This document shows positions 1-64,000 of a DNA stretch of 64,000 nt, in pieces. The notes below the pieces were generated by a model. The model searched no databases. It saw only the letters and a program-made list of their open reading frames with translations, and had not been told where the DNA came from. Each line of letters opens with the position of its first letter. Positions within the stretch are counted from its first letter, which is position 1. Location of the stretch: contig JANHCV010000008.1 of NCBI GenBank assembly GCA_025594325.1, forward strand, positions 124,001 to 188,000. Direction: 5' to 3'. Both the position numbers and the translations under genes were made by a program. This stretch comes from Blastocladiella emersonii ATCC 22665. Its lineage: Eukaryota > Fungi > Blastocladiomycota.

Positions 1-173
1 GGCAGCGGGTTGGTCGGCGTGACAGCAGCGTTGCCGTCGCTCCCAGCAGCGTCGTCATCTGCATCCTCGTCGCTATCGGCGGGCGGCGGCGGGATTTCGG
101 GCACGTTCTTGACGATCTCCTCGATGGACTTGGCCGTTCGGCCAGCGCGCTTCTTGCTTGACGGGGGAGCCAT
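1..173 (-). CDS. 5' part of a gene running off the left edge (MAPPSSKKRAGRTAKSIEEIVKNVPEIPPPPADSDEDADDD...), unknown function
   Basis: ATG at 173-171, frame open to base 1, basic then acidic low-complexity N-terminus; not in the ORF track, translated by hand. Confidence 0.45.
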   Translation of the reverse strand, partial: MAPPSSKKRAGRTAKSIEEIVKNVPEIPPPPADSDEDADDDAAGSDGNAAVTPTNPL

Positions 174-420
174 TCTTTTCGGCTTTGAGGGAGGACGGGG
201 GAGAGAGAGCGAGTTACGTTGGAGGAAAACGGCGTTTATATAGGCCGGGGAGCACAGCCTGAAGGTTTCGGGGGCGAGCAGACGGGCGATTCAGCGACGA
301 GGGTTCCATTCAGCTCACCCGGGGGTCGAACCAAACGCCGCGATGAACGCGACGGGGTGAAAATGCCACGTTTCAGCTGGGTGAACACCGGACCGTGTAA
401 AATCGATTGATCCACCTGAT

Positions 421-1185
421 TCACCCCGGAACCAAACGGGCCCTAATTTTGAAAATCAATGCTCGAAGATGCACCGGCCAGGCCCACGTGACGCGATAGT
501 TTTGTGTAGTGTGAACCGGGAACCAAACGTGGTAGAATTCGAGGTCGGTGACGGTCCGCGGTAGCTGAAGCGCGTATAACCGCGGCGGGTCAATCGTCCC
601 GCTGATAGAAAGAGAAGTGACACCTTGGTGTGGGCTCGCAAGAGCAGTATTGAGTGCAAGAATTCCCGCATGACCGATGGATCCAAGTTCGAACTTGAGA
701 GCCGTCACGCGGCCCGAGGCAATATCATCTGCATTGAATCGGACGTTCGCATCGAGCTCGGGATCTGATACGTTGATACAAGTCCCGTCGTCGCTGTCCT
801 GTCGATCTGTGGGAAGTCCGAGGGCGACTCGAGTGCCATCTTCAAGGTAAACACGAATTGAGGTCGGGTCAAGATTAATTGAGTCGCGGAACCACTCGAG
901 CGATTGGAGCTGGCGCCCGATTTCGGCGGCTTTCAGCGCGGCGTCAAAGTCGGTAGGTAGCCCCACCGCCTTCCACTTTTCCAGCAGTACAAGGTTCCCG
1001 CGAGCGCTTGCAGTTTCAAGCGAGAAAAAGGGCGACCGCTGGAGGACAGTGCGGTGGACCTGGGGAATGAGAGCCTCGCGCATCACATGCGTGTACTGAG
1101 AGAGGCCCGCCACGTCGTCTGGGTCGTGCATCCAGACGGCTTTAACGAGGATGGCCTCAATCAGTTCGGGGATGTAAAGCGCCAT
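421..1185 (-). CDS. F-box-like/ankyrin-like/LRR-type protein, possibly 3'-truncated
   Basis: N-terminal LYIPELIEAILVKA, ankyrin-like ASARGNLVLLEKWK..AAEIGRQLQSLEWF, LRR-like VTSLSIS / LPRTVTDLEF / WPVHLRAL. Confidence 0.5.
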   Translation of the reverse strand: MALYIPELIEAILVKAVWMHDPDDVAGLSQYTHVMREALIPQVHRTVLQRSPFFSLETASARGNLVLLEKWKAVGLPTDFDAALKAAEIGRQLQSLEWFRDSINLDPTSIRVYLEDGTRVALGLPTDRQDSDDGTCINVSDPELDANVRFNADDIASGRVTALKFELGSIGHAGILALNTALASPHQGVTSLSISGTIDPPRLYALQLPRTVTDLEFYHVWFPVHTTQNYRVTWAWPVHLRALIFKIRARLVPG

Positions 1186-1586
1186 GTTTCATGAGCTTTC
1201 ATTTGGTGAGTGCGTTTGTGGGGGTAGAGCTAGCCGAACGCGTCGGTCCGCCGGTGAGAAAGCGAAAATTGTGCGACGTGTCAGTCACGTGGCTCGTCGC
1301 GACGCATAGCAGGCCGGGTTTTGCTGGCCGTTGGAGCTTTGGTGCGAACGCCCGAAACAGTTTGAGTTGGAACTTCACTCAACCTTGCTTGGATGTTGAC
1401 GGTAATTGATTTGGAATATATTGCGCTGTGTCGAAGCGCTGGGACCGCTCAAATGAAAATTTATAACGCGGTGAACACGTCCGCGTGACGTGGCTACCGA
1501 GCTGTCAGCTCTGTTGGTTCAGGAACAGACGACGGTCTTCGCCCCTACCTTGCAATGTATTCAGCCACCACGTAACTTCATGCAAC

Positions 1587-3038
1587 ATGCACATGGACAC
1601 ATCCGGAACTGATGTCTTGGGGTCGGCCGACGCACTGATCACGGCCGCACTTCGGGACAACCGGCTGCCTGAACGCCGCCGCGACCTCGCCGAGCTCCGT
1701 GCCGCTGCTCTTATCATCGTCATGCGACTGCGGATAGATACGATCCGCGGAACCCTTGCTTCTCGATGTCGGACTGCTTCTCGGCCCGAAGCAAAAAACG
1801 AGGGGGAACGCGCCCGTTTCAGAGTCGAGTCGCTGCTCCGAGTCGAGGAGCTTGGCACCTCACTTGACATACGATTGGCTGCAACCACGAGTCGAGCACT
1901 CGAACCTAGCGACGTTCCCGACTCAAAATCACAGTTATGTCGTTTGCGCTCGTCTTCACCGCGGCGCCCAACGAGCGCGCGCAGTTCGCACCCGCTACGG
2001 CCGGGCAACAGCTCCGCGTCAGACTTTGCTGCGCTTACTACTCTTGTCGACCACAAAGCTCCCTTCTTCCGCGAGTGGAACCCCTCCATGATTGAGCGAA
2101 CCCCGCGTGCGTTCGCGAAGCGCCTGCAAGGTATTGCTCAGCGTGCACCGCTCGCGAAACTGTTACTCGCGGCGCGAAGCCGAGTCGCGCCCGACCTTTA
2201 CACCATTTATGGAGTCCTGCTACGCACCTTCATTTCCAACGACGAAGCCGAGACCACTTTCATTCGTGTGGCAACCTGCGGCTGGAATGCGAGGTGGTTT
2301 CTAAAACGGCTGCTACTCGCTCCACGGTCTCGCACCAAGATCCGCTCGTTTTTCGCGATTTTCCGCGACGTGCTCGCCGAGGTGACGCAGGTGACGCCCG
2401 AGCTCGGGCGGGAGCGCTTCGTTAAGCTTATCTTCGCCGAGAAACTCAAACGAGCTTTTGTGCGGACTTCGCCGACAGTTTGGCGAATCGTGGATGACGA
2501 CAAGGCCTCGCTTGGTGACATCGTTAATGAATACTACCGGCTGTTGCGTATGGAGCGCGCCGGCAATGTAGATCCTAAGCAGCCTCGTGACAAGCCACCG
2601 CTTGCTCCGGCTCGACTAATGGATTATGCGGTTCCCCACCAGCCACGTGCGCGTTCCCAATCACCAACCTCGTCGCGCGGACTCTCATCGAAATCAAGAT
2701 CACGGTCGCGGCCCCGCACTCGCTCACGGTCCCGTGCCCATAACCGTTCAATATCCTGTACCCGCTTGCGATCCCGCTCTCGCTCCATTTCGCGGCATCG
2801 CGCGCATCATCCATCTTTTCCAATTTCCATCGCGCCTTTGGACTCTGAGCTTTGCCGCGACCCAAACTCGCGCTCGTCAGACCGTCGCGCACTCCCGCTT
2901 CGCGGTCAATCGTGCACGCTGTGCGTGAATCCCGCGCTTGGCTGGTCGAAACTGTCCCTTCCTTCTACACTAGGTTTTGTACGCTCCTTGCCGAGACTGT
3001 GCGCGTGGACGCAGAAGTTCAGCTGGATTGCTCTCTGA
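1587..3038 (+). CDS. Gag-capsid-like family member 1 (RS-rich tail)
   Basis: Family N-terminal helix (IVMRLRIDTIRGTL), core ending FVKLIFAEKL, SRSRSR tract, CTLC at end. Confidence 0.55.
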   Translation: MHMDTSGTDVLGSADALITAALRDNRLPERRRDLAELRAAALIIVMRLRIDTIRGTLASRCRTASRPEAKNEGERARFRVESLLRVEELGTSLDIRLAATTSRALEPSDVPDSKSQLCRLRSSSPRRPTSARSSHPLRPGNSSASDFAALTTLVDHKAPFFREWNPSMIERTPRAFAKRLQGIAQRAPLAKLLLAARSRVAPDLYTIYGVLLRTFISNDEAETTFIRVATCGWNARWFLKRLLLAPRSRTKIRSFFAIFRDVLAEVTQVTPELGRERFVKLIFAEKLKRAFVRTSPTVWRIVDDDKASLGDIVNEYYRLLRMERAGNVDPKQPRDKPPLAPARLMDYAVPHQPRARSQSPTSSRGLSSKSRSRSRPRTRSRSRAHNRSISCTRLRSRSRSISRHRAHHPSFPISIAPLDSELCRDPNSRSSDRRALPLRGQSCTLCVNPALGWSKLSLPSTLGFVRSLPRLCAWTQKFSWIAL

Positions 3039-3604
3039 AACACATTTTCGTGGCCAAGATTTTCTTTGGCCTGGGCTACAATCCCGATGTGATTTTCGAC
3101 GGGCTTCTTCAAGACGGAACCAAGTCGATCGCAGACAGGACGTCCGCGCTTGGCGATCTCATTTTTCCGTCGGTTCTGCTGAATCTGCGCGCCCCGGTTT
3201 ACAATATCCCGTCACTTCCAGGAACGGGCTCCGCTGTCCCCGTGGCTTCCGGTGGGCTATGTACCTCCTGTACGGAGCTCGGCGAGCACCCCGACCTTGC
3301 CAACTCGCACGCCACCAACGAAAGTCTCTCGCTCAAGAACCCACGGTCGTTTGCCCAGGTCTTTGTCACGAGCGCACATGCGGCAAAAATCGCCCTGCCC
3401 TGGCTTACCCGGGCAAACATCAGCGATGACGAGCTGATGCAGGCCGTCCGTAACTTTTGTACTGCACTCCCGAACGCAAAGGTCTCGGGCACTTCGTTGA
3501 TGTTGCAAACAGAGTCCTTATTGTGTGCACAACGCGGTTTCCGCGCGCTTCTGGCGCTTCCAGCAACCATTAGGACGCGCATACTCCGTGAAATTTGGCC
3601 ATAA
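2852..3604 (+). pseudogene. C-terminal half of a Gag-like family member in a second frame
   Basis: KHIFVAKIFFGLGYNP..LGDLIFP..CTSC..H matches KKLFVDKVFLSLGYNP..LGDIVFP..CMYC..H of 9118-10305. Confidence 0.55.
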
Positions 3605-4243
3605 CTTCGCAAGGCTCGGCCAGAGGCTAAGGTGGGGCGAACATCGCGTAGAAAATAATATACTCGTTCGTAATATACCTCGGCGAAGCAGCGATACAAC
3701 GAACGGCACACGACTGTGGTCGATGATGATAATGACAATCGCGATGCGAGCGAAGGAGGCGCACATGCGTGCTCATTAATGAGACGTTTTTGGTTCGTGA
3801 GTTCCTTGACAAGCACTGCTGCACCGACTACCTCGAAAGTATACCCGATTGGCTCGTTGTTCCCAAGATACACCCGTAAGACGAATCATCCCCCGCGACG
3901 CGCTTTCGGGGCTCTCGCTGATGACGTTTAAAATGTGGGAGTAGCAAAACTTGGTCCTGAGCGGCTCTTGACACATCACGCTTCCCCCACGCGTACCCCA
4001 GCTGCATCGTAGCGAGCTCCGTCACGAACAAGTCGTGCTTCTGGTGTAAGGCGAATCAAACGTGCGTCGATTGAAGTGATGGCTGCGCAGTCGCATTGCA
4101 CCGGCAAATGCGACACGTCTCGAAAATCGCCGCGAGACATCATGTGACGCCTCGGATGTGGCGGAGTCACTCGACCGGCTCGCCACGCTAGCACTCTGTC
4201 TCCCCTCGCTTGCGAGTCCACCAACTATGCGATGAATTCAGCC

Positions 4244-4420
4244 ATGGAGACTTCCTGCAATGCGTTTATGGAACCCGGAGCGACCCGTCCCGCGCCCAAC
4301 GACCTGCGCCGCGCGACTGCCTCGTTCGCCTACTTTGGTGCCACGGGGACGCTCCCGACTACCGAAGCCGATGGGACTTCCGTTGCTGAACAAGGCGGCC
4401 TACTCAATTCTCAGCTGTAG
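4244..4420 (+). pseudogene. N-terminal stub of a Gag-like family member
   Basis: METSCNAF...RRATASFAYFGATGTLP matches MTSCNEL...RAAAALDDYFAGSRELP of 30082-31818; truncated where the 82-bp duplication starts. Confidence 0.45.
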
Positions 4421-4562
4421 CTTTAGCGAAGCTGAGTTTCTGTGGGAGCAATTGAAACCTATCAGGCACATCAACCTTGCCCTACTCAATTCTCAGCTGT
4501 GGCTTTAGCGAAGCTGAGTTTCTGTGGGAGCAATTGAAACCTATCAGGCACATCAACCTTGC
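4399..4562. repeat. 82-bp tandem duplication (2 copies, 1 mismatch)
   Basis: 4399-4480 and 4481-4562 identical except gtAgc/gtGgc. Confidence 0.95.
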
Positions 4563-4782
4563 TCTTGTGGTCACATGAGTGGCTCAGTGACCGTTTTCGA
4601 TTTTTCCACGCCCGCTCGCTCGCGCTTGCCGCTGCTCGTCGACGCTCTTTGAGACCTCCTGTGCTGACCAGCTCTTTACCCGCCACTCCTACCCCATGCA
4701 GCGCTTAATACTTCGCGATCCGGCGTCTGCCTGGCCGCCATGCGGCCACATATAAAGGCGCGCGGGCCGCCGCTGACAGTCC

Positions 4783-6250
4783 TTGCTCTCCTCCACCACT
4801 CGCAACACCATGAACTTCTCTCCCACGTTCTCGCTGCGCTGCTCGTCGCGCTTCACGGTTCTCTCCGAGCTTCCGTCTCCGCCGTCGAGCCCCTTCCTCT
4901 TCTTCAACATCGAGATCCCCGTCCGCTACTCGCCTGGTGTTCCCCTCATCAACGCCAACGCCTCGACCGATCCGCTCGGCTTGCTGCAGGCCACGGCCGT
5001 CGCGTACCGCGGCAGCCTGCTCGTCGGCAACTCGTACAAGGCCGACGGCTTCATCAAGATCGACGTGTGCCCGTCCGTGACGGCTCCAACCTTCGACGCC
5101 CCCAAGACGCTCGTGTTCTACCCGATCGCTTCCAGCCTGCTCGGTCAACTCGACCCCGCCATCCGCTACCCCGACCCCGCGATCATCAGCGGCCTGTTCA
5201 CCTTCGGTTCGGTCGTCCTCATCGATTCGTTCCCTCACCGCGCTCACACACATCTCCCACTTCTAGGCGGCGGCAAGACGTTCGCCATGTGCCAACCCAC
5301 GCTTGAACTGGCCCAGCCCATGACCGTCATGAACGGCACGTCGCAGTTCCTCGACCCGACGCACCGCGGCCAGCCTGCTCCCCGCGCAACCACGTGGTCC
5401 ATGAGCTGTGTGATCCCGACCAACCGGTACGTCCTGATCCGCTGTTCGACTCTTCTGCGAATCTTCTCACTCACGAATCGATGTGCAGTGTGCATGGCAG
5501 TAAGGGCCTGTGGGTGACGGGCAAGACCATGCTCGTCTCTGGCTGTTCTGCGGCTTCGAGGGTGCGGCTAACGACGACCACTTCACCATGTCCTCGTCCG
5601 TCGCCTTCTTCATCACCGAGATGCGGTCGGTCGCCACTGCGACGGCTCCGCCTCCTTCGCAGGGCCCCAACGGTCCGCCCATGTTCACGGCCGGTCCCTC
5701 GTCGCCCGCCAAGATGGTTCCCGGCGCTGCGGCCGCGCCCGCTGCGCTCGTCCCGCTCATGGCCGCGTGCACCACCCGCTCGCCGACTTCCACCTCGGCG
5801 TCCGTCAACGCGCCGTCGGGCGGCACCACGTCGGGCAGCACCACGTCCGGCAGCGCCACAACGCCGTCGGGACCCGCGGCGTCGTCCGCCGTGACCAAGA
5901 ACAAGAACATCACCAAGATCGTCGTCGACTCGGAGGCCGATGAGGAGGTCGACGCCGACGAGGAGGAGAGCGAGTGCGAGTCGGGCCCGTCGTCGTCGTC
6001 AAGCCGCGCGCGCAAGATGGCCACCAAGGCCAAGGGCCGCGACAAGAACAAGACGGTCAAGACCCCGCCGGCCTCGCCCACCAAGCGTACCCGCACGTCG
6101 GCCGTCAAGGGCAAGTCCGGCGCTGCCGTCCCTGCCGCCCAAGACGACGACGAGGCCGACGACGACGACTCGGCGACCCCGCCGGCCTCGCCGACCAAGC
6201 GCGCGCGTAGCGGTCCCGCCAAGGGCAAGGGCAAGGACCGCTCGGCCTGA
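4783..6250 (+). CDS. Intron-containing gene, possible OB-fold ssDNA-binding protein with Ala/Lys/acidic low-complexity tail (Helitron cargo)
   Basis: ORF-track segments 4783-5517 and 5510-6250 with probable GT-AG introns near 5212-5268 and 5427-5503; beta-rich N-terminal part; lies just upstream of a helicase remnant. Confidence 0.4.
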
Positions 6251-6422
6251 TCCTGATCCTGTTCCTTCCTTCGTTTCTTTCGAAAATACTTCCGCTGTCT
6301 GATATATTCCAAACTCTTTTTCTTCCAACTGGTTACTACTCGAATTTGTGAGGTGCCCGTCGACTGGCGAGCTCAAAGAGTTCACCCCTGAACTCTGAGA
6401 ACGCGTTTCAAAGACGCGTTGC

Positions 6423-6659
6423 GTGACGCGTCGCGTCGGCGCTCGCGTTCGTGTTCTCACAACGATGACCCTGAACAAGGTCATTGCCGACTTCGGCGAC
6501 CCCAAGCTCCCGCATCGTTTTCCTGCCCGGTACCCGTACATGGTCCTCTCTCGAGCGCGCAGGACCGAGGACATCCTCATCATCCGGTTCAACAGTCGGG
6601 TTCTCGTGCAGAAGGCATTACAGCACGTGGCGAAGGACATGGAGCGACTGGCCTGCTGA
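6423..6659 (+). pseudogene. C-terminal remnant of a PIF1-like (Helitron RepHel) helicase
   Basis: MTLNKVIADFGDP...YPYMVLSRARRTEDILIIRFN...DMERL matches the QGxTLxKVIVD...YVxLSR C-terminal motifs of PIF1-family SF1 helicases. Confidence 0.6.
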
Positions 6660-6727
6660 GCAGGATTGAGAATTGATAAACTACTTCACTTTCACCAACT
6701 GAAACAGTCTCAAGAAGCCAAGTAAAG

Positions 6728-8524
6728 CTACAGCTGAGACCCAAGTGTGTGCGCAGCACACACACCTAGTTTATTAACCTCAATAACGGCCTCAGCCTCA
6801 TTGACCCGCGCGCGATAGACCTCTGTCTCGTTGCCACGTGCAGCCTGAAGGAGCGCGGATCGAGTTGCAGGATGAGCGAGGACGGGTCCGTCCCACATGG
6901 CGCGAAGTAGTGCGACACGCTCCTCCGCGCGATCACCGCAAACGATTCGTCCTGCGAGCTCAGGCGACATGATCCACGGCTCGCCACACAAAGTCGTGAC
7001 CCTGCGTGCAAGCACGCTGATGCGTGAGGCGTCGCCCGACACAATGGACTCAATAACGACCTCCATCGTGAGTGCGTGCCCGTTGACCCCGTGCGAGTGC
7101 GTGTCGCGCGGGCTGGCACTGGCCATGTCGAGGTCGGACGCAGGCGTGACCACATCGAGGAGCTGCTGGGTCTGGCTGATGGTAGCCTTGCTCAAAACCT
7201 CGCGCCAGTTGTTTCGAACAAGCTCGGCGTGCGCTGGATCCGCGTCCGCTCGTGCACGCGCAGCGACCATGGTTGCGCGGTACCAGTCGCGCCATTCGTT
7301 TTGGGGAAGCGGCGCGGTGCGCCATGCCCACGGGTCATAGCCGTCCACAGCGTCGAACGCGGACGAGATTGGGCACCACGGAAGCCGCTGCATTGCAGCA
7401 AGAACGAGATCCGGGTCGCGGATACAAGCGAAAGATTTCTGGAACGCGCAGCAAGCGTCGGGGGTGAGGTCAATCCAGTGAAGATTGCGCACGTACGCGT
7501 CGAGAACTTTGAGCGAGTTAATTGGATTCACACGAAGCACGTAACGGACGAGGTCGGGAGGCGCGCTGAATTTAAAGTCGCAGTGATTGATAAGACTGGG
7601 CGAATAAGCAAAATGGCGGCGAGCAAGCGCCGCTCTGTCCTCGCCGACACTGGGAAGCAGGGTCCCGATACGGCTACGAACAGACTCGATGCCGTCGATA
7701 CCGTTGAAGCAAATACGTGAGGTCGCCGGTTCGCTGAAGTAGTGCCCGTGTTGCGCAAGGAGAAGCAGATCCATGACAACACAAGGCTGGGGCGCGCCGG
7801 GAAGACCAAGTGCTTGAGAGCGGAATGTTTCAAGCAAGCCCCGCAAATAGTTACGCGGACTGTCCCGCCGCATGGAGCTCGTGCCGATGTAGTTCAAAAT
7901 AAACTTGAAGCAAAATGCGCGGCCCTGGCGGAGGACCCCACGTATCACGACGCAGCTGAATCTGCTATGGTAAAGCTTATCACCCGTCGCGAGCAAAAGC
8001 TCCTGTATTTCGTGTGCTGGGCGGCGCGGATTGTCGAACACGTCAAACAGCGCGGACTGGGACTTAAGAAAGCGGTCAATGGCTCCGCACTGAACAATAA
8101 AGCAAAAGGCAAAGGCGGCGCGAGCACGGCCAGCGGCGAGGATGAGTTGGTCGCGTTGGACAACGGTGACAGGCCAGCTGTCGCCTGCCCAGCTGCAAAG
8201 CACTTTCCAGCGAGAGTCGGAACCGCCGGCGTCGTTGTGGCTAAGCGCGAGTGCAAAGTCAAAGAAGGCGCATGACAGGTCGCGCTGGTGAAGGACGTGC
8301 TGGGCCGAGTCGTCGCATTTTAAGCAGTAGCTTGGTGCAAGCCTGTGAAACTCGTCCATTCGACTTCCAATTAGTGGGAAAACTGCCTGCAACCAAGGTT
8401 GGGCAGCCGTCAACGTCGGCTCGCAGAGCACCAAGCGGCATGTCGCGCGAAGCGCAAGGGCACCCACGACGTCAAGGTGCTCGGCAATGACGGCTTGAAC
8501 TACTTGTGGCAAGTTAGGTAGCAA
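6728..8524 (-). CDS. F-box-like protein, 598 aa
   Basis: N-terminal LPNLPQVVQAVIAEHLDVVGALALRATCRL is F-box-like; long open frame; last 13 codons read into the Helitron end. Confidence 0.55.
   Translation of the reverse strand: MLPNLPQVVQAVIAEHLDVVGALALRATCRLVLCEPTLTAAQPWLQAVFPLIGSRMDEFHRLAPSYCLKCDDSAQHVLHQRDLSCAFFDFALALSHNDAGGSDSRWKVLCSWAGDSWPVTVVQRDQLILAAGRARAAFAFCFIVQCGAIDRFLKSQSALFDVFDNPRRPAHEIQELLLATGDKLYHSRFSCVVIRGVLRQGRAFCFKFILNYIGTSSMRRDSPRNYLRGLLETFRSQALGLPGAPQPCVVMDLLLLAQHGHYFSEPATSRICFNGIDGIESVRSRIGTLLPSVGEDRAALARRHFAYSPSLINHCDFKFSAPPDLVRYVLRVNPINSLKVLDAYVRNLHWIDLTPDACCAFQKSFACIRDPDLVLAAMQRLPWCPISSAFDAVDGYDPWAWRTAPLPQNEWRDWYRATMVAARARADADPAHAELVRNNWREVLSKATISQTQQLLDVVTPASDLDMASASPRDTHSHGVNGHALTMEVVIESIVSGDASRISVLARRVTTLCGEPWIMSPELAGRIVCGDRAEERVALLRAMWDGPVLAHPATRSALLQAARGNETEVYRARVNEAEAVIEVNKLGVCAAHTLGSQL
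6745..6769 (+). mobile_element. Helitron 3' terminus (hairpin + CTAG, followed by T)
   Basis: GTGTGTGC-gca-GCACACAC hairpin 6745-6763, CTAG 6766-6769, next base T; about 110 bp after the helicase remnant stop. Confidence 0.6.
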
Positions 8525-8848
8525 AGACGGTTTGATTCATGGCATTTTTCATGGCAGGAAGTGGGCCGACGAGAGGCCGGACCCCAAACGGGGCGCACTC
8601 GCCCGTTGAGTGCGGTCGTATCACCTCAGGGCCCGTGACTGTCTCGCAGCCTGTCTCGCACTTTTCGAGCTGCTCGCGGGACAAAACCGCAAATTTAGCC
8701 CGAGCGCAGACCTGGGCGGCGGCAACGCGCCGTTCACCTCCGCGCGATCTCACGTGAGATGTCAAGCCTTTTTGGTCGGTCAGGTCAGGGGGGCTGGTCA
8801 GGTCCGCTGTCGCTCCACTACCTCGTACCGTGATACACCACCACCACC

Positions 8849-10305
8849 ATGACCATGAAGACTCCATGCAACTTGAATAAAAAGCCGCTACCAACACACG
8901 GCAACTGCCGTGACGCACCAGACTTGCCCATCGAACCTCCGTCCGAACGGAGCGCTGACAGCTGCGAGGACCAGCAACAAGCAATCTTGCGCATTATGGA
9001 GCTACGCATCGAGGATATACGGACCGCTCTCGCTCTCAGGCTTGATACCTCCCTTGCCCTTGGCAATCAGATGCCGCCGCCGCCAAACTTGCCGACCAGG
9101 AGGCGCAGCTTGAAAGTTTGACTAAGCCAACACATTGCTTGGGTTCTGATGCTGTCTATGCACATCCCACGCGGACAGAACATATGCCCGAAGCAGTTCA
9201 CGCTGGTCCAGCGCATGCTCGCCGCGAAGTCGACGCGAGCCGCTCCCAGCACCCGACACTCGCCACGTTGCCTGCAACTCGGTCGGTCGAAGCTCCCGAG
9301 CCCTTTTTAGCCAAAAATTCCAATCCCTTGTATTATGACGACAATCTTCGCGTAAAGCTCAAGCAATATGGCCCTCAGCTCCGGACCATGTACGACAGCC
9401 CCAACGACGCGCTTTGCGCTGGTCAAGCGTTTCTCGATGATCTTACTCGCCTTGCGCCAAAAGTACCGCTTGCCGTGCTGCTGGTGCACTCGTATCCAAA
9501 CGTAAAACGCGCCTTGTATCGCATGTACGCGGTCTCATTGCGTATGACTGCATCCGATGACGAGGCCAGGCGGGTCGTCCTCGACGCACTCAAGCCGCAC
9601 AACAATCCATCGTCGTGGATTAATCGCTGGAACCGACTTAAGCCTCGGCCGAGTACAACGATGGCTGCTTTCTATGAAGATTTCATCTCTTTGCTTGGTG
9701 AAAAGGTCGCGATCGACGCTGATCTTCAGCGATCGTGGCACATCAAGAAGCTGTTTGTTGACAAAGTATTCCTGTCACTCGGGTACAACCCGAGGTCCTC
9801 GCTGAGAATGGTTGCCGCGCCCGATGTGACTTTGTTGCAGCTAGTCGTCGCGCTTGGTGACATTGTATTCCCCACGCTTCTCTCGACCGATCCCGTCCCA
9901 GTGCAAGGAACCGACTTGGCGAACCATGGCGGCTCGGGTCCCTGCATGTATTGCCGGGTACTTTGTCGAGCCGTTGACGTAGTCCGCTCACACACGACGC
10001 GTGAATGTCGGGCACTGCGTGACACGCGCTCCGTCGCAACGGCGATCGTGAGCGCAGCGCAAAGCATGAACGTTTCGAGTCTGCCTCGCGGCGTAATCAG
10101 CTTAAACGAGCACGGCTCGCTCGACGCGGCGAGGCAGTGGCTTCTTGACTTGACCCGCGCGCGCATTCCAAAGGGCACGTCCCAGCAACAAGCCATCAAG
10201 ATCAAGTCGGGGCGGTTCGTCGCTTCGGCGGTCATCAAGCTTCCAAATGCGGACTTCGAGCGGGTCCTTCCGCGAATCTGGACCGAGATATTGGCGATCT
10301 GGTAG
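8849..10305 (+). CDS. Gag-capsid-like family member (N-terminal ORF 8849-9121 frameshifted to 9118-10305)
   Basis: KTPCNL and ILRIMELRIEDIRTAL N-terminal motifs; core RWNRLKPRPSTTMAAFYEDFISLL..HIKKLFVDKV; knuckle CMYC-x12-H-x4-C. Confidence 0.65.
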
Positions 10306-10782
10306 CGAAATATATTTTGATATGCTTAGTTAGATTTTCGGCCTGGCGACTCGTATTCCGAAGCTCGCACAAACCCGCGAGTGTGAGAAAGCGCGCCGAT
10401 TGATCCGCGCGTGGCCCGCGTCACGACGCGTTCCGCGGCGCGTTCCCAAGGGCAGTCACCGCTCTCCACGACTCCGATATTCTCGCCACTGCCATGGATT
10501 CGCCGAGCCTTACTCTATGCAATGACAAATTGCACTATCGCCAGTGGCTTGTGGGGCGGACTTGACCCCGGCCGTTCATGCGCTCAACGGCGTCACGATT
10601 ACGCCAAAACTCGAGCGCTGCTCGGACTGCGACTTGGCTGCTCTCGAGCAGGGAGCGCTTTGTAACCTCCTTTCGCGCCGAATTGTACTGCTTCGAGCCG
10701 CCGTACGCCCGCGCGTTGCCGCGAGCGAGCCTTTTTCAGCGGATGCGATCGTGGGGGCATCTCTTACGCCGAGTCGGCGTAC

Positions 10783-12513
10783 ATGGCCGTCGTGAAGCCG
10801 GTTTCTTCCGAAGTAGGAGCTGCTTCCAACGTTGCTCCCGAAGTCGCGATCGAATTGTCGCCTGTCTCTGCATCGCTCGCGCCGGCCGCTAATCTCGGCC
10901 CTGTGTCTCACCCTGTATCAAGCCCGAACGACCTCACACAGCCCGCTACCGTCGAACCGGAGGCTGCTCCCGAACCTTCGCTCCAATTTGTGCCTGTAAT
11001 CGAGTCTGTCGCGTCGGCTACCGATCTGGACCATGCAGCTCGCATTGCACCATCCCCGGCGGCACTCGAACATTCTCCAAAACGCCGATTCTGGTCGCCA
11101 CCGCGTTCGATTCCGCTTTCCCCACCCCCAGAGCTTTCTATTTGTGATTTCAAACCAGACCCTTTCGCTTGTGATCTCGAGCCACTTGCATCTGCGCCAA
11201 ATTCGCCACGCCCAAGTCTCAAGATTGTCGATTTTGAAGAAGAGGAAACTGCGCCACTTACGTTGGATCATGCCGCTCAGTCATTGCTTCCGCTCTTGGC
11301 AGCGCAGCCAGCCTCAGACACGTTCTCTAATCCACTTACACTGGATCACACCGCTCAGTCATCGCTTCCCCCTGCTACAGCGGAGCCCGTCTCGAACGTG
11401 CCCTCTCATCCCGCACTTGCGTCCGACCAGGGAAATGTTGAGCCAGAGGCCTTGCTCGCTGCTTACGAGACCCTCGCGTCGCACGTGGAGGCGATCGTTG
11501 GCGGCGTCGAGTTCGACGACTTTGATTACACCGAAGGCGCTCCTGCCGCCGAATCAAGGGTCGACATTCTCGCGAGCGGGGTTGAGCCAGGTAAGCTCAC
11601 CCAAGCGCTCATCGATTCGCACGACCGCGTCCCGGCCACCAACTACCGTGCGTTCGCGATCACGCTGTCGCCCGATATGCCCGACGACGCTGCGCGTGCC
11701 GCGGTTCTTTCTGTTTTCGCTCATCCGCGCAGCGGCTGGGTCACGCTCTGGATCAAGTTTCACGTCGTCAAGCCCGCGTCGAATACCAACGACAAATTGC
11801 GTGGGATACTTGTCCACGCCGCCAAAGTTTTGACCGACTCGGACTCGGGTTTCGCGGACAGGTCCGGCCTCCCGCACGTCAAGGGGCTCTTCACTGACCG
11901 GCTCGCTTGGGTCGATCGTGCTTCGCTCGCCTGGCAGATTGATGATCCGAAATGCAAGGTTGCGGATATTCTGACCATCGCCACTCAGCATTACGGGTCG
12001 TCGAACAAATCGCACAAGGGGGGCAAGCACAAGTCGAGCCGCAAGTCGAAGTTCCCTGTTGCTCCTGCGCAACAATCGCCATGCACGAACCCCACTTTTT
12101 CGGCCGCCCCTCGCCCTTCCGACCCTCTGACGCTTCGTCGCCAGGCCGTCGGGTGCTCCTACTGTTCCACGGCTCCGGATAGCCATCCCATCGTTCCTCA
12201 CAGCGAGACCGAGTGTCCTCGACTCTTTGACGCGCCCGAAATCGGCGCCCAAGTGACCAAGGCCATCGCCGGCATGACGTATCCGGTCGCGGTCATGCTT
12301 CCGCAGTACGGCCAGGAAGAGATTGCGCTCGACGCTCTTGCGAGGCGGATGAGCGACGACTTTGCGTATCGACCGGTGCGCCCTGATCGCCGCCGCGCGC
12401 TCGTCGCGCTCAACGCGCTCTTCCGGATCCCGGACCTCAAAACGCGGCGCGACCGGATCCAGCGGATCCTCGCGTGGGCGCAGTACATGCAGTCGGGTCG
12501 CCCGGCGACCTAA
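10783..12513 (+). CDS. Gag-capsid-like family member, 576 aa, intact
   Basis: Core GVEPGKLTQAL..W..W..PHVKGLFTDRL; knuckle CSYC-x11-H-x4-C; Pro-rich N-terminal half. Confidence 0.7.
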   Translation: MAVVKPVSSEVGAASNVAPEVAIELSPVSASLAPAANLGPVSHPVSSPNDLTQPATVEPEAAPEPSLQFVPVIESVASATDLDHAARIAPSPAALEHSPKRRFWSPPRSIPLSPPPELSICDFKPDPFACDLEPLASAPNSPRPSLKIVDFEEEETAPLTLDHAAQSLLPLLAAQPASDTFSNPLTLDHTAQSSLPPATAEPVSNVPSHPALASDQGNVEPEALLAAYETLASHVEAIVGGVEFDDFDYTEGAPAAESRVDILASGVEPGKLTQALIDSHDRVPATNYRAFAITLSPDMPDDAARAAVLSVFAHPRSGWVTLWIKFHVVKPASNTNDKLRGILVHAAKVLTDSDSGFADRSGLPHVKGLFTDRLAWVDRASLAWQIDDPKCKVADILTIATQHYGSSNKSHKGGKHKSSRKSKFPVAPAQQSPCTNPTFSAAPRPSDPLTLRRQAVGCSYCSTAPDSHPIVPHSETECPRLFDAPEIGAQVTKAIAGMTYPVAVMLPQYGQEEIALDALARRMSDDFAYRPVRPDRRRALVALNALFRIPDLKTRRDRIQRILAWAQYMQSGRPAT

Positions 12514-12646
12514 GTCTTCGTGGATACGACGTGGCGACGCGACGGTCAACGTCACTTGACGCGTCGCGAAGGCAAGGTCGAGCTTCTCCTCTTCACCCCT
12601 ACGTCTCCCATGTAATTTCTCACGAACAGTCAATGCAAAAATATCG

Positions 12647-14431
12647 TTGAACAAGTTGTCGACAGCAGGACAGACGCGTGCTCTGAAGCGGCGCACTGCC
12701 GGCCGCGAGCAAGGGAACTGTCGCGAGACAGCCACGCGTCTATCACGTGACGTTTCCGAGACACGCCGAGCCGCGCGTCTCGCCTCTCGCGCTGTCGAGA
12801 TCCGATCAAAAACCTCCACCTATGCAGACGCCCTTGAGGCATGGAACTCGATGCATACACTTCTTGCACTATCTGAGCCGCCCGACACGGGGCGCGTTCC
12901 CACGCGCACAGAGACTGTCGCTCCGCCGTCGGCTGCGGAGAGCCGCAGCGCGCGGGAACGGACCGCGCTCGTCGACACCGTGAATCACCGGCTCAACCTG
13001 GTCCACTCGATTCTCAACCAGCGACTTTGCGCCTCGGGATTGGACCACCATGCACGCGGCATGGAGTCGACGCGCGCGCTCTGGGACGCGGAACGGGCAC
13101 TTGAACACGTCCGCGCGGGCGCACCTCCATCCGATCCTACGCTGCCTGATTGGTTCCTCTTCCCCAATAGAGACCGTCACGATCAGTCAATGCTGCGCGG
13201 CGCGCGCGACGGCGCACTTGAGCAACCAGCCGTTGACGCTAGGCTCGCAGCAGTCGTCGAGGCGGCCGACTTTCAGCTCAAATCGGTCCAGCCGCTTGAC
13301 GTCGACGCGCGCGTGCAGGTCGAGCACATGCTCACTGCCCTTGTAAACGGTGGCGTTCCGCCCGGCCGGCTCGCTGACGCCGCGCTCCTGACGCGGCCAC
13401 GCCTCGCAAACGACATGTACCGCGTCATTTCGATTACATTGCGCCCAGGCATGCCTGATGCGGATGTGCGCGAAGCAGTCCTCGCCGTGTTCCACTCGCC
13501 ACAACCAACGTGGCTCCTCCCGTGGCTCACTTTCCGTGTCACCCCTCACATGAGCGGGGCTACCGTGCTTGGTATGGCGCGGTTGATCCTGCGCGACGCG
13601 AACGGGTGGATTGAGGACTGCGAGCGGCTCACGCATATCAAGAAACTGTTCGCGGAGCGGTTCGACGGCTTGGATCTCAGTCAAGTTTGGAAATACGTGG
13701 CCGACTCGAGACGGACGGTCGAGGACGTAATCACGGCGTGCTTCCTCATCGCCGAGCGGAATACCGAGACCGCGTCGCGTCACGTAGCCGGGCCCGTCGC
13801 AGATCTCGGATCGAGACCCGAAGCAGAGCAGCAACGCCGAATCTCGACGTCGTTGCCAGCCGCAGCTACGTCGCCGCCGCCGCCCGCCCCGCATGTGGAC
13901 GAACGGAAATCGCTTCGTGACGCGTCGGGTCACATCTTGCACCAGCGCAAGTCGCCTATCCCAGGTCTCACATGCGTCTACTGCATCGCTTACTTGACCG
14001 TGTCACCGCCTTGCGGCTCGCGTAATCGCTTTGTCGCACACGACGAGAACAGCTGCAAGCGGATTGTCAACCCACAAAACGTCGCCATTCTCGTCTACCT
14101 GGCGATGCGCTCGTTGCCCGTGAGCCAGCAGATCCGGATCGCCACTCCGTCCATTGACCAACATTCGGTGATCATCAATAAGCGGTTTACGGATATCGAG
14201 CTCTCCCTCGCGGACGCGCGCGCATGCGCATCGCGCGTGGGGGCGCTCGGACACGCTGCGGTGGCCGCAATTAATCGGCTCAAGCAGAAATCGCGCACCA
14301 ATATCGCAATGGGGGTGATGGTCATTCTCGCGGGCATGCAGCAGGCGCCCGCGCATGTGACGAACGAGGAGGCGACCAGATTGGGCGTGGAGCGGTTCAA
14401 GGAGTTCAAGGCGAAGAGCCGGCGACTCTGA
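12647..14431 (+). CDS. Gag-capsid-like family member, up to 594 aa, intact
   Basis: Core GVPPGRLADAAL..WLLPW..THIKKLFAERF; knuckle CVYC-x18-H-x4-C; true start uncertain. Confidence 0.7.
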   Translation: MNKLSTAGQTRALKRRTAGREQGNCRETATRLSRDVSETRRAARLASRAVEIRSKTSTYADALEAWNSMHTLLALSEPPDTGRVPTRTETVAPPSAAESRSARERTALVDTVNHRLNLVHSILNQRLCASGLDHHARGMESTRALWDAERALEHVRAGAPPSDPTLPDWFLFPNRDRHDQSMLRGARDGALEQPAVDARLAAVVEAADFQLKSVQPLDVDARVQVEHMLTALVNGGVPPGRLADAALLTRPRLANDMYRVISITLRPGMPDADVREAVLAVFHSPQPTWLLPWLTFRVTPHMSGATVLGMARLILRDANGWIEDCERLTHIKKLFAERFDGLDLSQVWKYVADSRRTVEDVITACFLIAERNTETASRHVAGPVADLGSRPEAEQQRRISTSLPAAATSPPPPAPHVDERKSLRDASGHILHQRKSPIPGLTCVYCIAYLTVSPPCGSRNRFVAHDENSCKRIVNPQNVAILVYLAMRSLPVSQQIRIATPSIDQHSVIINKRFTDIELSLADARACASRVGALGHAAVAAINRLKQKSRTNIAMGVMVILAGMQQAPAHVTNEEATRLGVERFKEFKAKSRRL

Positions 14432-14452
14432 GTATGGCATTTGTATACACGC

Positions 14453-15191
14453 TCATCGTTTCTCTCGCTGACCGCGCGCGGGTGGTTTGGGGGACGAGAA
14501 TCGTCGGTTCGTGTCGCGCGCTCCGAGCTTGATGCCCTCCAAGACCATGTCCACAGCGCGGGGCCACGGACACGTGCTGCTGGGCTGGACGAGGACGAAA
14601 ACGAAGTTGGACGAGGCGGGGTCGCCAAAGCAAATGGGCAACGACGAGGTGGAGGATCGGGACGTGCTCTCGAGGAAGAGCGACGGTTGCAATACAATCG
14701 ATCGACAGCCCTTGTTGAGCGTGCAGCCTTGGTCGCCGTGCTGCGCGGCAAGCTTGCTATCGAGTAGCGGAAGCAGGCCGACCTGGAGGAAGAAGAGCTT
14801 GACGCGCGCGACGCATTCTCCTTGACCACCGTGTTGATGCGATGCTCAAGAAGCGGATGGTCGTCGTCGGACTGCCGACCACCGTTTCGACTCGATGCAC
14901 AATGAACCGGGTGTCATCTCTACTAGTCCTGCGCAGCGAGAGAGCAAGGCGTGAGTGATCGCTCATTGGCTCATGAGGTCAGGGGTTGTGGCGGCCGAAC
15001 TTGATCGTACCGCGTGGTGCGCCGTGAAAGCGCACGTTCTGCACCACCGCCACAATCGAGTACTTGGCCACGGCAAAGTCGAGGTCGGCGAGGAAGAGAG
15101 CGCGATCCTTGGTCTTGCCCCTCCGAGCCGCAACACGCCACCGAACCAATATACTGTCACCGTTCACGTTTGCTTCGAACAATTTGGTCAT
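14453..15191 (-). CDS. Possible spliced or degenerate gene of unknown function
   Basis: Protein-like segments MTKLFEANV..GRHNP and LLEHRINTVVK..EKR in different frames; no recognisable motif. Confidence 0.2.
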
Positions 15192-15398
15192 TGAAAACTT
15201 GCGAGTAAACCAGCTGGCCACACAGATGCGTGCGGTGATGCGTCGGCAAGCGTCGCTAAAGGTCGCGATGGGCCACATCACGTGTGGCTCCGTCCCACGC
15301 TCGCGAACGCGTTTCACATTTCGAACGCGTCGCTCGCAACACATTCTGCCCTTTTCAATGAACCCTGCCATGAAAATCTGAGCTAGACTCCTTGCATT

Positions 15399-17149
15399 AT
15401 GCCGACTGGATTACTGCCAAGCGAGGGTTTGGAGCAAATCGGCATCGCGGAACCAAAAATCGCCGTCGAGGAGGCCGCCTTCTACCCCGTTTTGGAACAT
15501 CGCGTACCGCTCGAGCGGTTCCCGGCGACGATGCAACTCGATTCCGGTGCTTCTCATCATGCGATCGCGGGGCTTGACATGCTCGCGACCCGGGTCGGCA
15601 CGGATCACGCAACCGTCCCGGCTTCTTCTGCCCATGATGCAGCCGAGCTCCAAAGTCCAGTCAATCAATCAATCAAGCGCAGGCTCTCCATGTTCCGCTC
15701 AACCTACTTTCTCGCGCATCTCCGTCGAAAACAACGTGTTGGCTGCAACGGTCTCGCACGCTTCTGGGACGGCAACTCGCCCGTCAACCTCGGACCAATC
15801 CGACACGCCGCCACTGGACCGCGTTCACTCCACCACTCGGCCTGCTTCTCAGGCGTCCCTGCCCGAGCCCGATCTGGGAGGAATTATAAGCCGTGTCCAG
15901 TTCACCTTCCGTGTCGGTGACCTTGAGAAAATTGATGCGGTTGCCTCATCAATGGGCGAATATCGCCATGCTCTTCGCGCCGCCGGTTTTCCACCCGGTT
16001 CCCTTGCCGCCGTAATAATCAAATCGCAGGGCAAGGTCCCGCCCACCATTTACCGAGCCTATGCTATCGCACTCACTCCCGGAATGGCCGACTCCAAGGC
16101 CCGCTTAATTGTAAGCACTGTTTTCCGTGTACATCGCCCCGAGTGGTGCAAGAAATGGACCTCGTACCGCATCCGGCCAGAAAGATCCCGTGAGTGGCCG
16201 CTCACCGTGGAAGGACTTATCGATTCCGTTGCGCATGTTGTGCGCGGACCTCTTGGGAAACGCCCCGACCGAATTTATCATACGCACATCAAATCGCTCA
16301 TCGTCGATCGGCTGTGGTGCATTGAGGGTGCGGCGCTTCGCGAGTACATTGACAACGACAGCTGCTCGCTTGAACGCGTGCTCCGGTTGGCGCACAGGCT
16401 TTACCTGTCGACGGTATTCCGCGGTTCCGGCGAAGACGCTGCGTCCATCGATACTGCTGATTTGAGCGACGCCGCCTTGCTTGCTCAGAACATGGGGTGC
16501 GCCCACTGCCGCTTTCTCGTCTCGGAATCTCCATCGCTCGCGCTCGGCAACTCTAAGCATCGAGCCGCACACGGAGCCGAATTGTACGCGACTACTCCAA
16601 GTCCGAGATCTCGCAAATCAGGTGTGTTCCGCCCTTGATGGCCACTCGCTGCTTCATTCTATCAAGGAGCCATTGGAGGCCGACAAGGAAGCGAAGCTCG
16701 TCAAACATCTTGGACGAGTAATCCAGTTGCTGGGCTCGGTTCGGACTCGAGAAATTGCTGCAGGGGGCTCCGGGCTTGAGGCCTTGCAGGCGCGCGTTGC
16801 GCTTCGGGCTATGCTCCAGATCTCCTCCTGCTACGACCGCCGGCTCATCCTTTACAAGCTACTCGAAGCGATCTACTGCGAGAAGCAGCGTTTGACTCCC
16901 AAGGAGGACCGCCGCGCTCTGCTGGCGCGTCCCATGAATCGGTCGCAGCGTCGGGTCCTCCTAAGAGACGGCGTAATCGAATGTATTTGGCCCTCGGGGA
17001 AGACTTTGCAGAGCAAGCATCCTGGCCTACCTTTCAGATCCGCTTCCGGTTCAATACAAATCAAGATCCCGATGGTTTTCTTGGAGGACGCGTTGCACCA
17101 CAAACGTGACCGCGGGCCAATCAGTGGCTCGAGGTGGCGCAGCCAGTGA
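15399..17149 (+). pseudogene. Frameshifted Gag-capsid-like family member
   Basis: Core GFPPGSLAAVII..THIKSLIVDRL in 15547-16638; CAHC there and PHTEPNC in the overlapping frame 16481-17149, implying a frameshift near 16555. Confidence 0.6.
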
Positions 17150-17284
17150 GTGATGTCGCTCACTTTCGGCCATGCACGCACGCCTTGACCTTCTGCCGCG
17201 CTGTTCCTACGCTCTGCGCTGCTCACTCTCGCTCATGTAAATTCGTATCCAAGTGCGACTTGATGCACTGAGTGTTACAGCAAA

Positions 17285-17992
17285 ATGCTCACGCCCGACC
17301 AGTTCAAGGAGAGGTTGGCGACGTTTGACGTCGCCGCGGTCGTTCCCGAGCACGAGCTCGCACCGTGGCGCGACCTCGCCGAGTCGTGCCCGGACAAGGT
17401 CAACATGTACTACCTCGCCCTTCACCTGTGCGCCGAGCAGTCGTGGCACCGCCAGCTTGCGGAGGAGCGCATTCGGTTGCTCGAACCCAAGGCGCAGCGA
17501 CTTGAGGAGCAGGCGAACATGCTCGCCGCGGAACTCGCCTATAATCGCACCCTGGAACCGGTGGTGGGAGCTGACGGCTTCACCGCAGCCGCGACGCATG
17601 CGCTCAACCGCATGCAAATTGTTGACGGTGTCAACTATCACGTCGATTCCGCTCTCGCTTTGTACAATGTTATCCTCGAGCTCGCACCAAACGCGCAAAC
17701 CCGGTTCAAGATTGCGCATTTCCACGGTCGCCTCATCGGCGCGGCACTCGATGCAGTTAGTCCGGCCATGAACGGACGCGGGTTCCATGACTTTGAATCG
17801 TTCGAGGAGTACGCGCAGCTGGTCAGATCGATACAGCCGACCAGACACATCGAGGTTGCGGCTCGGAACACAGGAGGTGAGCCAAGTCTCGAGAAGAGTT
17901 CACGCGACTGCGCTCAAGCTGTTGCCGCGACAGAGGTCCGGGCCGCGGGGACGAGTCGTTCTCGGTCACGGAAATGGAGGCAAAAGCGCTGA
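17285..17992 (+). CDS. Solo Ty3/gypsy Gag (capsid) homologue of the Gag at 61918-62994, no knuckle, no pol
   Basis: MLTPDQFKERLATFDVAAVVPEHELAPWRDL vs MITPAQFLEKLATFDVAAIVPEYQLAPWRDL; GADGFTAAATHALNRMQIVDGVNY vs GVDGFTPAAMHALMRMNSVDGVNF; FKIAHFHGRL vs FKIAHFHGKL. Confidence 0.85.
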   Translation: MLTPDQFKERLATFDVAAVVPEHELAPWRDLAESCPDKVNMYYLALHLCAEQSWHRQLAEERIRLLEPKAQRLEEQANMLAAELAYNRTLEPVVGADGFTAAATHALNRMQIVDGVNYHVDSALALYNVILELAPNAQTRFKIAHFHGRLIGAALDAVSPAMNGRGFHDFESFEEYAQLVRSIQPTRHIEVAARNTGGEPSLEKSSRDCAQAVAATEVRAAGTSRSRSRKWRQKR

Positions 17993-18450
17993 GCCTACTT
18001 TCGCCCGGTGGTTCACGGCCGGGCCGGGTCGCAGGACGCGCTGCGCCACAGCGGGACCTCACGTGGCGAACGTCGGCCACAAACGGCAAGTCGCTCGCCG
18101 ACATTCACGGACAACGGGCATGCCCATCATATAACTCGTGTACCCGCGCAACTTTATGCAATTCAGACCGTTGATCGCGTGCGACTCGTGGCGCCGCCAG
18201 TCACACGCGCAGCGCATGTCGGAGGATGTGATCGACATGCAGCTGCAGCTCGTTTAGGACGGCGCGGTCGGCGAGTCGAACGGGGAAATCGAGGAAACGT
18301 GCGGGCGAGCAGATAGAGTGCGACGAGCAGACCGAATTCGACGCACCAAAGCTTCGTCGACTTTTGCTCGCGCTCCCGCTCTCCCGCTCTCCCCCGCCCT
18401 ACGTCGATCGCAGCTGCTAGATCGCTAGACACTCCCCGCATTCGCACACC

Positions 18451-19660
18451 ATGCAGCTCACGACCCTCATTGCGACCCTCGCACTTCTCCTCGCCACAGT
18501 CGCCCCGCCGCCGTCGCACGCGCTGCCGAACCACGCGGTGCGCGCGCCCGTGTCGCTCAAGGACCGGTACATCATCACGCTTAAGGGCGACGCCGACTTC
18601 AAGACCTTCTCGCGCACGATCCGCGCCGAGGTCGCCGCAGAGAACTCGAACGGCGGCGGCAACGGCAACGGCGTCGTGTCCAAGATCGAGCACGAGTTCG
18701 AGGTCACCCCGAACTTCTAGGGCTTCGCCGGCACCTTCGCGCCCGGCCTCCTCAAGCGGCTGCAGGCCAACGGCAACGTCGACGCCGTCGAGCCCGACGC
18801 CACCGTGTACGCCATGGCGACGACGCAGTCTCCCGCGGGCTCGTGGGGGCTCACGCGCATCGGTCAGCGCGGCCTCAACGTCGCCGCGGGGTACACTTAC
18901 CCGGACTCGGCCGGCGCGGGCGTCACGGCGTACGTGATCGACACGGGCGTGCTCGTCTCGCACCCGGAGCTCGAGGGCCGCGCCACGTTCGGGTTCAAGG
19001 CCGACGCGTCGTGGTCCGACACGGACGCGAACGGGCACGGGACGCATGTCGCGGGGACCATCGCGTCCAAGACGTACGGCGTGGCCAAGCTCACCAAGAT
19101 CGTGGCGGTCAAGGTTTTGGGGGACACGGGCAGCGGGACCAACTCGGGCGTGATCGCGGGCATCAACTGGGTCGCGGCGCAGGCCAAGGCCGCGGGCAAG
19201 ACGGCCGTGGCCAACATGTCGCTCGGTGGGGGCAAATCGGCCGCCGTGAACGCGGCCATCAAGTCGCTCGTCGCGGCGGGCGTCGTGACCGTCGTGGCCG
19301 CGGGCAACGAGGCGCAGGACGCGTGCAACGTGTCGCCGGCGTCCGAGCCGTCCGCCGTGACGGTCGCGTCGTAGACCAACACGGACGCGCTGTCGTCCTT
19401 CTCCAACTACGGCAGCAAGTGCGTCGACATCATCGCGCCCGGGTCGGCCATCACGTCGCTGTGGAACAAAGGCGGCACCAATACCATCTCGGGCACGTCC
19501 ACGGCGTCGCCGCACGTTGCGGGCGCCGCGAGCCTGATCCTCGGCGCCAACCCGACGCTGTCCGCGGCGCAGGTCGTGTCCAAGCTGCTCGCCAACGCCA
19601 CGCCCAACAAGATCACCAACGTCAAGGGCACCCCGAACAAGCTCGTCTACGTCAACTAGA
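18451..19660 (+). pseudogene. Secreted S8 subtilisin (proteinase K-like) with I9 propeptide, two in-frame TAG stops
   Basis: Signal peptide, I9 prodomain, [19 protein letters not shown](T)ASPHVAG; TAG at 18718-18720 and 19372-19374; ends TPNKLVYVN-TAG. Confidence 0.85.
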
Positions 19661-20843
19661 CGGCGCTGGTTGTCCTTCTCGATACCAGACGGCGTGCTGG
19701 GCATGCATCCTCACTTCCGTTTTGCGCAATCCTTCCTCACCTTCCAATGATCATGGCGTTCGATTGCACTTGAAGCTCGACGCCTCAGCTGAGCACGTCC
19801 TCGGCCTACTCTGCGCGTTGGATGCTTGTGCACATGTGCCGCGTTCATGCGGCGCAACGCGAAGAGTGGCGCAGCGGGCGGCCCACCACTCTCTCTCCCT
19901 CTCCCCCAAACATCGTTCTCCCTTCGTCCAACTTCGCTTGGCCGCACGTGAACTCGATGCAAACCAATGGAACAGCTTGAACTAGTCGAACCAAGTCAGG
20001 GATACATCCAGCACCAGCCGTCATGGCGCTACTCGTACTCCCGCCAGCGCCGAGCACGAACGGGCTGAGTGAACCGTCACATCACACTCTTGCGCTTCAC
20101 TTTGCCCAGTCTTACGGCGGCGAGGCGGCCTACGATGAAGCCAAGGATGTACAGCTCGCCACGGTCCCCGGAAAGTGCATCGCGTGGTTCAACACGCCGC
20201 CGCCTTCTACCGCTCCTGGCGAGCCTGTCCTCTCGCCACCTGCTGCGTTTCCCGTCCCGGTCACACCGCAGCAGCGCGGGTCATTGGCCGTCCCGGGACC
20301 GTGTCATAGTGTCAATCTACTTTGCTCGTCGTCTTCCAAACGCCGCGCTGGACCCGCTAATCTCGTGAGCCCATCCGACGGGCGAGTCGCCGCCGATCTG
20401 GTCGCCGTCCCGCGGGCGCAGCACCTAGTTTCAGTCACAAGCCTTGGACCCCGCAGAGCGCAGGAGCCTTAGCCCCGCGCGTGTCGTATCGGCCGCGGAA
20501 AACGCTGATGACGACCGCCGTCGCGACCGCGACCGGCCTGACCTTTTGCCAGTCGAAAGCTTCGGCGGTGCGCATGACCTCGGCGCGACCAGTCGATTCG
20601 CCTCAGCTTTCGAATCCCGTGGCCGCAGATAAGGTCGACAAACACGCTTTAGTGCGCGATTCATCGCATCGCCGCACCGCCCATGGCGTCACTTCGGCGA
20701 ACGTGCCCGCGCGCGCATACCTGGCTGCCTCCGCTGCTCGCGACGCGTCGCCGGTCCAGCTCTCACGCGTCGTTTGCGACGAGGCCACGTCGCCACCGAG
20801 TCCGCTCTCACTTTCGCCACGCGTTCCGCCGCCGCTCGAGGCG

Positions 20844-22278
20844 ATGTGGATCCCCCACGACCAGGCGGGTCGCGATAACAACGAAACCCAAGGCGATGCC
20901 ACCGCAGCGCGCGACAGTGAGCCGCGACCGGTCCTGCTTCGCCCGCACGTGTACATGCTCCTTGGCATGACGAACCTGGTCGCCGGCACCACCGAGCCGC
21001 CACAGCAGCTCAACGGCGCCGACATCCTCTCGCGCATCCCCAAACTGCTCGACGACCCGGCTCTGTTCCGCGCCTTCATCGGCCGCATCGCGGCGACCGG
21101 CATGCACGACTTTGACGCCCTCGCCCGCGCCGTCAGCGCGTCGTGGACCGCCTCGCAGTACCGCAAGTGGGCGGTGCAGCTCGCGAGGGTCCGTCGAGCG
21201 GCCGTTCCGCAACGTCGCTCGTGGTCGAGATGAACGAGCTCGTCCAGATCGTCATTTTCTTCGCCTGCGTCGCCGACTACCTCAAGCAGGCGCTCGGCTG
21301 CCGCCGCGTGTGCGTGCACGCCGACGCGACCAAGGTCGAGATCCAAACGGTCCACAAGTCGCTCATCGCGCACGCGCGCAAGTGGTACCGCGAGACGGTG
21401 CTCAAGGGCGTCCCACATCCCGCATGGCTCGCCGAGACCGCCACCGGGGTACGACGAGCGGTACTGGCTTCGATCCACCGCGTACGTGACCGTGTCGCCG
21501 CTGCTCATGTACATACATGCGGCTCGAGCCCAACGCGATCCGCACGCGGCCGGAGCAGGGGCAGAGGAACCCTACATCCGAGTACCGCGCGGTGCGCCAG
21601 GCCCTGCGTGTCGCGTCGGACGAGTACAATGGCGGCGACCCGCTCGCCGCGCACGTCATAAGCCCGTCGGCCGTCGCCGACACGTACAGCCGCGCGATCC
21701 CGATTCTCGGTCTCCGCGCGCCCGCCGTGCGCGACACGATGGGTCGACGCCGTGCTCGAGATGATTGACGTCGCGCCCTTCGAGCCGCTCTAGATCGTGC
21801 TCGGCATCGCGCTCGTGTCATGCGTCTCGCCGGCGCACCTCAAGTGCTCGCAGCCCAGGAAGCCCAAGGACTCGGTCGTCGTCTTTCTCTACGCGACGGC
21901 ACGTTGTGCTGCTCGACTTGCGTCTGGTTCGCGAGAGGGTGACTCAATCGATCGCTTCCTCGTCCCTTAGCCGAGTCCCGCCCGTCCATCGTCCACGAAG
22001 TGCTCGACCGCCTCACCGAGGGCGCGCATCTTGCTTCCACCGCGCCCGCGCGCAAGCGCAGTCGACGCGCGAGCGACGAGGACGCGGGCGCCGCGGAGAT
22101 CGCCAGGTACGCCGCTGGCTCGACCCCGCACGACGTGGTGCGCGAGCGGGCGGCAGCCGCCGTCAAGCTCGCCGACCTCAAGGCGGCAGTCACGGCGATC
22201 CCCGCCGAGCAAGGACCGCGGGGCTGGGACGAGTTTTACGCCAAGGTTCATCTCATTGGCGACTCGCCGTGGGCTTGA
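20844..22278 (+). CDS. Probable multi-exon or disrupted host gene, unknown function
   Basis: Protein-like, GC3-rich segments in successive frames (20481-21233, 21143-21661, 21517-21768, 22000-22278); exon structure unresolved. Confidence 0.3.
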
Positions 22279-23034
22279 GCTGGATCGGTGTGCTTAATGC
22301 CGTGTCGTGGATGCATATTTTAGTTGTACCCTCACCCACACTTGTTTTGGTCCGAGTAATAATGAGCTGCGCGTCCACCATGTTGAGTGCGCGCAGACGA
22401 GCGCCTGACGCAAGGGCGAGAAATCCGCACAGCGCCATGCGCGGCCCAACACGTCGCTGTCTCGCGAGCGAGACAAACGCATGGCCCGCGTGTGTCTTCC
22501 GCAGGTGATGCACTCAGCCCGACGCGTCGTTCATCTTTGCTCGCGCGTTTCACCCCCTAAACGGTGGCTTTCTGGCGATGAAAATGAAAAGAGAGGGACG
22601 GAGCAAGCAAAAGGTGCCGCCCCCAGCCGGAGCCCGTCGGCGCGAATTTGACTAGGTTTCAAAGGTATCGAACGCGATCAGTCTAGACTGCTCAAGCTTC
22701 GTCGACGGGTTGTCCGACCGATATACGGGGCGGCTGACAACCTTCGCTTGCTTCAACCCAGGTATTAGTACGCGCGCACACGCGTGAGGAACTGCGATCG
22801 CCATGTGCTGGCCCTTGGGACGCTTCGACGCACTTGGCTTGAGCTACGGCCATCGTCAGATTCGCGGTCTGCGCGCGCAGGTAGATTATGACGCGTCCAG
22901 CGTTTCGCGACCTCCAAGAATTATCATCGACTGTTCTGAGATGCGATGCGACACGATCACGATGAAAGGCTGCACAGGACCAGACGCGATCGAGAGTGTT
23001 AAAGAAGAAAAATGGTACATTCTTCATCGTCACA

Positions 23035-25463
23035 CTACACCGCCGCGGGCGTCGCGCCCGATCGCGGCGTATACGGCGCCGCGTACGACGCGTTGCGGGT
23101 CTCGACATCCATGGCCACGGCCACGGACGCGTCGACCAGACCCGCTTCCGCCGCCTTGTCGCCCTCCTCGCCCTCCTCATCATCCCCGCCGCCGTCCGCG
23201 CGCGGCCCGCCCCACGTGCGCTGGTTCATAGTCCACTGGGCGTACCCGTAGTACGCCATTTCGAACAGCTGGTTGCACAGGACGTAGGCGAAGAAGAAGA
23301 CGAGCGACTTGGCGCGGTTCTGCCACACGGCCCAGCCGCTGAGGAAGATCCAGAACAGGAGCGGGACGCCGAGGACGAGCAGAATGTCCATGGCCGTGAT
23401 GGACTTGGGCCGCTCAATGGTGCGGAAGATGAGCTCGCCGAGGATCAGGATGAACGCGCACCCGCCGATGCGCAGCATCGAGATGAGGCGCAGGGCGATC
23501 AGCGCGGGGTACTTGGTCAGGAAACTGGGTGTCGTCACCATGTACATCTCGTTGGTCAGCGAGCCGAGGAGCCAGCGGCGCCGTTGCCGCATCAGGTCGT
23601 AGAAGACGTTGGGCGCCTCGGTCTTGGACACGGCGTCGGGCACGAACCCGATCGAGAACGGGCCGAGGTACTCCATGGCGAGGTGCGTCAGGAACCGGTC
23701 CTCGCCGAGCTTGCGGCGGCAGAACTCGAAGGTCGAGTCGACGTCGGGCTGGTGGAAGTAGATCTTGGCCAGCTCGTGCATCGTCTCGTACTTGATCATG
23801 GTCAGCGCGCCCGGCAGGCACGTCACGCTGCCGAACGACGACTCGACGTACCGCATCGAGACCTGCATGAAAATGTACTCGGCCTAGTTGAGCGTGCGAG
23901 GGCGAGGTGAGTTGTTGGATCGCGACGACGTGAAGCAGGTGAGCGGCGAGAGCGAGTCGACGACGGGAGCGAGTCGGATTGATGGTGAGGGGCGTCGAGG
24001 CGAGGAGCGGGGCGAGCCGATCAAGGACCCGGCGCAAAGTCGAGAGTGAGCGAGTCAACGTACATCCTGCATCTGCTGAAAGAAATTATTCGCGTGCCCG
24101 TTACGCGACACGATGAACCCAGTCGCACACGCGCGGCCGGGGTGCACCTCGAAGTGGTCGACGAACTTGCGGATCGTAGACGGGACCAGCGTCGTATCGC
24201 TGTCGACGAACAGCAGCAGGGCGTCGCGCGGGTACACGCCGGCCGCCACCCGGTCCTCGACGAGCGCAAACATCTTGGCCTGGGTGTGCAGCTTGCCGCC
24301 GTGCTCGTAGCGGGCGATCGTGTAGTTGATGCTGCAGTACCGGATCTCGATGGCGCGCGGGTCGGCGTCGGTCGCGGTGCTCGCGGCGGACGAGCCGGGC
24401 GACGACGCGGTGCCGAAACGGCCGCGCAGGTCCATGGACGAGCGCGACTGGTGCGCGAGCTTGAGCAGGCCGTTGTACTTGTCGCGGGCCTTGAAGCTCG
24501 GCAGGTCGTCGTACGACGGCAGGATGTCAGCGAGTGGGTCGTCGTCGTTGGCGCCGGCCATGGACGCGCGGCGCGAGTCGAGCATCGCGGGCGACGGCGA
24601 CGGATGAGCGGAGTCGTAGCCCTGCACGATGCCGCCGTTGAGGATGCGCTCGATCGTGTACATGGTGATGAGCGTCTTTTCCGAGTCGTCGTCGAAGCCG
24701 ACGAGCACGTGGATCTTCTCGGGCGGGTAGTCGGACTCGGTGATGGCGGAGATGGTCGAGAGGAGGTTGGAGAGGGGCTCCTGGTACGTCGGGACCAGGA
24801 TGATCACGTCGCGGTCCCAGTTGTACGTCGTGTGCACGTCCGCTGCCGCCAGCGGGTCGGCGAGCCCGGCCTCCGCGCGCACCGCCGCGGCAGGCAGCCC
24901 ACGCCGCGCGGCGTCAATCTCGGCCTTGCGCCGTGCGAGCGCGCGCATCTGCAAGCGGTCGCGGCAGAACGAGATGGCGGTGGCGATCGTCGAGACGACG
25001 GCGCACGCCGAGTAGCTGAGGTAGATGATGATGAAGCTGATCTGCATCATGGCGGGCGTGATGGGTTCCCAGTGGAGGCGGATCCAGGCGGGTGTCAACG
25101 GCTTGGTCAGCATGACCTGGAGGAAGGTGCACAGGATGAAGACGATGAAGGCGAGGTAGACGGTGCCGAAGATGACGGCGAGCGCGATGCGGCCGCCGCG
25201 CTCGTTGGTGTTGAAGGTCTGCACGGCGCCGACCTGGCCCTCCTTGCGCGCGATCTGCGCTGAGCCCCAGAAGCCCCACTAGACGGTGTAGAGTGGGTTA
25301 GCTGCGGTGGAGTGCGCGAAGTGCGGGAGGGCGAACGCACCAGGTTCATGCGCAGCTGGAGGATCACAAACAGGACCGTTGTGACGGTGACGGCGAGGAT
25401 GACGACGCCGACGAGCGCGTCGACCCACGTCGTGGCTGCGTGTGCATCGGAAGGCGGCGGCAT
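23035..25463 (-). CDS. chs: Chitin synthase (GT2), 3 exons, 728 aa, no myosin or cytochrome b5 domain
   Basis: Exons 25463-25341, 25278-24064, 23883-23035 joined by GT-AG introns (62 and 180 nt) in frame; motifs VPTYQEP, VDSDT, TCLPG, LGEDRFLT, QRRRW; N- and C-terminal TM helices. Confidence 0.9.
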
Positions 25464-26289
25464 GGCGATGGAGACGGCGGCGTGCAAGTCGAGCAAGGAG
25501 AGCGGCCACTCGATCGCAGGTCAAGTAGGCTCGCAGTCAGGCAGGGAGAGGGGAGAAGGGGACGATGGAGCGTGGACTGGCCTTTTGAGAGCGGCCGCCC
25601 GCGCTTCACGCTGCACCGGCAACCTGCTCGTGCTCGCTCCCTTGCTCGAACGCCATTCGCCGGTTCGATGCGCAACGCGTGGGCGCCGACGGTGAGCATC
25701 GAGAAACCAGCCCGTGACGAGGGCCGCTTCCCCGGAACGTGCAGACCCGCCGGCATCGCACCATACGCGGCGTTCGATCCCACTGCTCGCGCTCGCGCGA
25801 TCGTGGTGGCAGACGCCGCTCCGCGACGAGCACGACAGGTGGAGCCGCGCGGGCCGCACCGGTCGGCCCGTTACCCGACTCGGGTCCCGAGCGACCGCAG
25901 CAGCAGGCAAGAGCCAAAGCAGCAAGTGGGCGGAATTCGAGGTGCTGGTGGACGGCAAGTGGCGAAGTCGCTGCGGCGAGTCGCTGCCCGTTCGGGACGA
26001 CCGTCGGCGCCGCGACCACGCGAGCCGGTCCAGGCGCGCGAGTCGCGCGCAATGCAGCAGTTCATTTCATGAGTTTCCGTTTCCGCGCGTACGGCGAGCG
26101 AGGGAGGAGGGCGAGCGCGAACGACTTCCCTTTCGGGTCGGCGCCACGCCGTCGCAATCACCTCATGTGGCGCCCACGTGTTTGATCGTCGCGTCTCGCC
26201 ATCGCAGCTCGCGGGTCGATGTAACCTCAGTCGATCCAGCCCGCTGATCGATCATCCGCGATTGTATTTCGCATCGATCCGGTTCCCCG

Positions 26290-27764
26290 CTACACGCGGA
26301 TCGTGTAGATCGCCTGCGCGGCACTGTGACCACGGGCTGAGGTACACGTTTGCGTTACCGCAGCGCAAGCGAGGCGGATGCCTGCGGCACGCTCGTCAGC
26401 TTGGCTCCCGCTTGGCGCGTGCGTCCGGCGTTCTCGCAGCACATCGTGATCGGCACCAGGTCCGACGTGCTGCACATCGACTCGGCCGACGGAAACATGG
26501 CGAAACCAAGCGGTCACAGGTCGAAGGAGATGGGCCAAGTGACGCACGTCACTTCGCGCACAATCCGGCAGCTGGCCAGCGCGTACATGCGCTTCATGGT
26601 CAACAGTTGCTTGGGGTGGGCTCAGCATGCGTCCAGCGTGTCTAGCGCGCGCGCCGCGCGCATAAGGACCTGGTGCTGGGGCTGAAGACGCCGCGGCGGA
26701 CGCGCGTAAGCTTGAACCCAATGAAGCCGGCGACGAGGGCGCGCTGGGGAGCCCTGAAGAAAACGCAAGACCGATACCAGGACGAGGAAAATGCAAACCC
26801 ATCGAGTACGTCCGAGTTGGCGTCAGCAGCGGTCCGCCGTATCGGGGAACTTGGCCAAGCCCATGCACGCCGAGACATCGCGAATCGAGTAGCTCTCGCT
26901 GTTGACGAGTGCGGCAACCTTCGGGTCCCGCGCCGCGGGCAAGTCCCCCACTTTTTCCAGAAACAGTCGTTTGACGTGCGGCGCGTTGGCCAAGGCGTGG
27001 AGACTCCCCGAAGCCCGGAAGATAGACCACACGCGCTGCTGGAACGTCTCGACAAGCGACCCGGGCACGGGCGTCGCGTCGATCCAGACCTGGACCCATT
27101 TCGGCCGCCGGTCAAGGTCAAGGGCCTGGAGAAAGGCTGCGGCCGCGGTCGCGTCCCGCTGGTTTGGGAACACGTACACTGCACACGCGAGAAAGTCGTG
27201 CGCTGGCATGTTGGCCTGCGAAAGGAGGAGCGCACGAGCAAGGCGGCCAGGACGGACCAGGCGCTGTAGGGAGTCGACAAACTCGCGCGGCGAAGCCGTG
27301 GACCACCGCCCGGGCGGCGAAGGAAGACGAAGGAGCGGACCGCGAGTTCGCACCAACTCTTGGAGTGTGACTTGGCCTTTGAGGGGCGGTGGCTTTGGCG
27401 GCAAATGCGAGAGCTGCTGCGTTGGCGGATCAACTGCCGGTTCAGAGCGAAGTGTCAAGGCTAGCTTTGTTGAGGAAGTGGACAATTCGCTCGAAGCAAG
27501 GTCTTGGCAGAGCTGCTCAAGTTTTGATAGTGTTTCCGACTGGGTCGCGTCATGGTTCTGCGCAGCTTCGAGCCTGCTTGCCAGTGCAGACCGAACCATG
27601 GCCAGCCGGGTCTCCATCAAGCGATACGCGGCGCCGGGAAGGAGGAGGTCACGATCGTCTCGCGCCGCGGGGAGGTTTCCAAGTCCAGCGAGGTGGTCAT
27701 CCAAGGCAGCCGCGGCGCGGCAGAAGATATAGCAAGGCTGTTCAAGATCGTTGCATGTAGTCAT
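26290..27764 (-). pseudogene. Gag-capsid-like family member, disrupted C-terminus
   Basis: MTTCNDL..RAAAALDDHL; core SPREFVDSLQRLVRPGRLARAL..WVQVW..PHVKRLFLEKV; 26300-26600 encodes a degenerate copy of the C-terminal domain of 30082-31818. Confidence 0.7.
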
Positions 27765-27936
27765 GGTGCGTGCGTCGGTGATTTCATTGCGAAACAGGAA
27801 GCGTGAGCGGAGAGACGGCACCGCGCGCCAGCGACGTCGCTTTGTGTACAGGAAGCGATCATGATCACGTTTTGCCTCACGTGTTTGATCGACGCGTCTC
27901 GCCCTTTTCCTGGTGCGACCAACACTTTGTATGCAA

Positions 27937-29842
27937 CTAATCACGCCCACGCGCCCTCTGGCACAAGACGCCGGGCTGCGAGAATACGGGAACGAGGCGT
28001 GTCGCGTGCAACTCCACGGGGAACGTGGCGACCGCGTCAAGGTACGCTGCGCCGTGGTACATCTGCTCTCGCGCGCTTCCGCAACATAGTTTCGCCTCGC
28101 ATCGGAGAACGCCAGACCACTCGGTCGCCAGAGCGTGGACCTGGTCGTAAATATGCGGTTTCACGTCTGCGGGTGGGAACGAGTTGGAGGTCCTGAACCC
28201 GTCGTGGATCGACCGGATGATCAGCCGGAGGTTTTGCGACGACGCGCAGTCGCTCATCTCGTGCTTTTTCGCGTAAATCTTGAGCGGCGGGAAGCGGCTG
28301 CAGTAGGTGCATGGCGTCCGGTGCATTGCCAGTGAGAGCACGTCCGTACTCGGCGGAAGCGTGCTGAGCGGCGATGAAGCGAGAGCGGGCAGCATTGACT
28401 TAAGTCGCTCCTGGATATCGAACACCGAAAAGAGCCGGTTCTCGGTCATGGTGGTGATTTTTGGGCCGCGAGACTTGGGCAGCTGCGTAAGCTTCTCGAG
28501 GTAGATCCGTTTGATGTGCGTGAGCGCAATGGACTCTCGGGTCGAGCCGGTAACGCGGAATGGTACAGCTTGCGCGTAAAAAGCATCGAGCGAGACTCCT
28601 GGAACCCACTCGAGCGCGATCCAGTCCAAAAGCCAGCGAGGTCGATGTTGAGGATCGACGCTATCCAAAAAACGCCTGCTCGGCAATCGCATCGCTCATG
28701 TGACCATGCAGCAGCGGCGCAAACCCCAGGTAATCGCCTCGGGACATGTTGCTGGGGGACCGCATGAGTGCAGATGCCAGTTGGCCGAGGGAAACGCATG
28801 CACGCATGAGCGTGATGAATTTGTTCGCGCAATCGGTGGTAAGCCTGCCGGGCTGAGATGGTACGCGGAACAGTGGCCCCGTTTCGCGGACAAGTTGAGG
28901 CAGAGAGGGCAGAGCATGTCGCACAGGAACACCATCGCGAGATGTTTCCGCCGGAATGACCGGGTTTTCAAGCTGCTCCTTGATGTCCGTGATTGAATAT
29001 TCCGATCGAGAGATCATGGCGACAATCCTCGAGTCGCGCGACGCGGGAAGCGCGGCGATATAGTCGAGGTAAATCTGCTTGATGTGAGAGCAGCCGACGA
29101 GTGACTTGAAGGCGGGCATGCTTCGCAGCGCATTCCAGAACTGCCCGTGGAAATGGCCAAGGGTAAATCCTGACCTTGTTTCAACTGAGAGCCATTTCCG
29201 GATGTGCGGCGGATGCGAGGCGGTATCCGCGGCAACCAGAAACGCCCGCGTAGCAGCATCGTTGTCCGTACCACCGGGCAGGAGCGGCGCACACGCGAGG
29301 TAGTCACATCGCGGCATGTCGTTGCGCGCCATGACGAGTAGGCTCGCAAGGGAGTGACCGGGTGCGACGGCGCGGAGAGCGTGTAGAAATTCGCGCGGAC
29401 TGGTCGTTGAGAAACGGCCCACGGAAGCAGGAAGCCGAAACAGCGGTCCATGGAGTTGCACGCGGTTTTCGATCGACAGCTCGGAGTGAATTGTACGCGA
29501 AGCAGGAGAGGCGGGGACCGTCGATGCGGGAGACGGAGGTAGGAGTTCACGTTCGAGTTGGTCATACATGCTATTGCAGCGAGCCTCGAGTTCGTAGACT
29601 GCCAAGTCATCCGAATCTGTGTGAGGCGCTTCGCCAAGGACGGGCTGCGAGCGAAGTGCATAATGAAAGCACTTCAAACGAGCCTCGAAAAGCTCGACGA
29701 GGGATCGGGCAAGACACGCTTCCTGCTCCGTGCGCGTCGCAGTCGGTTGAAGCGGAGCACTCGGGTCGCGCGATGCGGCCGCAGTTTCATGAGATGAACA
29801 CGTATGGGTAATCCTTGATTTGTTGCACGGATTTAGGGGCAT
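27937..29842 (-). pseudogene. Gag-capsid-like family member with two tandem core domains, frameshift near 28670
   Basis: Core 1 GPLFRLP..SHIKQIYLDYI, core 2 GPLFRVP.. continuing in ORF 27937-28692 (THIKRIYLEKL), knuckle CTYC-x12-H-x4-C. Confidence 0.7.
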
Positions 29843-30081
29843 GATGCATGGAGGGGGTCGAGCGGGTCGAGAGCGGCAGCTAGAGTGCAAACCAATCGCT
29901 TCACAAAGCTTACTGATTGTTTGACGCGTCTCGCGCCCTGTCCCGCGTGCTGCCTCAGTCCCTCCGCAGTGGGCGCGCGGCTCGACCTCCACGTTTTCAT
30001 TTGCGCCAAATTTTGACAACAACTGTGAACATCAAGACTGGGCGCGCGGCCATACTAACAAAAACGTGTGCATTACAACTC

Positions 30082-31818
30082 TTACCGCCGTTCGCCAATT
30101 CGGAATCGTTTCCGCATCGCATCGATCTCCTGCCATATCGGCACCAGATGCGACTCGGTCATTGCATGGGGCACCTCGCAAAGGGCAGTGAGGAACAGGT
30201 TTGCGTACCGGAGCGCCTCCAGGTCGCGATCCGCAGTAAACTTAGCCCGCGCTTGGCGCGCGCGCTCGGCGTACTCGTGGCACAGCGCGACCAGCGTTTC
30301 GTATGATCTGCTGCGCATGGTTTCCAACGACGGAAACGCGTGACCGAGCAGCATGAGCCCAAAGAAAATGGATCCCGCAACACGACGCGTATCAGCCACG
30401 TGCGGACACCTGGTGAGCGGATGTACCTGCGCCTTGCGCATGAGGGGCTCGAAGTGAAGGCAGTACGCACAAGGCTTTGCGATTGCGCGCACCGATTTTG
30501 CGTCACAGGCCGCTACCGCTTCCATCAAGGCAGGGTTTGAAGTCTGAGCTGGAATGATAGAACGCAAAACCTCCAGTGATCGCGAGGAAGTCTTGATTGG
30601 CGGCGACCGTGAGCGGTTACGATTCGGAGCATGCGTGGCGGAAGTGGAATGCGAGCGTGTAGACGAGGGCGAGCGAGAGCGAGCCCGAAGTAGTGGGTCC
30701 TTGCGAAACGACTTCGGCGGTGGCAGCGATTGGGAACGCTCGACGGTGTTCTTACTGATGTGCTTGGAAATCAATGTGAGAGGCGACACGGGCAAGCCTC
30801 GCGGCTTGGCCGGATCTGCAACTTTACCGCGTGGGTCAGCGGAGGTCGAAGCGCAGGTCGGCTGTGAGGCAGTGGGAGTCGGCGCGCGAGTATTGGCTGG
30901 TCCGGGGAGGACCACCGAGCCCAAGTGCTCAGTAAGATCGCGAATCGAGTAATCCTCGCTCTTGACAAGAGCGGCGAGTTTCGGGTCGCCCGTTTCCGAC
31001 AAGCCCGCCTCCGTAAGAAACAGCTGCTTGACGTGCGGGGCATTGACGAGCGCCCAAATCTTCTTCGAGGAACGGAAGATGGACCACACCTCCCGCTGGA
31101 AGTCATCAAGTGAAGATCCAGGCACCGGCGCAGCGTCAATCCAGCGCTGGACCCATCTTGGGCGCCGAGCAGGGTCCAACCCGAGAAGAAAATCAGCCGC
31201 CGCGTGTGTATCCGATTGGGTTTGGGTGACAAGGACCGCATACGCGAAAAAGTCTTCGGATGCCACGTTCTCCCTTGAGAGAATAAGCGCGCGGGCGAGG
31301 TAGTGTTGCGGGACAAGTGTTCGGAGACAGTTGAGAAAGTCACGCGGGTCATTGGTCGTCCACCGTCCCGGTATCTCGGGAAGTCTAAGCCGTGGGCCAC
31401 GGGTGCGCAGCAGCTCCCTGAGCGGAATGTGTTTATCTTCGGGGCGCGGCCTTGGTGGTGAGGACGGGGGCCGATTAGAAGTGCCCGGAGCCGAGTTTCG
31501 AGCAGGTTCGAACTTTGATTCCAACGATGGAGTGCCGGGGTCAGTTTTAAGAGACAAGCAGAGCCGTTCGAGTTCATCAATCGTCGCCAAACCTGCCCGG
31601 CCTGGCAGGCCCGATTCGTAACTCGCGGCAGCAGCCAACGCTGTACGGATTACGCGCAGTCGAATCTTCATCACGCGCCACGTGGCGCCCTGCAGGAAAA
31701 GTGATCGAGCTTGCCGCGAAGCGGGGAGCTCCCGCGACCCAGCAAAGTAGTCGTCCAGGGCAGCAGCGGCGCGGGAGATATCATAGCAAGAGCTTTTGAG
31801 TTCATTGCATGAAGTCAT
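30082..31818 (-). CDS. Gag-capsid-like family member, about 578 aa, intact
   Basis: MTSCNEL start; core NDPRDFLNCLRTLVPQHYLARAL..WVQRW..PGSSLDDF..PHVKQLF; RSRSP tract; knuckle CAYC-x12-H-x4-C. Confidence 0.75.
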   Translation of the reverse strand: MTSCNELKSSCYDISRAAAALDDYFAGSRELPASRQARSLFLQGATWRVMKIRLRVIRTALAAAASYESGLPGRAGLATIDELERLCLSLKTDPGTPSLESKFEPARNSAPGTSNRPPSSPPRPRPEDKHIPLRELLRTRGPRLRLPEIPGRWTTNDPRDFLNCLRTLVPQHYLARALILSRENVASEDFFAYAVLVTQTQSDTHAAADFLLGLDPARRPRWVQRWIDAAPVPGSSLDDFQREVWSIFRSSKKIWALVNAPHVKQLFLTEAGLSETGDPKLAALVKSEDYSIRDLTEHLGSVVLPGPANTRAPTPTASQPTCASTSADPRGKVADPAKPRGLPVSPLTLISKHISKNTVERSQSLPPPKSFRKDPLLRARSRSPSSTRSHSTSATHAPNRNRSRSPPIKTSSRSLEVLRSIIPAQTSNPALMEAVAACDAKSVRAIAKPCAYCLHFEPLMRKAQVHPLTRCPHVADTRRVAGSIFFGLMLLGHAFPSLETMRSRSYETLVALCHEYAERARQARAKFTADRDLEALRYANLFLTALCEVPHAMTESHLVPIWQEIDAMRKRFRIGERR

Positions 31819-31979
31819 GGCGAATACATGTGCTTTTTCATTGCAAGGGAGTAGGTGATGGTTGAGTAAATGCGCCACAGTCGCTGTTCGTCCCACTTCG
31901 TTCCGATCAGAAATTCTGAAACAGGGGTCGATCACATGATACTTTGACGCGTCTCGCACGCACGGGCCGGCAGCTTCAC

Positions 31980-33772
31980 CAGGGGTTCTAAGTGGGGTGG
32001 TCAAACCTGCGTTGGTGCATCCTACGGCCCCCTCTTCTGGAACAGTGGCTTGACGGCGGCTTGACGCTCACGCGGGCACGTTCCAGAGCTCCCGCACGTG
32101 CGCGGCGCCGCCCACGTGGGCGCGGCGCGACGCGTCTCTCACCTCGCGCCGGCGCTCACACCCCTCCACATGGCCGTACGGCCGCTCTGTGGCATCAATA
32201 CATCAATAGTACTCGTTAATCATGCACACTCCATGCAACGCGTGCTGCAGCGTCATGACTTGCTGATTTACGTGTCCCCGCCCGATCCGCAGATGCGGAA
32301 TGCCGCGTCTGTCAGGCTGAGCTCTTGAGGCCGGCTTCCGTAAACCGCCGCTCGCTGAATAGTCACTTGTAAGGTCTATGTGAGCGCTCAGACGCTGTGT
32401 GCGAGCCTGCTCACGTAGTCACCCTTGACGCGAAACTCGTTCATTGCATCCAGCTCATTCATGACCCACTCAGCGACAATAGTGCGTCACCTTCGTGCTC
32501 TATGCGACCTCGCACGAAGTTCAGCTCTCGCTCGATACCATACCGTCCGATTCCCATGAGATTCTATTGCTAAACAGCAAGGTATCAGGCGGCCACCACG
32601 CTCAGCGCACAGCTCAGGCACCTTCGACTCCAAGTTTCACATTCCGTCCCGGCGGCAGCTCGTCGTATTGATAAAACACTCATCCGTCGTGCTTCATGCG
32701 CCGGCTCATCATCCGTAGGCCATGGTACTCTCGTTCATTTTTACCGCAGCGCTCAATCCTCAGCAAACACGGCGAGTTCCGCTTGCGTTAGGGCTCCGTC
32801 CCGCGTGCAGCGCTCGTCTTGTGGTCCGAGCACCGCGCGGACAGCAGCACCGCGGAATTTTGCTTGTCTTACACTTCGCGTCGCGAACGGTGGGCTGTTT
32901 GCGCGGACGTACGACAATGATCATCATCGCGCGGGCCTGAGAATCGCGGCCATCCGCTTAGCTGGCTTTACCAGAGATCGTTGAAATCCTAGGTGCGCCG
33001 CTCACCACTTCCGCCAGGCTGCGCATGTACGCTCACATGCTTACATTAATGATGTGTGGGCCGCGCCGTCGAGAGCTCGTGGCCGCAGGTGCGACCCGGA
33101 CCATGTAGTCAACTTCAATAGTTCGTCGTCGCAGGACTTCCGCTCGCTATCCTACTGCCCGTCGCGAGCTCAGCGTCCGCGGCCCGCGCTTTGCAGCTTG
33201 CGCCGACGCAGCTGCGAGTTCTGAGCCCGCTTACTCGTACTCCGTGAAACGACTCTCGCTCGATCCCGTCAATGAGACCCGCGGATTCGCAGACGAAACC
33301 GCTTGCTTGAACCTCCCGCGCTCCACGGCACATACCGACAGCAACCGCAGTTGGCGCGGGCTTCCTCGTGGGCGATTCGCTCGAGCGCACGGTCCGTGTG
33401 TAGTACGAGGACCACTCAAGCTTACTTTCCAAGCTGTGGGCATCCCACGCCGCCACTCCTCCCTCAGGTCGCAGCGGCACACTTGCCTTCACGCTGGGCA
33501 ACAGGGGCGCCGCTCACTTGGCCCTTGACTTGAACTGAGTGCACCTACTCTCACGCCGCTAGCTGAAGCAAAGTATTCGTTCGATGAGGCCGTTCATCGT
33601 GCGCGCGAGGTGAGAGACGCGTCGCGCCGCGCCCACGTGGGCGGCGCCGCGCACGTGCGGGAGCTCTGGAACGTGCCCGCGTGAGCGTCAAGCCACCGTC
33701 AAGCCACTGTTCCAGAAGAGGGGGCCGTAGGATGCACCAACACAGGTTTGACCACCCCACTTAGAACCCCTG
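31980..33772. mobile_element. Non-autonomous TIR element, 1793 bp, 170-bp TIRs starting CAGGGG, 7-bp TSD GCTTCAC
   Basis: TIRs 31980-32149 and 33603-33772 differ at 2 positions; GCTTCAC at 31973-31979 and 33773-33779; no transposase ORF recognised. Confidence 0.85.
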
Positions 33773-34775
33773 GCTTCACGCTTCGCACCAGGGGCGACGA
33801 CGTGAAAAAGGGAACGTCCCATAACAAGCTACGGGTTACGTTTAGCTGGTGGCCCACAACAGGGCTCAGGAACACCGTGGCGAAGCAGAATCGCAGCGCA
33901 CAAGTGATCGCGAGGCCTCACGCCGTGTGACAGGTCAACGTGCGTGATGGGCGAGGTATCATTACGGTGCATGATCAGCGCGTCGCCTTGCTGCAGGTTA
34001 GACGAGTATTTGTAGCAGCGATGTCGATGCGCACGTTTTTGCAGTGACTGGGTTGCACAACCACTCATGGACTTTGAGTGTCAGATACAGGTCCTTGAAA
34101 TCGACTGCGGGTCAGAAATAGTAACCAATGAGATGTGGTACGCGGTGAGGACCTCGTTGCGCGGCTGGTTCTGGCGCCCGAGTTCGCAGACGAATAAATC
34201 TGCAAGATGAGGAGTTTGAAGACCTTCTCACGCTACTCATCGCAAAACCTGCAGCAGCGGTTCGGGGCCCGATCGCGGCCAGATCGCGGCCAGAAAGCAG
34301 CATCTGGGCCGGATCTGTGATATTACCCTGACGCGGACTGGATCTGGCTCAGACGCCGCGCGGGCGGCGCGAGCGGGGTCGGGGCAGCGTCTTGGCAGCG
34401 TTGGGGCGGTATCCGGCCCAGATCCGGCCCTGATCGTGCCGTGATCCTGCCCTGATCTCGCCCAGTCCGGGGCAGAGGCTGCCGTGATGCCGCCGCGAAG
34501 TGCGCACCGATCGTGTCACAATCCCGCTTGCTTTGTGGCCGGATCCGGGCCATGTTGCGCTCAGATCCTCGCCGTATCGTTGCCGGATCCGGGCCACGTC
34601 ACGCTCAGATCCTGACCCAGTCGGGGAGTCATCCGCATAGCATTCGGGTATATATATATACAATATCATCATATCGGAACACGCTTGGGCGGCCGGCCGG
34701 CCGGCCGGCCTGCCCGCCCGCTCGCCCGCCCCCACCCCACGGTCAACAGCGTGTGCGCGCGCGCGCGCCCTTGGC

Positions 34776-36560
34776 CTACTTCTTGGCCTTGGTCTTCGTT
34801 CTGCGCGGCATTGAGATGGCGAGCGCCGCGAGCGTCGCCGCGCGCTTGGCGCTGGGCTTGCGCACGCGCGTCGACTTGGCCCGCGTCGCAGGTGGCGCGT
34901 TCTTGACGTCGTTGGTTGGGTCCGTCTCCTGCGTGACTTGAGCATTGGACCACGCTGACTTGTCGTCTTCGGCGCGCTTGTCGTCCTTGATGACGCCACC
35001 CTTGGACGCCGCCAACTGGCGCAGCTTGGCCTTGGTCTCGCCGTCAACCACGCCCGCTGGATCTTGAGCAGCAGCCACAGCATTGACGGCCGCGGCCGGC
35101 GAGGTGAGCCCGTGTGCTGCGCCAACTTGGGGCTTGACCACGGACCCGCTGGTCAGTGTTGCACTGGCACCGACACCTGCAGCAGCGGAGCGATGGGCTG
35201 GGAGGTGGGGGCGATGGCATGAGCGTCAGCGTTGGTCACTCGGACGCGGAGACAGCAGCAAAGGGAAGGGAGCATACAATGAGACCGCTGCTGCAGTGGC
35301 GGAGGTGGTGGTGGCTGAGGTGGTGGCGGGGTCGGCGAACGTGGACAACGAAGGGGACTGGCGTCGCTCTCGCCGCCCTCGTCATTGAGAGAGGGGAGGG
35401 AGAGCGGGAGCGGGAGCGGGGACAAGGGGAAGGGCGCGGTCGTAGTCTCGACGGGCACGAGCAAGGGCGCGCCGGTGGCAAGCGGGACCGCGGCCGAGGT
35501 TGAGGCCAACATGGTGAGCGAGGCCGAGCCGCTACCATTGCCGCTGCGCGTGAGCAGCTTGAAGATACCGGGGTCGAGGCCGTTGTGGGCAGCGAGGTGA
35601 AGAGGCAACGCTGGGTTGCCGGGGTTGATGAGCATTGACAACGTGTTGCCCAACGGCATCTCAACCGCGTAGCCCGAGTCAGAGAAGGGCACGGCGCCGG
35701 CGGGTACCGATGACGAGGCTGAGGCCGCTGCTGGTGCCCCGGCGATGGCAAGGCCGGACGCGGGCGTGGCAGTGCTTGGCGGTGGGGCAGTGAGCCACGC
35801 GAAGCCCGTACCGTACCCACGTCAGGCACACGTCTCGCGGAACAGCACCGAGAAGCCGGTCACCTTCTCGGTAAAGTCAGGTTCCGCCACGACCTTGCGG
35901 AGCTTGGTGAGGTCGGATTGCCGGTCCGACTGGTTGCGGAAGTCACCCCACCCCTTTGCGGGCGACAGGGCCGAGCCCAGCTAGGCAGCGCGCGCGCGCA
36001 GGGGTGAGCAGGCTGCAGAAAGAAAGCGGCGGTGATGGCGGAGGCGCAACGTACCACGGCGAGAAGTAGAGCGAGGAAGCATTGGGCGCGGTTGACCTTG
36101 AGCACGGCCCCGTCCAGTTCCTGCAGCATCAGCACAGCGATGGATCCAAAGGATACATTCGCTATGAGGGCAAGGTCGGAGGGGGAGGGGAGGGGCGAAT
36201 GAGGGGTATGAGTTGTGTCGAGGGATGGGCAGACGCACGCAACGTACAGTTCACGGACAACAGGAGGACGCCGTTGAGCAGCACCTTGAGGATCGTGTTC
36301 GGGTTGCCGGCCGCGTCAAAGAGCACGTTGTTGGTCCACGCAGGCTTGAGGACGCCCATGTTGCCAGCCTTGGCCGCCTTGAAGGCAGCGTGCGCCGTGT
36401 CCCAGGTCCCCGAGGCAATCGAGGCGTTGTTGACCAGCTTCTGCTTGATGAACTTGAGGACCAGCGTGAAGAGGTTGGAGCTCGTCCGCCGTCGTGTTGA
36501 GCGGCAACACGGCAGGCGCCGAGCCGGACAACGGGCCAGGCGCAGGTTGGTGCAACGCCA
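34776..36560 (-). pseudogene. Divergent second gene of the Plavaka element (spliced, at least one premature TGA)
   Basis: Minus-strand segments 36162-36359, 35860-36135, 35824-35975, 35153-35692, 34776-35141 separated by pyrimidine-rich intron-like spacers. Confidence 0.35.
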
Positions 36561-36941
36561 TGACGGGCAACGCTTGGGACGCGAGATGGCGGTGACGGTG
36601 GCGGTGGAGGGCGGGTGGGTTGGATGCCAGCAGGTCGAGGGCGGCGGGTGTCTTGCGGGAGCGGAAGCGACCGAGGCCGAGCAGGCGCGAAGTCAAGAGA
36701 GGGGAGGGAGAGCGGGAGCGGGAGCAGGCAGGGCGGGGTGAGGGGGCGCCCCCTCTTTGCCTGCCTCTTCGCCGCCGCTGTGCAGCAGGCTGTGCAGCAC
36801 GCCGCCGAACGCGCAAACGCGCCAACGCGCCAACGCGCCAATCATGTGCTTGGCGCGTCGCTGCCTCGCCGCCGCGCCGCAATCTCTCCCGCGCGCGCGC
36901 ACGCCAACGCTGGGCCGCCCACCCTCACTGACTTTGCCCTT

Positions 36942-39507
36942 GTACTCGCGCATGTGTAGCGGGCGTCTGATGCGAGTCGCACCCGGTGACGTCTACAAGA
37001 CGTTCATGCGGCTGCTGCAGGTGCTCAGCGACCTCCCCGAGCTCTTGATCATGACGCTCACCAAGCAGGGCATTGTCTGCCCGCATTGCCCGACCGAGGT
37101 CGCGCAGTTTCTCAAACGCATGCTCATCTTTGGGTCCTACAACATCGAGGAGATCCGCGCCAAGCGCGTTGACCCCGCCATCACGGGCCTGAGCAAGGCC
37201 CAGCTCAAGGCGCTGGCCAAAACGCTTGGGTACCACCTGCTCAAGGTGCGCTGGCTCTCTCCATGCCCACTGCGCTTTGGCGCCGCCCATGTCTCACTCA
37301 CCGACCATTTTGCCCCCACACGAACGACGTGTAGAGCGGCTTCAAGGAGTGGCCCGGCGTCAACATCTTCAAGTGTCTTGCTGTCGACCTGCTGCACCAG
37401 CTCGATATTGGCGCGTTTGGCCGCTACCTGTGGTCGGCGCTCAAGGCCCTCGTCAAGAAGCGTGTGACGCACCCGCCGAGCCTCAAGCAGCGCATCAGCA
37501 TGACGCCCGCCTTCTCGAGCAACCCGCTGCGCGCTGGCGCCATCATGACGCGTGACAAGCTTGCCAGGCACAAGTGGCGGTGCCTTTACCACGTACGTGT
37601 GTTTCTCCGTGCTTGGGTAGACTCGCTGCTGGCTGGCTCCCTTCCAATGCTTACTCATCGTGTTTGCGTCGCTTTGCCTGTAGGTGATTGTGCCGCACCT
37701 GATCGGCCTGTTTTGTGAGAAGGAGCTCAACGACTGCGTCCTGCATCTGTTCAGCAGCTTCGCGACCGTGGCCACGCTCGCGTCCTCGCCGACCCTCACT
37801 GACTTGGCGCTGGAGCTGATCGGACGGTACCTCGACGTCTTCTTCGAGCACCTCGTGCCGTTCTTTGAGGACGCCGGTGTTGACCTCCCCGACGCCCTCG
37901 TGTTTCATATGATGAACCACATCCTGGGCTCGGCACGCCGTTTTGGCGCGCCGACGGCGTCCAGCACCGAGACCACAATCGAGCTCCAGCACAAGGTGTA
38001 CGCAACGGCACCAACGAAGCGCACCAACAGCTGGCAGTCGCTTGAGATTTCGGCGTCGCTCAACATTGCTGCACGCGACGCCCTGATCGCGCAGTTCTCC
38101 TACATGCGCGTCTACCACCCCGACCTCATCTCGCTCAACAAGGTCGACCCAACGCTCGCGCCCCTCGACCGGGCACTGGACGGCGCGCGGGCTCGAGTGG
38201 CCGCCGCTTGTGCCTCCACGCCCGCGACGACCTTTGCCCCTGCGCCCGCCGCCCCAGCACCCGCAACGACCTTTGCCCCTGCGCCCGCCGCCCAAGCACC
38301 CGCAACGACCTTTGCCGCCGCCACCGCTGCCCCCGCGCCCGCCCGAGCACCCGCAACGACCTTTGCTGCCACCACTGCTGCCCCCGCGCCCGCCGCTGCA
38401 GGCACCATCCGGTGTGTCAACAACATGGACATCGACATTGCCACGGACGAGGGCCGCGTCTACGCTCGCCTCTACGGCAGCCCGGAGCTCATCGCCGAGG
38501 TCAATGCCATGTCGGCGGCCACAGGCGCTGCGGGCAACGGCGCGACGACTGCAGGCGCTGGCGCGCCGATGGCCGCTACTGACGCTGCTGCTGAACCACA
38601 GCCCGCCGTCAGCTGCGTCGAGTTGCAGTACGAGGAGCGCCGCATCACGCTCAGCGTCATTCCCTCGCTGCTGCGCGGGTCCCGCTGCGGCGTCACGCTC
38701 GACTGGCTTGAGAACAAGTTCCCAAACCTCCTGCGCGGCCTCACCAAGGCCATGGCCAAGCACGTCCTGCTCAACATCAAGTACGTACTCCCGCATCACT
38801 GCCCTCTCTCGAAGTCATGCACTGACGCCACTCTCCTGTTCGCTCCCTGTCCTTTTCTGCCACCCAGCAACCGCAACGCCAACGCTGCGCTTCGTCCCAA
38901 GGACCTTACCGATGCCGCCGGCCGCGTGTCGCAGGTCCGCGGGTTCCAGTGCATGGAGATCCATCGCACGAGCGACCTCAACCGCCAGCCGATCGTCGAG
39001 ATCCTCAAGGCCCGTGTCACCGAGTCCCATGGTCGCCTTGTCAACGACTTTTTTGTGGTACGTTTAACCTCGCCTTGTTATCTTCCTGCCGCTTTACACC
39101 ACTCGTTACTGATCGCCTCCCCCTGGCAACAAACCCAGGCTTGGCGTGGCAACCAGGGCGGGCTCAACATCATGGAGCCCATCCTCTTCCTCGACTTTGC
39201 TGTCAAGGGCTTTGACGACCGCTTCCAGGTCGCCGTCGGTCGCTGGTTCTCGCGGTTCAAGCCCAACAGCAACACCATGCTCGCCCGCGACGCCATCACT
39301 CACCTGATCCAGGTGCGCCGCAAGGACGCCCTTGCCGTTGTACCCGTTCCCGCCATTGTCGGCCCTGTCCATCTCGTGCCGACGTTCCTCAAGCACCTCG
39401 TCAACGGGAAGCCCAAGAAGAAGCCGTACTACCACCTTAATTGGTTCATTGGCCGCGAGCAGTTCTTCCAGGAGTCTGACACGGCCTTTGACTCAATCCT
39501 GCGCTGA
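36942..39507 (+). CDS. Plavaka transposase, spliced, N-terminus apparently missing
   Basis: SDLPELL..CPHC, AVDLLHQLDIG, C-terminal IVGPVHLVPTF..YYHLNWF; GT-AG introns about 37246-37334, 37593-37683, 38781-38868, 39058-39139; PATTFA repeats. Confidence 0.7.
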
Positions 39508-39698
39508 GCAACGCTCGCCCACCATCCCCACCCCGCCGCGCTCGCCCCTCCTCTCCACCACGTTTGCAACCGCCATGGGCTAGTCCGACTCGGCTTCATT
39601 GCATTCTTTGCCTCATCCGAGTCTGTTGGTCGCGCACGGCTGGTCGCACACGGCTGCAACTTCACGCGCGGTCCCAACGGTCGCTGGCCCACCACCAT

Positions 39699-39826
39699 CT
39701 CCGCCGACGCCGGTTCTCGCTCGCCCGCGGCTCCGCCGACGCCGGTTCTCGCTCGCCCGCGGCTCCGCCGACGCCGGTTCTCGCTCGCCCGCGGCTCCGC
39801 CAACGCTGGTTCGCGCTCGCCCGCGG
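39699..39826. repeat. 32-bp tandem repeat, 4 copies
   Basis: CTCCGCCGACGCCGGTTCTCGCTCGCCCGCGG starting at 39699, 39731, 39763, 39795. Confidence 0.9.
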
Positions 39827-41417
39827 CTCTGTGGCGGCGGTCGCATCGGCTGCGCTCGCCGCGACCTATGGCCCGCACTCCGCCTACTCGTTTTTGCGGG
39901 TCGACGGGCATCATCGACAGCGCTGAGCCGCCCGACAAGCGTGCCGCCGCGCGCGACCGTGCCTTGGCGGCTCGCTGCGCCTTGGCGCTCGTCAAGATCT
40001 CTCGCGCGCGCGTCTTGGGCCCGCCGCGCAGAAGACGGTGGCGGTGAAGCCGTCGCCGCCGGATCGTTCCGACACGCGCCACCTCGCTCAAGACCCGGCG
40101 CGGGTCAAGTCGCCGCCGTCCTCGCGCGCCGGACCTCGCGCTGCCGACGCCACGGACCGTGCCACCGCAGCGGCCGTGTGGCCGGCCGGGCCGACTCGCG
40201 GCCATCGCATCAGCTCAGCAGCCACCGCTACGCACGGTGGCCGCCGCCGCCGCGGTGGTCGCTGCTGCCGCGTCCCCACGCTGTCCACCAGTCCCTGGTG
40301 GGCGGGTATGGCGTCGCCCACGGCGGGCATCGCGACCACGTTGCGCAGCGACTACTCTCGCTCGCCCTCGCCCCGCGGATCGACCCATAGCAATCAATAC
40401 ATGCATTTGATACTTGACACCGCGTCCCACCGTCCCGCCGCCACGGCTCGCGGCCATGGCAGCTGCAGCTCGCGGCCAAGTCCCCCGTCTGGGCCGGATC
40501 TGGGCCTGGCAACCAGATCTGGCCCGGATCTGAGCCAGACGGCTCATCTGGGCCGGATCCCGCCCCAACACCCGAGCCCCTCCGCGCGCGCCCACCCCGC
40601 CGCCCGCGTCTGAGCCGGATCCGGCCCAGAAGCGCAGTCTGGCTCAGATCCGGGCCAGAGCGGTGCTGCAGGTTTTGCGATGCTGGAACAGAAGGGCGTC
40701 GTCAAGCGTGTGTTCACCACATTTGGTTCTATTCATAAGTTTTACGGGGAGAGTGGACAGAATCTGAGCGCAAATTGTACGCATATCCGAGAGCAAATCG
40801 AGGCGCAATAGTGCGCGGAATCTCGCCGCAATTTGGCTGCAAGCGCACTAGGAAGCGGACAAAGTGGCACGGGCGAGGGCCCGCTTGCACGACTCTTGGC
40901 ATCCTATGTAGTCTCGTTGCCAGACCGTATTGTCGCGGGGAGCGGCGGGATTCCTGCAGTGGGCCGAGGCGGCCCTACCCAGCGCCTGCTGACCTGCGAC
41001 GTACGTCTACCCACAGTCGGCCAGCCAAGGTCATTTCTCCGAATGCCCGAGGCCACCCACGCCAACCATGTGGCTGTAGAGTCTGGCACCAAGACTACAT
41101 CCTATGGGCTCAGGGTAAAGACAGAAATCAAGCTTGAACCTGCGGTGTATTCGTGAGTACGCGAGATATACGGATCGTGGCACATTTTCCCTGGACAGGA
41201 TTGTTGATGCCAACAGAAGGAGGTGGGAGACAAGTAGTCAGGGATGTCTATTCCTGCCTTCGGCCCCGAACCCAAGACGGGGAGAGGGGAGAATGGATAA
41301 CAAAGCAGGGCGCGCCGCAGCGGGGTGCGGCGGCGCGGGAGCGAGGGATTGCAGGCGGCTCACGTGAGATCAGATGATTGATCACCGCGGTCGTGGCCAC
41401 ATGAACGACACGCAACA

Positions 41418-44400
41418 TCACCTCCCCCCAGACCGTGACCTGAGCGACTTGACGAACCCTTGGTACACCGCGTTCTTGAGCTGGCGACCGGACCAGCTGC
41501 GCGTGATGGATGACAGCGGGTCGGGCAAGGGTGAGCGCGCGCGCTTTGGGTTGGCGCGGGCGGGCAATGAGGCGGCCGAGGACTGCGTGACCGAGAACTG
41601 CGACTTGTCGGCCGAGACTTGGCGAGGAGCAGGATCTTGGCGTGGAGCGGGCACAGGGGAAGACGCGGCGACCTTGGAGGCGAGACGCTGCAGCGAACGC
41701 TGGCGCTTGAGCCGAGTGTCGGCCAAGATCTTCTTGTGGTAGTCGTTGATGGCGCCAGCGGTGTTGAAGCTGCTGGCGGGGATCCACAAGTTCTCGGTGG
41801 AGCGATTGGACCAGCGGACCAGGTACTCGCGCTCGCTGTTTGCGCCGTCGAGATGACAGGGGATGTCGCGCACGGTGTCCGATTCGCCCAAAGGCGCCGA
41901 CTCAGGCTGGATGAGGCGCAGGTGGTGCGCGGGGATCTTCTCGGCGAGTGCGCCAGTGGCGTCGCGGAGCACGTACGCGCCGCCACGGTTACGGCGGACC
42001 ACTGTGTACGGGCCCTTGTAGCGTGGGTCGAGGCGGGAGGCGCGGTCGGTGGTCATGCGCATGACGATGGCGCCCGCGGGGAAGTCAGTGGCAATGATCT
42101 TGCAGTGCTGATCCGTGCGCGCCTGCACAACGGCGTTGCAGTTGGCGGTGCGCTGTGCAATGGCGGGGTAGATGGACTCGGTCATGAGCTTGAGGCGAGC
42201 GAGCTGCTCCTGCTCGGTCATGTCGCGGAGGGGCGGCTGCGCGCTGTAGTCCCAGAGCGCGTTGGCGGGACGTGCAAACATGAGCAAGAAGGGCGTCGAG
42301 CCGTGGCGCGCGTGCGCGCGCATGTTGTAGGCGCACTGGATGGCCGGGACCATGGCGGGCCAGCGGTCGAGCTGCCCGTTGAGCGAGGGGAGCAGCATCT
42401 CCTTGACCGAGCGAACAAGACGCTCCGAGGCGCCGTTGGCCTGCAGGTGGTACGGCGACACAAGGCGGCGGTCGATGCTGGCCATGTCGGCAAGCGAGGC
42501 AATGATCTGGTTGGCGAACTCGGGGCCGTTGTCGGACTGGATGATGCGCGGGAAACCGAACTGGAAGCACGTGGCCAGGAAGCAGGTGGCGACCTCGCCG
42601 GCAGACGTGGAGCGGATCGGGTGGAGCCACGCGAACCGGGTGCAGATGTCAATGATCACGAGCACGTGCGTGTAACCGTTGGGCGAGATGGGCAGCTGCA
42701 TGCAGTCCATGGACAGGTGGTCAAGCGGCAGCAGCGCCTCGATCGAGCGCATCGGGTGGAAACCCTGCCGCGTGGCCAAGAACCGCGCGCACGGGATGCA
42801 ACTGGCAATGACGCGCTGGCAGTCGGCAAGCATGCCAGACCATTCGTGGCCGAGGACGACGAGCTGCTGCTGTGTGGCCGCGGGACCCGAGTGGCCCCAG
42901 TTGTGCATGCTGCAGATGATCTGGTTGCGCTGGTCATGTGGAACGGGCGCCGTGTTGAGGCGCTGCGCAGGCGGGACGGTGCCAATGGGCGAGAACTTGG
43001 GCCGCAGCGCGCTACCCTCGGGGGCGGGTGCGGCGGTGATGACGCGGGCGTGCACGGCGGGCGCGGGTGTTGAAGAAAAGCTGCCCCCATGGGTGGGTGC
43101 GGCAGCAAAAGCGCGGGCCCGCTCCGCGGGCGGGAGCGAGGCCAGCGCAAGGAAGAAGTGTCGAGCACGATTCTCTGCGAGGGAGAGATCGTGCGTCATG
43201 AGCTGCTTGAGCTCGCTGTCGCCGAGGGCACACTCGGGGAGAGACGGCGCAGGAGAGGATCCGGAGGGACCCCCCCCCCACCAGCGGGCGCCCACGGGGG
43301 GAACGCGATATAGGACGCTGGCCGGCGCGGTCAATGGCGACAAGACGGGCACGGGCGTCGGTATTATACAGGCGCGACAGGATGTTGGGCAGCACGTTCA
43401 GGACGCCGGGGAGGTGCGTGACTGAGAACGAGAGGGAGAGCAGCGTGTCGAGCCAGTTTTTGAGGACGGGTGACAGGCGCTTCCACGTGAACATGTGGGT
43501 AGAGCGAGAAACGGCGGCCGTGGAGGAAGTAGAAGAAGAGAGTGAGCGCGAAGACGATGCCGAGGAGCTCGCGCTTGGTGGCTGAGTAGTTCTGCTCGGC
43601 GGGCTGCAGAGAGCGAGAGGCAAACGAGATGTAGCGCGGGGACTTGCGGCTACCCTGGGACAGGACGGCGCCGAGACCGACGTTTGAGGCGTCGGTAGCG
43701 ACGAAGAACGGCTTGGAGAAATCAGGCGGCGCGAGACACGGGGCGGCGGCGACGGCGGCCTTTATGGCAAGGAACGCCTGCTCGCACTCGTCGGTCCACA
43801 CGTTGCAGTTGTCGAGGTCAATGCGCTTGAGGTTGCGCAGCGCGTTGAGCGGGTGCATGAGGGCCGCGGCGAGCGGGATGTAGGCGCGCAGGTAGTTGAC
43901 GAGGCCGAGGAACTTCTGGACCTGGTTGCCGGACGTCAGACGCGGCCAGTTGCGGATTGAGACGACCTTGGCCTCGGCGGGCTGCACGCCCTCAGCCGAG
44001 ACGACGTGGCCAAGCAGGTGCACGCGTGCGTAGTAGAAGAAGCACTTGGCGGGGTCGAGGCGGATGGTTGTCGTCGGCGATGACCTTGTTGATGTGCCGC
44101 GGGTCAATGCAGACGCGGTGGCCAACGACCTTGCCATCGTGGTCCTTCTTGGGGAGCACGATCAGCGGGCAGTTCCAGAGACTGCGGCCGCGCGCGCGGC
44201 AGATGACGCCCATGGCGAGCCACTTGGCGATCTGCTCGGTGATGATGATCTTGTCGGCAAGCGAGCGGTGGTACTGGCCCACGTACTTGCAGAGGGTGGT
44301 CTCGGACAGCTGCACGCGGATGACCGAGTCTGGGTGCAAACACACAGCCTTGCGCGAGATGGCGCCGTTGAGCTCAAGGGCCGCGCGGAGGACCAGCGGG

Positions 44401-44990
44401 ATACTGTCGAGGATCGGGCGCTCGCCCGCGGCAATGAGCCAGTCACGCTCGTCAGGCACGTAGGGCGACGGATTGTTGCGGCTCTTGGGCTGATCAAGCT
44501 GCACGCCGATGACGCCGATGCCAATGCGTGGCAGGATGTCAAGACCGAGGAGGCACAGGATGTCGGCGTCGACAACAAAGAACTCGTGCTGCACCTCATG
44601 ACGGTTCACGCGGACCCAGCAGCGGATGGTGCTGACTGTGCGACACGAGCTGACGCCGTCCACGTCTATGCGCTCAGCGACAAGGTGCCAAGCGAGTTCA
44701 CCAATCATTTTCAGCGAGATGAGCGACTGCTGCGCGCCCGTGTCCACGATGGCGCCTGGGACGCGAACCGCGGGACCGCCGTCGAGGAACAGGTCTGCAC
44801 GCACGGTCAGGAACGCCGGGTAGCACCAAGAAGGCTCGCCGCGAACAGGCGTGCAGTTCGCTGCAGCCGAACGAGCGCGCGAAGATGACATCGGGCTGGA
44901 TAGAGCCAGAATGATGAGGTCAGAGATATTATTATTGTGAGCGACAAGCGCCACGTACAGGTCGCAGATGGACGCGCGTGCCCAGGTCAC
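41418..44990 (-). pseudogene. pol: pol of element A: protease, RT with core deletion, RNase H, integrase, chromodomain
   Basis: VDTGA protease; RT N-terminus (CIDPRHIN) fused out of frame to RLDPAKCFF near 44065 with no YxDD; TDASNVG RNase H; HHCC, SMDC, SDNGPEF, GASER, GPY, EYLVRW. Confidence 0.85.
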
Positions 44991-45335
44991 GGAAATGCGG
45001 GTGTGCCCAGCCAGTTGGGGTTGACCGCACCCGCGCCGTCATGCTCACGGCGCGCACCAGAGCGGGCGGGGGTGGCGAAATGCGCGACGGGACCAAGGCG
45101 GCTGCAAAGGGGATCGTCGTGGGTGACGGTGGCAGCGCGGGCCAAGGTGGGGCCAAGGCGGGAACCGACAATGATGTGGTAGAACTTGTCGAGCAGGTGC
45201 GCAAACAGGCTGGTGGCGGACGCTGGCAGGAGGGCGAGGACACAGAGGTGGTGGGCGAGCAGGGGCTGGGAGCGGGGAATGCCGTTGACCGCGCGGGCAA
45301 GCGAGGAGACAAACTCAGAGCAGGAGCGCTCAAGG

Positions 45336-47036
45336 TCATCCGCCAAACTTGGTCTCAAGACCCGCGGGCCAGACGGGCGCCACGGCCGCGTGGTAGTTGC
45401 GCGGGGCGCGCTCGCGCACAGCGGAGCGGGAGCGCGAGCGGGACCGGGGACGCGAGCGCTGACGCTTGTCGCGGCCGCCACGATCACGATCGTGGCGGTT
45501 GTTGGGCATGGCGAGAAGCGCGCGCGGGGTGTCGCGAGACGCGCGGTCGTCATGGCCGGCCTTGCCCTTGTCGTAGTGGCCGTTCTTGTCGTGGGCGCCG
45601 CCGCCGCGGTGGTTGTTGTAGTTGTTGTTGTTCTTGTTGTTGTAGTTGTTGTAGTTGTTGTTGTTGTTGTTGTAGTTGTTGTTGTTGTTGTTGTAGTTGT
45701 TGTTGTTCTTGTTCTTGTCCTTGTCCTTGTCGCCTGACTTGGTGCGCGCAGCTGGCACGGCTGACGAGGCGTCACCAGCGTTGCCGGCGGGCGCCTTGCT
45801 GCGCGAGGCAATCTGGATGTAGCCGTGGGGGCTAATGAGGTTGACGAGCGTGGGCAGGGTGCACTTGGAGGTGGCGGTGCCGAGCGTGTGGCAGAGGGCG
45901 TTGTAGACGTCGTCCTTGATGCCCTTGACCAAGTTGAGGAACAAGGAGAGGAGCGCGGGAGGCAGGCGGCTGATGGGATCCAGGCAACCCACCTCGCAGA
46001 GACGCCAGACAAACACGACGCGGTGGCGCTCGAGGGTGAGGCCTGGAGTGGCGGGGAACGAGAGGTCAAGGTAGCGGACGATGGCGGCGCGCTCCATGTG
46101 GTCAAAGAAGTGGGCGATCAGCTGGTGCTCCTCGAGACCGGCGCCCTCACGGACCATCAACTTGTACACAACCTGGGCGTCGTGGCCGACGGTGGTGGTG
46201 GCGGCGTCGAGCAGCTTGTACAGGTTGTGCAGCGGGTAGAGGTCGCGGAGGTTGCGGAGGAAGGTGGCTGGGTCTTGGCAGTTGCCGCGGGTTGGGTGGC
46301 AGTAGTTGATGCGGGTGCTCTCGATGTCAGCGCGCAGCTGCTTGTCGACGCTGGTGGTCAACGCAGCAGGAGCGGCTGGCGAGGCGGCGGCTGGCGCGGC
46401 CAGGGGCGCCTCGGCGGGCAGCATGTCAACGGCGAGGTCGATAATGTTGTTGTGGCGCGAGTGCGCAGCGATGAGCGCGTCCAGCGCCTTGGCGGCCTGG
46501 GCCTGCAGCTTGGGCGGGTGGGTGGCCAACGTGCCGTTGCCCTGGGACGGCGCGGGTTGCGCGGCGGCGTCTTTTTTTTTTTTTAAACCTATGGGTATAC
46601 ACCATTCCTTAACAGTGGTTGTTTCCTGCAAGCAGAGTATCCACTGTGCGACGGGCATCAGCCCTTCTGCGGGCGGGCCACATTTTTTGTGACAGACCCA
46701 GACCATGAACGTCAAGGAGCATAGGATGGTTCAATGTAACTCACTGGGCTTAAGTGGGTTGTTACTTTGCGAGGGGACTGCTTGCTTCATAGAGAACCAC
46801 ACGCCTGGCCCGGACCCTCAGCAAACACCGTCTGGATGGGAAAGTTGCGCGGCGGCGTCGATGGCGGCCGAGCAGGCAGCGAACTGCTCACCAAGTAGCT
46901 GGCGCAGCTCGGCGGCGCGCGCGCGTGCGGCGGGCACGGCCTGGGGGTCCTTGGCCGCGGTGCTGCAGGTGCCGGGGAGCGCAGAGATGTCGCTGCAGAG
47001 CGCCAGCGAGATGGTGAAGGTGGGGTTCAAGGCCAT
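45336..47036 (-). pseudogene. gag: gag of element A, interrupted by a poly(A) insert; poly-Asn and RS tracts
   Basis: Removing 46572-46843 plus one TSD joins MALNPTF..DAAAQ to PAPSQG.. in frame; (AAC)n tract about 45610-45720. Confidence 0.75.
46572..46843 (-). mobile_element. 272-bp poly(A)-tailed retro-insertion (SINE or 5'-truncated LINE) with 16-bp TSD
   Basis: T13 at 46572-46584; GTTGCGCGGCGGCGTC at 46556-46571 and 46844-46859. Confidence 0.9.
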
Positions 47037-47274
47037 GCGGAAAACTACTTGAAGAAAATGTTGATGCCGACAGAAGGAGGCGGGAGACAAGTAGTCAGGG
47101 ATGTCTATTCCTGCCTTCGGCCCCGAACCCAAGACGGGGAGAGGGGAGAATGGATAACAAAGCAGGGCGCGCCGCAGCGGGGTGCGGCGGCGCGGGAGCG
47201 AGGGATTGCGGGCGGCTCACGCGAGATCAGATGATTGATCACCGCGGTCGTGGCCACATGAACGACACGCAACA

Positions 47275-47825
47275 AGGATAAGCGCGCGAGCCAGTTTACC
47301 AGCAGGGACCACGTTTCGGAGGTGGTCAAGAAATTCGCGCGGGTCACTGGCCGACCACCTCTCAGATGTTGGAGTTGTCCGAAGCAGCGGGCCACGGGTC
47401 CGCACAGCAAGTTCAAGCGGACTAGGCTTGTCGGCCAAGCGCGGTTTCGGCGGCGAAGTACTGGACGGGATTGGGGTAGCCAGTGTCGGTCCGGAGGGGG
47501 GGAGCGCACACGGTGACACAGCTGAAGAGCGGCCTAAGTCGGCTTCCAGGACGTTGCAAAGTTGTTCGAGCTCAAGGATCGCGCGATGCGTTGGGTCCCG
47601 CAAGCAGGGACTCGACGCATCCGTGGTCCCAAGTTGCGAAGTCAACGCGGTTCGAATCATGTTCACGCGCGCATCCATAACTTTGCAAAGAGCCCCCTGA
47701 AGGAGAAGGACGTGATTTTGTCGCGCTGCAGGAAGTTCATTGGTTGCATTAAACTGAGAGCTGACAGCGGCCGTGGCATAAGCTAGATTGGCGCGGGGCC
47801 TTTGGAGTTCATTGCATAGAGTCAT
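47275..47825 (-). pseudogene. Gag-like family member split by retrotransposon A
   Basis: MTLCNEL..SDPREFLDHLRNVVPAGKLARALIL continues after the element as SRENVPRSVYLAY (41201 downward), matching ARALILSRENVASEDFFAY of 30082-31818. Confidence 0.75.
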
Positions 47826-48087
47826 GATAAATGCATGTGAGTTTCCATTGCTCGGCGGGGCTGTCGAGGGGAGTTCGGCTTGGCGACGCCGCTCGCGCAA
47901 CGAAAAGGGCGCGAGCGGGTGTGGCGTGTGGCATTCATCACATGCTTTTGCAATGCGTCTACCAGCTCGACCTCCGCGCCTTCCGTCAGCTCTGTGCGCA
48001 ATCATCGCTGATCCAAAAACGAGTTTACCTTGTGTGTTTCGTAACTGTTGTGCGATGAAAAACATGATGTTACAACGAAACCTAATG

Positions 48088-48354
48088 TCAGCGGCCAATT
48101 CGGCGTTCCCACATCTTCATGATGTTCGCCCACACCGGCACCAGGTGCGACTCAAGCATTGCCTTGGGGACCTCGCACAGGGCGGTGAGGTACAAGTTTG
48201 CGTAGCGCAGCGCCTCCAGGTCGCGATCCGCAGTAAACTTGGCCCGCGCTTGGCGCGCGCGCTTGGCGTACTCGTGGCACAGGGCGACCAGCGTTTTGTA
48301 TGATCTGCTGCGCATGGCTTCCAACAACAGAAACGCGTGACCGAGCAGCATGAG
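48088..48354 (-). pseudogene. C-terminal fragment of a Gag-like family member, cut by the viral terminus
   Basis: Close nucleotide match to about 30107-30357, ending abruptly at 48354. Confidence 0.75.
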
Positions 48355-48380
48355 TGTCGTATCCCTTAAGGGATACGACA
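48355..48380. repeat. Perfect 26-bp palindrome at the putative viral left end
   Basis: TGTCGTATCCCTT|AAGGGATACGACA. Confidence 0.95.
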
Positions 48381-48480
48381 TAGGCTGACCCACTGCCACT
48401 CGGGCTGACCAATTGCTTACCCCGAGCGGTTGGCAGCAGTCACTCAGGGTAACCACGTGAGACCCAGTTGCTTACCCCGG

Positions 48481-48652
48481 GTGACATCACTGAGACTGTC
48501 ACCGCCCTTAGGGCAATGACACGCGGACAGAGGCCAAAGGCCGAAGCAGGTGGGCGGGAGGGTGGGGTGACATCACTGAGACTGTCATCGCCCTTAGGGC
48601 GATGACACGCAGACGGAGGCCGAAGGCCAAAGCAGGTGGGCGGGAGGGTGGG
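48481..48652. repeat. Two 86-bp tandem units, each with a CCCTTAGGG-centred hairpin
   Basis: GTGACATCAC starts at 48481 and 48567; copy 2 contains GTCATCGCCCT-T-AGGGCGATGAC. Confidence 0.85.
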
Positions 48653-48939
48653 TGGAAGGGAGGGGCGAGTGGTCCAGGAGTGAGTCCCTGACCTGACCCC
48701 TGAGCCCGTCCCTGACCAACCACTTGGGCTGACCATTGCTTACCCCAAGCGGTCGGCGGCGGCCGGCGAGCGCAGCGAGACAAAGAGCAGCGCAGCTGCG
48801 GCTACCCACTGACAGAGTTCCCTGGTCTGGTCCCTGAGCACAGCTGCAAGTCGATCTGTGAGCAGTCCCCGAGCCAGTCCCCGAGCCCGTCCCTGACCAC
48901 CTGCCGCAAGCGGCTGCTATGAAGCCACTCACTGTAAAG

Positions 48940-49009
48940 GTCCCAATTTCCCCTATGAAACAGTCAGTGTCTATATAGAGTACCAGCATTCTATAGGGGA
49001 AATTGGGAC
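48940..49009. repeat. 17-bp perfect inverted repeat with 36-nt spacer
   Basis: GTCCCAATTTCCCCTAT (48940-48956) and ATAGGGGAAATTGGGAC (48993-49009). Confidence 0.9.
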
Positions 49010-49019
49010 TTTCAAAGAC

Positions 49020-49505
49020 AAGAGGTCAGGGTACGGGGGTCAAGGCAGGGGAGCGTCTTAGCAGCATCAATGTATTGGGCAAGACAAGGGTCAGGGTACG
49101 GGGTCAGGGTACGGGAGCGTCTTAGCAGGCAGCGTCTTAGCAGGCAGGAAGGCAGCGTGGCAGGTCATGGAGTGTCTGGGGTGCCAGGTCTGGGGTGCCG
49201 GGTCATGGAGGGTTGGGGGTGCCAGGTCTGGGGTGCCAGGTCATGGAGTGTCTTGGGTGCCAGGTCTGGGGTGCCGGGTCATGGAGGGTCTGGGGTGCCA
49301 GGTCAGGGTGCCAGGTCTGGGGTGCCAGGTCGGGGGTGCCGGGTCATGGAGGGTCTGGGGTGCCAGGTCAGGGTGCCAGGTCTGGGGTGCCAGGTCGGGG
49401 GTGCCGGGTCATGGAGGGTCTGGGGTGCCAGGTCTGGGGTCACGCGGGGGGTCAGGCGGGGGGTCAGGCGGGGGGTCAGGCGGGGGGTCACGTTGGGGGT
49501 GCCAG
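49020..49505. repeat. G-rich minisatellite block (GGGTGCCAGGTCTGG, GGGTCATGGA, GGGGGTCAGGCG units)
   Basis: Directly visible short tandem repeats with strong G strand bias. Confidence 0.9.
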
Positions 49506-49870
49506 ATCAGGGCCCTGTGCCTGAGGATTTAGCGCTAACCCTGGCCCTATAAGAACCCCCCACTCCCCCTGCCCTGAGAGCTGCTCTTTGCCACTCACCA
49601 TGAAAGCCATGCCACAGATTCACTGCCTCAAGCCCTACTCTGATTGTATAGGCCATCTTTGCAATGCGCCCAACGCTCACAGTAGGCTTCTGGTATGGGT
49701 GCATGGCCAACATTGCAGGCGGCCACTTCCCTATTCCTTTGGCTTGGGATCTGCTGAGTCATCTGTATGTGCACGGCAATGACTTGGTTATCCCCTGTCT
49801 TGGTCTGGATTGTGGGCGCTGCTTGGATTAGCTACCCATGCAGTGCTCTTTGATCCATTCCTATCTCTCT

Positions 49871-49978
49871 CTTTTTGGGTGTGTTGGCGCTGTGTGGTTC
49901 AATGGGTCTTTTGGGTGTGTTGGCGCTGTGTGGTTTGATGAGTCTTTTGGGTGTGTTGGCGCTGTGTGGTTTGATGAG
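49871..49978. repeat. 36-bp tandem repeat, 3 copies
   Basis: TCTTTTGGGTGTGTTGGCGCTGTGTGGTTTGATGAG-like units. Confidence 0.85.
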
Positions 49979-50624
49979 TATTAGCGATGATGCCTGCTCC
50001 GTGTTGGAACTCTGATTAGTGGCTGGCCACCATGAAAGGAGACCTCCAGGATGGAGCAGTCTGGGAGGCGCTTGGCCAACGCTTCCTGGACAGGGCGGAG
50101 CACCCCTTATTTCTACTTTATGTCAATGTTGTAGTGTGTCCCGTTGCTACGTCATGCCAAGTGCGTTGAATGCGTTTGTCAATTTATAAACTTTGTTGGA
50201 CTACTGTAACTATGCGAGGCTGTATCAAAGAGATCGTCCCCCTGCCCAAGCCGCCATGCGATCACTATGATGCTCCCAGCTGGGTCCATGACAATGAGCT
50301 GCTGTGGGTCCAAGTCGTGTACCTGTGCTGTGGGCACAAGTACACATACCGCCGGGTAGTCTGAGAGTGACCAGTAAAGGCTTCAAGGTAGCTAACCAAG
50401 TTAACTTGAAGGATCTATTCAAAGCAGACAGTGTACACAACCTTGGCACCTGGCAGGGCCACGTCGCAGATGGCCGTGTAGTTGGCTGTCGACTGGGGGC
50501 CCAGACGGCCAGTCCAAGGGATGCTTGTGGAAGGTGCGCAGGGCGTTGATGCAGTAGAGCCAGTATTCATTGTCCTGTGTCTTACTATGCCTTCGCAGAA
50601 AGAATTTAAAGCACATGTCGTTGC

Positions 50625-50726
50625 TTACTCTACGGCGCGGAATACTTTGCTTGTGTACCCAACAATGGCCAGGTTGGCTACGAGGATCAGGGCGTTGGTT
50701 GCAACAAGGAGCGTCTCGAGGATCAT
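50625..50726 (-). CDS. 33-aa hydrophobic (single TM) viral peptide MILETLLVATNALILVANLAIVGYTSKVFRAVE
   Basis: Hand-translated; follows the penton gene and is preceded by the shared viral upstream motif. Confidence 0.55.
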   Translation of the reverse strand: MILETLLVATNALILVANLAIVGYTSKVFRAVE

Positions 50727-50757
50727 GTTTACAGTACGACAACAATTAAAGTCAATG

Positions 50758-51501
50758 TCAGATGAACGCGAGCTCGACGTAGAAGGGTTGGCCGAGAAAG
50801 TCGACAGAGCGCAGGTTCTCGTCTACCACATCAATGTCAATACAGTCAATCTGCTGGGCCTGTCCCTGCGCGTCAAAGCGAAAGTAGTCGCCCATGTGTG
50901 GTCGATGCTCAAACCAGCTGCCAAAGGGTTGCGTGACGTGGATGCTACAAAGTACGCCGTTGTCTTGTGGGTACGCGCTGTACATGTTGTCCGCGAGCCG
51001 GGTGCCAAGGTTGCGCAAGTAGACGTGAAGCAGGTTGATGGGCGAGATGTTGACCAGCGCCGACCCGTACTGGACCTTGCTGTAGCCATACGCTCCAACA
51101 AAGCCCATGTGGACGTTCAGCAACGCCGTCCCTGTTCCAATTGTAAAGTCAACCATGTCGTTGGCCAGGCGCATCTTCTGGGTAGTCGAGTCGACCTGGA
51201 CGTCCCAGGAGCCCTGCCAGAGGTACGACGACGGCGCGTTGTTGAGCAGGCTCTTGAGCGTGGCCGTGAACGGCTTGACTGTGTAGTTGCCGTCAGGGAC
51301 AGTGATGGTACCCGGGAACGTCAACGCGCCACGGCTCTGGGTCAGGTACACTTTGTTGGCCTTGGAGTTGACCGCGTGCCAGCTGTTGCAGAGGTACGCC
51401 GAGTTGACCTTGACGCCGCGCACAGACAGGGGTCGTGGCAGGTACAGGATGCCGTTCTTGAGGTTGCGGCTGCAGATGGTCAGCGTCTTGTACTCGGACA
51501 T
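50758..51501 (-). CDS. Minor capsid protein (penton, single jelly-roll)
   Basis: 247 aa beta-rich, PDGNYT and IDVVDENLRSVDF motifs, position next to MCP. Confidence 0.7.
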   Translation of the reverse strand: MSEYKTLTICSRNLKNGILYLPRPLSVRGVKVNSAYLCNSWHAVNSKANKVYLTQSRGALTFPGTITVPDGNYTVKPFTATLKSLLNNAPSSYLWQGSWDVQVDSTTQKMRLANDMVDFTIGTGTALLNVHMGFVGAYGYSKVQYGSALVNISPINLLHVYLRNLGTRLADNMYSAYPQDNGVLCSIHVTQPFGSWFEHRPHMGDYFRFDAQGQAQQIDCIDIDVVDENLRSVDFLGQPFYVELAFI

Positions 51502-51519
51502 TTAAACAAAGACAACAAT

Positions 51520-51786
51520 TTATTGTACAGCTGTCCCCGTGTTGTCAGCGTCTGCCTCAAAGATCTCGCTTGTTGGTCGGTTGTACCAGGTGTGAATGTC
51601 TTGGGCAAGGTCGGCGCCCTTGGTCACCATCTGCGCAATGGAGCTCACAGCGGGGTTGTGCGACCGCTCAAAGAACTTGGACACAGTCTTGACGCCTTTG
51701 AGGACGGTCAGCATGTGTTTGTTGACAAAGGACCCGACCTGGCCGAGCACATTGCTAAAGTTGGTCCAGAGGTTACGGAAGATCAT
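51520..51786 (-). CDS. 88-aa protein with N-terminal amphipathic helix
   Basis: FRNLWTNFSNVLGQVGSFVNKHMLTVLKGVKTVSKFF; lies between MCP and penton. Confidence 0.6.
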   Translation of the reverse strand: MIFRNLWTNFSNVLGQVGSFVNKHMLTVLKGVKTVSKFFERSHNPAVSSIAQMVTKGADLAQDIHTWYNRPTSEIFEADADNTGTAVQ

Positions 51787-51828
51787 GGCGGGGTTTAACT
51801 CTACGCAAGAAAAGAAAGGACAGGGCCG

Positions 51829-53049
51829 TTACTTGTAGATGTTGATCTCGCCGGTTGGCAGGAACTCGTAGACCACGTTGATGCCAATAAAGGCGTCCAC
51901 GCGCTGGTTCGGGGCCACGCTTGAAGTCAGGATCACCTGCATGTCCACGGCCTGGCTCTTGCAAGACTTGTCGCCGCTGACCACGGCGCAACTTGACTCA
52001 AGGTCACGGCCGACAACAAAGGTACCCTTGGCCGGCGCGTTGAACTTGTCAACTGTGAGGCCAGCGCCAATGATGTGGCCATGGAAGGCATTGGTCAGCT
52101 CAACGAACGCCTCGGACGCGTAGTTGTCACAGCGGATGGGTCGCTGAGGGAAGAGTCGGCCGGCCACGCTGAACTGGTACGATGTAATGGTCTTGGCACG
52201 AAGGAACGAGTCCTTGGCATTGTCATTGAGCACGGCATTGTTGCGGAACAACAGCAGGATGTCTTTCTGTGAGGCCGAGCGGTCCGAGATGTTGAGCGTC
52301 GAGTTGGGCACCGAGTAGTTCAGGAAGTGGTGGTTGTAGGTCGTGCCAAAGAGCTTGAGGCCCTGCTTCTTGAAGGCCGCGTCCATGACCGCGATCTGCT
52401 GGTCGTTGAGCTTGATCAGGTCCGAGACAATGCAGACGTCCTTGACTGTGTAGCCCGGGATTGCATTGTTCTTGACCACGCAGGCGTCGCTGCCAGGTGC
52501 AAGGGTGAACTCGACGCGGATGCCGCCCGTGTACTTCATTGGGAGGTGCTTCTGGTTTGCCAGCAGGGCGGATTTGATGGGCAGCATGTACCGGTGCAGC
52601 CCAGACGAGACAGCGAACTTGTCCGCGCCGGACGCAAAGTAGCCCTGTGCCACGCCGAGACACAAGTCCTTGAGGTACTGGGGGACCGTCACGTCGGCCT
52701 CGATGCGCTGACGCAGGTTGTAGTACGGGAGCTCTTCGAGTAGGGCACCAGACGCGCTGTAGATGCGGACACGGTCAATGACGCTGAAGATACCATTGCA
52801 GAAAGCAACGTTGGCGTCTGTGGTCTTGGCCAAGAACTGCAGGAAAGTACAGTGCGTGTCCATCATGTCATTGCGCGGCGGGAGCAGGACGCTGATGCTG
52901 TTGCCAGGAGCAAACTCAGGGCCGCCCTGAGCCGTGAACTGGACGGTCTGGCGCTCGGCATAGACGGACTCCTTGGGCAGGTTGAACAACATCTCGGGAG
53001 GGAGAGTCTTGGACAGGACCTGCGAGAACTGGGCGTTGGTACTGGACAT
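51829..53049 (-). CDS. Double jelly-roll major capsid protein, PLV type
   Basis: 406 aa beta-rich; SVIDRVRI..LLEE, ITSYQFSVAGRLFP, FVVGRDLE patterns; adjacent to packaging ATPase. Confidence 0.8.
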   Translation of the reverse strand: MSSTNAQFSQVLSKTLPPEMLFNLPKESVYAERQTVQFTAQGGPEFAPGNSISVLLPPRNDMMDTHCTFLQFLAKTTDANVAFCNGIFSVIDRVRIYSASGALLEELPYYNLRQRIEADVTVPQYLKDLCLGVAQGYFASGADKFAVSSGLHRYMLPIKSALLANQKHLPMKYTGGIRVEFTLAPGSDACVVKNNAIPGYTVKDVCIVSDLIKLNDQQIAVMDAAFKKQGLKLFGTTYNHHFLNYSVPNSTLNISDRSASQKDILLLFRNNAVLNDNAKDSFLRAKTITSYQFSVAGRLFPQRPIRCDNYASEAFVELTNAFHGHIIGAGLTVDKFNAPAKGTFVVGRDLESSCAVVSGDKSCKSQAVDMQVILTSSVAPNQRVDAFIGINVVYEFLPTGEINIYK

Positions 53050-53089
53050 GGTTTAGTTTAGGACTCGGCAACAAAAAAAAGTCAAGAGT

Positions 53090-53887
53090 CTACTGCTTCA
53101 CGATCCACTCGCTGAAGCTGTCTACGAGCCGGTACTTGGGCGGGTTCTGGTTGTTGACGCCCAGGAAGCGTCGCTTCGTGTTGCCAGTACGCGTGTCAAA
53201 GAGCTGTTCAATGATGGCCTCAAACTCCTTGAGGTCGAACTGCGACCCAATCTCCTTGTGCAGCGTCTGGACCTCAGTCTTGTCATAGATTGGGTAGACG
53301 ACGCTGTAGCTGCAATTGATGCGCAGAGTCTTGGGCAGGGCACACCACCGCTGGACGCCAATGATGCAGCTGATCTTCAAGTGCCGCGAGTTGCACAGAA
53401 AGTTGGTCAGCGTTCTGTGGCTCAGCAGCTTGAGCCCGAGCACGTCGTCAATGATCAGCAGCTGGTCCTGGAGCGCCTTCTTGCCAGACTCTTCGAATGT
53501 CTTGGTCAGGTCCTGGCGCATCTTGAGCAGGGTCGGGATGAACTGCTCGGGGTCCGTGACAATGCACCCTGGCTTGATCTTGAGCCGGTCCGGGTCGCGC
53601 TCCTGGGGGTCCAGCACGTTGCGCTCCTTCTTGGGCGGTTGCAGGATTGGTTGACCGGCAATGTACTCGTACTTGTCGTTGGCGTGGAACGTTGGGTTAA
53701 AGACCCAGATGTTGTCGAACTGGCCCTTGTAAAAGTGCGGGAAGCAGACCATGTTTGCGATCAGCGTCGACTTGCCCTGACCCTTGGCGCCAATGACGTT
53801 CATGGTGAACGGGTGCTTGGGGATTGGCAGCGGCTCGCCGTCGTCGTTGCGCGTAAAGCCGTTGTCAATGGCAACAATGTCGTACAT
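53090..53887 (-). CDS. A32/FtsK-family DNA packaging ATPase
   Basis: Walker A GAKGQGKST, Walker B LLIIDD, NSRHLKIS and LPKTLRINC motifs. Confidence 0.9.
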   Translation of the reverse strand: MYDIVAIDNGFTRNDDGEPLPIPKHPFTMNVIGAKGQGKSTLIANMVCFPHFYKGQFDNIWVFNPTFHANDKYEYIAGQPILQPPKKERNVLDPQERDPDRLKIKPGCIVTDPEQFIPTLLKMRQDLTKTFEESGKKALQDQLLIIDDVLGLKLLSHRTLTNFLCNSRHLKISCIIGVQRWCALPKTLRINCSYSVVYPIYDKTEVQTLHKEIGSQFDLKEFEAIIEQLFDTRTGNTKRRFLGVNNQNPPKYRLVDSFSEWIVKQ

Positions 53888-53913
53888 TTAAAGACTGCCA
53901 ACAAAAAAGGGCG

Positions 53914-55630
53914 TCAGTCCCAGCTGAGGTCAAGCACAATGCCGCTGCGCCTTGGGGTCTTGCGGACCTGCTTGATGGGCCGCTCAGGGATCTTCTGGTG
54001 ACGCTGGATCTTGGGCGCTGTCAGCCCGCTACCCGCTGCCCGCTTGTCTGTGAACAGCTTTGCGTCGGTCGGCTTTTTGTAGCCCAGTTGCTTGAGGATC
54101 TGTTTGAGGAGCATGTCGGTCTTCTTAGAACTACCGCCAGAATTGTTTTGCGCGGCCAGCTCCCTGATCATGGCCTCGAGGCCGCTTGTGTTGGCAGGCT
54201 GGACAATGACTTGGGGTGCAGGGATCGTGTCCAGCTTGGACCCAAGGTCTTGGAGCGTCTTGGTCATGGCCTTGTTGCTCTGGGTCTGCCCTTGGATCGC
54301 GCCCTGGACGCCGCTTGCGAGCTGGTTCATGAGCACCTGCTGGTTGCTGAGCGCAGAGGACATGCCCGTGGCAATCTCAGACACAAGCGCGCAGTTGCCA
54401 GCGTCAATCTGGCGGACAAAGTTGTTGCGTTCGGCTCGGAGGGTGTCCACAATCCCGGACGCGAGGTTGGCAAATGCGTCCATGGCCAGTCCCTGAGCGG
54501 CCGCCGACTGCTCGATGAGCGCCTGGTACGCCTGGTACTGCATGACCTGGGACCCGGCAAACTGCAAGGCAATGAGCTCGAGCGCGGCCATGACGTTTGG
54601 GTCATTGTTGTACTGGACCAGGATCTGCTGCCGCATGTCCACGTTCTGCTTGTAGTAGTTGTTCTCGTACTGGGTGATGAACTGCCGCATGTCGACGTTC
54701 TGCGTGTCCTGCTGCGTGTAGCTGTTGTACACAAACTGGTTAAACTGTTGAAAGTTCTGGACAACGTCAACCTCCATGTTGTCCGTGGTTGTCAGCGCCC
54801 GCTTGGGGTTGTAGACCTGCAAGTCCTTGGAGCCCTCAATCATGCGTGCCTCGTCCATGGCCGGGTGGACGTGACCCTCGTTGTACACGCCTTGCCGCTG
54901 TGCCACGTCCGGGCCGTAGCTTGGTGGCATGACCACGAGGTCGCAGGTGCCGTTGTCAAGCCTTGGGGGTGGGTCGTTGCCGCCGTCATTGTCATTCTGG
55001 ATCAGGTACTGGCCAGGGATCATGGCGCCGTACTCGTCAATGTCTTGACCAACATAGTCGCCGGCCTTGACCGGGTACTGCTCGGGCATGACTGGCCGGA
55101 TGGGCACGGGGAGCAAGTGGTCCGGTACAGCGTCCTCGTCAATGACGTCCAGGGCTCGCGAGATCTCTTCTGCCAGCTCGTCGCGCTCCTCTTCGCTGCT
55201 GCCCCTGTCGCTGTCCGTGGCCGACTTGGGGGCCTCTGGTCCGGGACTTGCCGCTGGTGGAGCGACTGGGACTCAAGTGACCTTGCCCGTTGCCTGGTGC
55301 TCTTCCCACGCTTTAAGCGTGTCTTGGACGTGCTCCTGGAGGTCCTTGACCTCGTACCCAGTGACGCCGTCCTGGTGCTTGAGGTAGAACAGCGAGTCGC
55401 CTCGTTTGCAGCCAAAGTCGTTGGCATAGCTCTCAGGCGTCACCTTGTAGTCAAAGGCAAGGATGTAAGGCACCCAGACGTCGAGGAGCTCTTTGGCATT
55501 GGGGAACGTGTACTTGCGGCCATCAGTGGTCGCCTTGATCTTCTGCCCTGCAAGGCGCTCTGCCGTGATGCGGCCGTCGGTTGCCTTGGTCACTCTTGCA
55601 AGTAGATCTGGTACTGTTCTTCGGCCCATG
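53914..55630 (-). pseudogene. Viral gene of about 570 codons split by one in-frame TGA (55273-55275)
   Basis: ORFs 55273-55650 and 53914-55116 share a frame and the 156 nt between them are open. Confidence 0.6.
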
Positions 55631-55706
55631 ATAGTTACTGTATGGACCAAAAATAAAACGTCCCCCTGTCGGTACCTTTTTCCCCGTGGCAGGTGCCTTT
55701 TGTCCC

Positions 55707-55958
55707 TCAGACGGTGCTATTTGCCCCCTGGTCCCGGTGCTTGGCGTTGAGTGCCTTGTAGATCCGGATCTTGACCCGCTCTGCCCGCGCTGCCTCGTCG
55801 TCAACGTGCGTGTACCGGTTGGCCTTGCGGTCGCGCTTCCGTAGCCACTTGGCCTTGTCCTTGTTGCTCTTGCTGTACCAGCTGCTTGGCACGGGCATGG
55901 TCCCGGCGAGGTGCTCCCGCCACTCGTCCAGGCTCAGGTCATGGTCGCTGGAAATCAT
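55707..55958 (-). CDS. 83-aa basic viral protein, unknown function
   Basis: Open frame, Lys/Arg-rich, preceded by the shared upstream motif. Confidence 0.5.
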   Translation of the reverse strand: MISSDHDLSLDEWREHLAGTMPVPSSWYSKSNKDKAKWLRKRDRKANRYTHVDDEAARAERVKIRIYKALNAKHRDQGANSTV

Positions 55959-55978
55959 TCTGTTGCTTAAGGTTAAAC

Positions 55979-57922
55979 ATGGTCAAGAATATCTTTAACG
56001 TCTCAAGTACTGCGTCTCCAACCGTGTCTACCACGGGGGTCCCGGACGTGTCCAAGGCCTACGTTGATGCAGCCATCAGTGCCGTGTATGCCACGGTTGG
56101 CGCACCTGTTGCTGGCCCTGGCGTGGCAGTCTCAGGGACCACTGTCTCGGCCAAGGTCGACAACCAGACCCTTGGCGTGGGCGCAGCAGGGCTCTATGTC
56201 AAGTCAGTTGGCACGGCACAGCTGCTCCCGGCCAGCGTCACGGCTGACAAGGTCGCCACGATTACAGCAGGGCAGGTCACAGGCAAGCTCGTCAATGCTC
56301 AGCTGGACACTGTGTCTGCGTCCAAGCTTGTGGGCGTGCTCAGTGCGTCCAACCTCCCAGCCGTTGGGACCTTGGTCCTGGCAGACGGCTCAGTGACTGA
56401 TGCCAAGGTTGCGTCTGTGTCCGGGTCCAAGCTTGTGGCAGGCACGGTCGGGACCTCGATCCTGGCAGACGGCTCAGTGACTGATGCCAAGGTCGCGTCC
56501 ATGTCCGGGTCCAAGCTTGTGGCAGGCACAGTTGGCACAGCGGCTCTCATCGACCTGGCAGTCACAGATGCCAAGGTCGCGTCCGTGTCTGGGTCCAAGC
56601 TCGTTGCAGGGACTATTGGGATGGGAGCCCTGGCAGACGGTGCCGTATCCAACGCCAAGGTGGCAGCTGGCATCGATGGGTCCAAGCTGGCAGCGGGCAC
56701 GGTCGGCTCCCTGGTCCTGGCAGACGCGGCCGTGACCAACGCCAAGCTGGCAACTGGCATTGATGGGGGCAAGCTCAACGTTGGGTCCATTGGAACAGCC
56801 CACCTGGCAGCAGGCGCAGTCACGGATGCCAAGGTCGCAGACGTGTCGGCGGTCAAGCTCACTGGGATCCTTGACCCTGCCCGCATCGCCAACGGGACCC
56901 TGACCAACGCCAAGCTGGCATCTGGCATTGACTCGGCCAAGCTTGCAGGGACCATTGACCTGGCACGACTCCCCGACGTCTCGGCCAAGGTCACGGCGGT
57001 GAGCGCAGCCTCAGTCGCTGGCACGCTCCCCCAGTCCACCCTTGGGCTTGGCGCTGCCTTTGCCTTTGCAAATACGACGGACAGTTTGACATCAAGCACT
57101 GGAGCAGTCACCATTGCTGGTGGTCTTGGAGTTGGCAAGCAACTGACTGTGCCCAACGTCCTGGTCCGGAATGCCACAAGCGCGAACCTTGTCTTTGACT
57201 CGGCTGCCAATACATTGACGTACGTCGACTTTAAGCAGGCAGGCGTACTGCGAAGCAACCTGGCATGCACAGCGGTGGGTAACATTGAGATTGCGTCTGC
57301 GACCACGGGCGGGGTCTCCCTTGTGGCACGTGGCGGCAATGTGGTTGTGGGCTTGGCGACGCTTGGCACAGAAAGGTTCCGCGTCAATGGCACTGGTCGC
57401 TTCACAGGGCAGCTCACCCTTGACCTCGCTCCAGTGGCAGGCACCGACGCGGCAAACAAGGCGTACGTTGACTTGCGGTCCAGCACAACCCAGTACGTCG
57501 CTCAGGCCGAGCACCGCTCTACAAACGGAGTGACCACGGGCGGCAAGATCATTGGCGGCACAGCATCGACGGGCCTGGCCACCTTTGCGTTCCAGTCCAC
57601 GGCGGGCGCGTTCACGTCTGTGATCAATGGATGCGTCAAACCCCCTGTCAGTGGCTACTACCTCGTCCATGCAAAGGGCTACTACGCAAACGGCGCGCTC
57701 CCTGGAGCCCACACTGTGAACTTTGCGCTGTACAATATGACGGACATGATTGCAGTGTCGCTTGTCACCGGGTGCCGCGCTGAAGGCAACATCCAGTTCC
57801 TTCAGTTCTCGAGCATTGAGTACCTTGACGCGGCCAAGAGCTACTCTTTCATCTGGATCCCGTCGGTCGCAGTTGCCAACGACTGCCAGGTCATCATTCA
57901 AAGCCACTGGACCCTGCTCTAA
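55979..57922 (+). CDS. Fibre/spike-like virion protein, 647 aa
   Basis: About 7-8 LADGSVTDAKVASVSGSKLVAGT-type 26-aa repeats, two KAYVD motifs, beta-rich C-terminal domain. Confidence 0.7.
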   Translation: MVKNIFNVSSTASPTVSTTGVPDVSKAYVDAAISAVYATVGAPVAGPGVAVSGTTVSAKVDNQTLGVGAAGLYVKSVGTAQLLPASVTADKVATITAGQVTGKLVNAQLDTVSASKLVGVLSASNLPAVGTLVLADGSVTDAKVASVSGSKLVAGTVGTSILADGSVTDAKVASMSGSKLVAGTVGTAALIDLAVTDAKVASVSGSKLVAGTIGMGALADGAVSNAKVAAGIDGSKLAAGTVGSLVLADAAVTNAKLATGIDGGKLNVGSIGTAHLAAGAVTDAKVADVSAVKLTGILDPARIANGTLTNAKLASGIDSAKLAGTIDLARLPDVSAKVTAVSAASVAGTLPQSTLGLGAAFAFANTTDSLTSSTGAVTIAGGLGVGKQLTVPNVLVRNATSANLVFDSAANTLTYVDFKQAGVLRSNLACTAVGNIEIASATTGGVSLVARGGNVVVGLATLGTERFRVNGTGRFTGQLTLDLAPVAGTDAANKAYVDLRSSTTQYVAQAEHRSTNGVTTGGKIIGGTASTGLATFAFQSTAGAFTSVINGCVKPPVSGYYLVHAKGYYANGALPGAHTVNFALYNMTDMIAVSLVTGCRAEGNIQFLQFSSIEYLDAAKSYSFIWIPSVAVANDCQVIIQSHWTLL

Positions 57923-58105
57923 AGCCCGCGGTGTAAGGTGCCAAGGGGGAGGGTCTTGTGCCACAAGGAATGACTAGCCGGATAATGAAGGATTGTATCA
58001 CGAATGACAAGAGAGAGGGAGAGCGAGGGCAACGCTCGGCTTATGAGGGACTGCGCCACCAGCGCGCGCCACCAGCCCAAGCTGTTGGATCACTGAACCG
58101 TGACA

Positions 58106-61100
58106 CTATCTCCCCTTCCCCCTCCACAGGTCGGGTTTTGACGGGTTCTGCGCGTGGAACTCGGCGAGCAGCTCGAGGTGCTTGAGGTTCGCGTACGGCT
58201 CCCAGGTGTTGTCGTCCTCGGGGCAGCCGTGCCACTTGAGCAGGTACTCGACGCTGCGGCCGACCTTGCGCGCGTCGCGGATCGCCTCGACCGTCCACTC
58301 CTCGTGCCCGTTGACGGCGTACGGCGTTGGCGGCGGCAGCGCGCGGCCCGGGAACGCCTCCTCGTCGTGCTCGTCGATCGGCTTGATGAGCGAGACGTGG
58401 AACACGGGATGGACGCGCGCCATGGTCGGCGGCAGCTCGAGCTCGACGGCCGATTTCCGGATGAGGCGCACGATCTTGAGCGGCTCCGTGTACTTGGGCC
58501 CGAGCTTGGCCTTGGGCACGTTGACGCGCAGGTTCTTGGTGCTCAGCAGCACCATGTCGCCGACCTTGTAGTCGGGGCCCTCGCGGCGGCGGCGGTCAGC
58601 GTGCTTCTTGTACAGCTCCTTGGCGCGCTCGACCTTCTCGCGCAGCTTGCCCTGGACGTCGGCAATGCGCTCGGCCAGCGCGGCGGCTGACGGGACCCGA
58701 TCCGACCGAACTGGCGCGGCCGAGAGCCGCGGGTCAAACGCGTAGTTGGCCTTGAACGGCGACATGCCCGTTGACTCGTTGACCGTGTTGTTGATGGCCA
58801 TCTCGGCGTACCGCAGCAGCTCGGCCCAGTTCGACTGGTCCTCGTTGGCGAACATGCGCAGGTACACCTCGAGGGTCTGGTTCATGCGCTCGGTCTGCCC
58901 GTTGGTCTGCGGGTGGTACGCCGTCGAGAGCTTGGCCTTGATCTCAAGCGACTCGCACATGGCCGACCAGAACCGCGACGTGAACTGCGACCCGCGGTCC
59001 GAGACGATGTCGTCGGGCAGCCCGTGCGGCCGCACCACGTGCTCGATGAAGGCGTCGGCGGTCGTGGCGGCCGTCGGGAGCGCGGCGAGCGGGATGAAGT
59101 GCGTCATCTTGGAGAACCGATCGACGACGACCATGATGCAGGTGTGACCCTTGCTGCGCGGCAGGTCCGTGATGAAGTCCATGGAGATCGACGACCATGG
59201 CCGCGGCGGCGTGGGCAGCGGCTGCAGCTCGCCGTCAGGCCGGTGGCGCGGCACCTTGGCCCGCGCGCAGGTGAGGCACGACTTGACGAACCGCTCGATC
59301 ACCTTGCGCATCCCGGGCCACCAGTACGAGCGCGACACCTTCTCGATGGTGCGCTGGACGCCGAAATGACCGGCTACACGCGTCGCGTGCGCCTCCTCGA
59401 TCACCCGGGTGCGCGCGACGCCCGACGGTACGTACAGCCGGTCGTCTCGCCAAACGAAGCCGTCGAGGTCCATGGTGAGCGACGGGTGCTTGCCCGGGTT
59501 CCGCTGCATCGACTGCGCGAGCTCGTCCTCCGCCAGGCCGTCCCGAATCGCAGCGAGCACGTCGTCGCCCTGCGTGCCCGCGACGAGCGGCGCGCTGGCC
59601 GCGGCCGTGGCGGCCACCGTGAGCGCCGACGCGGGAACGACAGCGCGGCCGAGCATCGGGTTGTCAAACAGCTCGTAGTCGGCGCGGCGCGACAGCGCGT
59701 CGGCGCGCCCGTTGATTGCGCCGGGCCGGTACGTGAACCGGAACGAAAACCGCTCAAGGAACAGTGCCCACCGCGCGTGCCGCTGCGACTCGACCGTCAT
59801 GGTGCGAAAGTGCTCGAGGTTCTTGTGGTCCGTGTACACCTCGACCGGGTGCTGCGCGCCCTCGAGGTGGTGGCGCCAGATCTCGAACGCGACCTTGATG
59901 GCGAGCAGCTCCTTATCCAAGATGGGATAATTCAGCTCTGCCGCCTTGAGCGCGCGCGAGTGGAACGCGACCGGCCGCAGCGTGCCCTCGTTGTCGACCT
60001 GCGACAGGACGCACCCAATGGCGAAGTTGGACGCGTCGGCCTCGACAATGAACTGTTTTGAGGGGTCGGGGTGCGCGAGGAACTGGTCGGACGCGAACCG
60101 CGTCTTGATGGCCGCAAAGGCCGCCGCCTCGGTGTCGCCCCACCGCCACGGCGTGTCCTTCTGCGTAAGACGGGTGAGCGGGATGGTCAGTTCCGAGAAC
60201 TCGGGGATGAAGCGGCGGTAGTAGTTGGCGAGGCCCAGGAACGCCTGCACCTCCTTGACCGTCCGTGGCGCGGGCCACTCGGTCACGGCGCGGACCTTGG
60301 CCGGGTCCATCTCGACGCCCTCGGTGGTCAGGATGTGGCCGAGGTACTCGACGCGCGTCACGTCGAATTCGCACTTCTCGAGCTTGACGTACAGCTTGTT
60401 GTCGGCGAGCCGCTGCAGCACCTCCTTGACGAGCGCCGTGTGCTCTTCGGGGTCCTCGCTGAAGATGAGGATGTCGTCCAGGTACACGAGAACGCCGCGG
60501 CGGTCGAGCAGGTCGCGGAACACGTCGTTGACAAACGCCTGGAACGCGGCCGGCGCGTTGGTCAGCCCGAACGGCATCACCATCCATTCATAATGTCCGT
60601 AGCGCGTGCGGAACGCCGTCTTCCACTCGTCGCCCTCGCGGATGCGGACCAGGTTGTACGCGCCGCGCAGGTCGAACTTGGTGAAGATGCGCGCGCCCTG
60701 CACTTGGTTCATGAGCTCCGCGATGAGCGGCAGCGCGTAGCGGTTCTTGACCGTCAGCGCGTTGAGGCGGCGGTAGTCCACACACATGCGGCGCGACCCG
60801 TCCTTCTTGGGCACGAACATGATCGGAGCGCCGGCTGGCGACCGCGATGGGCGGATGAAGCCGCGCGCGAGGTTCTCGTCGATGGTCTTGCGCAGCTCCT
60901 CGAGTTCGGGCTGCGACAGGGCGTAGACGGGCAGGAACGGCACCTTGGCGCCCTCGACGAGCTCGATCTCGCAGTCGTACGGTCGGTGCGGCGGGAGCGC
61001 GGACGCCGCGGCGGCATCGAAGACGTGCGCCCACTTGAGGTACTTGGCGGGCAGCACGCGCTTCGGCGCCGCGTCATCTGGCGCCTCGGGCGGGCCGTGT

Positions 61101-61966
61101 GCCTCGTCCCACGCGAGCGGGTCGAGGTCGACGCGCGGTGCGACCGTGGCCACCGTGACGCGCTGGGCGGGCGGGCACCCGCAGCGACCAGTGCACGCGC
61201 CGTCAATCGCGACCGTGGCCGAGCGCGGATCCGGCTTCGCGCCGTTCGCGACCATCCATTCGAGTCCCATTATCACCGGAAACGCGGGAGAGTCGACGAC
61301 GAGGAAGCGCGCGACCGAGCAATGAAGGCACGGAATGTCGATGGCGCGACCCGCGTCTCCCACCACGCGCTTCTGCTTGGACGCGTCGCCGGGAGGCACG
61401 ACGCCGTCCGCGAACACGGTTTGGGATCCCGCGACCGCCGCGTGCAGGAACTCGGGCGACGTGACGGACACGGCCGCGTGCACGTAATGCGAGATGTACT
61501 GGCGCTGGCCCGGCGCGGAACCGACGACACCGCGGAGGTCGATGCGACGCGCTAGGCGCTTCGGCACGAGCCCGGCCTGCTCGGCCACCCTGCGGCTGAT
61601 CAGGTTAACCGGCGCGCCCGTGTCGAGCATCATGAACGTCGGGATCGGCGCCGTGCGGAGCCCTGGATGCGCGAGGAGCCCGCCGAGGTGCAGGTGGTCC
61701 TGCGCCATCTCTAGACGCACAAGTGCACCAAAGTACGCAGCAACAGATTTTCCATTAGTCTTCTTATCATTCATGTTTTGTTTCTTCTTTTTGTTCATTT
61801 TTTTCTTCTTGTCGGCGGGCACCGACATCTTATCCGCGGCGGCGGCCGCCGTGGCCATCGCCGTTGTACCACCCAAATCCGCAGGTTTTGGCTTCGAGGA
61901 CGTCGCGGCCTGCTCCGCTACGCCCGACTGGCGTTTCCCGACGACGAGCGCGGGGGCGACGGGCAA
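58106..61966 (-). CDS. pol: pol of element B: protease, RT, RNase H, integrase, chromodomain
   Basis: LDTGA, YLDD, EADAS, HHCC, SMDF/SDRG/TERMN, EYLLKW..TWEP; uninterrupted 1286-codon frame. Confidence 0.97.
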   Translation of the reverse strand: MPVAPALVVGKRQSGVAEQAATSSKPKPADLGGTTAMATAAAAADKMSVPADKKKKMNKKKKQNMNDKKTNGKSVAAYFGALVRLEMAQDHLHLGGLLAHPGLRTAPIPTFMMLDTGAPVNLISRRVAEQAGLVPKRLARRIDLRGVVGSAPGQRQYISHYVHAAVSVTSPEFLHAAVAGSQTVFADGVVPPGDASKQKRVVGDAGRAIDIPCLHCSVARFLVVDSPAFPVIMGLEWMVANGAKPDPRSATVAIDGACTGRCGCPPAQRVTVATVAPRVDLDPLAWDEAHGPPEAPDDAAPKRVLPAKYLKWAHVFDAAAASALPPHRPYDCEIELVEGAKVPFLPVYALSQPELEELRKTIDENLARGFIRPSRSPAGAPIMFVPKKDGSRRMCVDYRRLNALTVKNRYALPLIAELMNQVQGARIFTKFDLRGAYNLVRIREGDEWKTAFRTRYGHYEWMVMPFGLTNAPAAFQAFVNDVFRDLLDRRGVLVYLDDILIFSEDPEEHTALVKEVLQRLADNKLYVKLEKCEFDVTRVEYLGHILTTEGVEMDPAKVRAVTEWPAPRTVKEVQAFLGLANYYRRFIPEFSELTIPLTRLTQKDTPWRWGDTEAAAFAAIKTRFASDQFLAHPDPSKQFIVEADASNFAIGCVLSQVDNEGTLRPVAFHSRALKAAELNYPILDKELLAIKVAFEIWRHHLEGAQHPVEVYTDHKNLEHFRTMTVESQRHARWALFLERFSFRFTYRPGAINGRADALSRRADYELFDNPMLGRAVVPASALTVAATAAASAPLVAGTQGDDVLAAIRDGLAEDELAQSMQRNPGKHPSLTMDLDGFVWRDDRLYVPSGVARTRVIEEAHATRVAGHFGVQRTIEKVSRSYWWPGMRKVIERFVKSCLTCARAKVPRHRPDGELQPLPTPPRPWSSISMDFITDLPRSKGHTCIMVVVDRFSKMTHFIPLAALPTAATTADAFIEHVVRPHGLPDDIVSDRGSQFTSRFWSAMCESLEIKAKLSTAYHPQTNGQTERMNQTLEVYLRMFANEDQSNWAELLRYAEMAINNTVNESTGMSPFKANYAFDPRLSAAPVRSDRVPSAAALAERIADVQGKLREKVERAKELYKKHADRRRREGPDYKVGDMVLLSTKNLRVNVPKAKLGPKYTEPLKIVRLIRKSAVELELPPTMARVHPVFHVSLIKPIDEHDEEAFPGRALPPPTPYAVNGHEEWTVEAIRDARKVGRSVEYLLKWHGCPEDDNTWEPYANLKHLELLAEFHAQNPSKPDLWRGKGR

Positions 61967-62994
61967 TCAGCCGCCTTGTGGCCGTAGCCCTTGCAGTTGT
62001 AGCACTTGATGTCGGTGAGGGCGCGGCCCTGGTGCGCCGCCGCCCGCTGCCGAATCGCGCCAACGTCCATGGCGTCCGGGTCCGGGACGAGCTTGGCCGC
62101 GACGCCCGTCGCCCCGCCCTCGTGCACCAGGAAGTGCTCGACCATCTTGTCGAAACGGTAGCCCTTGCGCAGCGAGGCGAAGGCCACGTCCGCGGCCAGC
62201 GGCGAGTTGCCGGCCGTGACCACCAGGTAGAACTGCATCGCCAGCTCGCTGAGCGCGCGGTAGCCTGCACCGGACGCGGTCTGGCGGAACTTGGAGACGA
62301 AATCGCGCGCCGGCATGGCGCCGCGCACGTACTTGAGGTTCTTGAGCTCGTGCGCGTACTCGGTCTCCGACTTCTCGGCCGGCTGCGTTGACTTGACGAG
62401 GGAGATGTAGGCGTTGAACGAGCCGTAGTCCTCAAACTTGGACCCGGCCATCGCCAGCTCCACGGCCTCGAGCACCTTGCCCGTCAGCTTGCCGTGGAAG
62501 TGCGCAATCTTGAACTTCTCCGGGACGTTGAACGTGAGCTGGAGGATGCTCTCGTACTGCGTGATGGCGCTCTTGACCTTGAAGTTGACGCCGTCAACCG
62601 AATTCATGCGCATCAGCGCGTGCATCGCGGCCGGCGTGAAGCCATCAACGCCCACGCCCGGCCCGCGCGCGCTGCTGACCTGGATGCTGTCGAGCTCGCC
62701 CTGCAGGATACCGTTGAGCGGCTGGCTCTGCTGCGTCTGCCGCAGCTCGACCTCGAGCGCATACGCGCGGCGCTCCGCCGTCTCGGCGCGCCGCTCGGCC
62801 GCGACCGCGCGGGCCTCGGTCGACACGCCCAGTTGCCAGTAGTCGCTGGCAACGTTGAGCGCGAGGAAGACGAGCTTGGCTTTGTCCTCGTACGGCATGA
62901 CCAGGTCGCGCCACGGCGCGAGCTGGTACTCGGGGACAATGGCCGCAACGTCAAACGTCGCCAGCTTTTCGAGGAACTGTGCCGGCGTTATCAT
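61918..62994 (-). CDS. gag: gag of element B with CX2CX4HX4C knuckle
   Basis: MITPAQF start, CYNCKGYGHKAADC; overlaps pol in the -1 frame. Confidence 0.9.
   Translation of the reverse strand: MITPAQFLEKLATFDVAAIVPEYQLAPWRDLVMPYEDKAKLVFLALNVASDYWQLGVSTEARAVAAERRAETAERRAYALEVELRQTQQSQPLNGILQGELDSIQVSSARGPGVGVDGFTPAAMHALMRMNSVDGVNFKVKSAITQYESILQLTFNVPEKFKIAHFHGKLTGKVLEAVELAMAGSKFEDYGSFNAYISLVKSTQPAEKSETEYAHELKNLKYVRGAMPARDFVSKFRQTASGAGYRALSELAMQFYLVVTAGNSPLAADVAFASLRKGYRFDKMVEHFLVHEGGATGVAAKLVPDPDAMDVGAIRQRAAAHQGRALTDIKCYNCKGYGHKAADCPSPPRSSSGNASRA
61933..61939 (-). promoter_or_regulatory. -1 ribosomal frameshift slippery site G GGA AAC
   Basis: Heptamer in the gag frame inside the gag/pol overlap; pol is in the -1 frame. 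Confidence 0.8.
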
Positions 62995-63222
62995 TTTGCC
63001 GTCGTGGAAGAAATCACCGCTCGGAGGGGGTTTTACGGTGATACAAAGTGTAAGGTGCCGAGGGGGAGGGTCTTGTGCCACGAGGAATGACTAGCCGGAT
63101 AATGAAGGATTGTATCACGAATGACAAGAGAGAGGGAGAGCGAGGGCAACGCTCGGCTTATGAGGGACTGCGCCACCAGCCCGCGCCACCAGCCCAAGCC
63201 GTTGGATCACTGAACCGTGACA

Positions 63223-64000
63223 CGCGGTCCCACTTTTCTTGGACTCGGACTGGGACGCGCCTGACCCAGGTTGAGGGCTCCCTTGGCGTGACTGGGGTAC
63301 GCGCAACAGGGAGCCTTGGAAGACCTGGACCTACGCGCTGCCTTGTTGGCGGGTCCTGGGTCGCTGTGACTGGCTGGACGTCGCTGCGTGGATAGAAGCC
63401 CTTGAGGCCTTGGACCTTGTAGCTTGGATTGCTCACGCCCAACCCCTTGCGCACGACCTGGACCTGGCTCACAGTTGTTGACCAGACCGGCTTCCCCTTG
63501 GCCTCCATGGCAGTCTTGTACGGCTCGCGGACTCGGACCTGGGTCCCTACCTTCAACAACGCGCTCAGAGGGTCGCCCTCGGGCTTGCCCTTGGCAGCTC
63601 GGATCTCCTTGAGCTCTTGCTTGGCCGTTTCGCGGGGCATGTCATGGAACGCGTTGGGTGCCTTGCTTGTGGCCCTCGACTTGCTGCTGTTGATCACAGG
63701 TTCAATGGTCTCGAGGTGCTTGGGCCAGTTGTTGTTGCCCGGGATGGACAGCCACGGTGTGAGCATCCGGCGGATGGTCCCGTTCATACGCTCAACAACA
63801 CCTTGACCGTATGGCACTCCTGCCTTACCCTTGATGTGCTTGGCCTCAGTCCCGGCCTCTATGCCAAAGAACTCGGTCCCATTGTCCGTCTGGATCGTGG
63901 CAGGTGCAAGGCTGTGCTTGGCGACCACGCTGGACCATGCTTCCCGCGTCTTGTCCTTGGTCTTGATGGGTTGGAGGTAGACGCGGCGGCTCGCCAGGTT
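63223..64000 (-). CDS. Viral retroviral-type (rve) integrase, 5' part outside the window, 3' end split by element B
   Basis: SRRVYLQPIKTK, IQTDNGTEF, QGVVERMNGTIRR; open to base 64000; original end WDRGL-stop recovered at 57919-57931. Confidence 0.85.

Follow-up and report, generated by a model that had tools for sequence, protein, structure and literature searches.

The window analysed here, i.e. the whole stretch of 64,000 nucleotides at positions 124001-188000 of contig JANHCV010000008.1 of Blastocladiella emersonii, harbours 12-13 diverged paralogs encoding zinc-knuckle proteins, four of which are intact and which together constitute a real gene family (Table 1). Members were detected by self-tblastn and by six-frame HMM scans of the window. 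These searches place family copies at essentially all sites listed in the original prediction, save that the entries at 15399 and 26290 correspond to off-frame open reading frames (ORFs) at member loci, and that the entry at 4244 proved to be an N-terminal remnant interrupted by stop codons. The predicted number of about a dozen members is appropriate for the window but underestimates the family, since further members follow over more than 1 Mb of the contig. As had been proposed, intact copies stand alongside truncated and frameshifted ones.

Table 1. Family members and other features of the window (window coordinates).
Feature	Coordinates	Strand	Composition
Member 1	1587..3038	+	ATG 1587, N-terminal helix; core 2037-2528, then Arg/Ser-rich tail; no in-frame knuckle or C-terminal domain, therefore truncated or decayed
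Member 2, 5'-truncated	2852..3604	+	Partial core 2951-3178; knuckle degenerate (last Cys replaced by Ser); C-terminal domain 3191-3601
N-terminal exon remnant (METSCNAF...)	4244..4410	+	Followed by a duplicated 82-bp repeat
Member 3	8849..10305	+	ATG 8849 encodes N-terminal helix motif in a frame different from that of the core ORF, therefore intron or frameshift; core 9346-9906; intact knuckle and C-terminal domain 9880-10302
Member 4, intact	10783..12513	+	576-aa ORF from ATG; core 11488-12033; knuckle and C-terminal domain 12088-12501
Member 5, intact long ORF	12647..14431	+	Core 13250-13783; knuckle CX2CX18HX4C, reported as the longest spacing; C-terminal domain 13904-14353
Member 6	15547..17149	+	Core 15949-16437; C-terminal domain 16487-16912, parted from the core by a frameshift within the knuckle
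Solo Gag relic, element B type	17279-17857		
Member 7	26391..28040	-	ATG (MTTCNDL) 27764; core 26826-27365; C-terminal part decayed (weak match only, 26391-26618)
Member 8	27937..28897	-	Core 28396-28897 with one frameshift near 28670; knuckle intact; C-terminal domain 27940-28374 intact
Member 9	28913..30022	-	N-terminal region and full core 28919-29473; no knuckle or C-terminal domain; continues in frame into member 8
Member 10, most complete	30082..31818	-	578 aa from ATG (MTSCNEL); core 30871-31422; long Ser/Pro/Arg linker, knuckle, C-terminal domain 30100-30516
LTR retrotransposon A (Ty3/gypsy-type), not a family member	41202..47274	-	PR-RT-RNaseH-IN; Gag 45336-46715 (H9P43_006641); 216-bp LTRs, 98% identical; 5-bp TSD AGGAT
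Member 11	47275..47825	-	N-terminal region and first ~45 core residues, then element A insertion; short continuation beyond element A at 41154-41207
Member 12	48100..48450	-	C-terminal domain fragment only; 82% protein and 87% DNA identity to member 10
Virus-type genes	50.7-64 kb		A32-type ATPase, primase-helicase; continuing into sampled locus L003

The family protein consists, in this order, of an N-terminal helix (MxxCNxL / R(L/I)xx(I/L)RxxL), a low-complexity linker, a core of ~165 amino acids which comprises nine helices in the AlphaFold model, an Arg/Ser-rich linker, a C-C-H-C knuckle and a C-terminal helical bundle. Clearly, all four shared features named in the original prediction, namely the N-terminal helix, the H(I/V)K motif of the core, the knuckle and the C-terminal helical domain, are present. 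The lysine of the H(I/V)K motif is the sole invariant residue of the core. The knuckle, CX2C-X(10-25)-H-X4-C, has an expanded middle loop of 10-25 residues compared to 4 in the canonical NC knuckle CX2CX4HX4C, and no Pfam zf-CCHC match was obtained for any member scanned. Its ligands C, C, H and C, however, are invariant or nearly so across 24 sequences. Neither the core nor the C-terminal domain, used as profile queries against the PDB, matched anything beyond chance similarities and designed helices.

Element A is a recent insertion into member 11 and not a partner of the array. Read through the empty insertion site, member 11 passes into a short frameshifted continuation which then decays, and we therefore regard it as a pseudogene and reject the notion of an intact gene split by the insertion. 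Fresh LTR-element insertions as well as insertions of polinton-like viruses are present in the array region.

Extent and annotation of the family

When 1.84 billion representative proteins were searched with a family profile, ~20 true relatives emerged, none of them from outside B. emersonii; matches to fish, aphid and TPR proteins were rejected as they consist of multi-stretch low-complexity alignments. All 20 relatives looked up as annotated proteins reside on the 1.8 Mb contig JANHCV010000008.1 (locus tags H9P43_006651 to 006885), with contig positions of 196 kb, 564 kb, 861 kb, 958 kb, 1.16 Mb and 1.29 Mb. Scanning metagenome contigs and viral collections with single family proteins gave no matches. 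Within the databases searched the family thus appears to be Blastocladiella-specific, being confined to B. emersonii, and orthologs in syntenic position across species, as might be sought for a co-opted gene, are found neither among the representative proteins nor among the metagenome contigs.

Seven sampled stretches of the contig (198 kb in total, between 124 kb and 1.30 Mb) contain 54 core matches. Near-full copies account for 36 of these, and in 22 of the 36 (~60%) the core and the C-terminal domain are encoded in a single ORF. The window forms the left edge of this megabase-scale tandem family, whose copy number, as judged from the 198 kb sampled, amounts to dozens and probably hundreds within the megabase region, while its restriction to one contig refers to the annotated proteins looked up.

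The published annotation, which was made ab initio, misses the family almost entirely, and a sizeable share of the coding capacity of this chromosome is therefore invisible in it. Exact-sequence look-ups of two intact window members returned no called gene on record, and no family member has been called in the window stretch 41829-63049. A word-indexed protein search with a full 640-amino-acid member gave no matches; the word candidates had probably been swamped by the low-complexity linkers, and the window copies lack annotation.

Similarity of the core to retrotransposon Gag

Apart from the family itself, the Gag of element A is the sole protein in which similarity to the core could be detected, a resemblance which had already been noted in the original prediction. 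The core profile matches this protein with P=2.8e-5 in HMMER and with P=6e-4 in hhalign, the latter at a probability of 28% over 100-113 columns; these values are suggestive but lie below the usual thresholds for homology. Both programs align the sequences in the same register (amino acids 143-266; identity ~20-25%). The hhalign signal rose when the profile was deepened from 8 to 30 sequences, and among 147 ORFs of the window element A Gag ranks as the top non-family match, ~9 SD above shuffled sequences. No similarity was detected between the core and the Gag of element B, and searches with the Gag proteins of elements A and B retrieved nothing beyond the respective copies in B. emersonii. 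Element A Gag shares with the family an Arg/Ser-rich basic stretch following the helical region. In contrast to the family, it has neither a zinc knuckle nor a C-terminal domain of the family type, and it is accompanied by pol, LTRs and a TSD.

Pfam scans of 25 members revealed no Gag model above threshold; the sole weak match is that of one member to PNMA (E=0.011; 15.7 bits compared to a cut-off of 25). Profile searches of the PDB for Gag or CA relatives of the family yielded nothing relevant. The AlphaFold models are confident (pLDDT 88.7, and 96 for the core), and the capsid fold expected from the original prediction did not find confirmation in them, as Foldseek produced no significant capsid match in the PDB or in BFVD. 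The best E-values were 0.75 for the full model in the PDB, 0.39 in BFVD and 0.95 for the core alone in the PDB. For the full model, the 50 top-ranking matches listed per database include no capsid. The rank-1 PDB match of the core model, however, is the capsid protein of BLV (4ph0_C; E=0.95, TM 0.25).

These results have to be weighed against the possibility that the family is a lineage-specific orphan whose zinc-knuckle proteins arose independently of retroelements, the similarity to element A Gag reflecting chance or the convergence of helical, compositionally similar proteins. Such an origin, which we consider possible though rather unlikely, would be in line with confident models that lack a significant structural capsid match, with the want of any Pfam or PDB sequence match above threshold and with the non-canonical spacing of the knuckle. 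In addition, the contig carries at least one other orphan tandem family, unrelated to the one described here, so that the region breeds orphan families generally. What argues against it is the agreement in register of the HMMER and hhalign matches, the PNMA match, the retroviral capsid at rank 1 for the core, and the succession of helical core, Arg/Ser-rich basic linker and CCHC-type knuckle, which follows the CA-NC order. On balance, descent of the family core from a retrotransposon Gag/capsid is probable, though weakly supported by these sequence comparisons.

Duplication, selection and mobility

Within the arrays the copies are mostly arranged head-to-tail, with a largely uniform orientation per locus and a distance of ~1.5-2.5 kb. 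For 20 of 36 copies the nearest relative is located within the same locus, compared to 5.7 expected by permutation (p<1e-4). The family has expanded via local and block duplication and evolves by birth-and-death, as originally proposed. It is old: the minimum dS among sampled pairs is 0.33 and near-identical copies are absent. The closest pairs show a dS of 0.33-1.6 along with a dN/dS of 0.21-0.38; neutral evolution, which the original prediction had asked to be checked, is therefore rejected, and the values, together with the ORFs maintained, point to purifying selection on the coding sequence as is typical of a co-opted gag gene. The spacers, in contrast, are not conserved. A comparison of 27 of these short sequences revealed almost no shared DNA similarity, even where the adjoining coding parts differ by a dS of just 0.3-0.8. 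As neighbouring copies are related, dN/dS is low, ORFs are kept and spacers are unrelated, we conclude that the family is non-mobile, selected and subject to birth-and-death. A centromeric or satellite array was rejected as an explanation in view of intact ORFs under purifying selection.

The claim that the members are devoid of LTRs, TSDs and pol has held. No LTR-like direct repeats flank them even at low stringency, while elements A and B, serving as positive controls in the same window, were detected along with their LTRs and TSDs. No TSDs accompany the members, the only pol genes of the window are those of elements A and B, and no pol was found near the arrays in six further sampled loci. 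Nor is there a sign of dispersed recent insertions, with all annotated relatives looked up on one contig and the closest sampled pair at a dS of 0.33. Weak PIF1 matches are present in sampled loci L004 and L008; a Helitron-mediated capture is nevertheless disfavoured because the copies are restricted to one region.

The confinement to one contig would also be explained if the family belonged to an integrated virus of very large size or to a giant mobile element spanning much of this contig, comparable to the paralog expansions of giant viruses. Virus-type genes do occur at the right end of the window and beyond, and many genes nearby are orphans in which no Pfam domain is recognised. The virus-like genes, however, form a compact element of ~20 kb apart from the arrays, chitin synthases and other ordinary host genes are interspersed with the latter, G+C is uniform and host-like (about 0.55-0.68), and no family match exists among the BFVD structures, which renders this explanation very improbable. 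Likewise hard to maintain, and already disfavoured, is the assumption that the copies go back to a non-autonomous, gag-only LTR element, that unequal recombination amplified it into tandem LTR-gag-LTR arrays, and that its LTRs have decayed since: while the head-to-tail arrangement and its period are as expected from unequal crossing-over between LTRs, and while the region holds both active LTR elements and the solo Gag relic, such an origin conflicts with the missing direct repeats, with the dissimilarity of spacers between closely related copies, with known copies that all lie on one contig and are never near-identical, and with ORFs kept at a dN/dS of 0.2-0.4 long after mobility could have ended.

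Possible function and comparison with known systems

The reading which we prefer, that of a megabase-scale, non-mobile, Blastocladiella-specific tandem family which would descend from Gag and be maintained by conflict, has as a whole about an even chance of being correct. According to it, an LTR retrotransposon akin to the resident element A would have supplied the ancestral gag, and the layout of the family would be collinear with a CA-NC arrangement. The helical core may mediate self-association, and the knuckle may bind nucleic acid or zinc. Genetic conflict would then maintain the family, most plausibly by interference of its products with the assembly of retroelement or virus particles. 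A housekeeping role seems less likely. As had been proposed, the products may act as dominant-negative restriction factors or as RNA capsids of the Arc/PEG10 type.

Mouse Fv1, yeast Ty1 p22 and sheep enJS56A1 are capsid-derived and interfere with particle assembly or uncoating. They are single genes or products and close kin of their targets, and the conflict they are engaged in is expected to cause rapid diversification. The arrays of B. emersonii likewise share their region with active LTR elements, and by analogy a role in restriction may be envisaged. In contrast to these cases, however, the B. emersonii core is remote from the Gag of the resident element A and the copy number is higher by orders of magnitude. 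It is conceivable, albeit improbable, that more than 100 diversifying capsid-derived zinc-knuckle proteins function as decoys or binders in an innate library directed against retroelement and virus capsids, i.e. as an immune-like multigene system made from Gag; if so, it would have no described counterpart.

The gag-like domesticated genes known from fungi exist as single copies, with conservation across families (PMC8321522). The B. emersonii family resembles them as a gag-like coding sequence without LTRs or pol which is immobile and under purifying selection, and PNMA is the only Pfam family matching it, albeit weakly. It differs from the single-copy cases in that it occurs in one species, as far as the databases searched are concerned, and there with a copy number of dozens or probably hundreds, in its expanded knuckle and additional C-terminal helical domain, and in a Gag ancestry that is weakly supported. 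In yeasts, STORM is reported to be a tandem array of four domesticated totivirus-like capsid genes of RNA-virus origin (bioRxiv 10.64898/2026.05.24.726934). Both systems would represent tandem capsid-derived genes persisting in a fungal genome with fast protein evolution, whereas the family described here has no sequence or structure match to the viral capsids of BFVD and is far larger than the STORM array.

Provided that the Gag ancestry holds true, the expansion would exceed by far every other one known for capsid-derived gene families in fungi, where published cases are single-copy, and would be the first in an early-diverging, zoospore-forming lineage. As dozens of natural variants are available on one scaffold, the family would allow a direct test of whether genome defence repeatedly recruits capsid-derived proteins. 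With its expanded loop, the C-C-H-C knuckle itself constitutes a new variation of a classic nucleic-acid-binding motif.

Zinc-knuckle paralogs in the window and along the contig

Self-tblastn with the long ORFs of the window reveals a family of paralogs sharing 20-46% identity, and HMM profiles made separately from the core and the C-terminal part locate 12 copies in the six-frame translation, so that the predicted array of related genes is real. Four of these copies are intact (8849/9118-10305, 10783-12513, 12647-14431 and 30082-31818), two carry a single frameshift and the remainder is truncated, which agrees with the mixture of intact and decaying members initially proposed. The start codons assigned at 1587, 8849, 27764, 31818 and 47825 each begin the shared N-terminal motif, MxxCN.L followed by R(L/I)xx(I/L)RxxL, while at 4244, where a further member had been placed, merely a remnant of this motif is traceable. 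Within the core, the Lys of the H(I/V)K motif, which is indeed common to the members, is the sole invariant residue, two Trp being nearly invariant. The knuckle follows the pattern C-X2-C-X(10-25)-H-X4-C and, as anticipated, all four ligands show little or no variation across 24 aligned sequences.

Family domains and mobile or virus-like features (positions in the window)
Feature	Position	Strand	Basis or detail
Core	2037-2528	+	HMM scan
Core, partial	2951-3178	+	HMM scan
Core	9346-9906	+	HMM scan
Core	11488-12033	+	HMM scan
Core	13250-13783	+	HMM scan
Core	15949-16437	+	HMM scan
Core	26826-27365	-	HMM scan
Core, one frameshift	28396-28897	-	HMM scan
Core	28919-29473	-	HMM scan
Core	30871-31422	-	HMM scan
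Core, continuing at 41154-41207	47274-47414	-	HMM scan
C-terminal domain	3191-3601		HMM scan
C-terminal domain	9880-10302		HMM scan
C-terminal domain	12088-12501		HMM scan
C-terminal domain	13904-14353		HMM scan
C-terminal domain	16435-16912		HMM scan
C-terminal domain	27940-28374		HMM scan
C-terminal domain	30100-30516		HMM scan
C-terminal domain	48100-48450		HMM scan
Element A LTRs	41202-41417 and 47059-47274		Repeat search; TSD AGGAT
Element B, Ty3/gypsy-type	57932-63222		176-bp LTRs, ~57931-58106 and ~63048-63223, 98% identical; 5-bp TSD CGCGG
Virus-like element: candidate capsid gene	51829-53049		406-aa ORF beside the A32-type ATPase
Virus-like element: A32-type packaging ATPase	53090-53887		Pfam Pox_A32 on record
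Virus-like element: fibre-like protein	55886-57922		84-nt repeats; Phage_Tail_Tip match
Virus-like element: integrase-like ORF	63158-63928		No Pfam match
Virus-like element: primase-helicase	Just past the window		996 aa; Herpes_ori_bp

The array extends far beyond the window. Searching 1.84 billion representative proteins with a profile yielded 27 hits, 20 of which were looked up. All 14 family proteins among them are B. emersonii hypothetical proteins encoded on JANHCV010000008.1 (1,801,506 bp; locus tags H9P43_006651 to 006885), as are 10 further family hits that were looked up. The other six matches, driven by repeats in unrelated proteins, were discarded as relatives. The search of metagenome contigs likewise yielded no relative outside B. 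emersonii. Six extra loci were sampled around annotated members (contig 196 kb, 564 kb, 861 kb, 958 kb, 1.16 Mb and 1.29 Mb); together with the window, 198 kb in all, they yield 54 matches to the core, including 36 that are nearly full-length, and a single 25-kb locus accommodates about a dozen copies. The “about a dozen” members of the original prediction is hence correct for the window but falls far short as the size of the family.

The genome of B. emersonii ATCC 22665 (34.27 Mb, 21 contigs) was annotated with ab initio gene predictors via funannotate (PMC9730499). Gene models are absent for most family copies in the sampled loci, and the annotated models P0004 and P0005 each apparently join several adjacent copies into a single protein. 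H9P43_006859 (three cores) and H9P43_006885, at L004:10001-13458 and L006:10001-15141 in two of the sampled loci, appear to be gene models fusing adjacent copies. The G+C content across the window is about 55-68%. Two chitin synthase genes lie about 50 kb apart, one in the window (23035-25224, minus strand) carrying a QRRRW motif, the other in the sampled locus L003 (11157-17526) with annotated Chitin_synth domains and a weak HMG box, which indicates that ordinary host genes are interspersed among the arrays.

Immobility, local duplication and selection

In the window, no direct repeats flank any family member, low-stringency searches included, and the same searches recovered the LTR pairs of the retrotransposons A and B, to which alone the pol sequences of the window belong. 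The description of the copies as free of LTRs and pol therefore stands for the window. Element A is inserted into the copy at 47275-47825 (minus strand). Once the element is removed, this copy can be read only a few residues further, in a different frame, before it decays.

Copies within one locus mostly share orientation, 20 of 36 copies have their nearest relative within their own locus, compared to 5.7 expected (p<1e-4), and at one locus a block duplication of several genes is seen. Local duplication together with the coexistence of intact and decayed copies supports the birth-and-death pattern originally suggested. The median pairwise core identity amounts to 25%. For the 11 closest pairs, Nei-Gojobori estimates give dS of 0.33-1.6, values above 1 being saturated with this method, and the dN/dS comparison proposed with the original prediction reveals purifying selection (0.21-0.38). 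Core and C-terminal domain are joined without interruption in an ORF of 419-840 codons in 22 of the 36 near-full copies. Almost no DNA similarity exists among the 27 spacers between genes, most of which measure 0.3-0.9 kb. Low dN/dS, kept ORFs and unrelated spacers imply that conservation is confined to the coding sequence. This is an old family, expanded by local duplication and maintained by selection, without recent transposition.

Gag ancestry and putative function

In hhalign, the core profile aligns to the element A Gag in the register seen previously, with P changing from 0.009 (8 sequences) to 6e-4 (30 sequences). Among 147 ORFs of the window this Gag ranks as the top non-family match to the core profile; it scores 29.5-31.5, compared to 11.9 +/- 2.0 (maximum 18.2) for 150 composition-preserving shuffles, and HMMER gives P=2.8e-5 for residues 145-191. 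One family member matches Pfam PNMA, at a sub-threshold E=0.011. From helical core through Arg/Ser-rich linker to C-C-H-C knuckle, the layout corresponds to CA followed by NC. In contrast, no Pfam Gag model matches a family member above threshold. No similarity of the core to the Gag of element B was found. AlphaFold models are confident (pLDDT 88.7 for a 317-aa member; pLDDT 96 and nine helices for the core alone), yet Foldseek returns nothing significant from PDB and BFVD, the core's rank-1 PDB match being the retroviral BLV capsid (E=0.95, TM 0.25). The resemblance to Gag initially noted is suggestive in sequence, and structure comparison adds no significant capsid match. Since the Gags of B. 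emersonii are themselves orphans, weak sequence signals are to be expected either way. On this mixed evidence we consider descent from Gag somewhat more likely than not.

Among known kinds, co-opted gag genes (Arc, PNMA, RTL, fungal Crtg12-14) come nearest, and the family would be a variant of these if it does belong to the Gag superfamily. The fungal cases known to date exist as single copies and are conserved between families (PMC8321522). In contrast, the present family is species-restricted among representative proteins and metagenome contigs, is amplified over >1 Mb and features an expanded knuckle and an additional C-terminal helical domain. The helical core may mediate self-association, and the knuckle would bind zinc and nucleic acid. 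The family might act in genetic conflict, for instance by blocking the assembly of retroelement or virus particles. Such a role would fit the extreme divergence, the birth-and-death turnover and the presence in this region of recently inserted LTR elements (LTR pairs 98% identical) as well as of a virus-like insertion.

Neighbouring elements and orphan ORFs

The integrated virus-like element, polinton-like or virophage-like, covers 50758-57922 and 63158-64000 of the window and extends into L003:2038-6917. Its candidate capsid ORF has no match in PDB or IMG/VR. Element B, whose Gag has a canonical CCHC knuckle, sits inside it, flanked by the fibre gene on one side and the integrase-like ORF on the other. 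A solo Gag fragment at 17279-17857 (plus strand), about 43% identical to the element B Gag and with neither pol nor LTR nearby, separates the plus-strand from the minus-strand sub-arrays.

A 171-nt inverted repeat (31979-32149 and 33603-33773; 99% complementary, arms 1453 nt apart), one arm of which overlaps the start of the most complete copy's long ORF at its 5' end, may be a foldback/TIR element or an inverted duplication of a promoter region. Short tandem repeats with units of 82, 86, 38/65 and 32 bp (4399-4562, 48479-48650, 49157-49476 and 39684-39843, respectively) are intergenic and adjoin family members or element A. Between family members lie two ORFs, each about 600 aa long, at 6728-8524 (minus) and 37684-39507 (plus), with no Pfam match. 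Interspersed among the Gag-like genes at L005:358-15136 (contig ~851-866 kb) are at least eight copies of another orphan family in tandem, unrelated to the first, which encodes proteins of 140-180 aa, mostly starting MG(F/Y)xxxK, and has no copy in the window.

Follow-up and report, generated by a model that had tools for sequence, protein, structure and literature searches.

Small double-jelly-roll DNA viruses of fungi are known only through brief mentions of integrated genes, and a large survey of protists left fungi out. Polinton-like viruses (PLVs), for which, as for Polintons, a length of 15-30 kb is typical, have been reported in Spizellomyces punctatus and in 'numerous chytrid' genomes (PMC7805220; bioRxiv 10.64898/2026.06.19.733378). 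A single sentence describes a PLV-like element of Allomyces macrogynus with a major capsid protein (MCP), an ATPase and a helicase (Bellas and Sommaruga 2021, PMC7805220). In PLVs and virophages of Halocafeteria seosinensis, palindromic ends accompany non-pPolB replication genes and rve integrases (bioRxiv 10.64898/2026.07.28.741278). Tlr1 combines rve with a helicase-type replicase, and Mriyavirus-related PLVs (Zora, VC218), among which rve is common, carry Mriya48 and HUH endonuclease genes. Blastocladiella was not found as a PLV host in the literature searched. A sequence-only reading of the DNA studied here had called this class of virus poorly characterised in fungi, which is fair, although the fungal elements cited above were already in the literature. 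Earlier publications cover the PLV class, PLVs in chytrids and PLVs with palindromic ends; the Blastocladiella emersonii family is an addition.

We analyzed a window of 64,000 nucleotides from the B. emersonii assembly (contig JANHCV010000008.1, positions 124,001 to 188,000) and conclude that positions 48355 to 64000, the window end, are the left part of an endogenous PLV. The earlier proposal, that a fungal genome holds such a virus together with its morphogenesis module, is borne out by the MCP fold, an A32 ATPase and sister loci elsewhere in the genome. The window covers about 10.3 kb of the element. We would class it, by analogy, as a PLV rather than a Polinton, since the replication gene, the right end and the target duplication lie outside the window. 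Taken together, the data make it probable that this copy belongs to a set of 24 or more related insertions and that it is silenced and decaying rather than functional.

Like the A. macrogynus element, the element is integrated in a blastocladiomycete and encodes an MCP and an ATPase; beyond what the one sentence on that element offers, an rve integrase, a precisely located palindromic end and 24 or more loci are documented here. It shares integration in zoosporic fungi with the Spizellomyces and chytrid PLVs, but its visible part contains no chitinase, and no Spizellomyces protein was among 26 named clusters of matches. The rve integrase, putative long terminal repeats, end palindrome, nested transposons and low activity recall the subtype 4 PLVs and virophages of H. 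seosinensis, whose host, in contrast, is a protist and whose palindrome spans 52 nt in the figured subtype rather than 26 nt. The H. seosinensis elements have a lower GC content than their host, and the GC of this element is slightly below that of the flanking genes. An rve integrase together with an MCP, a minor capsid protein (mCP; here a candidate) and an A32 ATPase is also found in Polintons/Mavericks (Polintoviricetes), which differ in that neither pPolB nor a cysteine protease was seen in the 10.3 kb in view here. Mavirus-like endogenous virophages (Maveriviricetes) likewise have an rve integrase, many integrated copies and nested retrotransposons, but their MCPs are longer (503-508 aa against 406 aa) and structurally farther away (see below), and no protease is in view here.

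Features of the element and its left flank (positions in the window; strand "." where neither applies)
Feature	Position	Strand	Basis
Non-viral 3' remnant of an ORF from a multi-copy host family, cut by the element	47275..48354	-	paralogue comparison, depth
Left terminus, perfect 26-bp palindrome starting 5'-TG	48355..48380	.	longest perfect palindrome in the window
Putative terminal inverted repeat, ~0.8 kb, containing repeats and hairpins	48355..49177	.	depth, loose ends
Short tandem-repeat arrays (14/38/65-bp, 12-bp and 36-bp units), non-coding end	49157..49979	.	repeat search
Candidate minor capsid protein (penton), 247 aa	50758..51501	-	position, Atlas, likeness by eye
88-aa protein, N-terminal half strongly amphipathic	51520..51786	-	hydrophobic moment
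MCP, 406 aa, double jelly-roll	51829..53049	-	predicted structure and structure comparison
A32-like DNA-packaging ATPase, 265 aa	53090..53887	-	Pox_A32 E 9e-13, 48.7 bits against a cut-off of 22.8
391-aa Q/N-rich ORF, basic C-terminus, candidate core protein	53914..55089	-	15 K/R in last 60 residues
118-aa ORF	55273..55629	-	no family match in profile scans
83-aa basic ORF	55707..55958	-	17 K/R in last 60 residues; no family match
Fibre-like protein, 647 aa, 28-29-aa shaft repeats	55979..57922	+	Phage_Tail_Tip E 5e-9; PHROG tail fibre E 5e-7
Ty3 chromovirus LTR retrotransposon, 5,291 bp, non-viral	57932..63222	-	RT, RNase H, integrase, chromodomain
Retrotransposon LTRs	57932-58105 and 63049-63222	-	
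Retrotransposon gag	61918-62994	-	
Retrotransposon pol	58106-61858	-	
rve integrase, 3' part (own DNA 63223-64000)	63158..64000	-	Pfam, PDB and PHROG matches

The capsid protein and the morphogenesis genes

Structure prediction confirmed the 406-aa ORF as a double jelly-roll capsid protein, the fold that the sequence-only reading had expected. The AlphaFold2 model (pLDDT 93.9, pTM 0.90) matched the PBCV-1 capsid with a Foldseek E of 1e-17 and a VIA Z of 28.9 (rmsd 2.8, 346 aligned), and the virophage capsids of Sputnik (Z 20.8) and mavirus (Z 19.7) both fell below six giant-virus capsids, a ranking that leans against a virophage-type MCP. Because the solved structures listed include no PLV capsid, the giant-virus capsids are just the nearest available. 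No Polinton MCP was among the named top structural matches. An MCP profile had no match to PDB sequences, and a Pfam scan of 93 MCP relatives found Capsid_N in only two.

All close homologues are B. emersonii gene models. The A. macrogynus MCP KNE57041.1 falls in the same 16-row group (SH-aLRT 99) of a 57-row tree built with no named reference viruses, and it aligns end to end with the Blastocladiella MCP at 26% identity. It may be the capsid protein of the element mentioned by Bellas and Sommaruga in 2021. The two are not sisters, environmental MCPs being closer at 38%. Relatives with flanking DNA were found neither in viral contigs (queried with the MCP, an 11-row MCP alignment and the ATPase) nor in metagenome contigs or phage records.

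The ATPase of the window copy has intact Walker A, Walker B and arginine-finger motifs. The 247-aa ORF is likely the penton: it adjoins the MCP in many copies, its Atlas features lie at 0.98 to a Preplasmiviricota-rich cluster (with DUF5901, 15% of one cluster, as an Atlas lead), and by eye it resembles PLV proteins labelled mCP or possible mCP (PMC7805220 supplement). It had no Pfam, PHROG or PDB match, and its single-sequence model reached a pLDDT of 31. In the 88-aa protein, the hydrophobic moment over 36 residues was equalled by one in 1000 shuffles, and the protein is possibly a membrane-piercing virion protein. Its role may be like that of adenovirus protein VI. The fibre-like ORF is built on DNA repeats of 84-87 bp. 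Searches of PDB sequences with the fibre, the ATPase and the 88-aa ORF gave no meaningful match, and profile scans found no family above cut-off for the 391-aa ORF.

Eight ORFs, with intergenic gaps of 18-183 bp, cover 94% of 50758-57922. The cluster had been described as complete, compact and intronless. Its MCP, ATPase, fibre-like ORF and the 3' part of the integrase stand, but the penton is without family or fold support; the eight ORFs are indeed compact, but a Ty3 retrotransposon separates the fibre from the integrase; and the frames are open, from which the lack of introns was read, but in public gene models of the copies the 88-aa ORF and the penton form one gene with a predicted intron between them. 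As that reading had also noted, neither pPolB among the window ORFs scanned nor an adenain/Ulp1-like cysteine protease among those scanned in 50758-57922 was found; the element's right part lies beyond 64000, where a protease might also be. Two sets of ORFs were set aside: a 425-aa ORF (50521-51798, plus strand), which runs antisense to the penton and was regarded as a shadow frame, and ORFs in 49070-49552, which arise from tandem repeats and were not accepted as genes.

The left end and the host junction

The element begins at exactly 48355, the start that the sequence-only reading had given, and interrupts a host repeat. The host remnant is 87% identical to a paralogue at 30094-30357; the flank matches this paralogue over 20 bases up to 48354, and the sequence is unrelated beyond. 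We followed depth in the short-read contigs of four runs (X1-X4) of one sample, which may be the source of the assembly. The host flank is at single-copy depth, and depth climbs about 40-fold in the bin containing the terminal palindrome. A 178-bp contig spans the host junction without differences in X1 and X2, and three contigs of X3 connect the left end to other flanks. Used as a pattern, the palindrome had no match in the viral contigs searched.

The first ~0.8 kb is a putative terminal inverted repeat whose matching arm would lie outside the window. Its summed depth relative to the coding region was 2.1x (X2), 2.0x (X4) and 1.3x (X1), loose ends depart at 49177 in three of the four runs, and an 86-bp tandem repeat occupies 48479-48652.

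The integrase and the nested retrotransposon

The rve integrase had been reported as present, and it is, as a 3' part that runs off the window and whose tail codons lie in an LTR. Its matches are weak and concordant (E of 0.077 to Pfam rve_3, 0.003 at best to PDB integrases and 3.5e-4 to PHROG). In its alignment with retroviral integrase cores the fragment covers the motifs of the second Asp and of the Glu, and it holds all of the rve core except the first Asp; the 5' part of the gene is beyond 64000, and the LTR supplies the final 21 codons. None of 1,187 candidate integrase models was fused to an upstream gene, which is weak evidence.

About one third of the interval 48355-64000 is non-viral because the Ty3 retrotransposon sits inside it, two codons ahead of the integrase's own stop. 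Its LTRs (174 bp, TG..CA) differ at four positions, and an identical 5-bp target duplication flanks it. Contigs of three of the four runs join the empty site, and those of the fourth do so with a 2-base offset; by these contigs, most copies are without this retrotransposon. It had been missed in the sequence-only reading.

Sister copies and loss of CpG

Homologues of the MCP, ATPase and penton account for 47 locus tags, which resolve to at least 24 loci on 12 contigs of B. emersonii. At least two of the three genes are adjacent in 19 of the 24 loci, and one gene order is kept across these loci. Relative to single-copy sequence, summed contig depth is about 28x in X1 and X2 and 14x in X4, a figure that is not a copy number. 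MCP identity among copies is 94.8-98.8%, and a second subfamily stands at 84-85%. Among 12 full-length ATPase copies, four have an altered Walker A, Walker B or arginine-finger motif and seven have unaltered motif stretches.

Differences between copies concentrate at CpG. In a sample of 31 of 1,010 differences, chosen as best supported, 20 of 21 A/G and T/C differences fell at CpG, for which the background is 0.40 (p 1e-7), and the sampled changes were silent in five cases and missense in 11, against an opportunity of 43:56. Substitutions among copies were of the C>T or G>A type in 50 of 60 cases in the MCP and 48 of 53 in the ATPase, and the CpG observed/expected ratio, 1.3 in host genes, is 0.49-1.01 in the element. 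From these sequence comparisons, the copies look to be decaying through loss of CpG, with no sign of purifying selection. Nonsense changes make up 1% of possible CpG changes; because such changes almost never create stops, intact frames are no proof of function. The window copy is nevertheless not demonstrably dead, since it keeps every morphogenesis frame and the ATPase motifs and the retrotransposon lies so close to the integrase stop. A review places Blastocladiomycota among the fungi in which 6mA nearly replaces 5mC, and methylation is therefore only a candidate cause of the CpG loss.

A model for the family and its alternatives

We propose that MCP trimers, penton and fibre would have formed the small icosahedral particle of the founding virus, to be filled with DNA by the A32 ATPase, and that the amphipathic 88-aa protein may have carried it across a membrane. 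The rve integrase would insert the linear genome at its 5'-TG ends. The terminal palindrome could snap into a hairpin that serves as primer for a helicase/primase-type enzyme, whose gene would lie beyond 64000, in place of a protein-primed polymerase. One recent burst of insertion, with a second subfamily, would have been followed by copy-by-copy C-to-T change at CpG, likely via methylation, and retrotransposons would have struck as well.

The host is a model fungus that can be cultured and has a long-read assembly, and its 24 or more nearly identical copies make three open questions testable: whether virions of the double-jelly-roll type are made in fungi, whether a palindrome at the terminus takes the place of protein priming, and by what means a zoosporic fungus inactivates DNA that invades it. 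As giant viruses occur in the sister genus, one of them might be tried as a helper; no helper virus for Blastocladiella was found in the literature searched.

An alternative to decay is that competent copies remain, are woken by a giant virus (Mycodnaviridae) or a life-cycle stage, form particles and act as a defence of the Cafeteria/Tetraselmis virophage kind. The close identity of the MCPs, the seven unaltered ATPases and the many copies free of the retrotransposon are consistent with this. So is the sister genus Allomyces, which has a related MCP and Mycodnaviridae, five contigs of which carry polinton-like integrases; virophage-type defence is reported for protists. Against it, the mutations of the copy sampled appear neutral, the MCP is closer to PBCV-1 than to virophage capsids, and Blastocladiella is unnamed in the Mycodnaviridae paper's text and the four of its ten supplement files searched. 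We consider competent copies unlikely, and the sequence-only suggestion of a reactivatable or defensive element is unsupported, given the retrotransposon, CpG-type mutations with no sign of selection, and frames whose openness is expected under such changes. A hairpin-ended, capsid-encoding DNA virus family of blastoclad fungi with competent copies in this cultured model, its particles triggered by a giant virus or the life cycle and held down by CpG-directed mutation, is likewise improbable. If true, it would give Fungi their first small double-jelly-roll virion and their first virophage-like defence, with CpG-directed mutation acting in a lineage where cytosine methylation is believed to be scarce.

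Returning to the preferred reading of a decaying PLV, we also weighed whether the element is a Polinton proper, a self-synthesising transposon with pPolB, rve integrase and protease, the rest of which lies right of 64000. The integrase and 5'-TG end would fit, as would the short length in view relative to the typical one, and Polintons are known in Glomus and Rhizophagus. Yet no protease lies near the capsid genes in view, the related Allomyces element was reported with a helicase, palindromic ends go with non-pPolB elements, and the named top structural matches include no Polinton MCP; we regard this origin as quite improbable.

The window ORFs scanned include no polB, RNA polymerase, VLTF3 or other giant-virus hallmark gene. 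Although the best solved-structure matches are Nucleocytoviricota capsids and GC is slightly low, a giant-virus fragment, contaminant or misassembly, of which the sequence-only reading had raised the last two against itself, is largely refuted and very improbable, given the bridged junction, the base-exact palindromic end within a host repeat, the 24 loci in one gene order on 12 megabase-size contigs and the host retrotransposon nested inside the element.

Capsid gene cluster of an endogenous Polinton-like virus

Between 50758 and 57922, eight tightly packed ORFs occupy 94% of the stretch with gaps of 18-183 bp, followed rightward by a retrotransposon and an ORF running off the window. Pfam searches identified the 265-aa ORF as Pox_A32 (E 9e-13) and the 647-aa ORF as Phage_Tail_Tip (E 5e-9), and returned no family match for the 406-aa and 247-aa ORFs. 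The 406-aa protein had 475 relatives at E ≤0.001 among cluster representatives. We modelled its fold from a 93-row alignment, with rows picked by length from about 160 matches, and obtained a pLDDT of 93.9 and a pTM of 0.90. Foldseek matched the model to PBCV-1 and iridovirus capsids (E 1e-17). The capsids of PBCV-1 (Z 28.9, rmsd 2.8, 346 aligned), faustovirus (Z 27.1) and other giant viruses ranked over Sputnik (20.8) and mavirus (19.7), a ranking that cannot place the protein among Polinton-like virus (PLV) groups because the compared list included no PLV capsid. Judged by this predicted structure, the 406-aa protein is a double jelly-roll major capsid protein (MCP), as the sequence-only reading had proposed.

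The same reading had named a penton. The 247-aa ORF is likely that protein: it adjoins the MCP gene, has Atlas features scoring 0.98 to viral clusters, and by eye is similar to PLV proteins that a published table labels mCP, although its structure model failed (pLDDT 31). The 88-aa protein is amphipathic in a shuffle comparison (1/1000 shuffles) and may resemble adenovirus protein VI. The last ORF had weak but consistent matches to retroviral integrase cores. A protease is a core gene in only one major PLV group according to a preprint (bioRxiv 10.64898/2026.06.19.733378), so its absence among the ORFs scanned here is ordinary. In the host annotation, models P0001, P0165, P0182 and P0194 from sister copies fuse neighbouring viral ORFs via predicted introns (MCP with 88-aa ORF and penton; ATPase with MCP), and all are labelled hypothetical proteins.

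Features of the viral element and neighbouring DNA
Feature	Position	Strand	Description
Chitin synthase	23-25 kb		
Tandem ORF family	1467-16638; 26823-32067		intron-poor, 400-660 codons
Degenerate gag fragment	17277-17421		74% over 145 bp to 62858-63002
Inverted-repeat element	31979-33773		1.8 kb; 171-bp terminal inverted repeats at 99%; no long ORF within
Repeat-bounded segment	34238-40682		~6.4 kb; two inverted-repeat pairs (22 and 24 bp)
LTR retrotransposon	41202-47274		216-bp LTRs at 98%; TG..CA ends; 5-bp target duplication; broken pol
Left end of virus	48355		
Inverted repeat	48932-49017		25 bp; 36-bp loop
Penton candidate	50758-51501	-	247 aa
88-aa ORF	51520-51786	-	
MCP	51829-53049	-	406 aa
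ATPase	53090-53887	-	265 aa
Fibre-like ORF	55979-57922	+	647 aa
Ty3 chromovirus	57932-63222		174-bp LTRs, 4 differing sites; 5-bp target duplication
Integrase fragment	63158-64000	-	

The cluster had been described as compact, which holds for the eight packed ORFs but not for the integrase, which is separated from the fibre gene by the Ty3 chromovirus. This insertion lies where fibre and integrase converge, two codons ahead of the integrase's own stop. The integrase frame now terminates inside the LTR, and the insertion lengthens the element by 5.3 kb. Some contigs run straight through the empty Ty3 site; therefore, most virus copies lack the insertion. The virus's own DNA in the window amounts to ~10.3 kb, and 15-30 kb is given as typical for such elements in PMC10120064.

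The left end joins host DNA

To the left of 48355, the sequence belongs to the tail of a repeated host ORF, which matches a paralogue at 30.3 kb through 48354 and not past it. Among four sequencing runs (X1-X4), contig depth rose ~40-fold across 48355 in X1, X2 and X4. All four runs are from one sample, and summed contig depth does not equal true copy number. A 178-bp contig without differences spans the junction in X1 and X2, and three X3 contigs join the same virus end to other flanks. Contamination or misassembly, which the sequence-only reading had raised, is an unlikely source of the element. Its first 26 bases form a perfect palindrome, the longest in the window, starting 5'-TG. Depth over the first 0.8 kb was 2.1x (X2), 2.0x (X4) and 1.3x (X1) that of the coding region, with X3 omitted for want of a single-copy reference, and three runs have loose contig ends departing at 49177. 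Both observations fit a putative terminal inverted repeat. Within it, the loop of a smaller inverted repeat varies among other copies. The host ORF at the insertion site belongs to the tandem ORF family, of which the three scanned had no Pfam match.

The element is multi-copy in its host

Gene models of Blastocladiella emersonii ATCC 22665 make up seven of the eight close MCP matches (83-95% identity), and public records place the MCP and ATPase of the window on a 1.80-Mb contig. Long reads were assembled into 21 contigs for this strain; the main text of its paper has no match to 'transpos', with viruses in the references only. We assigned 47 locus tags to at least 24 loci on 12 contigs, a lower bound because the listing of the main cluster gave 15 members out of 26, leaving out 11. 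At 19 of the 24, at least two of the ATPase, MCP and penton genes are neighbours. The MCPs form two subfamilies, at about 95% and 84-85% identity. An Allomyces macrogynus homologue (26%) falls with the MCP in one 16-row group (SH-aLRT 99; 57-row tree, midpoint root), and environmental sequences are closer to the MCP than this homologue.

Probable decay of the copies by CpG loss

Among the 40 best-supported of 1,010 differences, 31 lie within the element's own DNA. In 21 of these 31 the window has A for G or T for C, and 20 of the 21 fall at CpG, a fraction of 0.40 being expected (p 1e-7). Transitions inside ORFs (n = 16) comprised 5 silent and 11 missense changes, with opportunity at 43:56. 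Of 920 possible CpG transitions, no more than 9 would create a stop, so even copies under neutral decay should keep their frames open. This weakens the intact frames noted earlier as the main ground for reactivation. C>T or G>A type substitutions made up 50/60 in MCP (7 full-length models) and 48/53 in ATPase (12 full-length models). In 4 of the 12 ATPases, the Walker A, Walker B or arginine-finger motif is altered; all three are intact in the window's copy. Host genes and the nested retrotransposon had a CpG observed/expected of about 1.3, against 0.49-1.01 for the element, yet 3 of the 4 differences between the retrotransposon's LTRs are CpG losses too.

RIP-like mutation in basidiomycetes prefers TCG; contexts of CpG loss here (49600-57500, n = 20) were unevenly represented, with TCG/CGA 10, CCG/CGG 7, ACG/CGT 3 and GCG/CGC 0. 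CpG loss is usually caused by methylation-driven deamination. A review lists Blastocladiomycota among fungi with 6mA nearly in place of 5mC (PMC13297926), so methylation counts here as a possible cause.

Interpretation and proposed life cycle

Taken together, the element is a genuine endogenous virus of PLV type. It adds a multi-copy member to a kind already noted in zoosporic fungi and is probably silenced and decaying. That it is an inducible virus or serves defence in a fungus, as first suggested, appears improbable. The data show a predicted capsid fold, a packaging motor, the remnant of an integrase, one defined end, numerous insertions and signs of decay. We propose that a particle would be built with penton and fibre, that the 88-aa protein would mediate membrane entry, and that the integrase would carry out insertion. 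Copies may have spread by reinfection or within the nucleus. Copying may be hairpin-primed by a helicase/primase encoded beyond the window. We propose this because terminal palindromes accompany non-pPolB replication genes and rve integrases in Halocafeteria (bioRxiv 10.64898/2026.07.28.741278) and a helicase is reported, with MCP and ATPase, for Allomyces in PMC7805220, which also describes a PLV integrated in the Spizellomyces genome. Because the host is cultured and carries many near-identical copies, it offers direct tests of virion production, hairpin priming and silencing by the host.

Family definitions followed PMC11161782. One preprint reports PLV ATPases in numerous chytrid genomes (bioRxiv 10.64898/2026.06.19.733378) and a second tallies the viral regions of 153 fungal assemblies (bioRxiv 10.1101/2025.04.19.649669); another paper describes giant viruses of zoosporic fungi, its text and part of its supplement not naming Blastocladiella (PMC13533422), and 10.64898/2026.10.13.758929 contributed nothing on fungi. 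The literature searched, mostly outside subscription papers, gave no description of a PLV in Blastocladiella; the supplements of the first two preprints may list the genome.

Other mobile DNA

The second LTR retrotransposon is inserted 1,080 bp to the left of the virus, and both interrupt one host repeat remnant. One X2 contig joins its LTR end (47274) straight to the virus terminus (48355), with 23 letters on the short side, which suggests another locus where the two abut. The 1.8-kb element looks like a non-autonomous DNA transposon. The segment bounded by short inverted repeats is possibly an unclassified DNA transposon; its 241-aa and 607-aa frames had no Pfam match. The degenerate fragment is kin to the nested retrotransposon's gag.
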